From Marsupella aquatica (taxonomy: Eukaryota; Plantae; Marchantiophyta), in assembly GCA_973895155.1 (NCBI GenBank), contig OZ316897.1:15189375-15253374 (forward strand): 64,000 nt of DNA, in the 5' to 3' direction. The notes beneath the pieces are model-generated. The model ran no database searches. It worked only from the letters and a program-made list of their open reading frames with translations, and was not told the origin of the DNA. Within the stretch, counting starts at the first letter, position 1, and every line of letters begins with the position of its first letter. This document shows positions 1-64,000 of the stretch, piece by piece. The position numbers were made by a program, and so were the translations under genes.

Positions 1-345
1 AATGCATATTTCCCTTTGGATTTCTTGGCTTCACGCAGACTACGTAAAAACATAGCAATATTATTCGGTTAACCAAGGAATCACTAATACCCAGGACTGA
101 GTCAATCATAGTTCAACGTCACGACAATGACTCAAATAAATGCATCATCCACTTCGATTTCTTGGCTTCCTGCAGACTACGTAATAAACATAGCAATATA
201 TATAATTCTGTTAATTAAGGAATCGGTAGGATCCAGGACTGAGTCACTCATCGTTCAACGTCACGACAATTACTCAAACAAATTCATCCCCTTGGATTTC
301 TTGGCTTTCAACAGACTACTTAAACAAATTGACAATATAATTTAC
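1..345. repeat. Degenerate tandem repeat, ~140-bp unit, ~2.4 copies (runs off window start)
   Basis: GATTTCTTGGCTT..CAGACTAC recurs at ~19, ~156 and ~295; CCAGGACTGAGTCA..GTTCAACGTCACGACAAT recurs at ~92 and ~232. Confidence 0.85.
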
Positions 346-3300
346 TTTTCAAGCAATGGTCCTCAATTAGACGCACGTTCTCACTCTACGTACATAGATA
401 TAGTCCCATATTTTCTCACTTGCAGCGCACTGCCCAATTGGTCGGAATCTTGCATGACATTGAATGGATCTTTCTGGTTGCTTGCAAGTCAGGGATGTTT
501 GGCGCAAGGATGGCCGGATGGAAGGAAAAGAATTCCACAGACCCAGATTGCTCCCTTTGCTGTGGGCTCCTTGTAAGGGTATTTGCCTCTGGGTGCTTGA
601 TTATGGATGATTAACATTTGGTACAATATATTCTCTTTGCTAGTCGGCAGGTGATTTCTTTCATTCGATTTTTCATGTTTGTGCAATAGATATAGTCCCG
701 GATATAGTATTCGTGCTGCTGCCCAGCGGCATAAACAAAAAATAAAATAAACTGACAAACTTTGGTAGGACATTGTGTCGTCGCCTGATCAGTCTGGATA
801 CCTGTACCTGGGCCTCCGTTGAATTCACACTGTAGTGAATGCCTGAACTTGGTGGAGACCTGAGCCTGAACCAGCAAATGATAAACTGATCAGGTAGGTG
901 GACGAAGACACAATAATCGCAGACTGATTAGTTTGTAAATGCCTGAGCCTCCGTTGTACTTCCACGCACTTTAGTGAAGAGAGCATGATGTAGAAGCCAG
1001 AACTGCTTGCTTCACTGGTTTTTTTTTTATAGTTGTGAGTATCGTTGTGAACAAATTTAGGCAAAAATATTTAGGCAAAAATAGTCAGAGTGTAGTCACG
1101 ACATGCTTTTCAATCAGGGTGTTAAAACCAGGTACTAACATGTTAACATATTAATGCAAACTGCTGCGATCAACCTTGTAAGTTATTTGCTCAGAGCTCT
1201 CTGCTCTGCAATCATTTCTTTGACCATATTTTCTATCTAATAGAAGAAAAATAGATAAAGAAACAAATGTTCCAATTGTAAGGCCATTGTGCCTGAATTT
1301 AGTTTCTAGACAATAGATATATCAAGTTCATTGAATTGCCCAGAGAAGTGATTTTCAATGAAAAAAGCCATTTACTGGCCGGAGAGGCTAGTGTAAAAGA
1401 GTGCAGCCACTGAGGCAGCCACCCTTCCAAGCATATCTAGGTCGACTGCTGCATAGACGATGAACAACCCACTGAGTAAAGGAAGCAATGGCGCTCTGTA
1501 CAGCATGTTCCATTCACCAAATGTTTTCAGAATTAAACTTTTCATTAGTTCTTCTTATAACAATAATTACCGTAGTTTGTAACCGCTGTTGTCTGAGTTA
1601 TGGTGCAGCAGTATGAACGAGATCAGTCCATGGACCCCAACCGGGCTGCTTGTAATAAATCGCGTACGTTACATGTTTCCTGAGCATCTACAATCTCAAC
1701 TTCGGGAAGATGAGCTTTTGTCCAACTCAAACTCGCATACGAATCAATGTACTCATATATCCAGAGAAACGCGGACGGAAAAGGTCGCCTTTTCCAGACG
1801 AGGCTTTACACTGCGACCGATCTGATAACTTAACAGGTTAATGTCCGTGAAACACTGGTCGTAATTGGCTTCCATATCCATAACTGATTGAAATTGAACC
1901 ATCTAAAATGCCCCTAAGTAAGATGCAACTCCACCGACCAAGAAAACATAACACCCGTCGATCAGGGACCTTACCGTGGAGGCGGGACTTAATTGGAGGA
2001 TAGGTAGCCATGAAACATATGACTGGCCGTTCAACAAGTTTCCCCAGAGTATCTCTGTACCACGGAGTCAGGCAAGCGTTTAGACCAAAATAACACACGC
2101 CTGGCTTCGCTCCAATTTGGAGCCTTCTTGGAAGCAGTGAAAATAAATGGAGTGCAAGAAAGCAGTTGGCACTACATGTCGGTAATTGGTCCTTGTGTTG
2201 TACGTGGCAGAAATCGTTAACGGAGAATTCCGAGTGATCTCGAAGTTGGGTGGGTTATATATCCCTCCATCGTGAAGAAGATAGTGCTAGATAGCTTATA
2301 CCTCGGCTACTGAATACAATTAGTAAGATCATTTTAGATTATATAATATATGCTGCTACTCTGAGAAATTGAAATCTGCGAATAGATTTCACCAAAACTA
2401 AGTTTAAGATTGAAATGTATTCATTATACTCTGATCGCGCGTGTCAACATTCTATAAAATTAATAGGTTAGATCTCCTCCAAGCAACGTAGCTCTTCCAT
2501 TGCCATTCTAGTCCCTAGCCTCACTTTCCTCTCCAACTTGATGGAATGAAGTCGAGTATTTCAATAATCATCCTCTTAAATTTCATACCGGGATTGCTGG
2601 ACATTCTTCTCAGAAGAAACTGAAGGGTTTGCATTGGAATACCAGCAACGAAAGCGAGGTCCGCCAAATCGCACTTCAATTACAATTCTTATAGAGACAA
2701 AGACCTTATATGCTCATACCACATGTGATCCACGCGGGGATCCACGAGAGTGCCATTGACCTTCACAATCCCGCAGACCAATGAATCAAATGCTGGAAGG
2801 CCGAGTCCATGGCTCCTGCGGTGGCTACCAGTTTCCCCCGACTCCTGAGATGCGCTCTTTCAACTGCAACGTACGTAGGTGAAGATCAAGCAGGCCAGAA
2901 TTGTCAAACGAAATGTAGGAAGAAAGGATCCACGCTGCTCAACGAACACTGGACTGATTCAACAGATAAGTGCTCCCAGAAGAGACTGTCCTGAGACGTT
3001 GTCGATAAGGGAAGCCTCTGACTGTTCGATGTATACTCGATCACTCTTCGTCGTATAATGCAGGGACTGCAACTGCACAACTCCTTGGTCTGACCTCCAT
3101 GTCAATGGATAAGCTGATAGGGCATGGCACTTAAAAGAATCCTCCAGGGTTGATTAAGTATGTCATCGAAGCTAAGCTTCGTAGACTTCAAGTGTGACGG
3201 CCAAAAATGCTTCCCTGGCACGTGAGTCTTTCGATCTCGGTTATGTCCTTCATAACTGGAGTATTGCAAGTTCAAGTAGACCTTCAGTAACACGAGACAA

Positions 3301-3534
3301 CGGGGCCGTTAGCACACGTACAGTTGGCAATTCCATTCCACATCGATGATTCCAAAAAGGCATGAAGGACATTAGCAAAAACAAATCAGCTCAGGATAAA
3401 GGTTTTAAGATCTATCACAACTGCATCCAAGCACCGTCTGAGAAGGGAGTGCATGCCGCCAATGGGTGTCGTAATCGTGAAGCGAATCGATCTTTTATCC
3501 ATGCCCTTCCGCACATCGTTCATACATGGTTTAA

Positions 3535-3629
3535 AGACAGGTGGACGAAGGTGGAGTTTCCTGGGTCGGCTTTCTACTTCAATACAATACAAAGCCAGTC
3601 CAAGGAACTCCACCATCGTGCAGATATCT
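3535..3629 (+). ncRNA. A-family stem-loop (pre-miRNA-like)
   Basis: GGTGGAGTTTCCTGGGTCGGCTTT pairs with AAAGCCAGTCCAAGGAACTCCACC using three G:U pairs; flanked by AGACAGGTGGACGA / TCGTGCAGATATCT. Confidence 0.7.
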
Positions 3630-3907
3630 GAATGATCTCACAGTCCGCATGGTGTAACGGTCCGTCCTCGACAACAATTCTTGCCACACGCGTAGGTCAT
3701 AGATAAGCAAACTTTGGGGAAGCTAATTAAACCTTTCCTTGATGTTGTTGACAGAGGGTTTTGTTGATCTAATTTGCACACCTCAATCGCTGGAGACAGC
3801 TAACGCCCACTCTGTACGTGTAGACAAACACCTCCGAAATGGCCCAGATTGAAGAAAGTCCAGCGTGGGCCAGGTCGTTCAGACGTAAGAACAATCGAAC
3901 TACTGAC

Positions 3908-3970
3908 GTATCTATCTGAAACAACCTTGTATCTATCTGAAACAACCTTGTATCTATCTGAAACAACCTT
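3908..3970 (+). repeat. Perfect 21-bp tandem repeat x3
   Basis: GTATCTATCTGAAACAACCTT x3, followed by TCAGATAG; the last unit folds as CTATCTGAAA/TTTCAGATAG. Confidence 0.95.
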
Positions 3971-5257
3971 TCAGATAGTGTTCTATGTGGTATCATAAGT
4001 GTCAGTAAGTACGTGGGCCCTCGGACCAAGATTTACTTTCAAAGGACCAACTGGCCAGTCCACAAGACGGTCGGAAACATCAGCATCGATATCTCAGCTA
4101 CAAGCGGTCAGTCCCATCCAATTGACATATGTCACTTCTCAGGACTGGAATACTACTACTGCAGTCGCGTACACGGCAGTAGAATCATTCAAACGGATAA
4201 TATACCAAGTAGAATCCTCCAAAAGATTTTTAGCAGTCCATTTTCTTTATTGACATGCATGATCGATTGCAATAAGTACACTTTTGGCCCGAGTTAAGGC
4301 TGTCCCGTAGGAAATGCTTCTGGACGGCCCGACCATAGCCCCTACATAGATCCTGGAGAAGAAATCTGAAACAGCAGTAAAAATCTATATATTGGAAGAT
4401 CCGAAGAAATTCTCGAAACGTAGAACAACCTATTGGACATCTGAAATTTGAAGGCGTGAGTGCGTCTTCACACTCAAACCATCAAAAGTGGATACCCTCA
4501 ACTGGAAAAATTTAACCAGATCATTATCTAGCAGGCATGTTAAGGACAGCAACTCAATAGCAGAGCCGTCTGAGCATTCTCTGTCGTACACTGGTCTATA
4601 GATAAATAGTCGACAGCTGCATCAAACCGGAATACCAAAACTGAGGATGATTCCCAAGGACAGGGCGAGAACCTCAAGGAGGAAAGGGTTGCCTACTCCG
4701 TCGAAAACTATCCAAGCTCCATTGACACCATCAAAACTAATACTAGCAGGAAGTCTTCCAGCAGCGATCATCAAGGTATCTAGTTTCTGTACGAAAAGAG
4801 AAAGCTAGCTGCCGGCCATCTTTCAGACATGTAAGCGAATTTCGCAGAAAGGCAGAGAGAGAGTTTGACCTTCTCGGAGCTCTACACTGGTCGACCTCCG
4901 CATGCTTCTCTTGATCACTACTATGCCCAACCTAGCTGGTTCAGTTGTATTCTCCATATGCGGACCGACACGTAGGGTGCATATAAAAGAGTCACCTCAC
5001 ACCCCGAGGGCAAGCCGCCGGAGACCTAAAAGGGCACTGGTCCGCGTAGACCTCACTGATTACCTGAATATGGCGCGACAGAATTTCTGGAAGGTTTGAT
5101 ATCTCTCGATGCGTCCAATGCCGAGAGAGCACAAATTACGTCCTAGTCCCGTCACAGAGAAACCGACCAATCTCTTTCAATGACTGCACTTTTCCGAGGT
5201 ATGTCTTTCAGACAGAGATCCAAAAGTAATGTTTCTGTTCGTCGTACGCTGATGTAG

Positions 5258-5349
5258 AGATGGTTGCTTGAAAGTGGGGAGACTTGGGCTGGTGTATTCT
5301 TCGCAAAGAAAATGCCAGTCCAAGTCACTCCACCATCGTCCAGACATCT
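5258..5349 (+). ncRNA. A-family stem-loop (pre-miRNA-like) with compensatory changes
   Basis: GTGGGGAGACTTGGGCTGGTGT pairs with ATGCCAGTCCAAGTCACTCCAC. Against consensus, TT>GA in the 5' arm is matched by AA>TC in the 3' arm, and TTAG/CTAA becomes TTGG/CCAA. Confidence 0.72.
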
Positions 5350-8300
5350 GAGTATTTTCGAGCTCACTACGCAGACTCGGGCGGACGTACGGCTTGCGGC
5401 AAAAGACCTGAAATGGTCGAGATTATTTTACAGGTCACAGCTCGCGGATCGATGAGTTTTGGCCCTGTCCCTCATTGTTGAAAGATGTGGCGTTTCTTTT
5501 GGACGACACTAAGGATGAGTCCAACAGACAATTAGAGTGAATCTAGCACTACGCAACGAATGCATGGCGCTCCGTTGAGATCTCCGTGTGCTTCTTCCAA
5601 GAATAGAATGTTAAACGAGGAAGGGAGTTCTGTCGCAATGTACTCCTTCCCCGAGGTCCATTGGGTTACTCGAGACCCGTGATTAAATGAGGACTTCTGT
5701 CCTCACGCGTCATAACAGGTCTGAAATGACAAAAAGCTGTTGTCACCTTATTCATTTAACCCCCTGGAACTTAAACACGGCGAAAGTACAGACAGCATCA
5801 AACCATTGACAAGGTCCCAAGACAAAAACAAAACCAGGGGCCCATGAGCCTGAAACCCTTCACACATTGCGTTGCAACTGGTTTTATAAATTACTTCTTG
5901 AATACTCCGCATAAGTGGCAGAATAAGAATGTCGAGGCCTTTTGTCCTGGAGATTTGGAAGCAGACAAATTTATGTGAACTCATCAATCTCTTCAGATTC
6001 CGTGTGCTATTGCATGTGTAGAAGACAGCCAAACAAACGTGGGGGTCCTTGAGCTGCCCTTTCATTATCAGGAAAGGCCAGTCCAAGCCAGTCCATTGTT
6101 GTGGACGCGCCTGAATATACTTCCACGTTTTCTGAACATGTAAACTCAAATCTCCCATAATTTGCAATCATTTGCATGTGTGATTGTATCGTTGGCAGAC
6201 TTCAATGTGTGTGCTCTATGTAGCCTATTCGTTGGCCTTGTCCTCCCCTACATAACAAATCTGCTCTTTCCTTACTGGAATGGTCCTCGGTGAGAGCCAA
6301 AACCAAACAAGAGAACTACCCACTCCCCCGCCCCCCAAAAAGTAGCAAGATGAGTCGAGAGCAGCTGTGTTCGGAATTGGAAAGCTGACTGTTCTGCACC
6401 CTTCCAGATCGATGTTGGATCAACAAAATTGAGCATTGCAATCCTGATTTGAGACAATCACGAAACAGTACCTAAATCAAAGCTATTTAACTAAAAATGA
6501 CCGGTTCCTCCATTCGCAAGATTGCATATTATTTAACCTAAAACCAAAAGTTAGCTTCTCTGCTCAAGGACATGCTTCAGTTACTCTCCGTTAGGGGTCT
6601 CTGCTGTATGGTTCGCCGGCACTTCAACTTATGTATAAATTGCTCTTACCTTTTAATTATTAAAGACATTCGGGGGGCGGGGGTGGCCAGGTAGTTCTAT
6701 ACGATTAAGTGAGAATGAGAATCAAGTGAGAATGAGAATGTGAGACTTGAAACTGGGGCATGTCGGGAAGTCTCCTGTTCCTCCTTAAATACTGGTCATT
6801 CCCTCCACTTGAGGGCTAGGTACGTTTATCATTTCTTTTTAGAGGAAGGTTTTTTAGATTCTTATAATGACTTTCTATTCAATTGACAATGTACAGTTAC
6901 ATCTTTAATAATGGTAAGAAGGCCCTTTTCCATAAGGCAAGTGTTTAATTCTTATAATGCCTTTATATCTAACTGACAAGTAAAGCCCCATTTTATATTA
7001 GTAAACTCTAGTACCTCTCTGAAACACAATTGAACAGAAAGTTAGACTACCATAAAATTCACACATGACCCAGGGACCCTCCCTATTACAAAAGAGTTGC
7101 ATGTGTGGGGAGAGATGAAAACAATTATGCTATTACGACAGATTTTCTCCAAATTGTATCATGAGCCACTTCTCAGGGCTTATTAAGGTTGTTTGATCAG
7201 CTGGGATGTTTTCTATTTGTGATTCCTCTGATCTGTATGGCACGCGCGTGAATGTAGACAGTGGCGAGAGTGAAGGTCGCGATCCTTTGAAGCTGAGCAC
7301 TATGTGAGTGCCATCCAAGAGCTCAGGTTTATAGAACTGATTATGCGTTGGGACAAATTCACAAACCAGAATTTCCCGACTGTATTTTGAGTCTTGTAAC
7401 TAGCCTCTACTCTCCATTACGGTAAGAAACACATTTAGGCCAAACATAGGACCACATAGAGTTTTATAGAATATGTTTCCACCTGAAATCTTTCACATTC
7501 TGCACAAAATCTGGATGGTGATTTGAATGTCACTAGTCCTCTGAATTTTACTCTCGGGTTGCTGAACTTTTATAAACATCTAGTGTTTTCTGTTTGTAGC
7601 TGCAGCTCCGTTGCCTAGAGAGGATAAAGAACTGTGAAGTACGTGCAGTTACTGATTATTTCATGGTTTTTCAAGATCCCTGATAGCATAGGTGGCGAGT
7701 GTCTCGATTGATTCCCACTCACCGGTAGTACACGGTCATCCTCCTTTGCCACAATCTTAACTTTAGTGACAAAGAGGTTCAATTCCGATCTGATAGTCGT
7801 GTATGCACTTAGGCGAGGCACATGGGCTGAAGAAAAGGTGTCGAAATAACCCGAACTCTATCTGTTCAGCCTTTGCTAGAGTCTCCATTAATCAAGAGTC
7901 CAAACTAGAGTAATGATCTTGACACTTTTCTGTAAAGTTGAAATGATGTTGCCCGGCTAGTCAAGACCTCAACTACTTGCCCGATTTTGTCTAAGGTGAA
8001 GTTTTTTCACCCTCACACACACCTGACGCCAACAGAGTATTGTTTTGATCGATAATAAAAATAAAGAGATTCAAGCGGTGGCCCGGCGGTGTGATTAGAA
8101 CATACCGATTTCCGAAAATATATAATTGTATTGGTATTTCTTGGAAATAGTAGTGGGGTCACTCGTGCATGGGCTATGGCGGCTGCGGTGATGTGCATTC
8201 TACGTCCAATCACATCCAAGGTTTCAATATCTTTTGGCTAGGGCTATGATTGTCAGGGTTATTATTTGATATTTGGAACCTTAGTGGTCTATGATCAGTA

Positions 8301-10679
8301 CATAGGTGAGTTCCAATTTCCAAAGTCCAAACCGATGCCTGTCTAACAACTATCATATGCAATTCAATTCTGCCAGCACTGCCCCGTGCATGGTCTGTTA
8401 ACAGAATCAATTTCAGCATCGATTTCGGCCATAGGATGTCTTGGTAAGATTCCAAAGGAGATATTTGGGACCATCAGATCATGGAAAACATATATAAAGT
8501 GGCTCTGCAGCCATGCGCAATCAACCTGCACATTTAAGCTCCGTCACACCTTTTCACAGGGTATGGAGCAGGGAAGACAAAATGGTTTTGCACTATCACA
8601 ACATTTACTCAAACACAACACCGGACTTCTGGCAATCACAATAACAAAGTGTCTGCAATGATGCAAGTTTGCAATGACTGTACACTTCTTGTGATGACAG
8701 CACTTCCGTAACCATAACAATTTGAGCTTTACAATAAGTTGTTGAAATGACAACTCTCTAACAATAAGAGAGCTATACGAACTATTCCAAGTGACAACCC
8801 AGACTAAAATAGGGGGTCTCCAATATCATAATTTAATGATCCTTAATATAACTTAAAGTTATGGATTGCGAGATTCATAATCCATAATTCTTTGTTATAA
8901 AGGTTGATCATACCATGACCATAAGTCACTCTACATGCTAGTGACAACAAACATTAGGTAACCCTGTGAAAACTCTATGGCCGTTTCTTTACTAGCAAAA
9001 ACAATCATCAATACTATGAAGCTTTGAGAGGCCCTAGTGATAACACGTCTGATAACACGTCCGCAGTATATGCAATAACAAAAGTTCTTGACAATTACAT
9101 AATACCAAAAATGCATGACACTAAATACACAACTTTGGCTATAACAGCAATTCGTAACAATAACTTAATAACGACAATTCATGAGTGACAATTCATGGCA
9201 AATAACTTAGTCATGTCAGCTGCACCGCTGGTGGGCTAGTCGTATTTGTCCATATAATAATCCTGAGATACCGACTCTTCAACGTCACTGTTACACCGCA
9301 AAGTATGGAGAGGTGTGCGGACCCTTCGAGGCTCTTGTCTGCTGGAGTCGGACTCGACTCCTCCATTCCTGCTGAGTTCCGAGTGCAAACAACGCCGTCC
9401 AGGTCTGTCGTTTCTTACACGAAAGCCTTTTATTCTTCGAATGCTCTGTAGATGGTCATGTGCAAACCCGTCAATTCGAATGTGTCAATGCAATCGTAGC
9501 GCAGTTACGGGAGCACTCCACGCAGAATGAGCTAGTCATTCTCGCCAGCTGAAGCGTCAGTGCATGGGTTTTGTCTATCCACCTGCGCGCCTGTGCTGAG
9601 TATGTCCAAGAGACCGGGCGGCTTGTGAGATGAGACAGACTTACTTGAAGAAATAGCTCAACTTAACAAGCGGGTTTGGGAGGCAAAGGCCTGAATGAGA
9701 ACAAGCAAAACCTCAAAGGATGCCGTGCTCAGTCTGCGTGCGTGGCGGCGTTAGGTTTCGAGCTCGGAGGGACCTGTCCGCTTGACTCACTAGTGTAAAA
9801 CATATTTTTTGCTAGCCTGAAGATTCGGAGGCGGAGCAGCAGCCACGGTTGTGAGGGATTGATTCCATGCATGCTCTTCTGCTCACTGCGGGTAAAGCAG
9901 CATGGATTGCACGAACTTGCCCCACAAGCCCCTTGTCACACTCGGCAGACAAGGTTCCATGTTTGTGACGCTCCAACGCCATGTCTGTAGGAGTTGTTCG
10001 CAGCAAATGTTACTGTCGAAATATTCTCCAGGGTCACAAGGCACGTCTCCAAAGTAGATCAACGACGATCTCCGACTTGTTAATTATTAGAAACACCTTT
10101 GAGCTCAAATCTGTGTGCGCGTGGTGAGGCAGAATATAGCAAGCTCGTCGGTTTAAAGAGAAGATGTGTGAGAAGAAGGCGATGGGGCATCGTGGCCAAT
10201 CGGAACGACGTTGATGGAATGGAGACTGTCTAATCGATTCTACAAGGAGACTCTAATAATAGCTTCAAAGATCGAGGGCTGGTATTATTGGTAAAAGTAT
10301 TCGGGATCCACTGGTAAGATTCGGAACATTTTATAGTCGCGAAGGAGAAGACTACAACATTCTGAGTTACCAGAAGCATGTAAAGAAGCTGCAGTACATT
10401 GTTTTCATTTGGACGCTGAATTCTTCAATGAAATGCTTCAATGACCCGTGCACGCCTCTCATACTTCAGAGAACGTGACATTTTGTTCAGGCTTGGAAAA
10501 TAATCTCGAAAGCAAACTAAATTCCATGTGTCCCCGGGGACATACAGCTGTTGATTCAAGACAGAAGAATGGGTTCCATTGGCAACGGCCCACACTGATA
10601 AACATTCTACCACATATTCTAGTTACACATATTCGAGTTACAGGTGAGTGACTGATCCACTCAAGACTTTATTAGTAAT

Positions 10680-12650
10680 TGTTTTATGTGACTTTATTCA
10701 TAATTATAATTTTTATATTAACTTAGAAACCAAGAATTAGTTTAATTGTTAGATCCTTAAAATCAGTGCCAAGCATGCCCTTTGTAAAGTGAAGTTTTGT
10801 GATTTTAAATACTATGTTATTTAAAATGAAATATTAACTTATATATTTATAGTCTTGTAATTTTAAATATTATATCATTTTAAAATAAAATACTAATTTA
10901 TATATTTATTATTAAATTAGAAATAAAAAAATTTTAAATATTATATTATTTTAAATGAAATATTAACTTGTATTTTTATGGTCTTATAATTTTAAATATT
11001 ATATCATTTCAAATAAAATATTAATTTATATATTTATGATTAAAAATGGAGTAATTTTAAATACTATGTTATTTCAAATAAAATATTAACTTGTATATTT
11101 ATGATATGAATGAAAGAGTCTTCACATTCACATCTTTCCAATATAAGATAGATGTAGTCTCAGGTAAAATAATTAGATCAAATTAATTTAAATGTTTAAA
11201 TCATTAATTTGTATAATTTTTTTTATAAAATATTTTTAAAAATTATTTATCTAAATTATTATTTTAATAAATCTTAACAATATTCCATAAATTTTAAAAA
11301 TTTATTAGTTTAAATTTTTCTCAAATATTAAAATGTTAAATATTGTTTTAAAATTTTTTTTATCTATTATTAAATATACATATAAAATTACATAATCTAA
11401 ATACAAATTTAAAATATATTTTATTTATTAATAATAATTAAATTTTATAATTTTATAATTTCATAAATATATAATTTTTTGTGTATTTTAATTACTATAT
11501 ATTTATCCATATTATGTTTATTTAATTTAATTTATTATTTAAATAATAAAATTTAACATCATAAATCAAAATATTAAAATAATAAAATTATACAAAAATT
11601 ATAAATATTTAATTTTCTCAAATAAACATATTATTATAAAATATTATATATATAATCATTTGAAAATAAAAAGAATTCAATATTTATTTTATAATGATAA
11701 TTTTATTTTTAAAAATTTATTAAATTTTAATAATAATATTTGTATTTATGTTTTAAATAAAAATTCATTTTTTAATATTATTAATTTAATTTAATTTAAA
11801 ATTTTAATTTATGTTTTTTATAATGATATAAAAATATTAATTAATAAAATATTAATTAAAACTTATTAGAAAAATTACATAATTTTTAATTATATAAAAA
11901 TTATAAATCATAATTAATCAATCTAATATATATTTATCATTTATATAAATATAATTTAAATAAATATCAATTAATTAATATATATATATATTATATTTTA
12001 AAAATTTATTATATAATATATTAAATTTTTTTTGTAAATTAAAATATTTATAATTTAATTAAAATATTTTATTTAATTTATTATCATTTAAATTATATTA
12101 CATAAAATTTAATAATATATAATAATTTATTTATTTTAATAATGAAATATATATAATTAAAATTATTTAAATATAATTTATTTTGATTAGAGTTAACAAA
12201 ATTAAAGTTAGAATTAACAAAAAATTTGTAAAATAAAATAATAAATTTAAAATTATATTTAATTTTTAATTTATTTATAATTATATTATTAAATGTTAAA
12301 AAAATTGTATTTTTAATTTATAAATTTTATAATCATTTTATTTAAAAAAAATTTGAAAATTATTAATTATATTAATAAATTTTTATTTTATTTATTATTT
12401 AATTTAAATTTAAATTATGAAACCTCATTATATAGAAATCTTATTATGATATGTAATTTTTTTAGATTCTAAATTCTCTAAAATATTTTTTTAATTATTA
12501 CTATAATATTTTAAATTTTAAATGAAATAAATATAAATATTTTTATGAATTTTAAAATTATATTTTTTAAGAAAAATTGTTAAATTTTTCTATAATAGCA
12601 ATAAAATAACAAAAAAAAAATATTGTAATTGATGTATTATTTTTGTGGAA
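10680..12650. other. Extremely AT-rich island (probable hypermutated TE relic) with ~60-70-bp sub-repeats at ~10800-11105
   Basis: Almost no G/C for ~2 kb with fairly abrupt borders; the ATTTTAAATA(C/T)TAT..ATTT..AA(T/A)..AAATATTAA motif repeats about five times at the left end. Confidence 0.75.
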
Positions 12651-15600
12651 ATGAAACTCTAGAGTAGAGGACCGGCTAATTGTAAACATGGTTTGAAAAT
12701 AATCACTAATTTTACTAAAAATGACCCAGCTTGGAAAGACACCCAAAATGTTTCCTTACTTTCACATCTCATTCCACATTCCATGATCAAACAATAGAGG
12801 CCAAGGTTACACTTCTCAACTCTCATTGCAACATTAATAGAATCAAACAACGAGCTTTGTAACTTAGGGTTTGTATGGTTGAGAATGGTTTTCATATCTT
12901 ACAGAATTTTTTAATTAACTCGTCTCCAGTTGTATAACAAACATATTTTGTCAATGTGCTTAATGTTGCAATTGCATTGCTCGCATAGACTCATTCTCAT
13001 CCCTCAGTTTTTGGCACTGTCATTGTTGAAAAATGTATGCTTGAGCTAGCACTAGGTTATAAATTGCAGCTTCATAAGACCCCTCCGATAGTTTCTCCCA
13101 ATGGTGCCTCCACTTTGACTATGTCCCCATCTCCTATTAAATTGCATGAGCTATAAGTGATTTGCTTACATAACCAAGGTGGCCCACTTTTGGGACCTCT
13201 AAAGGTTAGTTTGCTCCTAACATGGGTCGTGTCTTCCCACAAGTACAACATCAAGGTTTGCTCAATAGTAAGATGTTTGGGGAGTGGTCGGGCTCCATAG
13301 TTAAACCTTAGTATAAAATTGCATTGCTCTTTTCATCTCTTTAGAAGATTGCAAGTGGTAAGGTATCTCTTCCCTTTGATATTTGGGTATGAGCAATAGT
13401 AACTATCATATCTTAGTTCCAGTTTTTGTGCCAAATTTGCTCTACGGAACCAAATGAGCGGGCAAATGAGAGACTTTGCAAACAATTAAGGATTGTACTT
13501 GTATATCCATCCTTCAGTTGTTGAATCCTTGGAGAAAATGTATGCATTTAAGGTCTATGTATCTTCTCTGGTTCTTGAATCTTGTTAAATTGTATAACGC
13601 AAGAGGCATTAGGTGATAAGTGGGGATGGCTCATAGCATAGTCACACACTACACCAAGTGAATCCAACAAGTATCATAAATAATAAATAGATAGATAGTT
13701 TAGTAATTCGATCAAGTAGCATATATAACCATAATTTTGGAAATTAGTTAAGCAATCACTAGTTATGCATGGTTAAGAGGCGAAACAATTAGAGTGTATA
13801 TGGAAGTTTTGCTACACGCAAGGAGTATTTAGTCGAGACCAAATGAGCGGGCAAATGAGAGACTTTGTGTCACTGTTTTGCATAGGAACTCTGGTTGAGA
13901 GGCGGATCAAGCTTTTCTCTCTTCAAGACTGCAAGTAGTTTGTGGGAGTGTTCCCTAGTATTCATCTATGAGTAGCTTTTGGTGCAAGGAGTAAAGAGAA
14001 TTACTTATGCGACAGTAGTATCAGCAAGTCAAAACCTTTATGTGCTTGAGCAGTGAAGAAGAGATATCCACATTGAAGTTTAATTGAGAATGAATGTTGA
14101 GGGCAAAATTATGATGATTGAGCTAAGAGCTTCATGAGAGAAGGACATCAAAGACCCAGGAGTGAACTGAACCCCGTATTGAACCAATTTGATTGCAGAC
14201 AGAGAAGTAGAATTGTGGCTCCTGGAATATCAATTTCCAAAAAGAACTGAATGTTAAGTCGATCAATTGCTAACCGCAAGGATGTATGAAGATTAAGTCA
14301 CTCCAAGTGAGAATTCAAAGGCACAGTGCCTTGAGAAATAGGCTGAACAGACAAGTCATGAGTAGTGGGGTCTAGTTGAAGATTGTGTGCTTTGAATGTG
14401 ATGCTTTAGTCATAATACACCTCCATCAGAACGGGGTGATCGTTGAATTGGTGTTCCCCCTATGAATGTAAATTTTCAAACGACTCCACGACATGCAAAG
14501 AGATAATTGATTACCATTTAAGTGGTACATCAATGAGACAATTGGACCTAACAAGGTCACAATTACTAGATCGAAGAATGAATGTACATTGATAGTGGGA
14601 ATAACACTTCATGTTCCTTAATTAGGCTCCGGCCTATTAAAGTGTGGATCTTTGAAATTAGATTGCATCATTCTGATTACTCGTAGATGGAGAGAAGAGA
14701 ACATTCTGATTTGCATCTTCACTTATAGAGAGCTTGGTAGAGAGGTGTGGATTCATTAAGATCATTTATTGTGAAGGATTGGTCTTGATGGAAGCTATTG
14801 TGCCAAAGAAATGGAAAGAATATATGGATATACAAGAGCAGTGTTGTCTTGGCTGAGGTTATAGATCTGGACTGAGAGTGAGAAAGAAGTCTGAGAACTC
14901 CACTGTCCCATTAGTAGGACAACTAATGGATTAATTGGTAAGGCAAAGTGCAAAAGGACGTTGAAGACCGGTAATCAAGGGGTGAATTAAGTTGGCGTTT
15001 AACACACATCCCTTGACATCTAGGATGAGTTGACACCATACCTCAATGATATCCAAGTTCTTGTTGAGGTCCTTGTAAAACCAACCAAGTGGAGCATTTT
15101 CCCCCAAGTTAGAGATGATCCAGGTTTATCTCTCACTGGTGATCAATTCTCTTAAGACCCCTAGCTAAAGTCCAGGTCCTATCTAAGTTAGCATAGTAAG
15201 TTGTATTCAGAGCATCAGTCCAAAAATTAAAGCAATCTAAGTACAGTAGTATCCTATTGGAGATCAAAGCCCAAACCTATCAAAGTGCCTTAAGTACTCA
15301 ACATGATGAAAAAAATTGGGCAAAAAATGGACGATAGTGCTGACATGCATTCAATCTAGACTAGAAATAAAGTAAAGTTAAACATCAATGGGTAGGGTGT
15401 GTGGGCCTTACAGTCAAGACCTTATACATCAGTAGAAAAGCATGAACTAATTGCCAACAAAATGTGTCATGACCATCCCAAATCAGTTTGTAAGAGCAAT
15501 CTGATAAATGACGGAAATCGCTTTGAAGTAAGTAACCCATTCATTTTACAGTGAGTGAACCATAGTCGTAAATAATCTTAATATGCATGCAGAGCTTGCT

Positions 15601-15700
15601 ACTCTCTATACCCGAGTTCATACCTCCAGCTGACTCTCCATCTTGTGCCCGGGCTTGTGTCGCTTGGCAACATATGATGGGAGCCCATGGTATTGCATCA

Positions 15701-16036
15701 TGTTAGGGTTTTGACTCAACCTTGGCTACTACTTTAACTAGAGTAAGTTAATCGGAGGCAACATTAGTTGACTAGACTCCTCATGAAGAGATAACCCTCT
15801 TTGTATCCCATGAAGAGAGAGCACTTAGTTGAGAACTTTGAGAGAGAGAGAGAGAGAGCTTGGACTATGGAGCTCTGGTGATATGCACTTTTTGTGTTCA
15901 TAGTGAAGCTATTGCCTGATGCGGCCGTGGACGTAGCCTTGACGGGGTGAACCACGTATCTTTGTGTCGGTGTACTCGAGTGTTGTATATATGAGTGATG
16001 ATTATGAGATGTCATGCTGTCCATTTTGATCCTACA
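15701..16036 (+). mobile_element. Solo LTR, copia-like family B
   Basis: TGTTAGGG...GATCCTACA with perfect 5-bp TSD CATCA (15696-15700, 16037-16041); GTGGACGTAGCC..GGTGAACCACGTATCT motif shared with family A; homologous to 49532-49830. Confidence 0.88.
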
Positions 16037-17224
16037 CATCATAGAAATACAAGGATTTTTCCATTGAAGGGACCAGATGACTGTAAGGGCTGGTACTAAC
16101 TTGAAAGTAGGGGCAGCCACACAATTACACTAGGAAAAGTCTATAACTGGGTGCAATTGGGTCTTGACTCTGTTCAATATATTGTTGATAAGGTAGCTTC
16201 ATAACTACCTTACAGTTGTAAGTTAGTGAGGTCTGTTTGCCAAACCCATGAGTTCTCTCACAGTCAAGGGGTCTCGGGCTGGTCCCTGGTTCTCGGTGCT
16301 AGCTGTCCACACAAAGTTAAACAAAATTTAAAATCCCAAGCCTCTTGAGTGACCTGCCAAGTGAAGAACATGGTCATGCCCCTTTAAAGCTCAAATGCAA
16401 ATGCAACACTTGGAAAATTTAGAGTAGCTAGATCTTGTTCTCTCCTTTCAAGTTTGTTAACACGCCATGGACATGATTTGGTATTTGGCTGGATTCCTTA
16501 TTATAGAAGCAAACTAGCCTTTGGAAGTGTTTCTCTTTGGCCAGGTATCATCATTGTGGCTGGTGTGGTCATTGTGATTGTACGGATTGTTGTTGCAAAA
16601 GTGAATCATGCTCATCATTGTCTATGTTCCCTTTGTTGTGGAAATCAGTTGGTGTTGTTTCTAGGTTGGAGGGCAAGGGAGCAGGTCTGGTGAGGGTTTA
16701 GGGGCTTGTTTAGGATTTGTGGACCAAGATCTATCTGTTTTTATTTTGTTTTCTTGCTTTCCCCTCCTCGCATCCCTGCCATGACTCTCCCTCCTGTCTT
16801 CAATTGGACTCTTCCCTCCCAGTGCCCATGCCCCATCCTGACCCAACCTGCCCATTTGTCTCACCTCATACCTGTCTCCTCTTGCCATCAGACCCCCTTG
16901 TAGCAGGATTGCGATGCCACAGGAAAAATTAAAAAGAAATTGGTGGGTGGACAAGAGTTCATTTTGGCCCATTTTGGATGTTGTGAATAGACAACAAGAG
17001 AGTTTTGGCGCATGGAAATTAGATTGTATGAAAAGTAATAAATAATTATGATGCTTACAAATACTGTCATCAGCATATATCAGTAATTATACCTCTACTA
17101 GTCCTTGTTGATGCGGGCTATGCAGTGCACAGCTATTGTGGGCCTCACTATGTAAGGCTCGTTGTCTAGCTATAATTAAGTAAACTACTACATTTTGTTG
17201 CAAAGTTGTAGAGTGGGAGAAAAC

Positions 17225-17568
17225 TGTTAGATATTGCTCTAGTCTTGTGACTCATGAGCTAACCACAGTTAGTCTAACTCTGGTTAGGACTTAGCTAATG
17301 TTAACGGTAGTGCTGGTGTGCATATAGCTAGGGCTGATGCTAGACCCTGGTGGAACTTAGGCTCATTGTTACGGAGCTAGTTGAGAGATAGGGAGAGCTT
17401 GTGCTGTGGATGCTTGGTATGGCCGGTCGGCCTAGAGTGCAGTAAAGCTCTTGTGTGTTCCCGTGGACGTAGCCTCATGTGGAGGTGAACCACGTATCTC
17501 TCTGTGTCGACTATTGTGCGTTGGATAGTTCATGGGCTTGCCGTTGCGAATGTCGTCTATGCTCAACA
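17225..17568 (+). mobile_element. Solo LTR (344 bp) of the copia family at 19287-24307, opposite orientation
   Basis: TGTTAG...TCAACA; about 10 differences from the reverse complement of 19287-19630; flanks AAAAC/CAAAC (TSD with one mismatch). Confidence 0.92.
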
Positions 17569-18064
17569 CAAACATGAAGAAAATTTCTAAAGATCTACAT
17601 AATACTATAAAATATTTTTTCTCATACTGTCTAGGAGGAAAAACCACTTTACTTGTAAACTTCCCAGGTAAACTTAGGCGATGGGCACTGTAGCCAAATT
17701 TGCTCTAAATATCTTAACCTTTGTGTCATTTCAGTAAAACCCAATTTTGGGGGCTATTTTTTTTTGCCTAGGGAGCTTGCTAGTTTTATGGAAGACTTCT
17801 TAATGTACTAGAATGATAAAGTCAGCAAAAATCAAAGGCATTAAGAATGACCAGTCCAACTTGCTAGCAAATACTCTACTTGCTAGCAAGTTGGGTAACA
17901 TATGAACAGATGACAACATATGGGACACTTGCAAGAAGTTCAGCTTCTTTCTTTCCTGAAAAGATAGCAGACTGGGTAGCAGACCAATGTATTTTGTAAG
18001 GTTTTTTAATTTTTAGCTAGTGTGGCGAATGTTTGCTTCTCTAAGGGAGGAAATTCTAGAAATA

Positions 18065-19209
18065 ACACGGTGACGGACCAAACGAGAAGTGTGACGCCTA
18101 ATAGAGAAGGGTGTTTTCAATTTCGATCAATTTTCGCCAATTTTCACAATGTGCGCGACACATTTCTCACAAAATCAATGATTTTTGCAAAACCGACTAA
18201 TTCGTATCGTTCCCAACTTCGCGAGGAATGATGGCTTCATCCCAAATTGTGAATTTCAATATCCTCGCTAACGTCAAATATTTTCATTGCGACAATAGAA
18301 CCCATAAATATTTCCATTTTGGTTAGATTTTGAAAATAGAACTTTTGGTCACAAGGAAAACAGATCAAGAAAACAAAACTATTCCGATACCGATATCGCT
18401 CCTCGAATTCCATTCAAATTTGTTTGTCGTTTCTTTCATAAAACGAAGGTTTTGAAATATTTACCACATTCTAATATTTTTTTACATCAAATTTCACCAC
18501 ACAGTCAGCTGAAGTTACCTCGCAGTTCACCACGTAGTTTGCAAAATTCCATTGTCAACGTTGAAACAAGAATACAAATGGCAATGTCCATTTGTAATTG
18601 TTCCGGACTCATTTCTGAGTCCTTCCTCTAGCAAACCGGTGTCGCTCTTCCTCCCGGTTCACCTGTAATCCTCACTCAAATACAGTCCGCGATACTGGTA
18701 TCGCTCTTCCTCCTTGACCACCTGTAAACACCACTCCAATACAGACCACGATACCGGTATCTCTCTTCCTCCTTGACCACCTGTAAACACCACTCCAATA
18801 CAGACCACGATACCGGTATCTCTCTTCCTCCTTGACCACCTGTAAACACCACTCCAATACAGACCGCAATACCGGTATAGCTTTTTCTCTCGACAACCTT
18901 GAATGCCAATCCAATAAACATAACAATACCGGTATTTGTCGTCCTCCAGGATCACATTAATCATGGGTTAAGTTTCGTAGTCAACCGTGCAATTTATGCA
19001 GTTTACCGTCTCAAGTGGATTTTTTTAACTGTTTGGTTGCGCAATGCGAAGAGCGATCCGCGTATCGCTCTTCACTTTCAAGACTCCTAAACAAATGATA
19101 TTCTCACTCATGGGCATTTCGTATCGGAGATTTCTTTACTTAGCCGCGATTTTGCGATCGGGCAAAACGAGAAAGGTGGTCACACTTCTCGTTTGGTCCG
19201 TCACTATGT
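18065..19209. mobile_element. Non-autonomous TIR DNA transposon (MITE-like, ~1.15 kb)
   Basis: 31-bp TIRs ACACGGTGACGGACCAAACGAGAAGTGTGAC / GTCACACTTCTCGTTTGGTCCGTCACTATGT (2 mismatches), TA on both sides (Tc1/mariner-like TSD); no transposase ORF. Confidence 0.8.
18636..18950. repeat. 59-bp minisatellite inside the TIR element
   Basis: TACCGGTATCTCTCTTCCTCCTTGACCACCTGTAAACACCACTCCAATACAGACCACGA: three near-perfect copies (~18693-18869) plus degenerate flanking copies. Confidence 0.93.
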
Positions 19210-19286
19210 TAAATATTCTCTGTCAGATTTTACTGAATTAAATTGTGACTGTCAGATATCCTTAGATTAAGGAGGACCGTTAGATT

Positions 19287-19630
19287 TGTTGAGCATAGAC
19301 GACATTCGTAACGGCAAGCCCATGAACCATCCAACGCACAATAGTCGACACAGAGAGATACGTGGTTCACCTCCACATGAGGCTACGTCCACGGGAACAC
19401 ACAAGAGCTTTCCTGCACTCTAGGCCGACCGGCCATACCAAGCATCCACAGCACAAGCTCTCCCTATCTCTCAACTAGCTCCGTAACAATGAGCCTAAGT
19501 TCCACCAGGGTCTGGCATCAGCCCTGGCTATATGCACAATAGCACTACCGCTAACATTAGCTAAGTCCTAACCCGAGTTAGACTAACTGTGGTTAGCTCA
19601 AGAGTCACAAGACTAGAGCAATATCTAACA
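19287..19630 (-). repeat. 3' LTR (344 bp, complete)
   Basis: Matches the solo LTR 17225-17568 end to end; adjacent to the polypurine tract. Confidence 0.95.
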
Positions 19631-19837
19631 AACTCCCCCTTGACTCTTGTCTTGGGGACTGGACTAAATACAACCATATGGAATCCTCAGCGAGAAGTTC
19701 TAGACAATCACCAAACCAGGTCTCCCCCTAAAAACCACAAGGGTTAACTAAGGGTTAACTAGAACTAAGTCGTAGCCAAACAGGAATGAGTAATCCATAT
19801 ACAAATAGTCACACATTGCTAAATAACTCTACTTGCA

Positions 19838-22800
19838 CTACAACTGCAAAACCTGCAAAGTAGCACGGTGTCTTGAGAAACTCTCCAAAGGAATCACTTT
19901 GGTAAAAGCATCAGCGGGATTGAGCTTTCCATCAATTTTGACTAGCTCAAAAGTTTTATCAGACACTGCTTGCCTGATAAAATGGTACATGATATCAATG
20001 TGCTTCACCCTGCTATCCATCACCTGGTTAGCAGTCAAGTGAAGAGCACTCTGACTATCACAGTTTAGAGTCATTTTTCCATGCTCTAAACCCATCTCCG
20101 CGATCAACTTATCCAACCAAATTGCTTCCTTTGCTGCTTCTGCTACTGCAACATACTCTGCTTCTGTAGTAGACTGAGATGTGCACTTCTGCAAGGTAGA
20201 TTTCCAACTGATACATCCTCCTCCAAGAGTGTATACAAACCCAGTTGTAGACCTCCTTGTATCCAGACAACCTCCATAGTCAGAATCTACATAGCCAACT
20301 AACGTTCTATCTGATCTGTTATCAAATAGTAATCCATAGTCCTGTGTACCCTTCAGATACCTGAGAATCCACTTCACAGCTTCCCAATGTACTTTCCCTG
20401 GATTTGACATGAATCTGCTAACCTTGCCCATCGCTAGGGCTAAGTCAGGCCTAGTACAAGTCATCAAATACATCAGACTGCCTATTGCCTTGAGTTCTCA
20501 TAAGGAATCTTAGCCATCAAACCTTTCTCCACAGCATCCGTAGGAGAGAAAGCCAATGATAACTTGAAATGTGAAGCTAAAGGAATACTCACTGGCTTAC
20601 AGTTTTCCATGTTGAATCGTGCAAGTACTTTCCTCGCATACTGGCCTTGACTCAAGCGCAACTGTCCAGTATCAAAGTTCCTAAAAATCTCCATCCCTAA
20701 GATCCTCTTGGCCTTACCAAGATCCTTCATCCTGAATTCAGCACTCAATTTTGCCTTGAGACTGTCAACCTCAGATTGATCTTTAGCCACAATCAGCATG
20801 TCATCCACATAGATCACCAGAATGATGAAACCAAATACATCATTCTTGACTGATTTCGTATACACACAAGGATCATACACCATCCTTGTAAAACCTTGAG
20901 CAAACATGAAATCATCAAACGGCTTGTTCCACTGTCTGGGAGACTGCTTCAATCCATACAAGGACTTGAGCAATCTACAAACTAAGTTCTCTTGGCCTTT
21001 CTTCATAAAGCCTAGCGGCTGTCTCATGAAGATCATCTCTTCCAAGTTGCCATAGAGAAAAGCAGTAACAACATCCATCTGATCCATCACCAGATTAAAA
21101 AACACAACAAGCTGACACAAGATCCGAATTGTGGAATACTTAGCCACCAGTGAAAAGACCTCATTGTAGTCCACTCCTTTCTCCTGAGTAAACCCCTTGG
21201 CAACAAGCCTTGCCTTGTAGATCTTATCTCCACCCTCTGAAGGATTGTCCTTCAACTTGTAAATCCACTTGCTGTCCACCACTTGCTGACCTCTCGGAAG
21301 CTCCACCAGCTCCCATGTCTTGTTGTCACTCAAAGATTGCAACTCCCTCTGCATTGCTGCATTCCACTCATGCTTTTGCTCTGAAGCACAAGCCTCACTG
21401 TACGAAGAAGGCTCTCCTTCTTCCAAGATCAAAGCCATGTCATCATCATCAGGTGCAATGTCAATATCATCTAGCTTAGATGAGTCTGCCCATTGACCAT
21501 ACCTGGTAGGAGCTCTAGTAGAAGGACTGGAAGTTCTTCTAGTAGATGACTCAGGCTGATCTGCTGCTGTTGCTGGTTGAATTTGAGGTACCCTAGCAAC
21601 AATCTGCTCCTCTTGTTCCATCACAGGAACCAGCTCCAAGCCCGGAGCTTCTCCATCTCTCCTGTCATGAACAGCATCATGACTAATCTCCCCCTCAACC
21701 GGGTCCGGGATGGGAGATTTCCCCTTGTCAGTATGGGAGTCCTGAGAACTCTCCCCCTCCTTTGATGATCTGGACTCATTAAAGGACACATCTCTACTGA
21801 CAATTAGTTTACAGGTTAGTGGATCCCATAACCTATAACCCTTCACACCTTTTTGATAGCCAAGGAAAATGCACTTCTTCGACTTGGACTCCAGCTTGGA
21901 TCGAAGCTGGGAAGGTGTAAGCACATAAGCATCACATCCAAAAATCCTCAGATGTGAATAATCTGCTGGACGCCCGTACCTCATTTCATATGGCGTCTTG
22001 AATCCAATAGAACTGGATGGAGAAAAATTTACCAAATAAGTTGCAGTGTTAACAGCTTCAGCCCAAAACTCATGTGGTAAGCATGATTGACTCAACATAC
22101 TCCTCGAGCGGTCCAACAGTGTTCGGTTGAGTCTCTCAGAAACACCATTCTGCTGAGGAGTATAACTTGTTGTGAGATGGCGGGTTATCCCCTGCTCCTT
22201 ACAATACGTTCCAAATTCCCCGGAACTGTATTCACCACCATTATCCGATCGTAGATATCTCACCTTATTACCAGTCTGATTCTCAACTTGGGCTTTTCAC
22301 TCCTTAAAAGTGGCAAAAACATCAGACTTACTGTGTAGAAAATATATCCACACATATCTTGAGTAATCGTCTATGAACGTGACATAGTATAATCGTCCAG
22401 AATATGAGGGAGTAGGGGCTGGACCCCACACATCACTATGTACATATTCAAGTACCTCCTTGCTGGTGTGAGTTCCAACTCCGAAGGGTTTCCTGTGCTG
22501 CTTCCCTAGCACACAGTGCTCACAAAATTCCAACTTACAAGATTGCAAATTAGAAAGTAATCCTTTCTTCTGAAGAATAACCAAACCTTTTTTACTCATG
22601 TGGCCCAAACGGAAGTGCCACAGCCGGGCCGTCTCCTCATGAGATAAGGTTACATTGGCTTCATCACAAACTACACAGCCCTCCAAAACGTATAGATTGC
22701 TATGTCTCTTTCCCTTCAATACAACTTTAGTACCAGTTGAAACCTGAAGGACACCATTAGCAGAACTCCACTGATGGCCATTTGCTTCTAAAACTCCAAG

Positions 22801-23922
22801 TGAAATGAGATTTTTCATCATGCTGGGAATGTGTCTTACATTCCTCAACGTTCTTACAACACCATCAAACATCTGAAATCTTACAGATCCAAGTCCAACA
22901 ACTTGACATGGGATTCCATTTCCCATCAACACTGACCCATTGGAAACCGTGTAAGAATTGAAAAAATCTCTCCTAGAGCAAATGTGAAAAGTACATGCAC
23001 TATCTAGAATCCAGTCATCACTCCCTGGATTTGACACTACGTTGAGAGCATAACCTTGATATCATAATATGTCATCATCATCGAGTAAATCTACCTCATG
23101 CGAGCTCGATGCCGCGTTAGCAGATGCAGTAGGGACCTTTACTCGACAATCCCTTTTCATGTGGCCAGGCTTGCCACAATTCCAACATGCAAGAGGCTTC
23201 CTCTCTTGCGATTTCCCTCTGGATTTAGATCTCCCCCGTGATGTAGATCTAAACCTGTTTTGTCCATTTGAGCGTTGCGCTGCTCTCCCACGGTTCACAT
23301 TCAGCGCAGTGCCAGAAGAAGATGCTGTCTATGATTGACCCAACTTCTTCTGAGCATCATCAGACAGTAAAGAGCTTACCACCTCATTATACAAAATGGA
23401 CTTCAGATCTCTGTACAAGAGCACCTGTTTCAAGCCCTGATATGACAGCGGTAAGGAGCTTAGCAGAAGCAAGGCCTTATCCTCATCTTCAACTCCTTTT
23501 CCCAGGTTTGACAGATCCACCGCTAGACTGTCAAACTCATCCAAGTGATCCTGCATCTTGCTCCCTTCCTTGAGCCTGAGGCTCATCAAGAGAGACTTCT
23601 TGTACAGCCGGTCTGACGCATCTTCCCGGTAGTACTTCTCTCTTAGAGCCTTGAATAGTGATGCGCAATCCGCATAATCATCCAGCTGCTTGATGATGTG
23701 CGGCTTCAGATAAAGCATCACTGTATTAACAGCAATCACCTGCTCCTGTCTCCACTGCTTTTCTGAGATCTCCTCCTCTCCATCATACTGCTCTCGCGAA
23801 GAGAGCAGATGAGCTAAGCCCATGGCCCAAAGAACACCCTTCACTTGCTTCTCCCACAGCAAGTAATCAGTACGACCATCGTACTTCTCCACCTCAAACT
23901 TTACTCCTCCGAATCTAGCCAT
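19838..23922 (-). pseudogene. Copia gag-pol polyprotein, interrupted
   Basis: Starts MARFGGVKFEVEKYDG. Contains gag, zinc knuckle CWNCGKPGHMKRDC, protease WILDSACTFH, integrase HHCC (WHFRLGH..CEHC) and core (HSDVWGP, RSDNGGEY, QQNGVSER), RT (YKARLVAKGF, QMDVVTAFL, IYVDDML) and RNase H (GYVDSDY, STTEAEY, NPADAFTK). In-frame stops at ~23329, ~23062, ~22297; frameshift at ~20490. Confidence 0.95.
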
Positions 23923-24047
23923 CTCCCTCTTCGTCCCAACTACCAATAGCTCTGGTAGTAGTACAGCTTCCTCCACTGCACGCCGCACCGGTGATCGTAC
24001 CGGTGTTACTTGTTCCTCCTCAAATGGTAGCAGCTCCTCCTCAGACT

Positions 24048-24307
24048 CTCCACATGAGGCTACGTCCACGGGAACACACAAGAGCTTTACTGCACTCTAG
24101 GCCGACCGGCCATACCAAGCATCCACAGCACAAGCTCTCCCTATCTCTCAACTAGCTCCGTAACAATGAGCCTAAGTTCCACCAGGGTCTAGCATCAGCC
24201 CTGGCTATATGCACAATAGCACTACCGCTAACATTAGCTAAGTCCTAACCCGAGTTAGACTAACTGTGGTTAGCTCAAGAGTCACAAGACTAGAGCAATA
24301 TCTAACA
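24048..24307 (-). repeat. 5' LTR lacking its last 84 bp and adjacent PBS
   Basis: Identity to the 3' LTR stops abruptly at CATGTGGAG (minus strand); no TGGTATCAGAGC PBS next to the junction. Confidence 0.92.
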
Positions 24308-25560
24308 AGATTGAGGCTAATGGGGTCCATGCTTTGGTGGAAGAGTGGCTAATGGTGTCATACAAATGTAGCCAATATTAGCCAAAAGTGGCAAAAGTTT
24401 TTTGGGGAGGTGGAATTTGGCTAAAATTCACACTTAAAAGATACGCCGTAGTAGACACTGGAGAGGTAGCTTGACCATAGCAGGCAGTTTAGGGCCAGGG
24501 TCAGACAGGGTGTCACTTAAGTTTCTGGCAAGCCACATTGCATCAACTGTGCGCATATGTTGGACCACATAAAATTTGTCAATACTGTGATCATATGCAG
24601 ATTTGCAAGCAGCCTAGTATGGCATATAGGCTAATATAATAGTCAAGCATGTGTTTGGCAAGCAGTCAGGGTTAACCAACTTAATTAGGTCTGTGTTGCA
24701 CGTGCCATTGTTTAAAAAAATGTGGCCCTTACAACTCTTGCATTGTCGGCAAAAAGGTGATAGACAAATCTGCACACAATCGGCTAAGGCAAGTTTGTTT
24801 GTTTTGGTTTATATGAGATTGCAAGGTTGGGCGGGTAAGGGCCGCAAATGTTGCAGCCCTTGCCCTTGAAAGTGCACTTGTTTAGCCGTGAGGACTGGCT
24901 CGATCAAGAGGGGGGGCGAGTTAGGAAAGTCGCGGTCAGTCCCACGGTTCCACCTGATGACACATAGGGCTTATAACATCGCGGACCCTCGTGCACGCAA
25001 GACAACTCTGAAAATCTATTAATATTCTTCATTGTAGATTTTTCCAACACACTAAGACATAAACTGTATACATACGTGATTATTTGTTATAGTCTACTTT
25101 CGGGCTTGGATTGACTCCGCTTGGGAAGAGAGAGGTCTATTTTATGGGGAGGTTGGCTATATCAGTCCTTCTAAGAACAAAAAGCGGCTACCGACTACTT
25201 TCGTGGATTGACTCGATTGGAAAAGAAAGTCTATTATATGGGGAAGAGGGCTAGATATCGAACTGTCAAAGAACAAAAAGCGACAAACAGAAGACGGGAT
25301 CCTAAAGGAAGGAATATAGGTAGAGTACAATCTGCTGGCTGGTAGGGGGTACATGGTACATGTGCAGCTTGCGCTATATAATTATATAGCAGGCACATAA
25401 AGATATGGTGGGCAGGTACATACAGATATGATGACATACCTACATTTGGATTTGGCCGAATCTAAATTCGACGCATGGGGGTGGGGAAATATGTTTTGAT
25501 GCTCCTATATGACAACCAACTTTTGACTAAGTTGACCCCAAACCAAGGCTTATTTACAAA

Positions 25561-26138
25561 CAGCTTTTTATCAACCTGTCCCCCTAACTTGTTGAAATTT
25601 GTAAGCTGTCCCCCAAACCATTTTATTTACTTCCCTGCCCCCCATTCCGTATATGGAATAGTATTCTCTCATTTTGGGGTTCTGGATGCCAGGTGGCAAG
25701 GCATCATTGGCCTGGACTTTTTTTCCTTTGTAAAAACGGGGCTCAATGCTGCGTTCTCCTGTGTACTCGGGCTGCGATGGGAGGTCAGGGCTTCAGGAGG
25801 TCTTAGGGGGAGCGGAGGTCCGGAATTCACGAGGGCTTAGGGGGAGCGGAGGTTTGTGGGGGGGGGGGGGCGTTTGGCCTCCTCCCGGGTCTGAAGCAAA
25901 GCCCGTTCCATCAAAACGGGCCGCGGCGGGGAGGGGGCAAGCAGCAGTCGGGCAGGGAGAAGCAGTACTTGGCCAGAAACATCCGGGCCAATGACGCCTT
26001 GCCACCTGGCATCCGGAACCCCAAAGATGAGAAAATACTATTCCGTATACGGAATGGGGGGCAGGGAAGTAAATAAAATCATTTGGGGGATAGCTTAGGA
26101 ATTTCAACAAGTTAGGGGGACAGGTTGATAAAAAGCTG
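25561..26138. mobile_element. Mutator-like (MULE) MITE with ~155-bp TIRs
   Basis: 25561-~25716 is the reverse complement of ~25982-26138; perfect 10-bp TSD TATTTACAAA (25551-25560, 26139-26148); GC-rich non-coding core. Confidence 0.93.
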
Positions 26139-28233
26139 TATTTACAAAAGTGACTCCATTCTAATCTAATTACTACACTGCCCCCCTAATGGTATATTAC
26201 TTCAGTTACCAGTAGTCCTGCCCAGGAGTGGAACACATTGGCTCTCCTTCATCCCAGTTGGGTTAGATTAACCTAATATCACGCGCTAGCACCCCATCCC
26301 CACCATTGCTATGGCAGCAGCGTCGCAGCCCCAAGACGGAGAGACCCGCCCGGAGCCTGACCCTAATGCAATCAACTTTTCCCTTGGGAAAAAAGCAAGC
26401 TTCTGGCGAGTACATATTACATATGTGGACACATCTTTAATTAAATTTGGCTAGTATTACATGTATACATACATCTTTAATATGAAGAAGAAATGGACAC
26501 TCTGGCTTGATTTCTTCAGGACGCTGGCAGCGGGTCCAATATTGTTTGCCAGTCCGCAAAATTCTCTCTCGCCCTCTCTACATTCAAACCAAATCTGCCC
26601 ATATAACCGGGCCCATCTTGGCTATTGTCAATAGTGCCCAAGGTGAACATTATAGTGTCCATAGAAAGTGGAGTAAACATTCATTCATAGTGCAACTGAA
26701 CAAAACAATGAGAGCTATGAATACACGGTAGCTCTTATTTACCTTATTTAGATACTGTAGTTGTGATTCAACACTCGCTTGCCGTACATCCTACTAAAAC
26801 TGCTATAACATAAAGCGGGATATAAAGGCTACATAATCATTCCGGCAATCTTCTTAGGTCCAAGGAGAGATTCTGGACTCTCTGGTTTAGGTTGAGCATG
26901 ATCCAAAGTTTAGACGAGATCCAAAAGAACAGTTGTTTAGTACACAAACAATCGATAAACATGTCTGCAGGTCATGTTTTCTTACTTTTCCCAAATTCCG
27001 TCCCGATCCTTGTAGCACAATCATGTGACTTCATCTGAATCTTGAAAGATGAACGGTGAATGTGTCATCATCAGCGTTTTTCTATTTACAAAATTTCGCC
27101 AAATTCTTACATAAAAAAGGAAAAAAGAACGGAAAATTGGCAACAGATAGCCGAAATTCCTGTCAAAAAACGCTGGTCACCACCATCTTAACAGCACGTT
27201 ACTCACGTTTCCCACTTGTACATCTGTCGTGACTTGTTAAATTGATTCAGCATCATTGATCAGGCAATTGAATGACAAAAGAGTCTTCTGATTACTTTTG
27301 GCACCATCAAAGTTTGAGACTGAACTTTGCACACTGACAAAAGTACGAGAAAATGGACGGATCGGAACTCTTCAACCATAACTCTCAATCATGCTGTTTC
27401 ACTATTTGACAAATACCTGATGACATCAACTTAACAGCACAGCGTGTGATAAGGCAGCTTTGAATGGTGGGACCAATGGGCCACAATGACTGAAGTCTGA
27501 TGCAAAATGACGCTACATTTCTTCTAAGTAGGTTTTCTCACCTGGTTCTTTGATAGCCCTGACATCATTTTGCCTTTTGGTTATTTTGTTTGTTATCGTC
27601 AGCCGCGCGAGGTGGCGTGCCGCTCGCGTTTAGGATCTCTTTCAATTACTGTACAATTATAATTGAAACCAGCTATTAAGAGGCTCACCCAGTCACACTT
27701 TCACCGGCCTATTTGTGAAACCTCGAGTCTGGAAATAGCCTAGTCGGTCGCCTGCACGTCCCATTAAATGCTGAGGGTCTTAACAATGCCTTCGTTGAAT
27801 CCTTTACACTGATCACTGATGTCCGCCTCCTGAAACGAAGATATTATTCGGTTGCCAGGTGATTGCAGTGCAAGCTGAGCTGCCGTGTACTTCGCCGGAC
27901 ACCATCCCTTGGCCAGGACTACGGATTGCTACGCCGATTTGAGTTTCGTTCGGTCCATCATCGCTTTCTCACAGTCATGAATTCTACTATGTGACATTGA
28001 ATTCATGTCATTGCATGACACCGATAGATACGGCGAAAGATACCTAGCGTTCTGCATTACTTTATGGTAATCATTATATTGCAACTATAAGTATCTAGAT
28101 GAATTAGGTAGGTTAGCAAAGAGCTTCTGAGCCTACTGCAGTTATTTAAATAAGATGATTGGGTTTATTATAATATGGGGTGACTCAACATATGGTGCGT
28201 TGTGATATTTTCTATCATATATACACTCAGTGG

Positions 28234-28241
28234 TATAAATA
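28234..28241 (+). promoter_or_regulatory. Possible TATA box upstream of hairpin array 2
   Basis: TATAAATA about 700 bp before the first clear hairpin; motif only, common in AT-rich DNA. Confidence 0.2.
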
Positions 28242-28926
28242 AAATAATTAGATTTATCAAGATATGAATGACGTCATACACCTATATTGTGACATTTTGA
28301 TGTGCAAGCTGCTGTTGGTATAGGTACTCGATTGTTGGGGCAGAAAATCTCGGAAGACAAGTACCATTTATTAAAGTACTACAGTATTTAGATACAAATG
28401 TGGCGATGGCATCACCCAAAAATCTATTGCAATTCACGTATAGAATAATATGTCATGATATGAAGTAGAACCAATTTCTTGCCGGTGCTATAATTAAGCA
28501 GCGACCTTCTAGTTCTATTCGTATTTGACCCGGGAATATGTCAACCTCGATCAGATCTGCGATCATAATGATGACAAGCGACTGCTTATTAAGGATGGTT
28601 GAAGTCGTAGTGATAGTAAGCATGGCAGGAGAGTGGCCCAGGGGATCGAAACATTACACATTGGGACTACGACTCCCTTCCGACCAACCCCAACATATAT
28701 ATTTGGACAGCAATGATATTGGAGGACGTTTCTATGTGTTACTATCAACCCGATCTGACAAACGGGACGAGAGGAACGGTAAGAAATTGAAGTCCTGCCA
28801 GGTAGCTAGGCTAGTTTATAGAACGATTCGAACGCTGAGCGCAGAATAAGACCTACGAAAACCCTGTCTACTGCTGGTTGAAGCGTAAGCGAATTCATCT
28901 GCTGTGAATGGAGTTCAGTACATAAT

Positions 28927-29018
28927 AGACAGCTGGACGAAAGTGGAGACTGCTAGCCTGGTATTATCTTCAGAAAGAAAAGCCCGATCGAAGAAACTCC
29001 TCCAGAGTCCAAATATCT
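28927..29018 (+). ncRNA. A-family stem-loop
   Basis: Lower stem TGGAC/GTCCA is a compensatory version of consensus TGCAC/GTGCA; upper stem GGAG../..AAGAAACTCC is degenerate. Confidence 0.55.
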
Positions 29019-29727
29019 GTATGAGCTGTAGAAAGGTAGCTTCCGGGGAAGCATCCTGGACGTCCACCTTTGACAGACCAAAAAGCTCAAACCTCATAGA
29101 AGCCCTACTCTAAATCAGAGCTTCAATTGATGAACTTTCTATGGCGTTACCTATGGGAGATTCTGCACAAAAGTGGAGCTTAAGCCAAGATTGGCATTTC
29201 GTTTGAAAAGAATTGCTCTGTCCAATCTAAAATAGTTTACCCGTTGCAACTCTGAAGAATCTAGATTGTAAGATCATTCAGTACGTGTCTGATCGTGGAA
29301 CTGCAACATTTCCTTCTCACAAAGTAAGGATGACTGATATTGATCCGGCCAAATATTCAGTTACTCTAAGTGAAATCTAGTTCGTTACCCTCTAGGGGAA
29401 AGAATACCGTGCCTCTAGGTTGCGAGATCACCCAGATGCATGTCTATTTGATGGTGGAGCTAGCTGGTAACTGTGAAAGATCGAGATCAACCATTGTCCT
29501 CTAGAACTATGAGATCAACCTCTAGAACTATGAGATCACAGAACTACGATATCACTTATTTTTCGATGGTGAAGTGGTACTTTAGATTGGGTGAGACATT
29601 TCTTTCGAGAAGAAACACCAGATCCTGCAAATTCTTGTGCAAAATATGCGAATATAATGGGTCAAGTTGGGCTTTAATTTATTTCATTGCATGCTTATGA
29701 GCGCATCGAAGCCAACTGAACAAACAG

Positions 29728-29788
29728 AGATGGAGGTTCTTGGTCGATGTTTGCTATTGAAAGAACCTCCACCATCGCTCAGATATCT
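29728..29788 (+). ncRNA. A-family stem-loop (short)
   Basis: TGGAGGTTCTT/AAGAACCTCCA perfect 11 bp; T>G and A>C compensatory against consensus; ends in CAGATATCT. Confidence 0.6.
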
Positions 29789-30827
29789 GGGACGTCGACG
29801 ATCGATGTCCTAGACGATCTAACAGCGATACAGGTGTACGTACAGTACTTACAAGAGAAGTGGAGTCACACGAGTCAATCGTTGAGAGGTAATATTTTCG
29901 AACTGTGATGGGCTCAGACGTCACGAGTATTTGTCAAGTCAGGTGGAAGAGATAGCTTAAATTCGTCCCTTCGGCTGATGGTGTTAGAGGCATAGAATAG
30001 AGCTGTGTGAAATTGGAGCTTCGTGGGTAGTTTGCAAACGTCTCCCTCACCCTCAGGACAAGTGCTACAATTATGAATATAGTGGTCAGAAGGGTACTTC
30101 AAGCGCAAGAAAATGGCCTTCTCATTACGCTGCTTTGCAAGGACGTACGTAGTCTAATTTTCTTGGGATAGGAAAACCAGTTCAAGAAATCCATCAAATT
30201 GCGGAAGTTTGCATTCTAGGTTGATGTCACAGCCTAGCTCGAAAATTTTCGTCTTCAGGGCTAGTATCCGTGATCCTCCACTGTTGTGGAAAGAACTTGA
30301 GACCCAGACATTCAGCCTAAGTTCACGTTGTTAATGAGAATTGTTTCGAATTTATTAAGCATCAAAGAAGCTCCTGGAGAAGTCCGAAAATGTTTAGCTC
30401 AAGCGATCTCGAGGTCCATCGATCGTCAAGCTGGCGTTTCTTCAGAATGAAAACGCAGTCCAATTCAAGAAACTTCACTAACGCGCAGATGTCTGGGACA
30501 ATCGATTTCGAGTTATAGAGTATCACTTTCACGATTCATCCTGGTAATCTACCTATTGAAACTGAATCTCGGGCACCGCCATTTTCGATTACTCTTTTAA
30601 TGGTAAACCTGATTGAGGATCTGTTGATCTGGTTGCTATTAAACAGCACCACCAATCCAGTGCTTGTATGCAACAGAAATTGGGCCAGAACGCAGTACTA
30701 CGGTAGAGCTGCTAACTGTCGAAGAAACTTTGGTAATATCACCATACCACTCCAAAAGTTCTTGGGCGAGATCCCGAACCAATTCTCGTCGTAGCCAATG
30801 CCCTGTCTACAATTCTTCATGAATAGA

Positions 30828-30919
30828 AGACAGCTGTTCGGAAGTGGGGATTCTTACACTGGTATTTCCTTGGAAAAGAAAAGCCCAGTCGAAGAAACTC
30901 CACTACCGTGCAGACGTCT
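30828..30919 (+). ncRNA. A-family stem-loop
   Basis: AGACAGCTGTTCGGAAGTGGGGATTCTTACACTGG - 22 nt - CCAGTCGAAGAAACTCCACTACCGTGCAGACGTCT. Confidence 0.68.
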
Positions 30920-31196
30920 GAATAATTATGCAGCGGCAGAAAGGTAGCTTTCCCTCTCGAAGAAATGTGTCTCACCAACGAGAAGTTGATGAAATTTAAG
31001 GCCAGTGAAGGTCTCCCAGTCTAATGTTGTGGATGAACGACCTTCACAAACATTCAGACTTCCAAAGCGTGCACAATGGTCATCGAACGCAAATTGGAAG
31101 TTGAAGAAGTCGGCAATCTGACCATTCTCGGTGGATGCTATCCTGATTTCATGAAAATCCAAATTTGAAAATTGAGAATGACGGCCTTGGATTACA

Positions 31197-31295
31197 AGAT
31201 AACTGCACGAAAGTGGATCTTCTTAGACTGCTATTTTCTTCAGAAAGTTGAGAGAAGAGCCCAGTCTAAGAAACTCCACCGCCGTAGAGATATCT
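31197..31295 (+). ncRNA. A-family stem-loop
   Basis: AGATAACTGCACGAAAGTGGATCTTCTTAGACTGC - 29 nt - CCAGTCTAAGAAACTCCACCGCCGTAGAGATATCT. Confidence 0.7.
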
Positions 31296-31470
31296 AAACT
31301 TATGATTAATTAGGACGGAATTGCATGCTGCCTACTAACTGTGAAACTTCTGAGACTAATTTCAGGGCGATGAACTTACTCGCCCGACATCATTCGATAA
31401 TCTCTTCTTGCCATAATATCGAATTTCAGGACGGAGGTTTTATTTCAGGACGAGTCATCACTAAACTAAA

Positions 31471-31575
31471 AGATAGCTGCACGAAAGTGGAGTTTCTTAA
31501 ACTGGTATTTTCCTTGGACTAGAGAGAATTCAAGAAAAGCCCAGTCTAAGAAACTCCACTGCCGTACAGATATCT
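31471..31575 (+). ncRNA. A-family stem-loop (closest to consensus)
   Basis: AGATAGCTGCACGAAAGTGGAGTTTCTTAAACTGG - 35 nt - CCAGTCTAAGAAACTCCACTGCCGTACAGATATCT. Confidence 0.72.
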
Positions 31576-31732
31576 AAACTTATGATCTAAACGGGAACTG
31601 TCTCGTATGCAACCTCGGAAATGAATTTGAGTCGTTGAAGTTTGCGCCATCCGACATCTTCGTAGCATCTTTTCATTTCATGAATCATTCCATCAAATCC
31701 GGATTTTAACGACTATGGTAGTCATCACTAGA

Positions 31733-31829
31733 AAATAGCTGCACGAAAGTGGAGTTTCTTAAACTGGTATTTTCCTCTGACTCGACAGAAAAGCCCAGTC
31801 TAAGAAACTCCACTGCCATAAAGATATCT
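31733..31829 (+). ncRNA. A-family stem-loop
   Basis: AAATAGCTGCACGAAAGTGGAGTTTCTTAAACTGG - 27 nt - CCAGTCTAAGAAACTCCACTGCCATAAAGATATCT. Confidence 0.7.
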
Positions 31830-32262
31830 GGGTGAACTTGCAGCCGCAGATATGTGCCTTTTCTTTCGAGGAGTAAGTTGCCTACGAGTGACAACTTGTA
31901 GGTCCCCGACTCTATAGCGTGCCCAATATTGTCCGTGGATCATCTTGGAATTCATAAACATTTCGATGTAGTGAGCATGAATCTAGTCACGGAATACAAG
32001 GTAGTTGCATGAAGGTGGACCTTCTCAAACTGGTACTTTCTTTGGAATTGAAAGAAAAACCCATTCTATTTAAAAAACTTCACCCTCGTGACCGCCCTCA
32101 TGCATAGATGATCTCAGTTCAGAAATAAATTCTTTTGCAGTGAATCCGTCGTAGTCTGAAGGGGATGCCGTTGAAATTCCCAAAATCGCGAGGATGATGG
32201 TGTGATTTCACTTGTGAAGTTCGAACTTCATAGCTCGAGAACAGTCAATGATCATGCATGGG

Positions 32263-32360
32263 AAATAGCTGCTCGAAAGTGGAAGCTCTTAGGCTGGTAT
32301 TTTCTTCACAACTGTAAAAAAAAGCCCAGTCTAAGAAACTCCACTATCGTACAGATATCT
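32263..32360 (+). ncRNA. A-family stem-loop
   Basis: AAATAGCTGCTCGAAAGTGGAAGCTCTTAGGCTGG - 28 nt - CCAGTCTAAGAAACTCCACTATCGTACAGATATCT. Confidence 0.7.
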
Positions 32361-32780
32361 GGGAGATTCTGAGCCGCTTCAGGAGTTTACGACTTTTTCC
32401 TTCCCATTTGAGAAGGAAACCGAATATCAATGGACCTCTGCAGAGTGAATTGGCTGAACAATGTCGATATATGGATCTCTTGATAGCACGAATCATACTA
32501 GGATACTAAGCAGAAAGGTGAAGGAATATAATATGGCTGTAGGAAGTGGAGATTCTAACACCAGTGTTTTCCCAGTCTAAGAGATGATATCTCCATTCTG
32601 TCCAATTGCTGTGCGAGCATACAAAGTGGTCGAGGACTAAATTTGAAAGCAATGAATCTTCGCAGAATAGTCGGGAGGCAGAGGAAGTTCGCCCGGCCCA
32701 ACGTTACCGATGAGTCATCATTCGATTTCGTGGAAGTTCAAATCTCATAACTCGACTAAGACAGTCGGTCTTGGAGTAGA

Positions 32781-32870
32781 ACACAGATGCGCGAAAATGG
32801 AGCTTCCTCACGTGGTATTCCCTTTTAAAAGAAAGCCCAGTGCGAGAAACTCCATGTTCGTGCAGGTACT
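32781..32870 (+). ncRNA. A-family stem-loop (diverged)
   Basis: ATGGAG/CTCCAT is a compensatory version of GTGGAG/CTCCAC; lower stem TGCGCGAA/TTCGTGCA. Confidence 0.6.
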
Positions 32871-33382
32871 TAGACTGAGTCATTTCATCTTCCACAGACA
32901 CAGTTGCTTCATATGTAGTCGTCCACACGAAACATTCAGAGCAATGAACCCGCTAGAGAAGCCCTCGTTGCCTGACATTCTTGTTGAATGTTTGAACGTA
33001 AATTGAAAGTGAGGTAAGCGTCGAAGATGTTCCCGTTAAAAACAAATAATTGAAGTTCTTTTTGAACCATCAGGAAAGGACATTCCAGAAAAGAATGTCA
33101 GTACTGGTCTGAGCAGTCTGAATTAATGGGAATCCACCTTCTGCTGGAAGAGCCGCTTCACTGCAGAGACGACACCGATGGAGTTCGCCTCAAGGCCGGG
33201 CATTGTCGCTGAATGAATCCAACAATTGAAGTTAAATGACAAGGCGAAGAAATGATGAGGCTTCCCGAAGGTTCGAAAATACGACAATACTGTGATCAAA
33301 GCCCTAGCTTATTAACCCCTGGCCAGAATAGAATGTCACACGGGGTGAGTCCTGCTTGAAATGTTGAGCAGCTTCGCGTAGA

Positions 33383-33478
33383 AGAGACTTGTACGAAAAC
33401 GGAGCTCCCCGGGCTGATATTTTCTCCCGAAAGAAAAGTCCAGTCCAAGAAACTCCACTCTCATACACTCGTTGCCTC
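33383..33478 (+). ncRNA. A-family stem-loop (diverged 5' arm, conserved 3' arm)
   Basis: GTACGAAAACGGAGCTCCCCGGGCTGATATTTTC ... GAAAAGTCCAGTCCAAGAAACTCCACTCTCATAC. Confidence 0.55.
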
Positions 33479-33795
33479 CTACTTTGCAGCTCTCCAAACT
33501 TGGCTGTCACTTAAAAAGTTTTCGAGGGCCTACGACGGGCTATAGAGGTTCCTAGCCTGAGTGTGGCCCTCAAAGCTCTGGCACATGCCAGCAACGTATA
33601 ATGCCGGAGATGGCCAGGCCGAGGAAACGTTCAATTCAACCTCTAGTTGCAAAACTCCAGATTGCATTCCGAGTGATTGAATCCTTCCAATTCAACGTGG
33701 CCTGGCCGGACATAGAATTGAAATGTCATGAAAATGTCGGATTGGTCATGTGCCACTCGAGGCAAGTACGTTAGCTAGCCCCTCAGCCTCGGTCT

Positions 33796-34128
33796 CTAGG
33801 TTCTGCGACACAGCGGTACAGTCACGTCATTCTTCTTCAATGGCACCATCAAAACGCGATGATTTTGACGCAACTGATATATAGACAGGTCACGCTGGCA
33901 CCCACTGAAGTCGCAGCCATTATACATGAAAAGCGTGACACGTACATGATTGACTGTGAAGGCGTTCTGATCTGCAAGCTCGTCTGCATTGCTACTTCCT
34001 TCCCCAGGGGAGGCGTTCTGATCTGCAAGCTCTGCTCTTCTGCATTCAGACGTTCCCTCCTGGACCGCATAGAGAGGCCGATGTAGGAAGAGAGTGGACG
34101 AACTTAGATTCTGCGATGACTTTGCCAT
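33796..34128 (-). CDS. Possible small orphan ORF or first exon (MAKSSQNL...), function unknown
   Basis: TATAAATATA on - strand at 34215-34224, ATG about 90 bp downstream; internal repeat ELADQNA x2; no recognisable domain. Confidence 0.2.
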   Translation of the reverse strand: MAKSSQNLSSSTLFLHRPLYAVQEGTSECRRAELADQNASPGEGSSNADELADQNAFTVNHVRVTLFMYNGCDFSGCQRDLSIYQLRQNHRVLMVPLKKNDVTVPLCRRT

Positions 34129-34359
34129 AAGGGACTGTGGAGTCCTGAGCCCATCACCAGTCCACCTGGCTGTGTGCCACACGACTCGCCGTGCATAGTA
34201 GGGAGGAGAGCAGCTATATTTATAGTTACAGATCTGAAGGATAATGGGGTCGGTTGCATCCCTGGGAACAGTCAGTGACTGAGAAGCTGAGCTCAGCATA
34301 AAATAATGATTTGTGTGCTTATTTTAATTTCAGGTAGGAATATCTTTTCTAAAGTTGAC

Positions 34360-36548
34360 GGGCTGGCGAGAACATAATGTTTAAAAAGGTTCCATGCACA
34401 GAAAAAATAATTAAAACATTAAAACAACTAAAATGCAAGAGTTCAATGCACACCACAAATAAACAATTTCTCCAAGTAGAATAAGTAAATAGCGTTCTAT
34501 GCACCCAAAATGGTGAGGATATCCGTGTTCCATTTGCACACTTATAGAAGAGAGACTAGATGTGTACCACTGGATCACCACACTATTTTTCTTTCTAGGT
34601 TTTTGTGGTTTGCATTTGTCATCGTGTTTTGAGTTTAGCGTTTGGCCTCTCCCAACCTCTTTTGCTTTTTTTTCGTTGTACTTTCTTCACAATCTTTTTT
34701 AGTAAATTGTTCCTTTTTCCACCTAGAAACTGAGCCAAGTGGATTATGTAATATTGAGTAAGAAAAGGGCTTTCTTTGCATACGAGTTGGTCATAATGCT
34801 CTCCAGGACTGCACAAACCCTATTGACGCTGATCCACCAAGGATGAGAAGATCACTAGCTTCTCAACATCAATGGCTACCACGTTTCACCAACAAGCATT
34901 CAACTCGGGTTCTATAATCCAATGTCCAACACATCCTTTTCAACTGCAACAACAATAACATTTTCTGTTGACAGTGTAAGGCCAAAGAGTACTCCATCTA
35001 AAATATCCCTGCAATACAGATTCGGACCAGCAGTGGAGATACCCATAGCACTTACTAGCACTTCCAGCACCAAAATCACCGAAAAAAATACTTAGTGTAA
35101 ACGCCATTTGTTGCTTACCAACCAACGAAGTCGATTGCTTCTCCTTTCAAATTCAAAATGAAAGGAAATTCCATGTTCTTTGGCATTGAAGTATGGTTGC
35201 ATGGCATATCTCCATAAATTATTATCTTGCTGATTTTGAGACAAGCTGGGCAGCAGAAGCCCCACCGTCTCCTTCAACTTAAATCACAAGATTAGCCATT
35301 TTTTCTATTCGGAAAATTGCCAAAATGAAGGTCACTCACCAAACACAAATCTATGGCTAAGGTTGATATAAAGCAGATCGAGGAAGATCTACATGCTATC
35401 CATGTTTTCAGGAGAATCAGCAGGTGATAATTACATTGTTGACAGTAAGTAGCACAGAAGGTTCCATGTGGGGAGAGAAAATTATAGAATAAGAGACAAT
35501 GGCTGTGCACCACAAGCTAGAAAGAGGTGCATGCAGTTTCATGAGCGGAATTCAATAAAAGAAAACTGAGGAGCAAGAAAATATTTGTAATCTTCTGTCG
35601 TCTTGTAATAAAAACGTATTTCAATTTTCAAAACAAAAAAAAAACGCGTGATCCTTGCCAAGCGTCATACGTTCGCCACTTGCACACTAAAGTAAAAAGG
35701 ATTTGCTTGTCCCATATAGAATGATTGTGCACCCACTTTTGCGCTATTTCTGGAAACAGGGATTTACTAGAAACTGTTCTACAAAGTACAATGGAGTAAC
35801 AGCGAAAGAGGTCAATGGAGTAGCGAAAGGTCCCAAGACAATACAACACTAAACTCAAAAGAAGAGGGCAAATAGAAAATCCCAGGTTAAGTGAGCAGCT
35901 GCTCTAGAGCTTTCAACATTGAAACTGACAGGTGGAAACACCACAGTTTGGCCCTTGCTGAGTCTTGTGTTAGGCAAAAATATTCATTGAAAAGTAGGGT
36001 TGAGGCAAAACCAGAAAAAGATTATAGGGTCAGTACTTTGCATAGGGCATTTGATCAAAGTTCCCTGTACGGATGATCCCTCAAAAGTCTATATTGTAGA
36101 AGTTCCCCATACTTTCTATAGATTTTCCCAAGGCAGGGTCAACACTCCTTCCTACCGTAGTCATAAAGGCACCCACCAAAAGAGCACTGATGATTCCTCA
36201 AAAGTTTATACGGGAGCAAGCTCCCATACTTTCCATAGATTTTCCCAAGGCAGGGTCAAAACTACTTCCTACCGTAGTCATAAGGGCACCCACCAAAAGA
36301 GCACTACCGTAGTGCCAGGTTCGTCCCGGTATGCCACTACATAACACGAAGTCCAAATATTATTCTCGCGGTTTTGTTTTCTCGTTTCAAAAATGATGTA
36401 TACAACAAACCCCTAGATATGTGCTTTACATCTAGATGCTTAGAAAATTTTCAAAAAATAATTCTTACAAGGGTCACACAAGCATTCTAGAATATTTTGT
36501 CACTATGGTCCAAGATTTTCATAAATTTTATTTTCTTGCTGCTAGCCC
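34360..36548 (-). mobile_element. Degenerate PIF/Harbinger-like DNA transposon relic
   Basis: Imperfect inverted ends GGGCTGGCGAGAACATAATGTTTA / TAAATTTTATTTTCTTGCTGCTAGCCC. Broken minus-strand reading at ~34780-35520 (QPYFNAKEHG, TAGPNL, DIG, WISVNRVCAVLE) loosely resembles DDE_Tnp_4 motif spacing. No clean TSD. Confidence 0.4.
36072..36305. repeat. Tandem duplication, ~117-bp unit x2
   Basis: GATGAT(C/T)CCTCAAAAGT...CACCCACCAAAAGAGCACT at 36072 and 36189. Confidence 0.93.
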
Positions 36549-39500
36549 GGATGACACTGCTTCACTGTGTACTCTTCAGCTTGAGTCTCCAGTCACCTGA
36601 AGGCAAGAGCCCATGCAATGACGTTGCTCGAATCTGAGGAAAACATTGTGTGCATTTACAATAGTAGAGACGACGATGGAGCTCAAAAACATTGGCTGAG
36701 TAATACACTCAGCCAATATTTCCAATTTGAATCCTAATCACGTCAAATTGACGAAAGAATACTCTTTTGATTCCATGGAAATAAAGAACAGTCAGGTTCA
36801 AGCTAGTTCAAGCTGTTCAAGTCGTTGGCGCAGTCCGGTCACAAAGTTGAGACATTGTCAATTTGCACGTAACGCTTTGTGCAAAAAGCAAAACACAAAA
36901 GTTATACGTGGCACTATGAAACGAGGCTTATCAAACTTTCTGCAGCTTTCATTTATAACTTATCACCCCAGCACTTGAAGGCACCGTAGAAATCGTTTAA
37001 TTTAAATTATATTGTCCTTTCAGTTCTATGGTTCATGACCGAGTTCAGGGCTGTTCCACACTTCCAGTAGAATGTTGTGCATGATTGCTTGTGATTCCCA
37101 GTCCCTAAGGCAGGTAGAGAGCAAAAGCCTACGGAACGGGGTCTCTTGTAGCATGTATAACGTTACGAGTACACGTAACTTTTGTGTTCGTTCTGGATCT
37201 GGAGCAGTGAAGGTCCCAGCTAATTATCACGTCACACGTAGGAGCATCGGCGAACAGAGGCTTCCATGGTCCGCTGATCGCGCTGTGGGTCTGTAGAATA
37301 ATGTTGTCGACGTAGTACCAAAGTCTGTGCCATAGTCTCAGGCTGAAGGTCGGAGGTTAGTCAAATAATTATCGACTACTAATAAGTTGGGTGATGTCAC
37401 CTTTAGCTTGGGCGTGCACTCCTGCTGATTCCTGAATCCTCCTTGTGTGGTGTGGGGCCAGAAACCCCAATCGGACTCACAATCCACTTCCAGAGTCCAG
37501 AACTGGGACTCCCCTGTTTTTGGCACTTCGACCTTTGGTCTCTCGGAATGGTGTCGCTCTTTTGGGCCGAGATTTTGTATGCTGGTTATTTGAATGGAAT
37601 TCATTTGGTTGGTTTGTATGTTGGCTATTTGAATGTAATTCATTTGGTTTTCTCGAGAGAAAACAAAGAAAACAAGCCCGCCACTTGTGCTTGTTAATTA
37701 GCTTCACTGGCTTTGTATCGAGTTACTCGACGTGTACATAATTATATCCAACGCATATATGTACAGTGGGTTTCCTTGAATGATTGAAAAATATTAAAGG
37801 ATTCGACGACTCGATTTCGTCAGAGTGGCTGATTCTCTGCAAGAGCTCAGTCGAAAGACTATTACAGTACAATGAGCTGCATTTCTGCAGACTGAAAGAA
37901 GACTTTACTTCACTAGTGTACCATAAGTTACTCGCCGGCCCAGATCACATGGGATAGCCTCCTCAAATGTTTACATGCCGAGTGGATCTATGATAATGGG
38001 GTGGCTGTGATTCGCTGTTTTGCTAGCGTACGAGTCAGCGAGAGCTCTAAGGGGCCACGTCTGAAAAATTGTCTAACGCATTGAAACTCACGAATCATAA
38101 TGATTATTTCGTCATTCGGATCTAGCACCAGCATAGGAAAGTAGCCTGCGACTACTTGCCTCGATCGTCCAGCGCTGTTTTTTTCTCAGTTTCTTGACAA
38201 ATGCCATGGGTCTCGGAGGGCAAATATATATGTGACTCATTTATTAAATTTACATTTATACATATTTGCAGATGGAAAATTAAACAGAATTTGGCATATT
38301 TTTCCCCCTAATTTTTCCCTTGTATGCCAGCAGAAAAGATTTGGCGAGAATCTGCCAACTAAGAAAAATCGCTTCACAGTCATGACCTAGCCTCATCGTC
38401 ACATTGGCTGCGTGTGGATTTGGAGACAGCCCCAACAAACTGTTGTGCTCGATCTCGATCAGGGATTCTGTATATATGTAGCTGAGAGTAGGGACAGATA
38501 GCACTCACTATACAATCGAGTAGCTTCCACGCTATAAAAAGGGGTTGCATTCTCGGCAGATTAGGGCCGCGGGACTGATTCCGAAAATCCAAATGGTCCC
38601 GTGAGATTAGCCGCATGGTCTTGTCTGATATCTTGCGAACTGTAGTAGACTAGAGCTCTACTGTAGAAGTATTTCAAATCATGGGACTTTTTCCTTTTGA
38701 GACCCCAACGAATTTGGGACTTACACAAACTTGTTCGATTCTGGGTTGGGCACAATTTCCCAGGCTACTTTCGTGCCCCCGGACCAGGAGCGTTGCCGCC
38801 CTGGAATGAAACCACACAGGTACAGGAAAGAAGAATTCACGACATAATTATGACAGCCCCAAGAATGTGTTGGATGCGTTCACTTGTCCAACTGAACTGA
38901 AGGGGCCTGATTGAACAATCAGGTCCATAGCCCACACGACAGAAAATACATGCAAGCAACTGCAAAAACATCATCTCCACTAGCTTATCATCTCCACTAG
39001 CTTTCGGCTGCATTTTCTGTTGGGGGAGGGGGGAGCGGGGGGGGAAGACATCGTCTTTAGTTCCCTTCTGAAAAAGGAGACCATCTCCACTTGTGCACCT
39101 GAATAACTCTTGATGGTTACTCAACGAAAAGGGGTTCTTTCGTGCCTTCAAAAAGAAAAACTTGTGATCGGCTACGTATTCCTCCGAAGTCCCAACTTGT
39201 GCACCATTACTGAATGACCACAAGTAAAGCAAAAGCATGCTCAAAAATACTCCTTGGACCACAACTCAAAAGACTACAAAACACAAGCATGCAGCACGCC
39301 AAGCACCAAAGACACCATCCCACTTGTGCCCCTCTGAACCTCGCTTTGAACGAGTCTGTTATTGTGATTTGCTATAATTAGAATTCTGATCGGGCTTTTT
39401 TGTTTTTTCTGGAAAAAGGGACAGCGCCCTTTCTGATAGGGCTATGAGGTCTTGCGTTTGTCTTGCTTTTTATTGCTGTGCATCATGCCTGGATAACACA

Positions 39501-39899
39501 GACATCTGTGAGTGATTAGGCTCTTTTTTTCCTTTTCTAGCACGATAGAAACTCAGGAATGGCTATTCTTAGCATGACTTTTGTCCATCATAAAGTACAG
39601 CAAGTGACCGCGCTCGTGAATCAAGCCCGCGCCTGTAATATTTTCTTGATTATACAATAATGGATGAAATGAATAGTGGCGTAAACAAGGTGCCGCGTTG
39701 TTTTTCTTTTTGTCTCGAATGAGTTCTTTATACAATTTGTAACGTAAATGGTTACAGATTGTAGTTAATGTAGCTGGATAGCCCATAGAGAGGAGATCTA
39801 GGCCAATCCCCACCAGACCCAGACCTAGCTTTAAAGTAGTGTCTGTTGGCTACTTGTGTCTTGAGATGATATTAATAAAATCTTGACATTTTCTGTGCC

Positions 39900-41300
39900 A
39901 AAACAAGTAGAGTTTGTTGAGATCTGCATGTTTCACAGCATGCAGTGCGGATTAGCATTAATTTGGCCAAAACCAGTAGCACTAATTCCCAGCGTGTTGA
40001 TCGCGACTCATAGCACTGTTAGACTTGCAGGGAAGTCAGCTGTGCTAGTTATCATTCATGATATCAATCGTGCTGATCAAGGGCTTTTCATATCATGGAG
40101 AGATTTACAGTTCTCTCCAGTTTCCCAGCACGAAGCGTCAGTCGTATTTCAAATTTCTTAAAGCCCCCACAAGTGGCCACTGTAGTTGTCTCTTTCATTC
40201 TTGTGGGTTTTGGAGTCAACCTTGTGAGTTTTGTGCTACGCTTAAGAAACGTTAGGCAATGCTATATCAGGCAAATGTCAACTCGATCTTTAATTTTGGC
40301 CAAACACAAATTAATCATGTTACAGAAATTATTGATCAGGAGAGAATTGTATGTACTTTCTATCAAACGTTCTCAGATTTGTGACTCAATCAAACAGTGA
40401 AGAGCATGAGTGTGCGTGCTATATACACTTGACAGGCAATTCCATACGAAGTACCACAACTTTGCTTTTGGCAATTGGATGTAGCTGTGTAAAACTTGGG
40501 GAGAGCAACTACAACATACTTTGATGTTAGTTGTAGCTTTATCAGGGTTTACTTTGGAGGCCCAGGCTAGAATAATAAGAACAAAAGACAATTTGGAGGC
40601 TGGGCTACTATCAATTCTCAGTTCCTTCTTTGATCCTGACAGCTCCACTTTACTCGGCAAGAAGTTGAGAATTCTCATGACGGTTTTTTGATGATGAACA
40701 GAACCTCAAATATTCTCTGGGATAGTCAACTTGGGGAGGACATTCGCCAGCACATTTATAACAAATATCGTAGGTGATATTCTGTGGGTCTAAAATTTCT
40801 TACTTTATAACGTGAGGGTTCTGTTCTGCTCAGATTTCTCGGTCAGCTGCGGGGCTGGTTCCCTCAGGCAGGTTTCCTTCCCTTCTTTCCAAAAAAGAAA
40901 ACAAATTGCTGTAGGTTGTTCAACTTGGGGACGGCAGTCGACAGCACATTTGTGATCATAGAGGTATGGTATGCATACGTCTGTGATTGACTTTGCTGGA
41001 ACTTCGTTTTTTAATGTGAAATCAAAAGCTGTATAAATCACCGACCAGGGAGGTACAAGTACATGCAGAGCAGAGTAGGGTGATTCCAGAACAAAACGAA
41101 ATCGCGATACTGTAGTCAACCCAACGAGAACTACAGTGGCCTCCTTCTAAGTGCACACCTTGAGGAAGCAGCTCGGGCCTTGCACTTGCATGTGGTTTGC
41201 AGTGTTCATGCTTCCACAGTGCCAAGAGAAATATATTCTCATTGTGCCTCTCTGTCCCTACACATTTACGAAACTGCCTCCTTCACAAGTTCAGGTAGGA
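39900..41300 (-). pseudogene. Decayed hAT-family transposase fragment
   Basis: Minus-strand motifs in hAT order: PDKATTNIK (cf. TDNAxN), STHTHALH (cf. CxAHxLxL), TFLKRSTK, STRW (cf. TRWNS); many stops and frameshifts. Confidence 0.5.
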
Positions 41301-44300
41301 TTTTTGTGCTTGCTTTTCAGATTGTACATCACCCAAACCGTGGCTCCTTTCTCATCGCTAGAACATTTACTTTACATAAAAACTGTAGACTTTATCCATA
41401 AGAGTTCAGAATAAGCTTTATGCTCTTATGTTTGGGTAGAAGAGAATGTACTCAAAAGACAATGTACATATACCCTAATAAAAGGGTTTGCTTTTGTGTA
41501 TGTGTTGCTTATTGGAGATCTCGTTAGCTTATAAAATCTTCCAAAGTGATCAGAAAAAAGTGGAACAACAGTCCACCTTGCAATAAGCCAAGTTTTGCAC
41601 TTATGGATTTTGCACTTATGGATTTTGCACTTCAACAGAGGTGACTTTACATCCAACCGGTAACTGGCCACGTAGACTTCAGACTCGAGGCATAACAAAA
41701 ATAAAATAAAATAACACCAGGCAGGAGAGACCTTTGTTGGAGATATGCAAATGACAGTGGATATAGGATACCCCTTTGATTGAAACCCTGAGGTACTACT
41801 CAACTACTGAAATCTCATTTATTTATTCTTGACAAGAATTATTTCATCCTCAATGCTTTATTTCTCATCTTTGGGTGTCATTTGGCACCCATCCAAGCAT
41901 CGCATCAACTATAGCTATCCATGAGAGCTTCAGTTTTCGACAGTCCACTTGCTTGCTGTTTCTGCACCAGCTTTAAAGTCAAACATTGAAGTCCTTCCGA
42001 GCATTTCTCAATTGTCATGTGAGCGCGAAATGAATGAAAACCTTGAGACTCATGTGCACCTTGCTTTGGGCAAAAAAGATTGGCTGGGAAATTGACTGGG
42101 AGATTGGCTGGGATGATTGTTTTTCTTTTCTCCAACCTGTCGGGCCGCCCAAGCCAGGTTCTCATGTACTGGGGGATTCTCTTGGCTGCATGCATGCAGA
42201 CAAGTACAAGCCAGATGATTGCAAAATGAAACATCCAGGTTCGGCTTTTCTACTAAGGGAAAAAGTAGTCGGAGAGCAATGCGCGTGTCGCAGGCATAAA
42301 GTTAGCAACGTCTCGAAGATAATCATTGACGAGAGGACATCCAAGAGTGGCTATGGTTACCGAAAGGGGAGCGAAAAAAGGTCTCCCTGCCAGATTCCCC
42401 TTTCCCGTCCAGGCAAAAAGGCTCGGAGTCCACGTCGATCAATCATCACACTCGCACACCTCGGAGATCCGCACACCTTGGAGATCATAGCCTTCGTTCT
42501 AGGCTACTTTTGACGGAAAGCCATTTTTATACGGGATCCAAGTCCCCGATTATTTTTCTTAGAATAATATTTGGAATCGGAAAAGTTCTAAAAGTGTCCC
42601 CAGCCTAAGAGGTATTAAAATATATAATTAGCCGTCTATTGGATTGGAGGAAGGTAGGTTGAAGTCAACAGCATTACAGTACTGTATTGTACAGGCAGCA
42701 TTGGATAGCAGTCACAGGGGAATGGTTACAATGTCGACCGTTCAATAAAGCAGATCGATTCTTTATTTCTTCTGCAAAAGAAATCCAGCAACACTTTCCC
42801 GATATACAGTGGGGCTCGTGGCCGGTGACAACCGAAAGGCGATTTTCGAACTAGTGTTATTTTGGACGGTAATGTGAATCATACCTCCACTACTTTGCAG
42901 ATTAAGGTCTGCTCTTGAAAAGGACAGTGAAAAGGACAGTGAAGTCTAATCATGACCTTCTACGGTCTCACACAAGAAAATAATCGAGGCTTTATCATGG
43001 CACCTTACCTAGATGGCATGCTGCATGCAAACACGAGTGTTGAGATTTGAGAGCGAGCTTCTAACAGAATGCTCATAGCTTGAATTAATTCCTGGAACGG
43101 ACTTTTTACGAACTGGATCTAAGCGGGTCAATTATGACTCATTGCTCCCAGAATAGTTTTGAAGTGACCAATTAACTATGGTTTCTCCTCGTACACGTCG
43201 CATGACACCTCAAGACTGGGAGCATTACAATACCTTGAGAAGGATGTTCTGCATGCTTTGCGCTCATTTTATGTTCCAAAAGTTAGACACGTCGGTACAC
43301 AAAATCACACATTGTACAGTAGGTGACTTTGAATGTACGGCGTTGTAGATATTTCATAGCCGACGTGCATATTGTTTTTGATTCGAAGCTTGGCTGATGT
43401 ACGTTCTCAACTACAGTACTACAGTGTTCGGGGCTGGCAAGTCTAGAAATTATACATAATTAATGAAGAAACACGGTCGCGGGATGCCAAGGCTCGCCAG
43501 GTGTCTACAGAAAGAATGAGTATGATTTTTTGGTGCCGAGGAACAAAGTTCTCCAGACTGGCGAGTGGGTCTAAGAGTCTCTTGTAGACGGAAGCACCAT
43601 CATCGCCTCCAGTTATAAGTCAGCCCACTCCCTGTGGGTGGATCTGGAGCTTCTTTAGATGGGTCATCGAGAACTACAGTAGTTCAGCAGTGTTGGACCA
43701 CCTTTTCACCTGAGAATTACTGAAAGACCGGCACACATGGAATGCGACAAACAGGAAAGGCCAAGTGTTCAATCTAGTCAAATCCAAATTGGCTGCAAGT
43801 CACGAGTATCTCTCTCGGTATTTGTACCCCGTCATCTCTTTTGCCCATATTGACTCGTGGCTGATATGTGGCCTGGATCTCTGTTGTGGGAGTCAATTCT
43901 CAAACTGAGTTGTTGTTACTCTCTTTAATTTTTATGTTTCTTCTTGGATACATAATTTTGGTTTTGATCATTATATATTCAAAAAAATAATCTAGAATTT
44001 ACAAATGGAAGTGTTTAAGAAATATTTAGGACCTCGTTTGTGCCAAAAATATTAATAATTGGGAGTAACTGTTAAACCCGCTGTTAACAATTTAATTTGC
44101 AAACTCTGTACCATTTTTGTGAGGTACCGTATGAAATCGGAGTCTCAAATTGCAGTTTATGTGACATGTTTCAAATCCTTCAAACATATAGACCTGTTAC
44201 CCACCCAATCGTTACCTGATCACATTTGCGATTCCTGCAAACAACTCTGAGTAATTACCAGAAGAGTGATATTAGGGAACGGGATGTTCTCCTATTGTCT

Positions 44301-47300
44301 GAGCTGAATGCTCATTAAACCACGTTCAGTAATACACTGGTCAATTATAAATAATTAAAATATTGAGGATGGAGAATTGCGTCAGATCTGCATATTCAAC
44401 AAAAGTAGACGAATTATAATATAGGAATGAACAGTCCCCACCGGTATGATTTATGCACGTACTTAGCTAAGGACTTGTAGTGATTTGGAAAATAAATGTC
44501 GTGTTATTACACAGCTCATTAGTTTGTAAGAGCTGGCAACAAAAGTTCTGGTGAAGGGCCAAAGTAAGAGCAGGTTCCAACGTTTAATTAACAACATCAT
44601 CAACTGTCTACAATCCTCATAAGCAGTTTGTTATGCATGTCTAATTAAGTAGACAAAAACAAGGACCCGCTAGATTGCGAGCTAGATTGGTGACAGGATG
44701 AGTAACGTGCTAGAAATACATCAGAGAGTATATATAGAATCTTGGAACCCTGACACGTAAATTGATGCATAGATCAAATCAAACCTATACTGGCTGACCA
44801 GTGAGCATATGGGCCGTTCAGAGTCCCGTTTCACCAACGTCCATGTAGGTTAGAACCAACACTTTATTAGTTTTCGTTTGGGAATCGACGTTCCCGCACG
44901 TTCGTCCAGTTTGATACCCGCGGCCAGCCTGAGTTCAGTAAATACTACAGTTTGTCGATCTACATACTCCATTGAAAGACCTTCAAGATTCATTCATTGA
45001 ACTCTCCATTTAAAGGCACTCGAGGTTAATTCATTGAACTCACGCGTCTGATCGTCGTTCTTCGTTAATGTCCCTTTTCGTTTAGGAAAACTACCACTGT
45101 GCCAGTCATAAAGACATTAACTTAACCTGACCATCTTTCGGAGCGCTGGATTCGTAACCTTTCGTAGCCCTGGATTCGTAACAAGGCTGAAATCGTGTGT
45201 ACTGAAATGTAGAATTTGGGTAGAAGCGGTCAGGTCGTCAGAAACTGGAACTGGAAATGAAGGGAACGACGTGGGGAATTTTTCATCATGGTTACATTCA
45301 TGTCACTGATCCAGCATTTTAGAATAATGTGTAGTCTACCTTCTAGAAATGACTTAATACCTGTGGTTGAAAGTGAGAGGAACCATGATTCAATTAACAT
45401 GTATTTCCAGACTCGAGAGTGTTATTATAAATATGCATTCGGAGTTTAGGCAGTCTTTGATCTCCTGAGAATGATTCTGTCCTAGTACAGGGCTAGGTAT
45501 CATAAAACATTTTCTGTCCTAGTACAGGGATATATGGTCTGTTTCGGTGTTCATGGTGAACTCCTGTAGTTGTGAAGAGTATTTTCAGGTAAATTACCTG
45601 ATTGAACTTGGTAGGCTAATGTTTTCCAATGAATAAGCTCACCTTCGTATCGTAGCGCGGTTGCTTCTAGTAGTGCTGAAGGCCCCCAATCTCTTAGAGA
45701 CAGTCCACTTTGCTAGGAGTGAGCTCACAGCCAAAAGCTGTGGTTCAAAAGATAATTCACGAGAACAGACAAGCAGGCGACAAATCACCTCTCCAAATTA
45801 GATCACCATGCATTCAAGGTTCCCTTCATGTATATGAATCAGACGAGCAGGGAATTGTCACTAAGAGCGTGTATTTTGATAAGAAAAGTAAGAGAACTAC
45901 AGCATTGAATTTCAAAGGATCCCCAATTGGGCTCAGGGACATCCTTGAATTTCAAAACATCCCCAATTGGGCTCAGGGCAGATAGTACCAGGTAGCAGCA
46001 CAAACTAGCTAGTAAGGTAGTACATAGAATGAATGCTAGGAAATGAGAGGTTAGACCATCATTGAAAGCACTAGTAATTGTACATATTCGATCAGACGTT
46101 AGTCTCTCCAGACAGTTGTCCACCGAAGATAACCCCATCTTCAAACTAAAGGATTCCTCATTCCTCAAAAGATATTGGACGAACTAGGAGCGGCCTCAAG
46201 GAATTGAAGGCTGCTTAATTTTCGGTCCACAAGAAGTACGTGCCGTTCTAAATAGATCGGATTGCCAGATTGACATCAACTATCATTGCGGGAGTACAAT
46301 AAAAAACACAATGATCGAGAGTGAGATCCATATCTAAATGAATATCAGACAATCAGATTAAAAAAACCAATGAGAAATGTACAGAAGCTTACTCGATCAC
46401 TATCATCATGAAACTGAAGTGAAAAATCAAGAATGGTGAAAAGTTCGGTCAGTTCATGCACCATTTATACACCTATGCAGAGGCATCCCACAAAACACCA
46501 AAGTTGAAGTAGGACATACCTCATATGGAACTGGTTAGTAGGACATACCTCATATGGAACTGGTTATCAAGCTCAGTTTTTCTGTAGGGATGAATAATCA
46601 CGCGTCTAGTGATACAAACCATTCTTGTACATATAAACGAATACTTGTTCTAATTGATGGAGCTCCCAGATTGGAAAGACATTCCTTTAAATATCATATG
46701 ACGTAAAATTAATTTTAAATTCTAAAAAATAAAAATCTTTCAACCAAAAATCATCATGTGTTTTATTTATCATAAAAAAATTATCACGTGTTTTATCTAT
46801 CACAAAAAAATTATCATATGCTTTATTTATTCCCTAAATTTTTATCTCATATATGAAAAATAAAATAAAATTTTTAATTAAAATATATTTATTTATTTTA
46901 ATAATTTTTTATGACAATTTTTAATTGAAAGATATAAATATTTATTCAATTATATATATTTTTAATAAAACAATATTTATATCTTTCAACTAAGAATCAT
47001 CATATACATGAGAATGAAAATCATCACATGTTATAAAAATTACCAAATGTTATCCCGTGAGAATAAAAATCATCACTTGGTATGAGAATTACCAAATGTT
47101 ATATTGCTATGAGAATTACCAAATGCTATAGTGGAGTACCTTTGAGTAATACCTTAGGTAATGTGTGTACTTGCTTATAAAAGGAGAAAGTATGTAGTGA
47201 AAGTTTCTTAAATAATTTCTTACAGCTCCCATAGGTCTAAGTTTGCACCCTCACCATCTTTGGCCTTCCAGCATTTTTCCACGTTCAGGGGAGTTGAATT

Positions 47301-49531
47301 CACCTTAGTTACTGTCGTTAGATCCTTCATGTCTTTGAGCGGGTCTTTGAGCCGTACATTCATCGTTCTCGGAATTGCCAGCAAAGAACACCCCGAGAAG
47401 CCGTCAAGCTCTGGACCTTTGGACTTTGACAGTTAATCACGCGCCAGTGAACAACCTGTTCAAACTGACATGACTCGTGAAGTGGGAAAGTGAAACTCAC
47501 TGGAACTACGAAGCATGCTGAGCGATTCCACTTCAAACGAAGAAGTAAACTGTTGATTTCTCAGCCTCAATTCTGAACGGTCAGGGTGAAATGTTAGTGC
47601 ACCTTAAGGCCAAGCCAGAGTTAACTGTCAGAGGTTGGAATTTCGATCATCGCAATCCAGAGCTTGCCTTCAAAAAGTACTATTTCTGGTCGACAACATC
47701 GACTTACGCGTCTGCTCGATCTCGATCAGTGCCTCGCATTGTAAAAGGCTCCACGATGTCATACATTCTGAGTCACGATCGTTCCCTGCACGATCCTGAT
47801 CGAGCAAATTTGGTCACAATTACATTTGCGTTAATATCGTGAAATGTCGAAAGTAGGTAATCAGGTCGACATCACGATCAGAGCATGAAGCAGAAAACGA
47901 TCGCAAGAAGGAAGCTACAGACACTGTCCAAGACAGCCCGACACACTGCTGATGCTGGGCCTTCAGACGAGGTCACCCCACTCGGAGAAGAGCGAAGGCC
48001 GCTGGATAACACCTATCACTGCCATCTCCTGCCAAACTCACTAGGTACGGCAGAAGAAGATGATGGAGAAACTGAGAAACTCAAGTAACTCGATCAACTT
48101 CAGCAGACTGTTCTCGTTCAAGTGCTATTGTCACTAATCTGGCTGATCTCGCTGTACAAGATCAGAATGATTTCGGGCTCCATTTGCACGGGTGCTGGAT
48201 AAGAATCCTACGAAGACGGACAAGGAGACGCGGCCGAGTTTTGATCTTTCGGACAAAACAGCACCCAAACGAACAACAGCCACTGTCAAGGGACCAAGCT
48301 GCAGCTGAGAACGGCCCAACCCAGCAAACCCTTCTTAAGACGAAGAGGATATGAAGCGGGAGATAAGGGGCAAGAAATAAACTCTAGGGGTAAAGCGGAA
48401 CCTAGAGGCCAAGGACTCGGGTTCAAGTGGTCATGAGCACGGCAAGTCAAATATGAAGCAATCGGAGGAATATCTTGACTTGCAAAAATTCTCAGAGACT
48501 ACGTACAAATGAAGCGGAATGAAAGACAATTCAAAGCAGCACAAGGCGGAGAATTTCTTTGGACCCTCGATAAATTCTGAGTATCATTCCACATATTTCA
48601 ATCATGATGAAGCTTCAGGCTTTCCTCATCTCTTACCTTGACCTTCTCACCAGCGACACAGATCTTGATCGATTGCCATGGTTAGGTGTAGATGCCAAAT
48701 TTCTAACTTCACGGCTACGGCAGCCGCATTCAAGCTTATCTCCTTCCACTGACCAAGCCACAGACGCCCCACTCAGTGACACATGCGCAGGCCTACCATA
48801 GCTGCAACGATAGCATTCCAAGTTTCTCATGATCTAGGTGCAGTAGTTTAGTTTAGTGCACATTTTGGGAACAAAAGTTATTGCAGCCTGTCTATCATCG
48901 AATGCTTAACAGTCCGACCTCGATCACCCTCGACGAGAGATTCACAATAGTATGGGCCGTGAACATTTGATAGGCTACACAGGTGCTGATTCGTAATGGC
49001 GATTACAGGGAGGATCGAAGCTGATTGGTACTGGCGATTAAAGGGAGGATTCAATGACTGTACGTTTCTCCTTGAATGGCTAATTTCATTTTCAGCATGG
49101 ACACCCAATGTGTCTGAAAGTACAGCCTGAACAACTGGATCATTCATTGCCCAACATTTGTTTAAAAGAAAAATTAACCGACTTTGAGCAAGCCAAGCAA
49201 TTAGCTTGCAGGAAAGGAAAACCCTGGTTTGTATTTTTATTTACATAATTCTTACAGCATGAAAAGGGGAAAAGCAATGGGGTGGGGACGGTGAAACATG
49301 GAACCCCATGACCCTGACTGCCTTCTACATCTTCACTCTTGTTCACACCCTTTTTGTTTCTAAAAAAAAATCAAAAGCAAAGTTAGACATTCAACCCAAT
49401 ATTACATATTCAGTGATATATAACCCAATATTACATATTCAGTAGCCAGTATTCAACCCAATTTTACGTTGTCAGTCTCAGGGTTAGTGTTTGTGAAAGG
49501 TTGACAAATTGATAACATTGATGGTGGCATA

Positions 49532-49830
49532 TATAAGATTGAAATAGACAACATGACGTCTCCAAATCATCACTCGAGTACACTGACACAAAGATACATG
49601 GTTCACCCATATGGGTTACGTCCACCGCCACACCAAAGGCCTCATTCACAATTGGGATGATATGCAAAACAATGAGATATTCTCTCTAATTTACACAAAG
49701 TTCTCAACTAAGTGCTCTCTCTCCATGGGATACAAAGAGAGTTATCCATTCATGAGAGTCTAGTCAAGTAATGTTAACTTCGGTTAATTTACTCTAGTTA
49801 ACCTAGCCGAGGTTGAGTCAAACCCTAAAA
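49532..49830 (-). mobile_element. Diverged lone LTR, family B
   Basis: Reverse complement aligns along 15701-16036 (TTCTCAACTAAGTGCTCTCT, GGGATACAAAGAG, GTCTAGTCAA, GGTTGAGTCAAACCCTAA); ends decayed, no 5-bp TSD. Confidence 0.85.
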
Positions 49831-50049
49831 GGTGGGATATAGATCACCCATCATAATTGAATTTGCTCTAGCAAGGGAAAGAGAGTCATGACTATGCCAA
49901 AATGTCACTAGTAATGTAATTTGCATCTCCTTTAATTTGCACATCCTCGTTGCACTTGAAGAATGTCAGAACAACATTTTTTGATGTATCAATTGAGGCT
50001 TGGGATCCTCACTTCTTTTCTTCCGACCCATCACAAGCAAATAAGTATA

Positions 50050-51798
50050 AGGTTTTTATTGGATTTAGTGAAATACTTTTAACATGATTTCCGACCGAAC
50101 GAGAACTATTTCCGCAAACGAGAAATTTTTCCATGATTCATGCTCTCCAAAGATATATGAATGGTCTAATCTAGACATCCATATCCATTTTTTGAGCAAA
50201 GTCCGATACTTGTATGGGACTCCGAATTTGAACCATGAAAGTTCCGACCAAATTCCAATTCTTCCAGTTTTTGGTTATTTATTGTAACTTCTTTACATCA
50301 CAGTCGATAAGAAGTTACCACACAGTTTGTGAAACTACCTCACAGTTACCTCCGCAATAGACCATAGTAACCACACACATGCATAGTCAACACGCTATTG
50401 TCGCAACCGCAATGTGCAGTCCAATAAAATTATCACGAAAACTCTGGACGACAAAAATACTTGTCGACAATACCAACATCAGATAAATTTATCGCCTAAA
50501 TTCCAAACTACAAATATCCATATGAAGAAAATATATTTTGCAATACCAACATGAGATAAATTTATTGCCTAAATTCCAAAACTGCAAACATCCATATGAA
50601 AAAAAATTATTTTGCAATACCAACATAAGATAAATTTATCTCTTAAATTCCAGAAATGCAAATATCCATATGAAGAAAATCAATTTTGCAATACCAACAT
50701 GAGATAAATTTTGCCAAGATCCACATCTAAGAGTCAAATTGGATATCGAATGAAATATATCCTTCTTTGCTATTTTATCATTTAGCAAGATTGCGACATC
50801 ATAGAGTAAGATGAGTCACAAAACAACACTCAAGAATAATACTAGTTAGTTGGGTGCGATAAGTTTATCGCACTTTGCATTCACCTAGAATGACTCGACT
50901 CTATCACAAACCAAATTTAGATTAGAATGAAGCGACTCCAATAAATTTATAGAATGAAGACTTTGTGTGGATCCAGCGCAGGAATGCGCACTTCGATAAT
51001 TTTATCGGATGTTATCTAAAAATCATCTTCAATCCATAAAAGGAATGAAGCCTCCGATAAATTTATTGAAGTCTCAAATAATCTTCAATCCGACACAGGA
51101 ATGAAGACTCCGATAAATTTATCGAACTTTAAGAAAATTACCCTGAATCCAATCTATGAATGCGCACTCTGATAATTTTATCGGATGTTCAGATTCAAAC
51201 ATATTCAATGCAGGAGAGGATGCAGAATGTGATAAATTTATTGTAGTCCGCTCGGATTAGGACATTAACACCAAATGATAAGTAAACCTTACATAGATGA
51301 TACTCGAACTGGAATGGAAGTTCCAATAAACTTATCGGGTTTTCTTGAGAAAGAATCAAATCTCATGGGATGAATGTAAGACTTTATAGGATTTAAGTAT
51401 TCATTATGAGAGAAGTGTTATTTTCTCTAGAGAAAATAAACCTTTTATGGGCAGCCTGCTCCTCTTTATGTATAGGGAATGCTCTAACCATGGTTATTTT
51501 TCCTCATTAACCATGGTTAAGTTTGCACACTAAATCGGATTAGTGCGTGGTCGACCCTCGATTACGTGGTTGGGGCCAAGTTACTTGCAGTCCCGCTTGC
51601 AGTTTGGACTATTTTACGTTCCAAATGTTAAACTCGATGCACGTATCGCTCCCTGCATTCCCACGGTGATGCAATGTAGGCAACTGATGCTTTTTCAATT
51701 TTGCGGCCATTTTATCGGAGTTTGCATTGCCTTAGAAAAAAAACAGAATTGGGCTAAACGAGAAGTGTATCACATTTCTTGGACGGTCCAAAATTGTG
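50050..51798. mobile_element. Diverged relative of the 18065-19209 TIR element with ~72-bp and ~58-60-bp internal repeats
   Basis: Collinear shared blocks: TTTACATCA..GAAGTTACC, CGTATCGCTC, right end AAACGAGAAG..TCACA.TTCT....GGTCC..; repeats CAATACCAACAT.AGATAAATTTAT (50470-50710) and GAATGAAG..TCCGATAAATTTATC (50920-51340). Left TIR not found. Confidence 0.6.
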
Positions 51799-53071
51799 TT
51801 TTTTAAATTTTGTTGAAGAACATTAGGGTTATTTTAATCCAATTTTGAGAATTATAAGAATCATAGGATTTTTTAACAAAATTGGGAATATTCTTGGAAT
51901 ATTCCATTAACTTAGGGGTTAACAACTCCTAAACTCCTATTGACTTTAGTTTTAGGATGTTTAATCCCCCAAAACTTTGCGCGTGATATGAGACACCCCT
52001 TGGATTGAGGCCCCCAAGAATTGAGAATCAATCACTTACTTTGTTTTCGTGAAGAAACTAATGAAATAGTCATTCTGTACTGCTCATTTTATTGTTATGA
52101 GAACTCTCAATCCGTTATGCACAAAAATTGATCCAGAACAACGGGTGCCGACCTTAGCTTATAGCAAGGTCACTCGGGTCTGGGAGGCTCTATCCACTAA
52201 CCTACTTACTAACAATTGTTGAGTTTGTGGCAAGATAGAGAATGGTCTTGGGATCGGAGATCAAGACGGGTTACTTACCAATGGGTTCCAGGTTGCAGAT
52301 GCAAACAGTAGGAGCCGTTGAGCGACGGTCGTATTGAGGAACAGGCGTGGCTTTGTATGGGAATTGCCACAGGCAATGATAGAGAGATATAATTTGTATT
52401 GAAAACAAAAACACCCAAATTTATCTACCTTATGGCAAAATAAATCTTATTGGACCCTTGACTGTAAATCCACTTTTACGAAGTAAGTGCCACCGAACTG
52501 CCAATGGTCATTGGAATCTCACTCTAGGTAATGCAATCTTCTATTGGAATTCCAATCACTTCATTCTGAACCCGGCGCACCAGATTCGCAAAAGATATAT
52601 AGATTGAAACCAGTTTATTAGCGTTATCCGCAGATTGAATATTTAACATACAAATTGCACAGTTGCTCAAGCGCGTCTCGGGATTTTTTTTATCGATCCA
52701 AGTCAGATTTATTTATAGGTTCTATACCCACTGAATCGGCAAGATTCTATAATCCCCCAGTTGATAAACCTCCCAAATCTTTTCGACAACAAGTTGCTTG
52801 CTTGCAGAGTTCCATGTGGGCATTCAAGCACCATGAGTACTTAGCTGGAGGTACTGGGTTTGGTGATGGCAAGGTCCACCATTGTGTGTTGAGAGCTACA
52901 ACACAGGCCTGTTATTCAGAATTAAGCCTTTGGACCATGACTTTGGGGGCAAGTGTACAGCTTGGGTTGGATTGACAACGAGCATGATTGGTACTATCCC
53001 TCTGTTTGTGAGCAAAGCTCAGGCATCCCTGAGGCTGGTGAGTGAAATTCTGCTAAACCTAATTATTCGTA

Positions 53072-54700
53072 CACTCAGTTAAGCAAAGATGGCTGGTTCA
53101 TTTTTGGGTGAAAACCACGCACCAGAGACACTAACAGGCCTTTAAAGTTTTCATTTGACAAAGGCTTAATTGAAGACTAAACCAAATTATTTGTAAACTC
53201 AGTTAAGCAAAGATGGCTGGTTCATTTTTGGGTTAAGGCCATGCACCAGAAATACTAACAGGCCTTCAAAGTTTGCACTTGACAAAGGCTTTACTGAAGT
53301 TTTTGCCCACCACAATTGATTCATCAAAAAAAATTATTACATTCGACCTTGGTTAATTAACCATGGTCAAAATGTGGGTTAGGGTGCACAACTCATACAG
53401 TCTCCAACACATGCAAAAGATACTTGTGAGTTTAGTGGTGATACCCTTCAAAAAGTTATTAGAATATGTTTTGTCCAAACATATTGAGGCATCAAACCAA
53501 GCATTAGTAAACAGTGGCATGCATCAAACTGATTTTGTCTTTTTGAGTGTGTTTTTTTAAGAAGATTCACATTTGGCAGCAGCAAATTGTCGCTTCGATT
53601 CTAACGTAGTGGTGGCAGAAGAGATGCTACTTTGATGAGTGTGCCACTTTGATGAGGGTGCCATAGTACTTTTTGACTTTTTTTTTCTTTTTAAGCCAGT
53701 GTGGCCAATGTCAGCCTTTGTGAACTAGAAGATACTTTGAATGTACCTTATCTTCCTGAATTATTTTTTGACCGTCAGATCTCCCTAGATTTAAGAATGA
53801 CCGTTAGATTCTTGCAAATGGGGTTTATAACTAGGTGAGAAAATGGCTAATTGGATACAAGACAATCTAGATGGCTGATGGGATACAAGACAATCTAGAT
53901 GGCTGATGGGATACAAGACAATCTTCCTGTGTTAATTCTGATTGGCCCACATTGACCCTGACAGGATTCCCCTAAAGCTCAATTGTGCACACAAACAGTA
54001 TATTGTGGAATGAGACATTAAAGCAGACACATGAAGAGTATATTGTGGAATGAGACATTAAAGCAGACACTTGGAGAGATATCACTAGGAGTTCTCACAG
54101 CTGGGTCATTAATGAAAGTTACCGATCTGTGGTATATCCCATAACCCTGGTTATGGGACAATGAAAGTTACCGATCTGTGGTATATCCCATAACCCTGGT
54201 TATGGGACCCAGCTATAGAATTTTAAAATTGGGTGAGGTTGCTTTGACCCGCCCCACAAGGCAAGTGTTATAGCCTCACCTATCTCATAGCATATATTCT
54301 CTCTTTTTTCATTCTTGATCAGCCATCGTCTCAAATCAGCAGTGATCACGTGCCTTCAGCCATGGCTTTCCGGAGTTTCGGAGTCCTGGATTTCCAGATT
54401 TCCGGATTCGCGCCTAAAGTTGCGGGAAAGTTAAGGGTTAAGTGTTGAGCTTTCCGTAGGGTAGTCAAAAATTGACTCCCATAACTTTTACAGGATAGAG
54501 TTCTCATAATAAAGTTGAGTTATGGGAAAGCCTTCTCTTGTTTTAAGCCCAAGGTTTGAGAGGCACTACTAGGCAAGCACCATTATCAAACTTCACAAGA
54601 AGGTAACCCATATACCAACCCTCTCTTACACAGGTAGGACAATTCGAACATACCCTATACCAACCCCCTGTTACGCGGGTAGGACAATTCGAACAAACCC
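53072..54700. repeat. Cluster of short tandem duplications upstream of the alpha-galactosidase gene
   Basis: ~125-bp x2 (53073-53300), 28-bp x2.5 (53853-53924), 40-bp x2 (53997-54070), 49-bp x2 (54111-54208, each with palindrome TCCCATAACC-CT-GGTTATGGGA), ~45-bp x2 (54607-54695). Confidence 0.9.
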
Positions 54701-55529
54701 TCGTAATTATCGTAGTGAAGATTCTGCATACAGTCGGCGATGAACAGAACGGTACCAGAGTCGTACTCGTGTAGAATGATGACCGCCATGGACAACACAA
54801 TTCCATTCCTCGGGTTGTGTTCTTCTTTCCTTTTTGGAGGATAAGCATCGAATCTTCCTCAGAAACTTCCAGCGCAGACAAGCCGAATCACTTGGTTGGG
54901 GCCGACGAAATCCAAAAGAAACAGAGCCTGAAAACAACGAACAAGTTAGGAGAAAGAGGAAAGCAGACGCTTCCTGTAGAAGACCGAGAGAATGGGCAGA
55001 AAAGCAGGCCAAGAGGGAGGCATTGTGATTGCCGAGTGAGTATTTCGAAGTGTTTCCTCGTCCCGTGTTGTGAATTGTGAAGCGCAGGAAGGGTGTGGTC
55101 AGATTGAGTGGCTGGTTGGGGGAAGCGGGGGTGGGGTGGGGCGGGGAGGCGGAGCTTTCTTCGGAAAGCACACGCCACAGTGATGATTCGTGATGGAGTT
55201 GGAAGGGCACTGGAGCGCACTAGGTGAACGAGACTTCCCCTGTGCTTTGGCACTGAACCCACCTCCACCTCTAGCCTGCAGGCGACAGAGGGCACCAAAA
55301 AAATATAAAAACTGAGAGAGCTGGAGAGAGCTGGAGAGAGAAGAGACTTCCCCTCTTTAGTCGTTGAACCCACCTCCAGCCTCCGGGCCGAACCAGGAAA
55401 AGAAAACGACGATGGTTGACCTGAAATAGGATACCAATGCTTCTAAATTCAGAGCAGAGATTGTCTTAATTGGCAACAGCTGGAAGGTAGCCTCCGGTTC
55501 CAGGTTGAGTCTGAGGTGAGGTGTGACCG

Positions 55530-58500
55530 ATGAGGTCGGTCGCAATGCAGCCGTCCCGTGCGATCATGAGCAGGGTGAACGTGAGATTGATGCTCCTGGT
55601 TCTGCTGGCATTTGGGAGCGCAGTGGTCATTGTGGTGGCAGGCAGAAGCAGTTCTGTGGACAAATTCCTTCATCGTCGCCAACCGCCGGCGGCCCGAGTG
55701 TTTGGAAAATTCGCCAGGTACTGGGGGACGCCGTGGCCCAAGCGCGACCCTTCTAACAAGTTCCAGCAGCATCATCGTCTAGGGCTCAACAATGGACTTG
55801 GGGCTACTCCGCAAATGGGGTATGTTTTCAAGGTTTTTTCTGACACTCGGAAGTTCGGTGTTAATTCAGGTCAATCCTCCACTGCATATGTTACCACGGA
55901 AACCATAAACGTAGCAACCAATCAGACAGATCATGTGAATGAACTTCCAAGGTGCTTGATAATTCACTCCATCTGTCCACCTCGCTGTCGCCGCCAATGA
56001 TCATAACTTGTGACATCAAACTATCCTTCGGAGTAAGAAAGAGAGAGTGCAGGAACAAATATTCTGAGAACAGCACATGGAAGAATTGTCAAAGTAGCTA
56101 CTGTAGTTCAAGGGCATAAGAAGGGACTGTACCAGAAAATGTCCGTCCATCAATCTGTAATTCAAAAGGAGAACTGTTCACTTAAGCATGCACAAGATAT
56201 CTCGTGCTAAGGTAGCTTCGCTACATGGAAGGAGCCGCACAGCTCCCAGCACAGACCCCCACACAGCTGAAATTGAGACTGAATTCAAAGAGATTTCATA
56301 GAGAATCGATTTACAAATATTAGACTGGAAACTCCCGTTTCCGCTTATCGACTGAGACTGGATTTCAAGTGTTTAGTGACCCAAAAATCTAATGGTTTCA
56401 TGAGAGAAGTGATTTTAAATCATTAGACTAGAAAGTCTAGGAGAATGCCGCTTCGTGTATGGAAAATCAACCCAGATATGGATTTGTTTGTTATTCACTT
56501 TGTACATCATGCAAGAAATGATGGTCTGAGATGATCACCCAACTTCGTCTATCTGTTACAGATGGAACAGTTGGAACCACTTCGATTGTAACGTTGATGA
56601 GGATATTATATTTCAAACAGGTACGTTACTCAATCTTGGTTCAGTAAGAGCGATTGAATGTATCACAGAATGAAAAAGATATGGTTACGTGATATGTATC
56701 TACACTGCCGTTCCCATTCTTGCCTCGACGAAAGAGATGTATGGTGTGAAAAATGACAGCACTACTACTCCGAGGTTGCGCTGATTCCATGTCCGTTGAG
56801 CATTCTGGGCAATTGTTCTGAGGATATCTTCTCACCAGCAGTTGACTCTTCGCAGCGGAGGCGCTTGTATCTACTGGGCTTGCAGGTCTTGGGTACAAGT
56901 ACGTAAACATAGGTAAGTTGATTGCTCAGGCTGAATATTTTTTGTTAAATCTTAAAATAAGTATTAAGCAATCCTAGAGAATGAGAGCTCCTCGCCCGTG
57001 ACCCATCAGACTTTTGCTCATACGCTAACCATCACCTCACTGACAGATGATTGCTGGGCTGAACTTTCAAGAGATTCTGAGGTGGGTTCACAGTCCAAGC
57101 ATTTTCAGTACAACGTTTGAATGTTTCTTAGTATTTGGTTGAAATGGGATCTTTTAAATTGACCCTTGTTTAAATGGCAGCACCAGCGGACTTGGTCTCT
57201 GTCAGCCACATGATCCATTGCTGGACAGAATCTAAAGTCTGATCTACTCTGTTTCTTATAAATATTTTGTCTATTTCAGGGCAACCTAGTGCCTCGTGCT
57301 GCAACGTTCCCTTCTGGGATCAAGGCTTTAGCTGATCATGTTCATAGTTTGGGTCTTAAACTTGGTATCTACTCTGACGCAGGGTGAGTTTTCGGTTGCT
57401 TCTATTTTGAAACATAGAGAGATGTTTTACTCCATTGCAGTATGGTTGTCATCAAAACCTAGAACCTTTAGACCTGAGTACTTGCTAGCTGAGGACTCTC
57501 TAGTTCTCCAAAGTTTCCACGTATGGATGGACTGCTCGGTACAACTAGGTACAACCATAGTTTGCTATGGTGATCACCGATGAATGTCATTGGTGTTCTG
57601 AATCGATGAATATCATGCATATTGTTCATTGTGTGGGTTCATTCCTGATTTCTATTGTTCATGGCTTTCACGTTTTGGTTCTGCGAGTGATCTAACAGGG
57701 AGTTCACTTGTGAGAAGCAACCTGGATCTCTTGGTTATGAAGATAAGGATGCCCAAGCATTTGCTTCATGGGTAAGTTTGAACTTATTTTTAAAATACCT
57801 GCATCTAGAAATAGATTATCTTGCTTGTGTGGCAGGGCTTATGTAAAACCAAGGGTGTAAGATTCGTCAAAAGAGTGATGTGAAAACAGCCCGATAAACT
57901 TATCTTGCCTGATGGTTTTGGCCACAAATCCTGATCAAGTGTGTTGGAAAAATAAGCCTGTGCGTTTCTTTTGGATTCCTTGTACGTCTTTGCCAAGAAG
58001 ATTGGTTGGATGCTTTACCTTTTGATTCGGTTGTAGGATGTGGACTACCTTAAATATGACAACTGCTACAATGATGGCAGCCCACCAGAGAGTCGGTAAT
58101 GAACATGTTGTGGCATTGATAGCATCATCGATATACTCATCGTTTTAAATTACAGAAACTGCTATATTTGGTGTGCAATATGTGGTAGAGGACTGTGGAA
58201 GCAAGGGTCCCACTCACTGCAAACTTTGAAATGCATTGCAGGTATCCAGTTATGCGTGATGCTTTGAACAAAACCGGGCGGCAAATATTTTTCTCAATGT
58301 GTGAATGGTGAGACAAGCTCCGACAGTCACCCCTGGGCCAGTACCATAATGCAACTTCAACCTTTTTGCTGACTGTAAAGCTTCTCTGCAGGGGAGAGGA
58401 TAATCCGGCATTATGGGCTAACACCGTTGGCAACAGTTGGCGAACTACAGAAGATATTGAGGACAAATGGTCAAGGTATGTGTGGAGAATGCGCGTGGTT

Positions 58501-60221
58501 TACAGCTCACAATGCGACTAATTCGCTGTAATAAATTTGATGTATTATCTTGTAGAAAGTATTTCTAACACAACATCTCCTGTCAGCATGACGAAGATCG
58601 TTGATGAGAACGACGTATGGGCGGATTTTGCCGGTCCAGGTGGATGGAATGGTGAGACTCATAACTAGATGTAGTAGCATGACCACTTTGTATTCGTTCG
58701 TGATGTGAGGTGATCAGTTGTAAGTCTACTAAGATTGGAAGCTTGCAGTGACTTTTACTTGAAATGGAGTGTGGTTACACCATTCCATTTCGAGTGGTTG
58801 TCTGCACGATTGGCTAGATCAGTGATATTTTGCGTCATCGGTAAAACTGAACTAGCCTTGCAGTTTTAATTTGATAATACTTTCAACTAGGGAGGTGGAT
58901 GCTACTTGATTGATCCTTTATACACTTCTCCTGCCTCGAACTCAATCTAAAGCACGAGCAGTCTTGAAAGATGCAAGAAATTGGCATCTCAACCATTTGC
59001 ATGTCTTCTCTTTGTTTCAGATCCTGATATGCTGGAAGTTGGAAATGGCGGTATGAGCTTGACTGAATATCAAACACATTTTAGCCTCTGGGCTCTCATA
59101 AAGGTAAATGACATCTCCTCTTTCAACTCTAGAACTTGACTGCTCATGGCAGCGCTGTATACCTGTTTTCAGCTGAACTCATTTATCCAGGAACTCTAAT
59201 TTCTATTATTGATCAGTTCTGGGTTAATCACCTTGGCTGCAGGCTCCACTGCTGATTGGGTGTGATGTGCGGGACATTTCGCAAGAAGTTCTCAACATCC
59301 TTTCAAACAAGGAAGTGATTGCTGTGAATCAAGGTACAACAATGCTGACGGCCTTATTCTATAACTTGTATAAAAGCTATTGTCAGGCGACCCGGGCCGT
59401 GGTCACCTACCCCTATTGGTACACATCGACGTATAATTACACTCATGCGTAAATATAGACATTTGGCATATTCTGTGCTGGAGAGTTTCCCAGCTGATAT
59501 TGGATTGGCGCTATTGTCGACGACCAAGAGCTTCACATGTATATTGTCTTCCCAGATCCACTAGGTGTGCAAGGGAGGAAAGTTTCCGGTGTTCCCTGGT
59601 GGTGGACATGGTGGAAAAAGCCTGAGGTAAGCAACTGTAGTCTTCCTATGAGACATGCGTGATGCAGGTCGGGCCATAGGGCTATTTCTTTCATTTGACT
59701 GCTATTCCAGAGTAGTAAAGGAGCAATTGGTTGGTGCAGGTTTGGGCTGGGCCACTTTCTGGTGGCCGCACTGTAGTGCTGCTTTGGAATAGGGCTCTCA
59801 AGCCTGATTACGTTACAGTTACTTGGGCTGACCTTGGTCTTCAGCCTGGAACTCCTGTTAAAGTTCAAGATTTGTGGCAGGTATGGATGTATGTACCTTG
59901 TTATCTGTTAGGTCACATCTTCGTTCTTGTCTATCACACGAATACGTCCAAATCGTGCTGACTAAATAGTGCTTGTACGTGGTGGCTTTTTGGTCTTGAA
60001 CGTTCGACTTTCATGCATGTCTTTTACAATGAAGGTTAGTTGCAAAATCCTAACTAAGGATCCTTCGCTTTGGTTACTGTTCTGTACAGCATGAAACATG
60101 GACAGGAAAGTCTCAGGATGGCATCCGAGCCAAGCTTAGTCCTCATGGCAGTCAAATGCTTATCTTGACACCCATGAGTGGTGCCCCTTTGACCAATAGT
60201 TCAGTTTCGAGGGACAGGTGA
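55530..60221 (+). CDS. AGAL: Alpha-galactosidase (glycoside hydrolase family 27), secreted, 15 exons
   Basis: GT-AG exons: 55530 (or 55545/55566)-55819, 56562-56620, 56856-56912, 57047-57081, 57280-57383, 57699-57771, 58037-58095, 58242-58307, 58392-58475, 58587-58651, 59021-59103, 59243-59333, 59556-59626, 59740-59880, 60090-60221 (TGA). Continuous frame with signal peptide, [37 protein letters not shown] (nucleophile Asp), [15 protein letters not shown] (acid/base Asp), [37 protein letters not shown]. Confidence 0.97.
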
Positions 60222-62951
60222 ACTTGAAAGATTGCTCAATCACTGAGACTATGAACGGCGTGCACATTTTGCAATGTGGAGCTTGGATGTGTGATATGGA
60301 TTCCCTCACCAGTCCATTGGAGGTGGCATTACTTTGCTGTACTATGAAATTTCGCAGGTTTATGGCTCTGGCAGATTGAAACTGTTCCTTCCAGTTCGAA
60401 GGTGATGAACAGCTTCTGAAAGTTTGTAGTATACTCTCGATCTTAACCACTACTGATTAGATATCCCGTCCATGGGAAAAGGTTGGGTAGATGATGTGTC
60501 TCTTTCCCAATGACATGATGGCAAAGCTTCAGGCATTGCTTGCGTCTGTAAAAAAATACTCAATGGGAAGGCATTATGAATCCTCTCCAAGAGCTGCAAT
60601 TCCTCACTTCGCGAGGTAAACAGTGGACCCAGCTAATCCATCATCATAGGTTAATGCCCTTGGGGCTAACAATCAAATGATAAACAATCCTACCCTTGTT
60701 TTAGGAAGGCTTCCAAACATCACGGATGTTGGTTCCTTTCTGCAATAGGAGTATAAGGTGGAACGCTTGAGCTATGAAAATATCATTGCTTTTGCGGAGT
60801 TTTGAGGGTCATAGTGGGGTACCTATGCTTTTCCCAGCCATTTAGCATTAGAGGATTAGGCATTTTGAGCGACTGTCTTTCCGAAGAAGCTCGCGGTTTC
60901 TCTCTGATGAGTGATCGTGAGTAAAGCTGTACAGAATAAAGATCCTTTTCTTCTGCTGTTTTGGTGTCGCACAAAATTTTGCCACTTATAACTTACAATG
61001 TTGGACTAAATGTGGGACAACTAGTTGGGGTTTACTAGTCTCTAATAGTGACCTGGCACAAGGGTTGCGTCAATGTAGGAGATTTTGTTGGAATCTAAGC
61101 CAAATCTGAAACAAATTGGGGTGGGTTCATAACCAGATGATCACTGACTTTTTATGGCACTTCTAGGAGTGAACCAAGCAAGCAAAATCGTACAGTAGGT
61201 GTGTATTTCTCAAAGGCAAGGAAAGTGTGCACCCGTGTTTGCACCCCTACTGGAGAGACAAACGAGGGATAATGTTGTGATCAAGGCTTCAGGGCTCTTT
61301 TTGATGCTCCTATATGGTGAATTCACCCTGACAAACGAGGGACAAAGTTGTGAGCAAGGCTTTAGGCTTCTTCTTGATGCTGCTATATAGTGAATTCAGA
61401 TTTCAGTATTTTGTCTTATTTATACTTTTGCTATGTATTTTATTTCAATGTGCCTTACCTTTACTTTTTGATGTTGCTATGACATGAATCCACCTTTCAG
61501 TATTTTTGTCTAATTGGTAATTTCTGCTGTGTTTGTGATTCAATGTGCCTTAACAAGTTGCATCATTTGTATTATTTAGATTGTGAATTTATTTTGGCAC
61601 TCATCTTGATGGTTTTAATCTTTGCTGCCTTAGAGATCTTTTTGTACTCTACTTTAGATTTCAATATTGTACATCCAATGTTTTTATTGAGTATTTGTTT
61701 TAAGTTCTACTCGTGATTTTGTTTACTAATTTGTCACTACCTAGGCAAGTACCTACCTGTACTTTGTACACAAATTATCAGTATCTACCATGAACTTGTA
61801 CTTTTCTTGTTTATTAAGGCAGAAATTGTACTTTTCTTGGTTATGAAGGCAAGTGAGTATACCTTATGTGCAGGACTATACCTGTATTTTCCTGGCCATA
61901 ATCTTTGCATGTGCTGGACTTCTATTCTTATCTTGTACACAATCTTAACAAATACTATGCAATATCCAAAAAAAATTAGATCACTCACACATCACTATAT
62001 AACAAAAACTGAAACATGTTCGGGGATTAGCATTTTCTAAGGAGCAAGGAATGTTGATATCTTGTGGAGGGCATCATTGTTTAAGTTGAGGGCTTCCAAG
62101 TCCAATGAGTTAAGAATGAGGTAGTCCAGAAAATAAAGACCAGATGGACTACCACAACGTGGATGGATTGGTGCAGAATGTCTAAAAGACTTGGGTATCA
62201 CCTTTGCACATTCAACTGATATATGACCTGAGAATGGTTTCACTTAGTTTACCTGGTAACTTAGTCTACAGTACTAACGTAGGGGTCATTCTGGACGGGA
62301 ATGCTGTGGTCATCTGAACTAGATTGATTTCATTCGCACCTCCTAGACCGATTCCATCCACCTCGTTACCATTCTTGTGAAGTTTTAAGACTCCCCTCAA
62401 CTGCTCCCTTGCCCTTGCAAGCAACCTATCAAGATGAGGTCCCAGTACTTCGTTACTGGACGAAGTTTGGTTGGATTGGCAAGACCCATTGATTGGCAGA
62501 GTTCGCATTGCTTCTACTTGAGGTAAGTGCTTTTTCAAACGAACCTTCGAATCTACTTTACGCAAGCCACTGTCAGGAAAGGAATTGAAGGATTTCCGCA
62601 GAACTCGTACTTGCTGTCAGTGCTTTTTAAAGGAACCTTCCAATCTACTTTACGCAGTGTTTCTGATGATTCCGAGCATCCTTGACAGGACGTGTGGGCT
62701 CACTTAGTCAATGGTGACTGACCTCCATGACTAACTGACTCAATCCACATTAGCCTGTGGGTCCTCACCTTGCAAGCGGATATGGTCATAATTATGGATG
62801 TAACTATTCTGTGACTCCGCCAAAAAGCTGAAACAAGTAGCAGCACGTGCATTTTCGTCTCTGCAAGTGGACATGCCGATACAGTCATTTTGTGTAACTT
62901 TCAGCTACACCAAGCAACACGAGAGTAGTCTCCAGTCTACAATGGTTATAC

Positions 62952-63190
62952 ATTTCAAACTGCCAAAAAACCCAATCCCTGGCAAGAAACCCAATCAAGG
63001 GAGAAAAAGCAATTATTATATATTTCAAACTGCCAAAAAACCCAATCCCTTCAAACTGCCAAAAAACCCAATCCCTGGCAAGAAAAGGCAAGAAACCCAA
63101 TCAAGGGAGAAAAAGCAATTATTATATTTATATACTTCAAACTGCCAAGAAACCCAATCAAAGGAGAACAAGGAAAACGCCAAAAAGCCA
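62952..63190. repeat. Irregular minisatellite
   Basis: TTCAAACTGCCAA(A/G)AAACCCAATC four times, interleaved with GGCAAGAAACCCAATCAAGGGAGAAAAAGCAATTATTATAT x2. Confidence 0.88.
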
Positions 63191-63810
63191 ACAGGACCAG
63201 GGCAATTGGTTATGTAGACTTTATCATTGTGATTTTTAGCTGTAGTATAAGCTAACATGTGGTAAAGCAAACTGTAGCAAATGGTGCTATAATTATTTTG
63301 CTAGAGGACAAGTTAGCGACCCACTCTACCTAGACGTTACTTAGTTCCTTGAAATCATTGTATGGCCCCCAATGTAGTAAAGGAAACTGTAACAAATGAT
63401 GTCAGGATTATTTGCTAAAAGACAACTTGGGGACCCACTCCACCTAGAAGTCATATACTGTTGTTCATTGGCTAGGGCCTCTCTTGTTTTGACAAGAGAA
63501 TATCGAATGAGGGGCATCTGAGTACAATTTTAATGTTAAAAAACTCAAAATAGAAATGGACCAAGTGACTAACCATCTTCTAGTAGTAGGGAGTCTCAAA
63601 ACGGGGCAGTCCGGAAGTTCACTGCTTCTTCATTTTACCTGGGCAATCTCTTGACAAACTGAACCACACCTCCAAATTCAGTCCTGAAAAGTTCTGCTTT
63701 CATCAGCCTGTGACATCTCTTGACAAACTGAAGCCCACGTCAAACTTCAGAGTTTAAGACCCCATTGTGTGCTCTAGTAAGGCTTCTCAAAACTTTTACT
63801 CATTCATGCT

Positions 63811-64000
63811 TTGAGGGCGGCGGATCCAGACATCCAGTCCCTGATCACCTTTGTCCATTTTTTTTATGGACTCGAGGCCCCACTCTTCTATAGTCATCAC
63901 TCCTCTATTGGAGTGTATACCACTATTTCTTGTGCAAAAGGTACACGTCAGGGTGACCCTTTGGGTGGGCCTCTTTTTGCCATTGCCAATTTTACAGTTT
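63811..64000 (+). mobile_element. Non-LTR retrotransposon (LINE-type) reverse transcriptase fragment, runs off window
   Basis: Frame from 63811 reads LRAADPDIQSLITFVHFFYGLEAPLFYSHH...GTRQGDPLGGPLFAIA; GxRQGDPL is the conserved non-LTR RT motif; no start codon seen. Confidence 0.85.

What the first reader, a model, noticed from the sequence alone, without database searches (positions are those of the whole stretch)
3535..32870. Compensatory substitutions and one-strand G:U bias indicate selection on folded + strand RNA
Seen, paired changes against consensus: 5258 copy TT>GA with AA>TC and TTAG/CTAA>TTGG/CCAA; 29728 copy GAGTTT/AAACTC>GAGGTT/AACCTC; 32781 copy GTGGAG/CTCCAC>ATGGAG/CTCCAT; 28927 copy TGCAC/GTGCA>TGGAC/GTCCA. 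Non-Watson-Crick positions are mostly G:U on + (four in the 5258 stem, three in GCTGTGT/ATATAGT at ~30002-30083) and would be A:C on -. Inference: neutral decay of a DNA palindrome should give G:T and A:C about equally, so this points to a single-stranded, directional structure under selection.
Basis: partly seen in the sequence, partly recalled or inferred. Interest (0 to 1): 0.82.

Follow-up and report, generated by a model that had tools for sequence, protein, structure and literature searches.

The report
MicroRNA-like hairpin array, minus strand
A probable liverwort genome carries a row of about a dozen copies of one ~95-nt hairpin shaped like a plant microRNA precursor; matched mutations have kept its base pairing, but the wobble-pair bias points to an RNA read from the minus strand, not the plus strand as first proposed, and no RNA data yet show that it is expressed.

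Summary
The compensatory changes are real. On ten alignable copies, 10 stem pairs show a change on both sides, against 4.5±1.6 in shuffles.

The strand claim is wrong for the family. A:C mismatches on + (G:U on −) outnumber G:U on + by 44 to 17 cells and by 28-30 to 12-13 inferred events (p 0.03-0.008). The minus strand folds better in 11 of 13 copies.

The arms are conserved (69-75% pairwise identity) while the flanks are at random level (44-45%). All copies point the same way, five of them 262-274 nt apart, and none has target-site duplications.

On the minus strand the fold has a 15-nt lower stem, a ~21-nt duplex and an upper stem. The 5' arm of the duplex varies less than its partner (20 against 47 deviations) and holds a 21-mer that starts with U and is identical in four copies.

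My best reading is an undescribed tandem MIRNA-type cluster transcribed from the minus strand; expression is untested. This scan has already flagged similar hairpin arrays on other pieces of the same genome.

The parts
28927..33474 (-). Main array: 11 recognisable copies of the hairpin, all in one orientation. Five consecutive 5' arm starts are 262-274 nt apart (31191-32257).
   Evidence: (families D1, D2, D7)
31471..31575 (-). Best-preserved copy. On the minus strand it reads 5 bp, mismatch, 8 bp, mismatch, 20 continuous bp, internal loop, 8-bp upper stem, loop. MFE -56.6 kcal/mol on - (z -9.1) against -46.4 on +.
   Evidence: CM 95.6 bits
31538..31558 (-). Candidate mature 21-mer (minus-strand 5' arm, stem positions 18-38, begins with U). 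The same 21-mer is found in the copies at 31197, 31733 and 32263.
   Evidence: least variable block of the hairpin
30828..30919 (-). Intact copy. The candidate 21-mer differs at one base (position 12). MFE is about equal on the two strands (-39.2 on -, -40.4 on +).
31197..31295 (-). Intact copy, MFE -40.2 on - against -37.3 on +.
31733..31829 (-). Intact copy, MFE -45.6 on - against -33.2 on +.
32263..32360 (-). Intact copy, MFE -43.7 on - against -34.0 on +.
32781..32871 (-). Diverged but folding copy, with a compensated G:C to A:U change at stem position 17. MFE -35.9 on - against -31.2 on +.
33383..33474 (-). Diverged copy that folds well only on the minus strand (-41.7 against -22.9). Ten of its mismatches on + are A:C.
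28927..29018 (-). Partly decayed copy whose fold is no better than shuffles. It carries the compensated G:C at stem position 10.
29710..29788 (-). Shortened copy with the apical part deleted and a compensated change in the duplex (GAGGTT / AACCTC).
   Evidence: CM 25.1 bits
30421..30494 (-). Decayed copy. The + strand 3' arm is recognisable; the 5' arm is lost.
   Evidence: (D7)
31999..32098 (-). Decayed copy with an insertion in the conserved arm.
   Evidence: CM 30.7 bits
3535..3629 (-). Upstream diverged copy in the same orientation. MFE -45.9 on - against -38.6 on +.
5258..5349 (-). Upstream diverged copy in the same orientation. It is the exception: six G:U on + against one A:C, and MFE -46.4 on + against -35.4 on -.
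6023..6112 (-).
   Evidence: CM 28.6 bits, E 1.4e-5; fold

Best explanation
This is a tandemly duplicated cluster of MIRNA-type genes in a liverwort genome, most likely transcribed from the minus strand as one or several non-coding primary transcripts. Each unit folds into an unbranched hairpin of about 95 nt. Read from its base on the minus strand, the hairpin has a lower stem of about 15 nt with two conserved mismatches, a duplex of about 21 nt, a conserved small internal loop, a short upper stem and a variable loop.

By analogy with plant base-to-loop precursors (inferred, not shown), DCL1 would make its first cut about 15-17 nt above the base and its second cut 21 nt further on. That would release a duplex whose conserved 5' arm is the guide; in the best copy this arm lies at window 31538-31558 on the minus strand and begins with U.

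Selection has kept the guide sequence and the pairing of the whole stem. The opposite arm and the lower stem were free to change as long as pairing survived, through G:U wobbles or double changes. Loops and spacers drifted to saturation. The target of the small RNA is unknown.

Shown here: the hairpins, the covariation, the strand bias, the unequal conservation of the arms and the tandem origin. Inferred: transcription, DCL processing, guide identity and function.
For: 1. Pairing is kept by covariation. On the minus strand, 33 pairs across 10 copies give 90.9% standard pairs. Ten pairs have double-sided changes (shuffles 4.5 +/- 1.6; 1 of 500 reach it). The covariation score is 0.293 against 0.232 (1 of 500). 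Slid controls give 42-51% paired. Parsimony on trees gives 10-11 Watson-Crick-to-Watson-Crick double events.

2. The strand evidence favours minus.
- Cells: 44 G:U on - against 17 G:U on +.
- Unique variants: 23 against 10, p = 0.035.
- Tree-based events: 28-30 against 12-13, p = 0.028 and 0.008.
- The same 29 pairs are 90.0% paired on - and 80.7% on +.
- MFE is lower on - in 11 of 13 copies, Wilcoxon p = 0.017.

3. Conservation is unequal in the way a guide and its star are. In the duplex block (stem positions 17-38) there are 20 deviations from consensus in the minus-strand 5' arm and 47 in its partner (p = 0.0013). In the lower stem the figures are 38 and 26. The 19-mer core of the conserved arm matches without mismatch in six copies, all on the minus strand. 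The 21-mer starting with U is identical in four copies.

4. The geometry fits. The hairpins are single and unbranched. Seven copies have at most 5 unpaired positions in the candidate duplex. z-scores run from -5 to -9 for intact copies.

5. Selection is confined to the hairpin. Mean pairwise identity is 0.69 and 0.75 in the arms and 0.44-0.45 in the 100-nt flanks; shuffled controls give 0.43. Whole ~265-nt units align only in the arms.

6. The origin is tandem duplication, not transposition. All copies share one orientation, spacing is 262-274 nt, neighbouring copies keep some flank similarity (families D1 and D8), and no target-site duplications exceed the null.

7. No long ORF with a family match lies near the array.
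Against: There are no RNA data of any kind, so transcription, strand and processing are all inferred.

No orthologous loci could be fetched. All covariation therefore comes from paralogues in one window, which share ancestry.

The strand bias is only moderately significant once events rather than cells are counted (p 0.008-0.035). One well-folding copy (5258) leans the other way, and one (30828) is neutral.

Transversion mismatches are not rare: 23-24 single events, against 39-41 single transitions from a Watson-Crick pair. Several copies are evidently decaying.

Thermodynamic asymmetry of the proposed duplex does not clearly favour loading of the 5' arm. Rfam has no matching family.
Confidence: 0.58

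Rival explanations
1. One reading: the same hairpins are selected as folded RNA, but transcribed from the plus strand. The conserved arm would then be the 3' arm.
For: The 5258 copy has six G:U on + against one A:C and folds 11 kcal/mol better on +. The 30828 copy is marginally better on +. The hairpin is nearly symmetric, so it folds significantly on both strands (z from -4 to -10 on + for intact copies).
Against: Family-wide counts go the other way: 17 against 44 cells and 12-13 against 28-30 events. The stem is 80.7% paired on + against 90.0% on -. The minus-strand MFE is better in 11 of 13 copies. On + the conserved block offers no 21-mer that begins with U (sequence).
Confidence: 0.12
2. 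The hairpins are selected as folded minus-strand RNA but are not canonical miRNA precursors. They could be hairpin-siRNA sources, binding sites for double-stranded-RNA-binding proteins, or stabilising or processing elements of a long non-coding RNA.
For: Everything that shows structural selection fits this reading equally well. The lower and upper stems are conserved as well as the duplex.
Against: One ~21-nt block on one arm is much better conserved than its partner. The block sits about 15-17 nt above the stem base and starts with U. That pattern is expected for a guide strand and not for a purely structural element.
Confidence: 0.15
3. A miniature inverted-repeat or foldback transposable element family, conserved because its copies are young. 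No selection at the RNA level is involved.
For: The unit is a ~95-nt near-palindrome. Copies also lie 23 kb upstream (3535, 5258, 6023). Flanks are unrelated between most copies. The region is rich in transposons. Many plant MIRNA genes are known to derive from MITEs (my own knowledge).
Against: All 14 recognisable copies have one orientation. Spacing is regular at 262-274 nt. Adjacent copies keep flank similarity. No target-site duplications exceed the null. The arms are themselves 25-31% diverged, so the copies are not young, yet they still pair. The wobble bias is strand-asymmetric and the two arms are unequally conserved.
Confidence: 0.08
4. A DNA palindrome kept by arm-to-arm gene conversion or templated repair. 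The 'compensatory' changes would then be copied mutations, with no transcription needed.
For: Double-sided changes are what such conversion would produce.
Against: The same mismatches persist in most copies: stem positions 6, 36 and 37 in 7-8 of 10 copies and position 15 in 8 of 10. Conversion would have erased them. Single-sided changes far outnumber double ones. Conversion predicts no G:U against A:C asymmetry and no inequality between the arms.
Confidence: 0.05

Closest known systems
Plant polycistronic or tandem MIRNA clusters of one family, for example MIR395 and MIR2118 clusters in angiosperms and the polycistronic miRNAs of Physcomitrium patens (about 25% of its miRNAs, as cited in PMC9291395)
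   Same: Tandem copies of one ~100-nt foldback in one orientation, a few hundred nt apart. The miRNA arm is conserved, the star arm is compensated, and loops and spacers have diverged.
   Different: The sequence matches none of these families: no Rfam family at gathering score and no literature match to the core. Expression and processing are untested here.
Marchantia polymorpha MIR genes, including its single reported polycistronic locus MIR390-MIR11676 (PMC9291395)
   Same: Liverwort lineage, non-coding hairpin genes of similar precursor size.
   Different: That locus holds two unrelated hairpins. This one holds about 11-14 paralogous hairpins. The species is not M. polymorpha, to judge by the copia element (63% identity to the nearest M. 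polymorpha protein).
Base-to-loop processed plant pri-miRNAs (a lower stem of ~15-17 nt below the duplex; known from work on Arabidopsis MIR172, MIR171 and others; my own knowledge)
   Same: A ~15-nt lower stem that ends in a mismatch directly below a ~20-21-bp duplex. Lower-stem pairing is kept by compensatory changes at positions 4, 5, 10, 14 and 16.
   Different: Processing direction is inferred from geometry only.
MITE-derived MIRNA genes and foldback elements
   Same: A short near-palindromic unit present in many copies.
   Different: No target-site duplications, a single orientation, tandem periodicity and unequal arm conservation.

Membership tests
Plant MIRNA gene (annotation criteria of Axtell and Meyers 2018; my own knowledge) | Single unbranched foldback shorter than 300 nt, with no secondary stems interrupting the duplex | tested here: met
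   One hairpin loop in 13 of 14 copies; total length 78-105 nt
Plant MIRNA gene (annotation criteria of Axtell and Meyers 2018; my own knowledge) | miRNA/miRNA* duplex with at most 5 mismatched positions | tested here: met
   2-5 unpaired positions in the candidate 21-mer in seven copies (3535, 31197, 31471, 31733, 32263, 32781, 33383). More in the decayed copies, and six each in the 5258 and 30828 copies
Plant MIRNA gene (annotation criteria of Axtell and Meyers 2018; my own knowledge) | Small-RNA reads showing precise excision of miRNA and miRNA* with 2-nt 3' overhangs, replicated | not testable with these tools
   No small-RNA or RNA-seq data were available
Plant MIRNA gene (annotation criteria of Axtell and Meyers 2018; my own knowledge) | Dependence on DCL1 | not testable with these tools
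   Needs a mutant or knock-down
Plant MIRNA gene (evolutionary footprint) | Guide arm more conserved than star arm, and both more than loop and flanks | tested here: met
   20 against 47 deviations in the duplex block; arms 0.75 and 0.69, loop 0.46, flanks 0.44-0.45 pairwise identity
Known miRNA family (Rfam 15, literature) | Match to a curated family or a published mature sequence | tested here: not met
   No hit at gathering score. Only weak generic hairpin matches of at most 29.7 bits against cut-offs of 55 or more. No relevant full-text or supplement match. miRBase itself could not be searched
MITE / foldback transposon | Target-site duplications flanking the terminal inverted repeats | tested here: not met
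   Best flanking direct repeats are 3-5 nt at inconsistent offsets, within the null distribution
MITE / foldback transposon | Dispersed insertions in either orientation | tested here: not met
   All copies are in one orientation; five are spaced at 262-274 nt. Only this 64-kb window could be examined
   17 against 44 cells; 12-13 against 28-30 events

The most novel reading that the evidence does not exclude
This array is one of several large lineage-specific arrays of miRNA-like hairpins in this liverwort; the scan has flagged arrays of about 26 and about 50 copies elsewhere in the genome. On that reading, repeated tandem amplification of single hairpins is a distinct way of evolving small-RNA genes in this lineage. 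It would be comparable to the primate C19MC or the grass MIR2118 clusters, and unlike M. polymorpha, where only one two-hairpin polycistron has been reported. It might serve dosage or a germline or defence programme, and would be more than an ordinary regulatory miRNA.
Probability: 0.15. Interest if true: 0.7.

Novelty: new member of a known kind. Interest (0 to 1): 0.45.

Why it matters
If it is expressed, this would be a new liverwort miRNA family encoded by an unusually large tandem cluster. Liverwort miRNA repertoires are mostly lineage-specific, and polycistronic loci are reported as rare in the model species (PMC9291395).

The locus also makes a methodological point. A G:U against A:C bias can assign the transcribed strand of a near-palindromic hairpin from sequence alone, but only when all copies are counted as events. 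A single copy, here 5258, can point the wrong way.

The candidate 21-mer gives a concrete probe for small-RNA blots, degradome searches and target prediction.

Tried and rejected
1. Rfam. Nothing reached gathering score over the whole window. At lax E-values only generic animal miRNA-hairpin models matched, far below their cut-offs and mostly on the minus strand. I treat these as chance resemblance to any long hairpin.

2. Orthologues.
- A metagenome scan with the conserved 19-mer gave 17 single hits. None had an inverted partner within 200 nt, so they are chance matches.
- The other DNA collections hold viruses, bacteria and archaea, so I did not scan them.
- The listing of cluster members gave no accession or name for that protein.

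3. Literature. I searched full texts and the held supplements of the liverwort and land-plant miRNA papers for the core of either arm. There was no relevant match. The supplements of the two main Marchantia miRNA catalogues are not held, so absence from miRBase is not established.

4. Coding repeat. Rejected. Hairpin lengths differ by amounts that are not multiples of three (91-105 nt), and the ORFs over the array are short and match no family.

5. snoRNA cluster. Rejected. A 42-bp stem is not a snoRNA shape, and Rfam gave no box-type matches above noise.

6. Mutational strand asymmetry as the cause of the wobble bias. Unlikely. GC skew is about 0 to +0.09 and AT skew +0.04 to +0.07 around the array, far too small to give 44 against 17. 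The opportunities for the two kinds of transition are equal over the two arms (base counts of the consensus).

7. Whether the 5258 copy is simply inverted. Rejected. Its arm-specific features (CGAAAGTGG in the 5' arm; CGATGGTGG on the reverse complement of the 3' arm, as in the 3535 copy) show the same orientation as the rest.

8. A first pairwise-identity measure with free end gaps was uninformative (first part). I replaced it with a stricter one.
Full report
WHAT IS THERE. The window is eukaryotic. It holds a Ty1/copia LTR retrotransposon at 19371-24308. The nearest named relatives of its reverse-transcriptase ORF are liverwort proteins: Marchantia polymorpha 63%, Riccia fluitans 60% and Calypogeia fissa 58%. 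The best hit, at 88%, is an unnamed ENA protein. This fits the scan's earlier notes that the genome is a liverwort, and it suggests the species is not M. polymorpha.

The repeat finder shows a family of ~95-nt imperfect inverted repeats (families D1, D2, D7 and pairs I8-I22).
- Ten copies align over both arms without gaps: 3535, 5258, 28927, 30828, 31197, 31471, 31733, 32263, 32781 and 33383.
- Four more are recognisable but decayed or truncated: 29710, 30421, 31999 and, newly found with a covariance model, 6023.
- Further relics seen by eye near 29155, 29995 and 32530 were not recovered by the model.
- All copies have the same orientation.
- In the core of the array the 5' arm starts are 274, 262, 266 and 264 nt apart.

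CHECK OF THE OBSERVATION.
- 5258 copy: U:A and U:A become G:C and A:U at stem positions 24-25.
- Three copies: A:U becomes G:C at position 29.
- 32781 copy: G:C becomes A:U at position 17.
- 28927 copy: G:C at position 10.
- 29728 copy: GAGGTT pairs with AACCTC.

I then tested pairing on an alignment of the ten copies with the consensus structure of 33 pairs on the minus strand.
- 90.9% of cells are standard pairs.
- Ten pairs have changes on both sides, against 4.5 +/- 1.6 in shuffles (1 of 500 shuffles reach it).
- The covariation score is 0.293 against 0.232 (1 of 500).
- Sliding the partners by 1-3 columns drops pairing to 42-51%.

Parsimony on NJ and UPGMA trees of the copies gives 10-11 independent Watson-Crick-to-Watson-Crick double events. 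So the compensatory changes are real and exceed chance. The caveat is that the sequences are paralogues from one locus.

THE STRAND. I compared the 5' arm with the reverse complement of the 3' arm, which favours neither strand. The ten copies then show 292 matches, 66 transversion differences, 17 differences that are G:U on the plus strand and 44 that are A:C on the plus strand, meaning G:U on the minus strand (the ungapped count gives 18 and 45).

Because copies share ancestry, I also counted events rather than cells:
- Distinct variant pair types: 23 against 10, p = 0.035.
- Parsimony events on trees: 28 against 13 (p = 0.028) and 30 against 12 (p = 0.008).

Other measures agree. The same 29 stem pairs are 90.0% standard on the minus strand and 80.7% on the plus strand. 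The minus strand has the lower MFE in 11 of 13 copies, by 10-19 kcal/mol in four of them (Wilcoxon p = 0.017).

The exception is the 5258 copy, with six G:U on + against one A:C and an MFE 11 kcal/mol better on +. Its arm-specific features show that it is not inverted. The 30002-30083 pairing with three G:U can be read, but it belongs to a relic that no longer forms the family hairpin.

Local base skews are too small to explain the bias by asymmetric mutation. Over the two arms together, the opportunities for the two kinds of transition are equal.

SELECTION IS CONFINED TO THE HAIRPIN. Whole ~265-nt units align only in the arms.

| Region | Mean pairwise identity | Shuffled control |
|---|---|---|
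| Plus-strand 5' arm | 0.69 | 0.40 |
| Plus-strand 3' arm | 0.75 | 0.42 |
| Loop | 0.46 | 0.33 |
| 100-nt flanks | 0.44-0.45 | 0.43 |

Some neighbouring copies still share flank sequence. The 31253 and 31533 copies are 94% identical over 54 nt that include the downstream flank, the 30877 and 31787 copies are 76% identical over 75 nt, and there is an upstream GTCATCAC motif. The units therefore arose by tandem duplication and not by separate insertion. No target-site duplications exceed the null.

Four stem positions (6, 15, 36 and 37) are mismatched in 7-8 of the 10 copies. That argues against homogenisation of the two arms by DNA-level conversion.

ANATOMY ON THE MINUS STRAND. In the best copy (31471-31575) the fold reads, from the base: 5 bp, one mismatch, 8 bp, one mismatch (15 positions in all), then 20 uninterrupted base pairs, a small internal loop, an 8-bp upper stem and a variable loop. 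The MFE is -56.6 kcal/mol with z = -9.1.

The least variable block of the whole element is the minus-strand 5' arm at stem positions 17-38.
- It shows 20 deviations from consensus across ten copies, against 47 in the arm opposite (p = 0.0013).
- In the lower stem the ratio is 38 to 26.
- A 19-mer from this block matches with no mismatch in six copies, always on the minus strand; the plus-strand arm matches only with 1-3 mismatches.
- From position 18 the block reads as a 21-mer that begins with U and is identical in four copies, with one to three differences in five others.
- Seven copies have at most five unpaired positions in this duplex.

Half of the double-sided compensatory changes lie in the lower stem (positions 4, 5, 10, 14, 16, 17). 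There, only the structure should matter.

MECHANISM. What is shown is the structure, the covariation, the strand bias, the unequal arm conservation and the tandem origin.

What follows is inferred from established knowledge of plant miRNA biogenesis, which is my own knowledge and was not tested here. A lower stem of about 15-17 nt below the duplex is the signature of base-to-loop processing by DCL1. A 5' U is the AGO1 preference. A guide arm that is better conserved than its compensating star arm is the usual evolutionary footprint of a MIRNA gene.

The array therefore most likely encodes a family of miRNA precursors on minus-strand non-coding transcripts. No ORF with a family match lies next to the array. 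The target is unknown, and no complementary site lies elsewhere in the window.

COMPARISON WITH WHAT IS KNOWN. Rfam 15 has no matching family. The core of either arm is absent from the searchable literature and from the held supplements of liverwort and land-plant miRNA papers. miRBase and the main Marchantia supplements could not be searched.

Tandem clusters of one MIRNA family are well known in plants. In M. polymorpha, however, only one polycistronic locus, of two unrelated hairpins, has been reported, whereas about a quarter of Physcomitrium miRNAs are polycistronic (PMC9291395). I file this as a probable new member of a known kind.

The scan has already noted this array and similar hairpin arrays elsewhere in the same genome. 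I did not see those sequences, and they are not independent support.

LIMITS. There are no RNA data. The species is unidentified. The event-level strand bias is only moderately significant.

Noticed in passing
window 25560-26140: A ~600-nt near-perfect foldback with stems of roughly 180 bp and 90% complementary arms. MFE is -389.5 kcal/mol and z is -26. Mirrored ORFs run on both strands. It could be a long hairpin-RNA locus or a foldback element, and it is unrelated in sequence to the hairpin family.
   Followed up: partly
window 19371-24308: A Ty1/copia LTR retrotransposon on the minus strand with 261-nt LTRs that are 99% identical. gag, protease/integrase and RT are split over four ORFs, so the reading frame is broken. 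Nearest named relatives are liverwort elements at about 60% identity.
   Followed up: partly
window 17225-17568: A third LTR-like copy in inverted orientation: 344 nt, 97% complementary to 19287-19630 and 98% to 24048-24307. It may be a solo LTR or the end of a second, nested element.
   Followed up: no
window 10000-14000: A very AT-rich block (21-28% GC) of degenerate 58-71-nt and shorter repeats, in sharp contrast with the ~42% GC of its surroundings.
   Followed up: no
window 15729-15985 and 49568-49806: Three collinear inverted-repeat segments (41-76 nt, 84-93% complementary) lie 34 kb apart and bracket the region that holds the main array. They could be two copies of one element in opposite orientation.
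   Followed up: no
In 110-nt sliding windows most spacers fold no better than shuffles (z above -2.1). The exceptions lie near 29789, 30224 and 30995 (z -3.1 to -3.5). The stretch 30990-31063 carries a fragment like the conserved arm (CM 10.7 bits).
   Followed up: partly
window 8-339, 18635-18929, 36069-36302, 50453-50719, 50968-51190, 53053-53299, 62940-63162: Several short tandem-repeat arrays with periods of about 138, 59, 117, 74, 58, 124 and 26-86 nt. They are unrelated to the hairpin family.
   Followed up: no
L012:510-533: One 1.8-kb metagenome contig matches 24 consecutive bases of the conserved arm (the variant of the 30828 copy), but it has no inverted partner and no convincing ORF. 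Probably chance.
   Followed up: partly

What the first reader, a model, noticed from the sequence alone, without database searches (positions are those of the whole stretch)
28925..33800. ~5-kb periodic array of conserved ~95-nt hairpins: candidate large polycistronic miRNA/small-RNA locus
Seen: at least 12 recognisable copies, plus about 5 weaker ones, of one fold-back. It has a ~13-bp lower stem (AGATAGCTGCACG/CGTGCAGATATCT), a 2x2 internal loop, a ~20-bp upper stem (AGTGGAGTTTCTTAGACTGG/CCAGTCTAAGAAACTCCACT) and a variable distal region of 22, 29, 35, 27 or 28 nt. Copies are 251-274 bp apart in the core, and the DNA between them has diverged far more than the stems. Known: plant DCL1 base-to-loop precursors have a ~15-17-bp lower stem under a ~21-nt duplex, which is this geometry; described plant polycistronic MIR clusters usually hold only a few hairpins. 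Inference: one long + strand transcript processed into many related small RNAs. I do not recognise either arm as a conserved plant miRNA family.
Basis: partly seen in the sequence, partly recalled or inferred. Interest (0 to 1): 0.92.

Follow-up and report, generated by a model that had tools for sequence, protein, structure and literature searches.

The report
Liverwort tandem array of microRNA-like hairpins
A gene-poor stretch of a liverwort genome holds 16 tandem copies (9 intact, 7 decayed) of one ~105-nt RNA-type hairpin, kept while the DNA between them decayed, so it is probably a new microRNA-like gene cluster, read from the strand opposite to the one first proposed; no RNA data could be obtained.

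Summary
Between 28,920 and 33,481 there are 9 strong copies of one ~105-nt fold-back (77-115 bits with a model built from them) and 7 truncated or decayed ones. In the core they lie 249-277 bp apart. Three more diverged copies lie at 3.5-6.1 kb. Hairpins are clearly alike; the spacers are no more alike than unrelated DNA.

The minus strand folds about 10 kcal/mol better in most copies. The consensus fold is -25.7 kcal/mol on minus against -11.1 on plus. Non-Watson-Crick pairs are G:U on minus (54) rather than A.C (18).

The minus-strand 5' arm changes half as often as its partner. Its most conserved 21-mer starts with U, 17 nt above the stem base in 7 of 11 copies. This is the geometry of a plant precursor cut by DCL1 from base to loop.

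No Rfam family or paper matches.

My reading is a new lineage-specific MIRNA-like tandem cluster (confidence about 0.55). It is unproven as a small-RNA source. The scan has already noted similar, larger hairpin arrays elsewhere in this genome.

The parts
33376..33481 (-). Hairpin copy, first in the minus-strand direction. Its 23-bp stem is held together by 11 G:U pairs.
   Evidence: CM 78.3 bits. Minus -43.5 vs plus -24.8 kcal/mol. z -5.4 for 33365-33494. G:U count.
32774..32878 (-). Hairpin copy; variant guide candidate with 3 mismatches to the consensus 21-mer.
   Evidence: CM 79.4 bits.
32525..32595 (-). Decayed or truncated relic copy.
   Evidence: nhmmer E 0.0015; poor fold.
32256..32367 (-). 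Hairpin copy with the exact consensus 21-mer.
   Evidence: CM 99.5 bits. Minus -44.2 vs plus -34.5 kcal/mol..
31992..32106 (-). Hairpin copy with a 4-nt insertion in the 5' arm; partly degenerate.
   Evidence: CM 76.8 bits.
31726..31836 (-). Hairpin copy with the exact consensus 21-mer.
   Evidence: CM 110.6 bits. Minus -46.4 vs plus -36.9 kcal/mol.
31464..31582 (-). Best hairpin copy: a 44-bp stem and the exact consensus 21-mer.
   Evidence: CM 115.3 bits. Minus -57.1 (z -9.9) vs plus -47.4 (z -8.9) kcal/mol.
31190..31302 (-). Hairpin copy with the exact consensus 21-mer.
   Evidence: CM 103.2 bits.
30821..30926 (-). Hairpin copy, 1 mismatch to the 21-mer. It is the only main copy that folds slightly better on the plus strand.
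   Evidence: CM 99.2 bits. Minus -39.8 vs plus -41.5 kcal/mol.
30425..30497 (-). Relic copy; the 5' arm is recognisable and the 3' arm has decayed.
   Evidence: nhmmer E 1.5e-8; weak fold.
30147..30205 (-). Relic fragment.
   Evidence: nhmmer E 0.0019.
29991..30025 (-). Relic fragment (3' arm only).
   Evidence: nhmmer E 0.026; no hairpin fold.
29703..29795 (-). Truncated variant copy: the upper stem is shortened and the lower stem lost.
   Evidence: CM 28.5 bits.
29564..29624 (.). Relic fragment; the best nhmmer hit is on the plus strand.
   Evidence: nhmmer E 0.0056; no hairpin fold.
29163..29225 (-). Relic copy.
   Evidence: nhmmer E 5e-5; weak fold.
28920..29025 (-). Last copy in the minus-strand direction. 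The sequence is kept but the upper stem is eroded.
   Evidence: CM 81.4 bits, but only -23 to -28 kcal/mol, with 14 of 21 candidate positions unpaired.
3528..3636 (-). Diverged family member at a second locus 23 kb away.
   Evidence: CM 56.9 bits. Minus -46.5 vs plus -39.7 kcal/mol.
5251..5356 (-). Diverged family member at the second locus. It folds better on the plus strand.
   Evidence: CM 61.7 bits on minus. Minus -36.0 vs plus -47.6 kcal/mol.
6016..6119 (-). Weak, decayed family member at the second locus.
   Evidence: CM 22.8 bits; nhmmer E 2e-9; branched fold.

Best explanation
This is a tandem family of microRNA-like precursor genes in a liverwort genome, gaining and losing copies over time.

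Shown: a ~265-bp unit carrying one ~105-nt hairpin was duplicated head to tail many times. The spacers have since diverged to noise. Nine hairpins have kept their sequence and pairing, and seven have decayed.

Inferred: the array is transcribed from the minus strand, from about 33.5-34 kb towards 28.9 kb, as one or a few long Pol II transcripts. Each hairpin is cut by DCL1 from base to loop. The first cut falls about 17 nt above the base of the stem. This releases a ~21-nt duplex whose 5' arm strand, consensus UGGAGUUUCUUAGACUGGGCU, is loaded as guide into an AGO1-type protein and silences unknown targets. The copies give four identical guides and several variants.
For: 1. Conservation is confined to the hairpin; the flanks are at noise level.
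2. RNA-level strand asymmetry. The minus strand is more stable in 8 of 9 main copies, often by about 10 kcal/mol. The consensus fold is -25.7 on minus against -11.1 on plus. In the main array G:U outnumbers A.C 54 to 18 in cells, and 25 to 11 in distinct column-states, p 0.03. Across 13 copies the count is 72 to 29.
3. Pairing is kept through change. 84% of cells are paired, against 44-53% when the partners are slid. Twelve pairs changed on both sides, against 7.1 +/- 1.9 in shuffles, reached by 3 of 500 shuffles.
4. Arm asymmetry typical of guide and star. In the upper stem the 5' arm departs from consensus 18 times and the 3' arm 36 times, p 0.02. The most conserved 21-nt windows lie on the minus 5' arm.
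5. Geometry. The U-initial 21-mer starts 17 nt above the stem base in 7 of 11 copies. It has at most 5 unpaired positions in most intact copies. MFEI is 0.72-1.27 in the copies that still fold. This fits the 15-17 nt lower-stem rule for base-to-loop DCL1 processing, which is established knowledge and was not tested here.
6. The array stands free. I found no flanking terminal inverted repeats and no transposase-type ORFs.
Against: The statistics count related copies, so the p-values are approximate. The covariation excess is modest.

The conserved block on the 5' arm is about 30 nt long, more than one 21-mer. The distal stem is conserved too, which a simple base-to-loop precursor does not require.

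Candidate guide positions 11-13 vary between copies.

Two family members (30821 slightly, 5251 clearly) fold better on the plus strand.

No target is known, and no orthologue in another species could be retrieved.

Earlier notes of this scan report that the same genome also carries hairpin arrays inside transposons.
Confidence: 0.55

Rival explanations
1. It is an old tandem repeat with a palindromic core, a degenerate satellite or a hairpin-siRNA locus. If it is transcribed at all, it yields heterogeneous DCL3- or DCL4-type siRNAs that mark the locus itself, not precise miRNAs. In this reading the hairpins stay alike through gene conversion between copies and between arms.
For: The array is tandem and periodic and lies in a gene-poor, transposon-bearing region. 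The youngest hairpins are nearly perfect 44-bp duplexes, as in hairpin-siRNA loci. The conserved block is longer than one small RNA. Seven units are decaying.
Against: Spacers have decayed to noise while the hairpins are kept, which is unlike a homogenised satellite. The G:U over A.C bias and the unequal conservation of the two arms point to selection on an RNA from one strand. DNA-level conversion does not predict either.
Confidence: 0.2
2. The array is the internal hairpin module of a transposon, or the remnant of one. Earlier notes of this scan describe hairpin rows carried by hAT elements in this genome. On this reading it serves the element rather than the host.
For: Earlier notes s1-776027, s1-772919 and s1-813150 describe transposon-borne hairpin arrays with covariation in this genome (not checked here). 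A second locus with the same hairpin lies 23 kb away. A Copia element lies 5 kb away.
Against: I found no terminal inverted repeats around the array and no transposase, kinase or RING-type ORF within about 5 kb on either side. Self-BLAST shows no repeated flanks. The Copia is a separate young insertion with 99% identical LTRs. Copy number outside this window could not be examined.
Confidence: 0.1
3. The hairpins act without being diced, for example as repeated protein-binding stem-loops on a long non-coding RNA, or as cruciform-forming DNA.
For: Structure and part of the loop-proximal sequence are conserved beyond what a 21-nt product needs. There is no evidence of processing.
Against: The strand asymmetry argues against a pure DNA role. 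The 17-nt lower stem, ~21-nt duplex and U-initial conserved arm are specific to Dicer substrates. No Rfam family of structured RNA matches.
Confidence: 0.08

Closest known systems
Tandem clusters of homologous plant MIRNA genes, such as the rice MIR395 and MIR2118 clusters (from my own knowledge); plant polycistronic precursors are described in PMC2812943
   Same: Many copies of one hairpin lie on one strand at short, regular spacing. The hairpins are conserved and the spacers are not. Variant mature sequences occur within one cluster.
   Different: The sequence family is unknown: no Rfam match and no match in searchable papers. Expression and processing are unproven. Nine intact and seven decayed copies in 4.6 kb is at the upper end for plants.
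Marchantia polymorpha MIR genes as reviewed in PMC9291395
   Same: The host lineage is liverwort. The precursors are single stem-loops of about 100 nt.
   Different: That review found only one polycistronic locus, with two unrelated hairpins (MIR390 and MIR11676), among 23 characterised transcription units. This array has 9-16 homologous hairpins. The species here is a liverwort but is unresolved; the best named Copia matches are only 58-63% identical.
Large animal miRNA arrays: zebrafish mir-430, Xenopus mir-427, primate C19MC (from my own knowledge)
   Same: Dozens of tandem copies of one precursor on one strand, with diverged spacers.
   Different: Those are animal Drosha/Dicer substrates. 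Weak sub-threshold Rfam hits to animal mir families (29.7 bits or less, against gathering scores of 55-195 bits) reflect only the generic hairpin shape.
Other hairpin arrays noted by this scan in the same genome (s1-777526, about 26 copies; s1-768031, about 50 copies; hAT-borne arrays s1-776027 and s1-772919)
   Same: Amplified ~90-100-nt hairpins shaped like plant pre-miRNAs, with one arm kept and no RNA data.
   Different: This array runs in one direction rather than as mirror-image rows. It is smaller and shows no transposon context. Whether the hairpin sequences are related could not be checked; the sequence look-up was blank.

Membership tests
Plant MIRNA gene (annotation criteria of Axtell and Meyers 2018, from my own knowledge) | A single fold-back under 300 nt whose miRNA/miRNA* duplex has at most 5 mismatched positions, at most 3 of them in asymmetric bulges, and no secondary stem inside the duplex | tested here: met
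   For the assumed 21-nt duplex, 2-5 guide positions are unpaired in 31190, 31464, 31726, 32256, 32774, 33376 and 3528. The count is 6 in 30821 and 5251. The criterion is not met in 28920 or 31992. The duplex position is a prediction, not an observation.
Plant MIRNA gene (annotation criteria of Axtell and Meyers 2018, from my own knowledge) | Small-RNA reads of 20-24 nt that map precisely to the miRNA and miRNA* with 2-nt 3' overhangs, in at least two libraries | not testable with these tools
Plant MIRNA gene, base-to-loop class | A lower stem of about 15-17 nt between the single-stranded base and the first DCL1 cut | tested here: met
   The conserved U-initial 21-mer begins 17 nt above the first paired base in 7 of 11 copies, and 22-24 nt above it where the stem extends further.
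Polycistronic MIRNA transcript | All hairpins on one strand within one transcription unit | tested here: inconclusive
   The same-strand arrangement is shown. No conserved promoter-like motif recurs in the spacers. A single transcript could not be tested without RNA data.
Any described RNA family (Rfam 15) | A score at or above the family's gathering threshold | tested here: not met
   There were 0 matches at gathering thresholds over the whole window. The best sub-threshold hit was mir-1805 at 29.7 bits, against a threshold of 64.
MITE or other dispersed transposon | Terminal inverted repeats with target-site duplications, and copies dispersed in unrelated contexts | tested here: not met
   Copies are tandem and periodic. 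The bases just outside the stem are semi-conserved rather than being target-site duplications. No inverted repeats flank the array. Dispersal outside this window is not testable.
Satellite DNA | Head-to-tail monomers that are alike along their whole length | tested here: not met
   TRF finds no array. Only the ~105-nt hairpin part is alignable; the flanks are at noise level.

The most novel reading that the evidence does not exclude
Liverworts may run a so far undescribed class of amplified guide-RNA arrays. In this reading, several independent loci in this genome each hold 10-50 tandem copies of one Dicer-type hairpin. Copies are gained and lost, and compensated changes in the guide create a diversifying repertoire, for instance against transposons or viruses or for reproductive phased siRNAs. 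This array would be one free-standing member of that class.
Probability: 0.12. Interest if true: 0.8.

Novelty: new member of a known kind. Interest (0 to 1): 0.55.

Why it matters
If it is expressed, this would be a new liverwort-lineage miRNA-like family. It would also be one of the larger homologous MIRNA clusters in any plant. The liverwort studied best so far, Marchantia polymorpha, is reported to have a single two-hairpin polycistronic locus (PMC9291395).

The mix of intact, variant and decayed copies gives a natural series for studying how plant miRNA genes are born, diversify through compensated changes and die.

The work also corrects the strand. This decides which small RNA and which targets should be looked for.

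Tried and rejected
- Related loci elsewhere. A degenerate 20-mer of the conserved arm hit 4 metagenome contigs, but none matched the covariance model, so these are chance hits.
- Exact look-up of 10 ORFs from and around the array found nothing.
- Homology searches with two spurious ORFs that span hairpins found nothing.
- Literature. Arm sequences of 10-17 nt, as RNA and as DNA, matched no plant paper. The supplements of four Marchantia miRNA papers were not held or had no match.
- The note that 'the spacers are hairpins too' (s1-816841) is mostly rejected. Spacer folds are ordinary (-25 to -37 kcal/mol, z -2.3 to -2.8), against z -5 to -10 for the family hairpins.
- A first flank-identity measure with lenient gap penalties was uninformative, because unrelated DNA scored 0.75. 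I replaced it with the measure used.
- I recalled a resemblance of one variant's 3' arm (GGGAGCUCC) to miR319. It is a 9-mer in a single copy, no MIR159/319 Rfam hit appeared at E up to 10, and I dropped it.
- Species identification failed beyond 'liverwort'.
Full report
**What is there**

The stretch 28,920-33,481 holds a one-directional array of one fold-back. TRF sees no tandem array, because only the hairpin part of each unit is still alignable. Direct searches do find it:
- The arm 13-mer occurs 20 times in the window, against 2.6 expected.
- A 21-mer from the conserved arm occurs 9 times with up to 3 mismatches, against 0 expected.

I built a covariance model from nine copies. It scores those copies 77-115 bits on the minus strand and finds a truncated tenth copy at 29703. 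A profile HMM adds six relics, at 29163, 29564, 29991, 30147, 30425 and 32525. That makes 16 units: 9 intact or nearly so, and 7 truncated or decayed. Unit centres are 249-277 bp apart from 31.2 to 32.8 kb and less regular elsewhere.

Three more diverged members lie at 3528, 5251 and 6016. Other hairpins in that second region are unrelated.

**Stem versus spacer**

Self-BLAST finds similarity between units only over the 100-140 bp of the hairpin. The one exception is the youngest units, 31190, 31464 and 31726, which still align across spacers at 72%.

In a MAFFT alignment of hairpins with 80-nt flanks, pairwise identity is 0.57-0.78 in the stem segments and 0.21-0.33 in the flanks.

With a stricter measure (matches per base in a global alignment):

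| Sequence pairs | Matches per base | Pairs above 3 SD of unrelated DNA |
|---|---|---|
| Hairpins | 0.67 | 31 of 36 |
| 110-nt flanks | 0.54 | 2 of 72 |
| Unrelated DNA from the window | 0.51 +/- 0.03 | - |

The duplications are therefore old enough for the spacers to be saturated, and the hairpins have been kept.

**Strand**

The evidence points the other way.
- Folded alone, 8 of the 9 main copies are more stable on the minus strand, several by about 10 kcal/mol. Examples are 31464 (-57.1 vs -47.4), 31726 (-46.4 vs -36.9), 32256 (-44.2 vs -34.5) and 33376 (-43.5 vs -24.8).
- The RNAalifold consensus energy is -25.7 kcal/mol on minus and -11.1 on plus.
- The cause is that non-Watson-Crick positions are G:U on minus, which are C.A on plus. 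The counts are 72 G:U against 29 A.C in 13 copies, and 54 against 18 in the nine main copies.
- If each column-state is counted once, to reduce shared ancestry, the counts are 25 against 11, p 0.03.

A DNA-level palindrome would not show this bias. Two copies are exceptions: 30821 by 1.7 kcal/mol, and 5251 at the second locus by 11.6 kcal/mol.

**Structure conservation**

On the minus-strand alignment of 11 copies, 84% of cells form standard pairs, against 44-53% when the partners are slid by 1-3 columns. Twelve of 39 pairs show changes on both sides, against 7.1 +/- 1.9 in shuffles; 3 of 500 shuffles reach that number. The excess is modest. The copies are related, so these numbers are indicative and are not probabilities.

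**Anatomy on the minus strand**

Taking copy 31464 from base to loop:
- 5 bp
- a 1x1 mismatch
- 8 bp
- a 1x1 mismatch
- 20 bp
- a small asymmetric internal loop
- a conserved 8-bp distal stem and a short loop

This makes 44 bp in all.

The most conserved 21-nt windows lie on the 5' arm. One of the two best is TGGAGTTTCTTAGACTGGGCT. It is identical in four copies and has 1-3 mismatches in three more. In the upper stem the 5' arm departs from consensus 18 times and the 3' arm 36 times, p 0.02. This is the pattern expected of a guide strand and its star.

This U-initial 21-mer begins 17 nt above the first paired base in 7 of 11 copies. It has at most 5 unpaired positions in most intact copies. 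MFEI is 0.72-1.27 in the copies that still fold. The geometry fits the established rule for plant precursors processed from base to loop, in which DCL1 cuts about 15-17 nt above the base. I cite that rule from knowledge and did not test it here.

Two points do not fit a minimal miRNA model:
- The conserved block is about 30 nt long and the distal stem is conserved.
- Guide positions 11-13 vary between copies, with compensating changes opposite.

**Surroundings**

The window is gene-poor.
- A Copia retrotransposon lies at about 19.4-24.3 kb on the minus strand, with gag, integrase and RT domains and 99% identical LTRs.
- None of the other 25 ORFs tested, each of 95 aa or more, has a significant Pfam match; the only two hits are weak (E 0.03 and 0.07, below the curated cut-offs).
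- There are no inverted repeats flanking the array and no transposase-like ORF nearby.

So, within the limits of one window, the array stands free and is not cargo of a transposon.

The note that the spacers are hairpins too is mostly not borne out. Spacer folds have z of -2.3 to -2.8, against -5 to -10 for family members.

**Host**

Earlier notes of this scan call the genome a liverwort. The Copia RT agrees: the best named relatives are Calypogeia, Riccia and Marchantia, but at only 58-63% identity. The species therefore remains unresolved.

**Comparison with what is known**
- No Rfam family reaches threshold. Sub-threshold hits are generic animal mir models, mostly on the minus strand.
- No searchable paper contains the arm sequences.
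- A review of liverwort miRNAs reports one polycistronic locus with two hairpins among 23 characterised Marchantia polymorpha MIR transcription units. It contrasts this with 25% polycistronic miRNAs in Physcomitrium (PMC9291395).

The nearest known kind is a tandem cluster of homologous plant MIRNA genes. This would be a new family of that kind.

The scan has already recorded similar and larger arrays on other pieces of this genome, some inside hAT transposons. I could not compare their sequences with this one.

**What could not be done**
I did not resend it.
- Attempts to reach related loci all came back empty or by chance: a DNA pattern in metagenomes, exact ORF look-ups and ORF homology.

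There is therefore no evidence on transcription, on small-RNA production, on targets or on conservation between species.

**Verdict**

The miRNA-like reading is the best supported, at about 0.55, but rests on sequence alone. The strand is minus, not plus. The rivals are a palindromic repeat or hairpin-siRNA locus (0.2), a transposon-derived module (0.1) and an undiced structural role (0.08).

Noticed in passing
window 3528-3636, 5251-5356, 6016-6119: A second locus holds two clear members and one weak member of the same hairpin family, about 23 kb from the main array. They carry a variant arm (GGTGGAGTTCCTTGGACTGG type) with compensating changes opposite. Copy 5251 folds better on the plus strand.
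   Followed up: partly
window 17225-24308: A Copia-type LTR retrotransposon lies on the minus strand, with gag, integrase and RT in several broken frames. Its LTRs at 19371-19631 and 24048-24308 are 99% identical. An inverted solo-LTR-like copy lies at 17225-17568. The RT is 88% identical to an unnamed ENA contig and 58-63% identical to liverwort proteins.
   Followed up: partly
window 10800-12640: A very AT-rich block (GC 0.21-0.28) is built of degenerate internal repeats, about 65% alike, in both orientations.
   Followed up: no
window 25549-25716 and 25982-26150: A 168-bp inverted repeat, 91% alike with arms about 265 bp apart, could be a fold-back element or a long hairpin locus.
   Followed up: no
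window 55530-56000 (+): An ORF begins with a signal-peptide-like stretch and ends in [12 protein letters not shown]. From memory this resembles the start of plant alpha-galactosidases, so it may be the first exon of a gene. Pfam gave no hit for this ORF alone.
   Followed up: no
window 29498-29555: A perfect 21-bp tandem duplication, with a 16-bp variant, lies inside the decayed part of the array between relic units.
   Followed up: no
window 36072-36305; 50468-50711; 53053-53299; 61257-61552; 62940-63159: Several short local tandem duplications, with units of about 70-120 bp and 77-92% alike, are unrelated to the hairpin family.
   Followed up: no
window 33495-33712 (-): Two unrelated, GC-rich fold-backs lie just upstream of the first hairpin in the minus-strand sense (-35.8 and -37.4 kcal/mol, z about -2.3 to -2.5). 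They are too weak to call further precursors.
   Followed up: partly
window 15703-15985 and 49568-49828: A 283-bp stretch is repeated in inverted orientation 34 kb away at 75% identity, probably a dispersed repeat.
   Followed up: no
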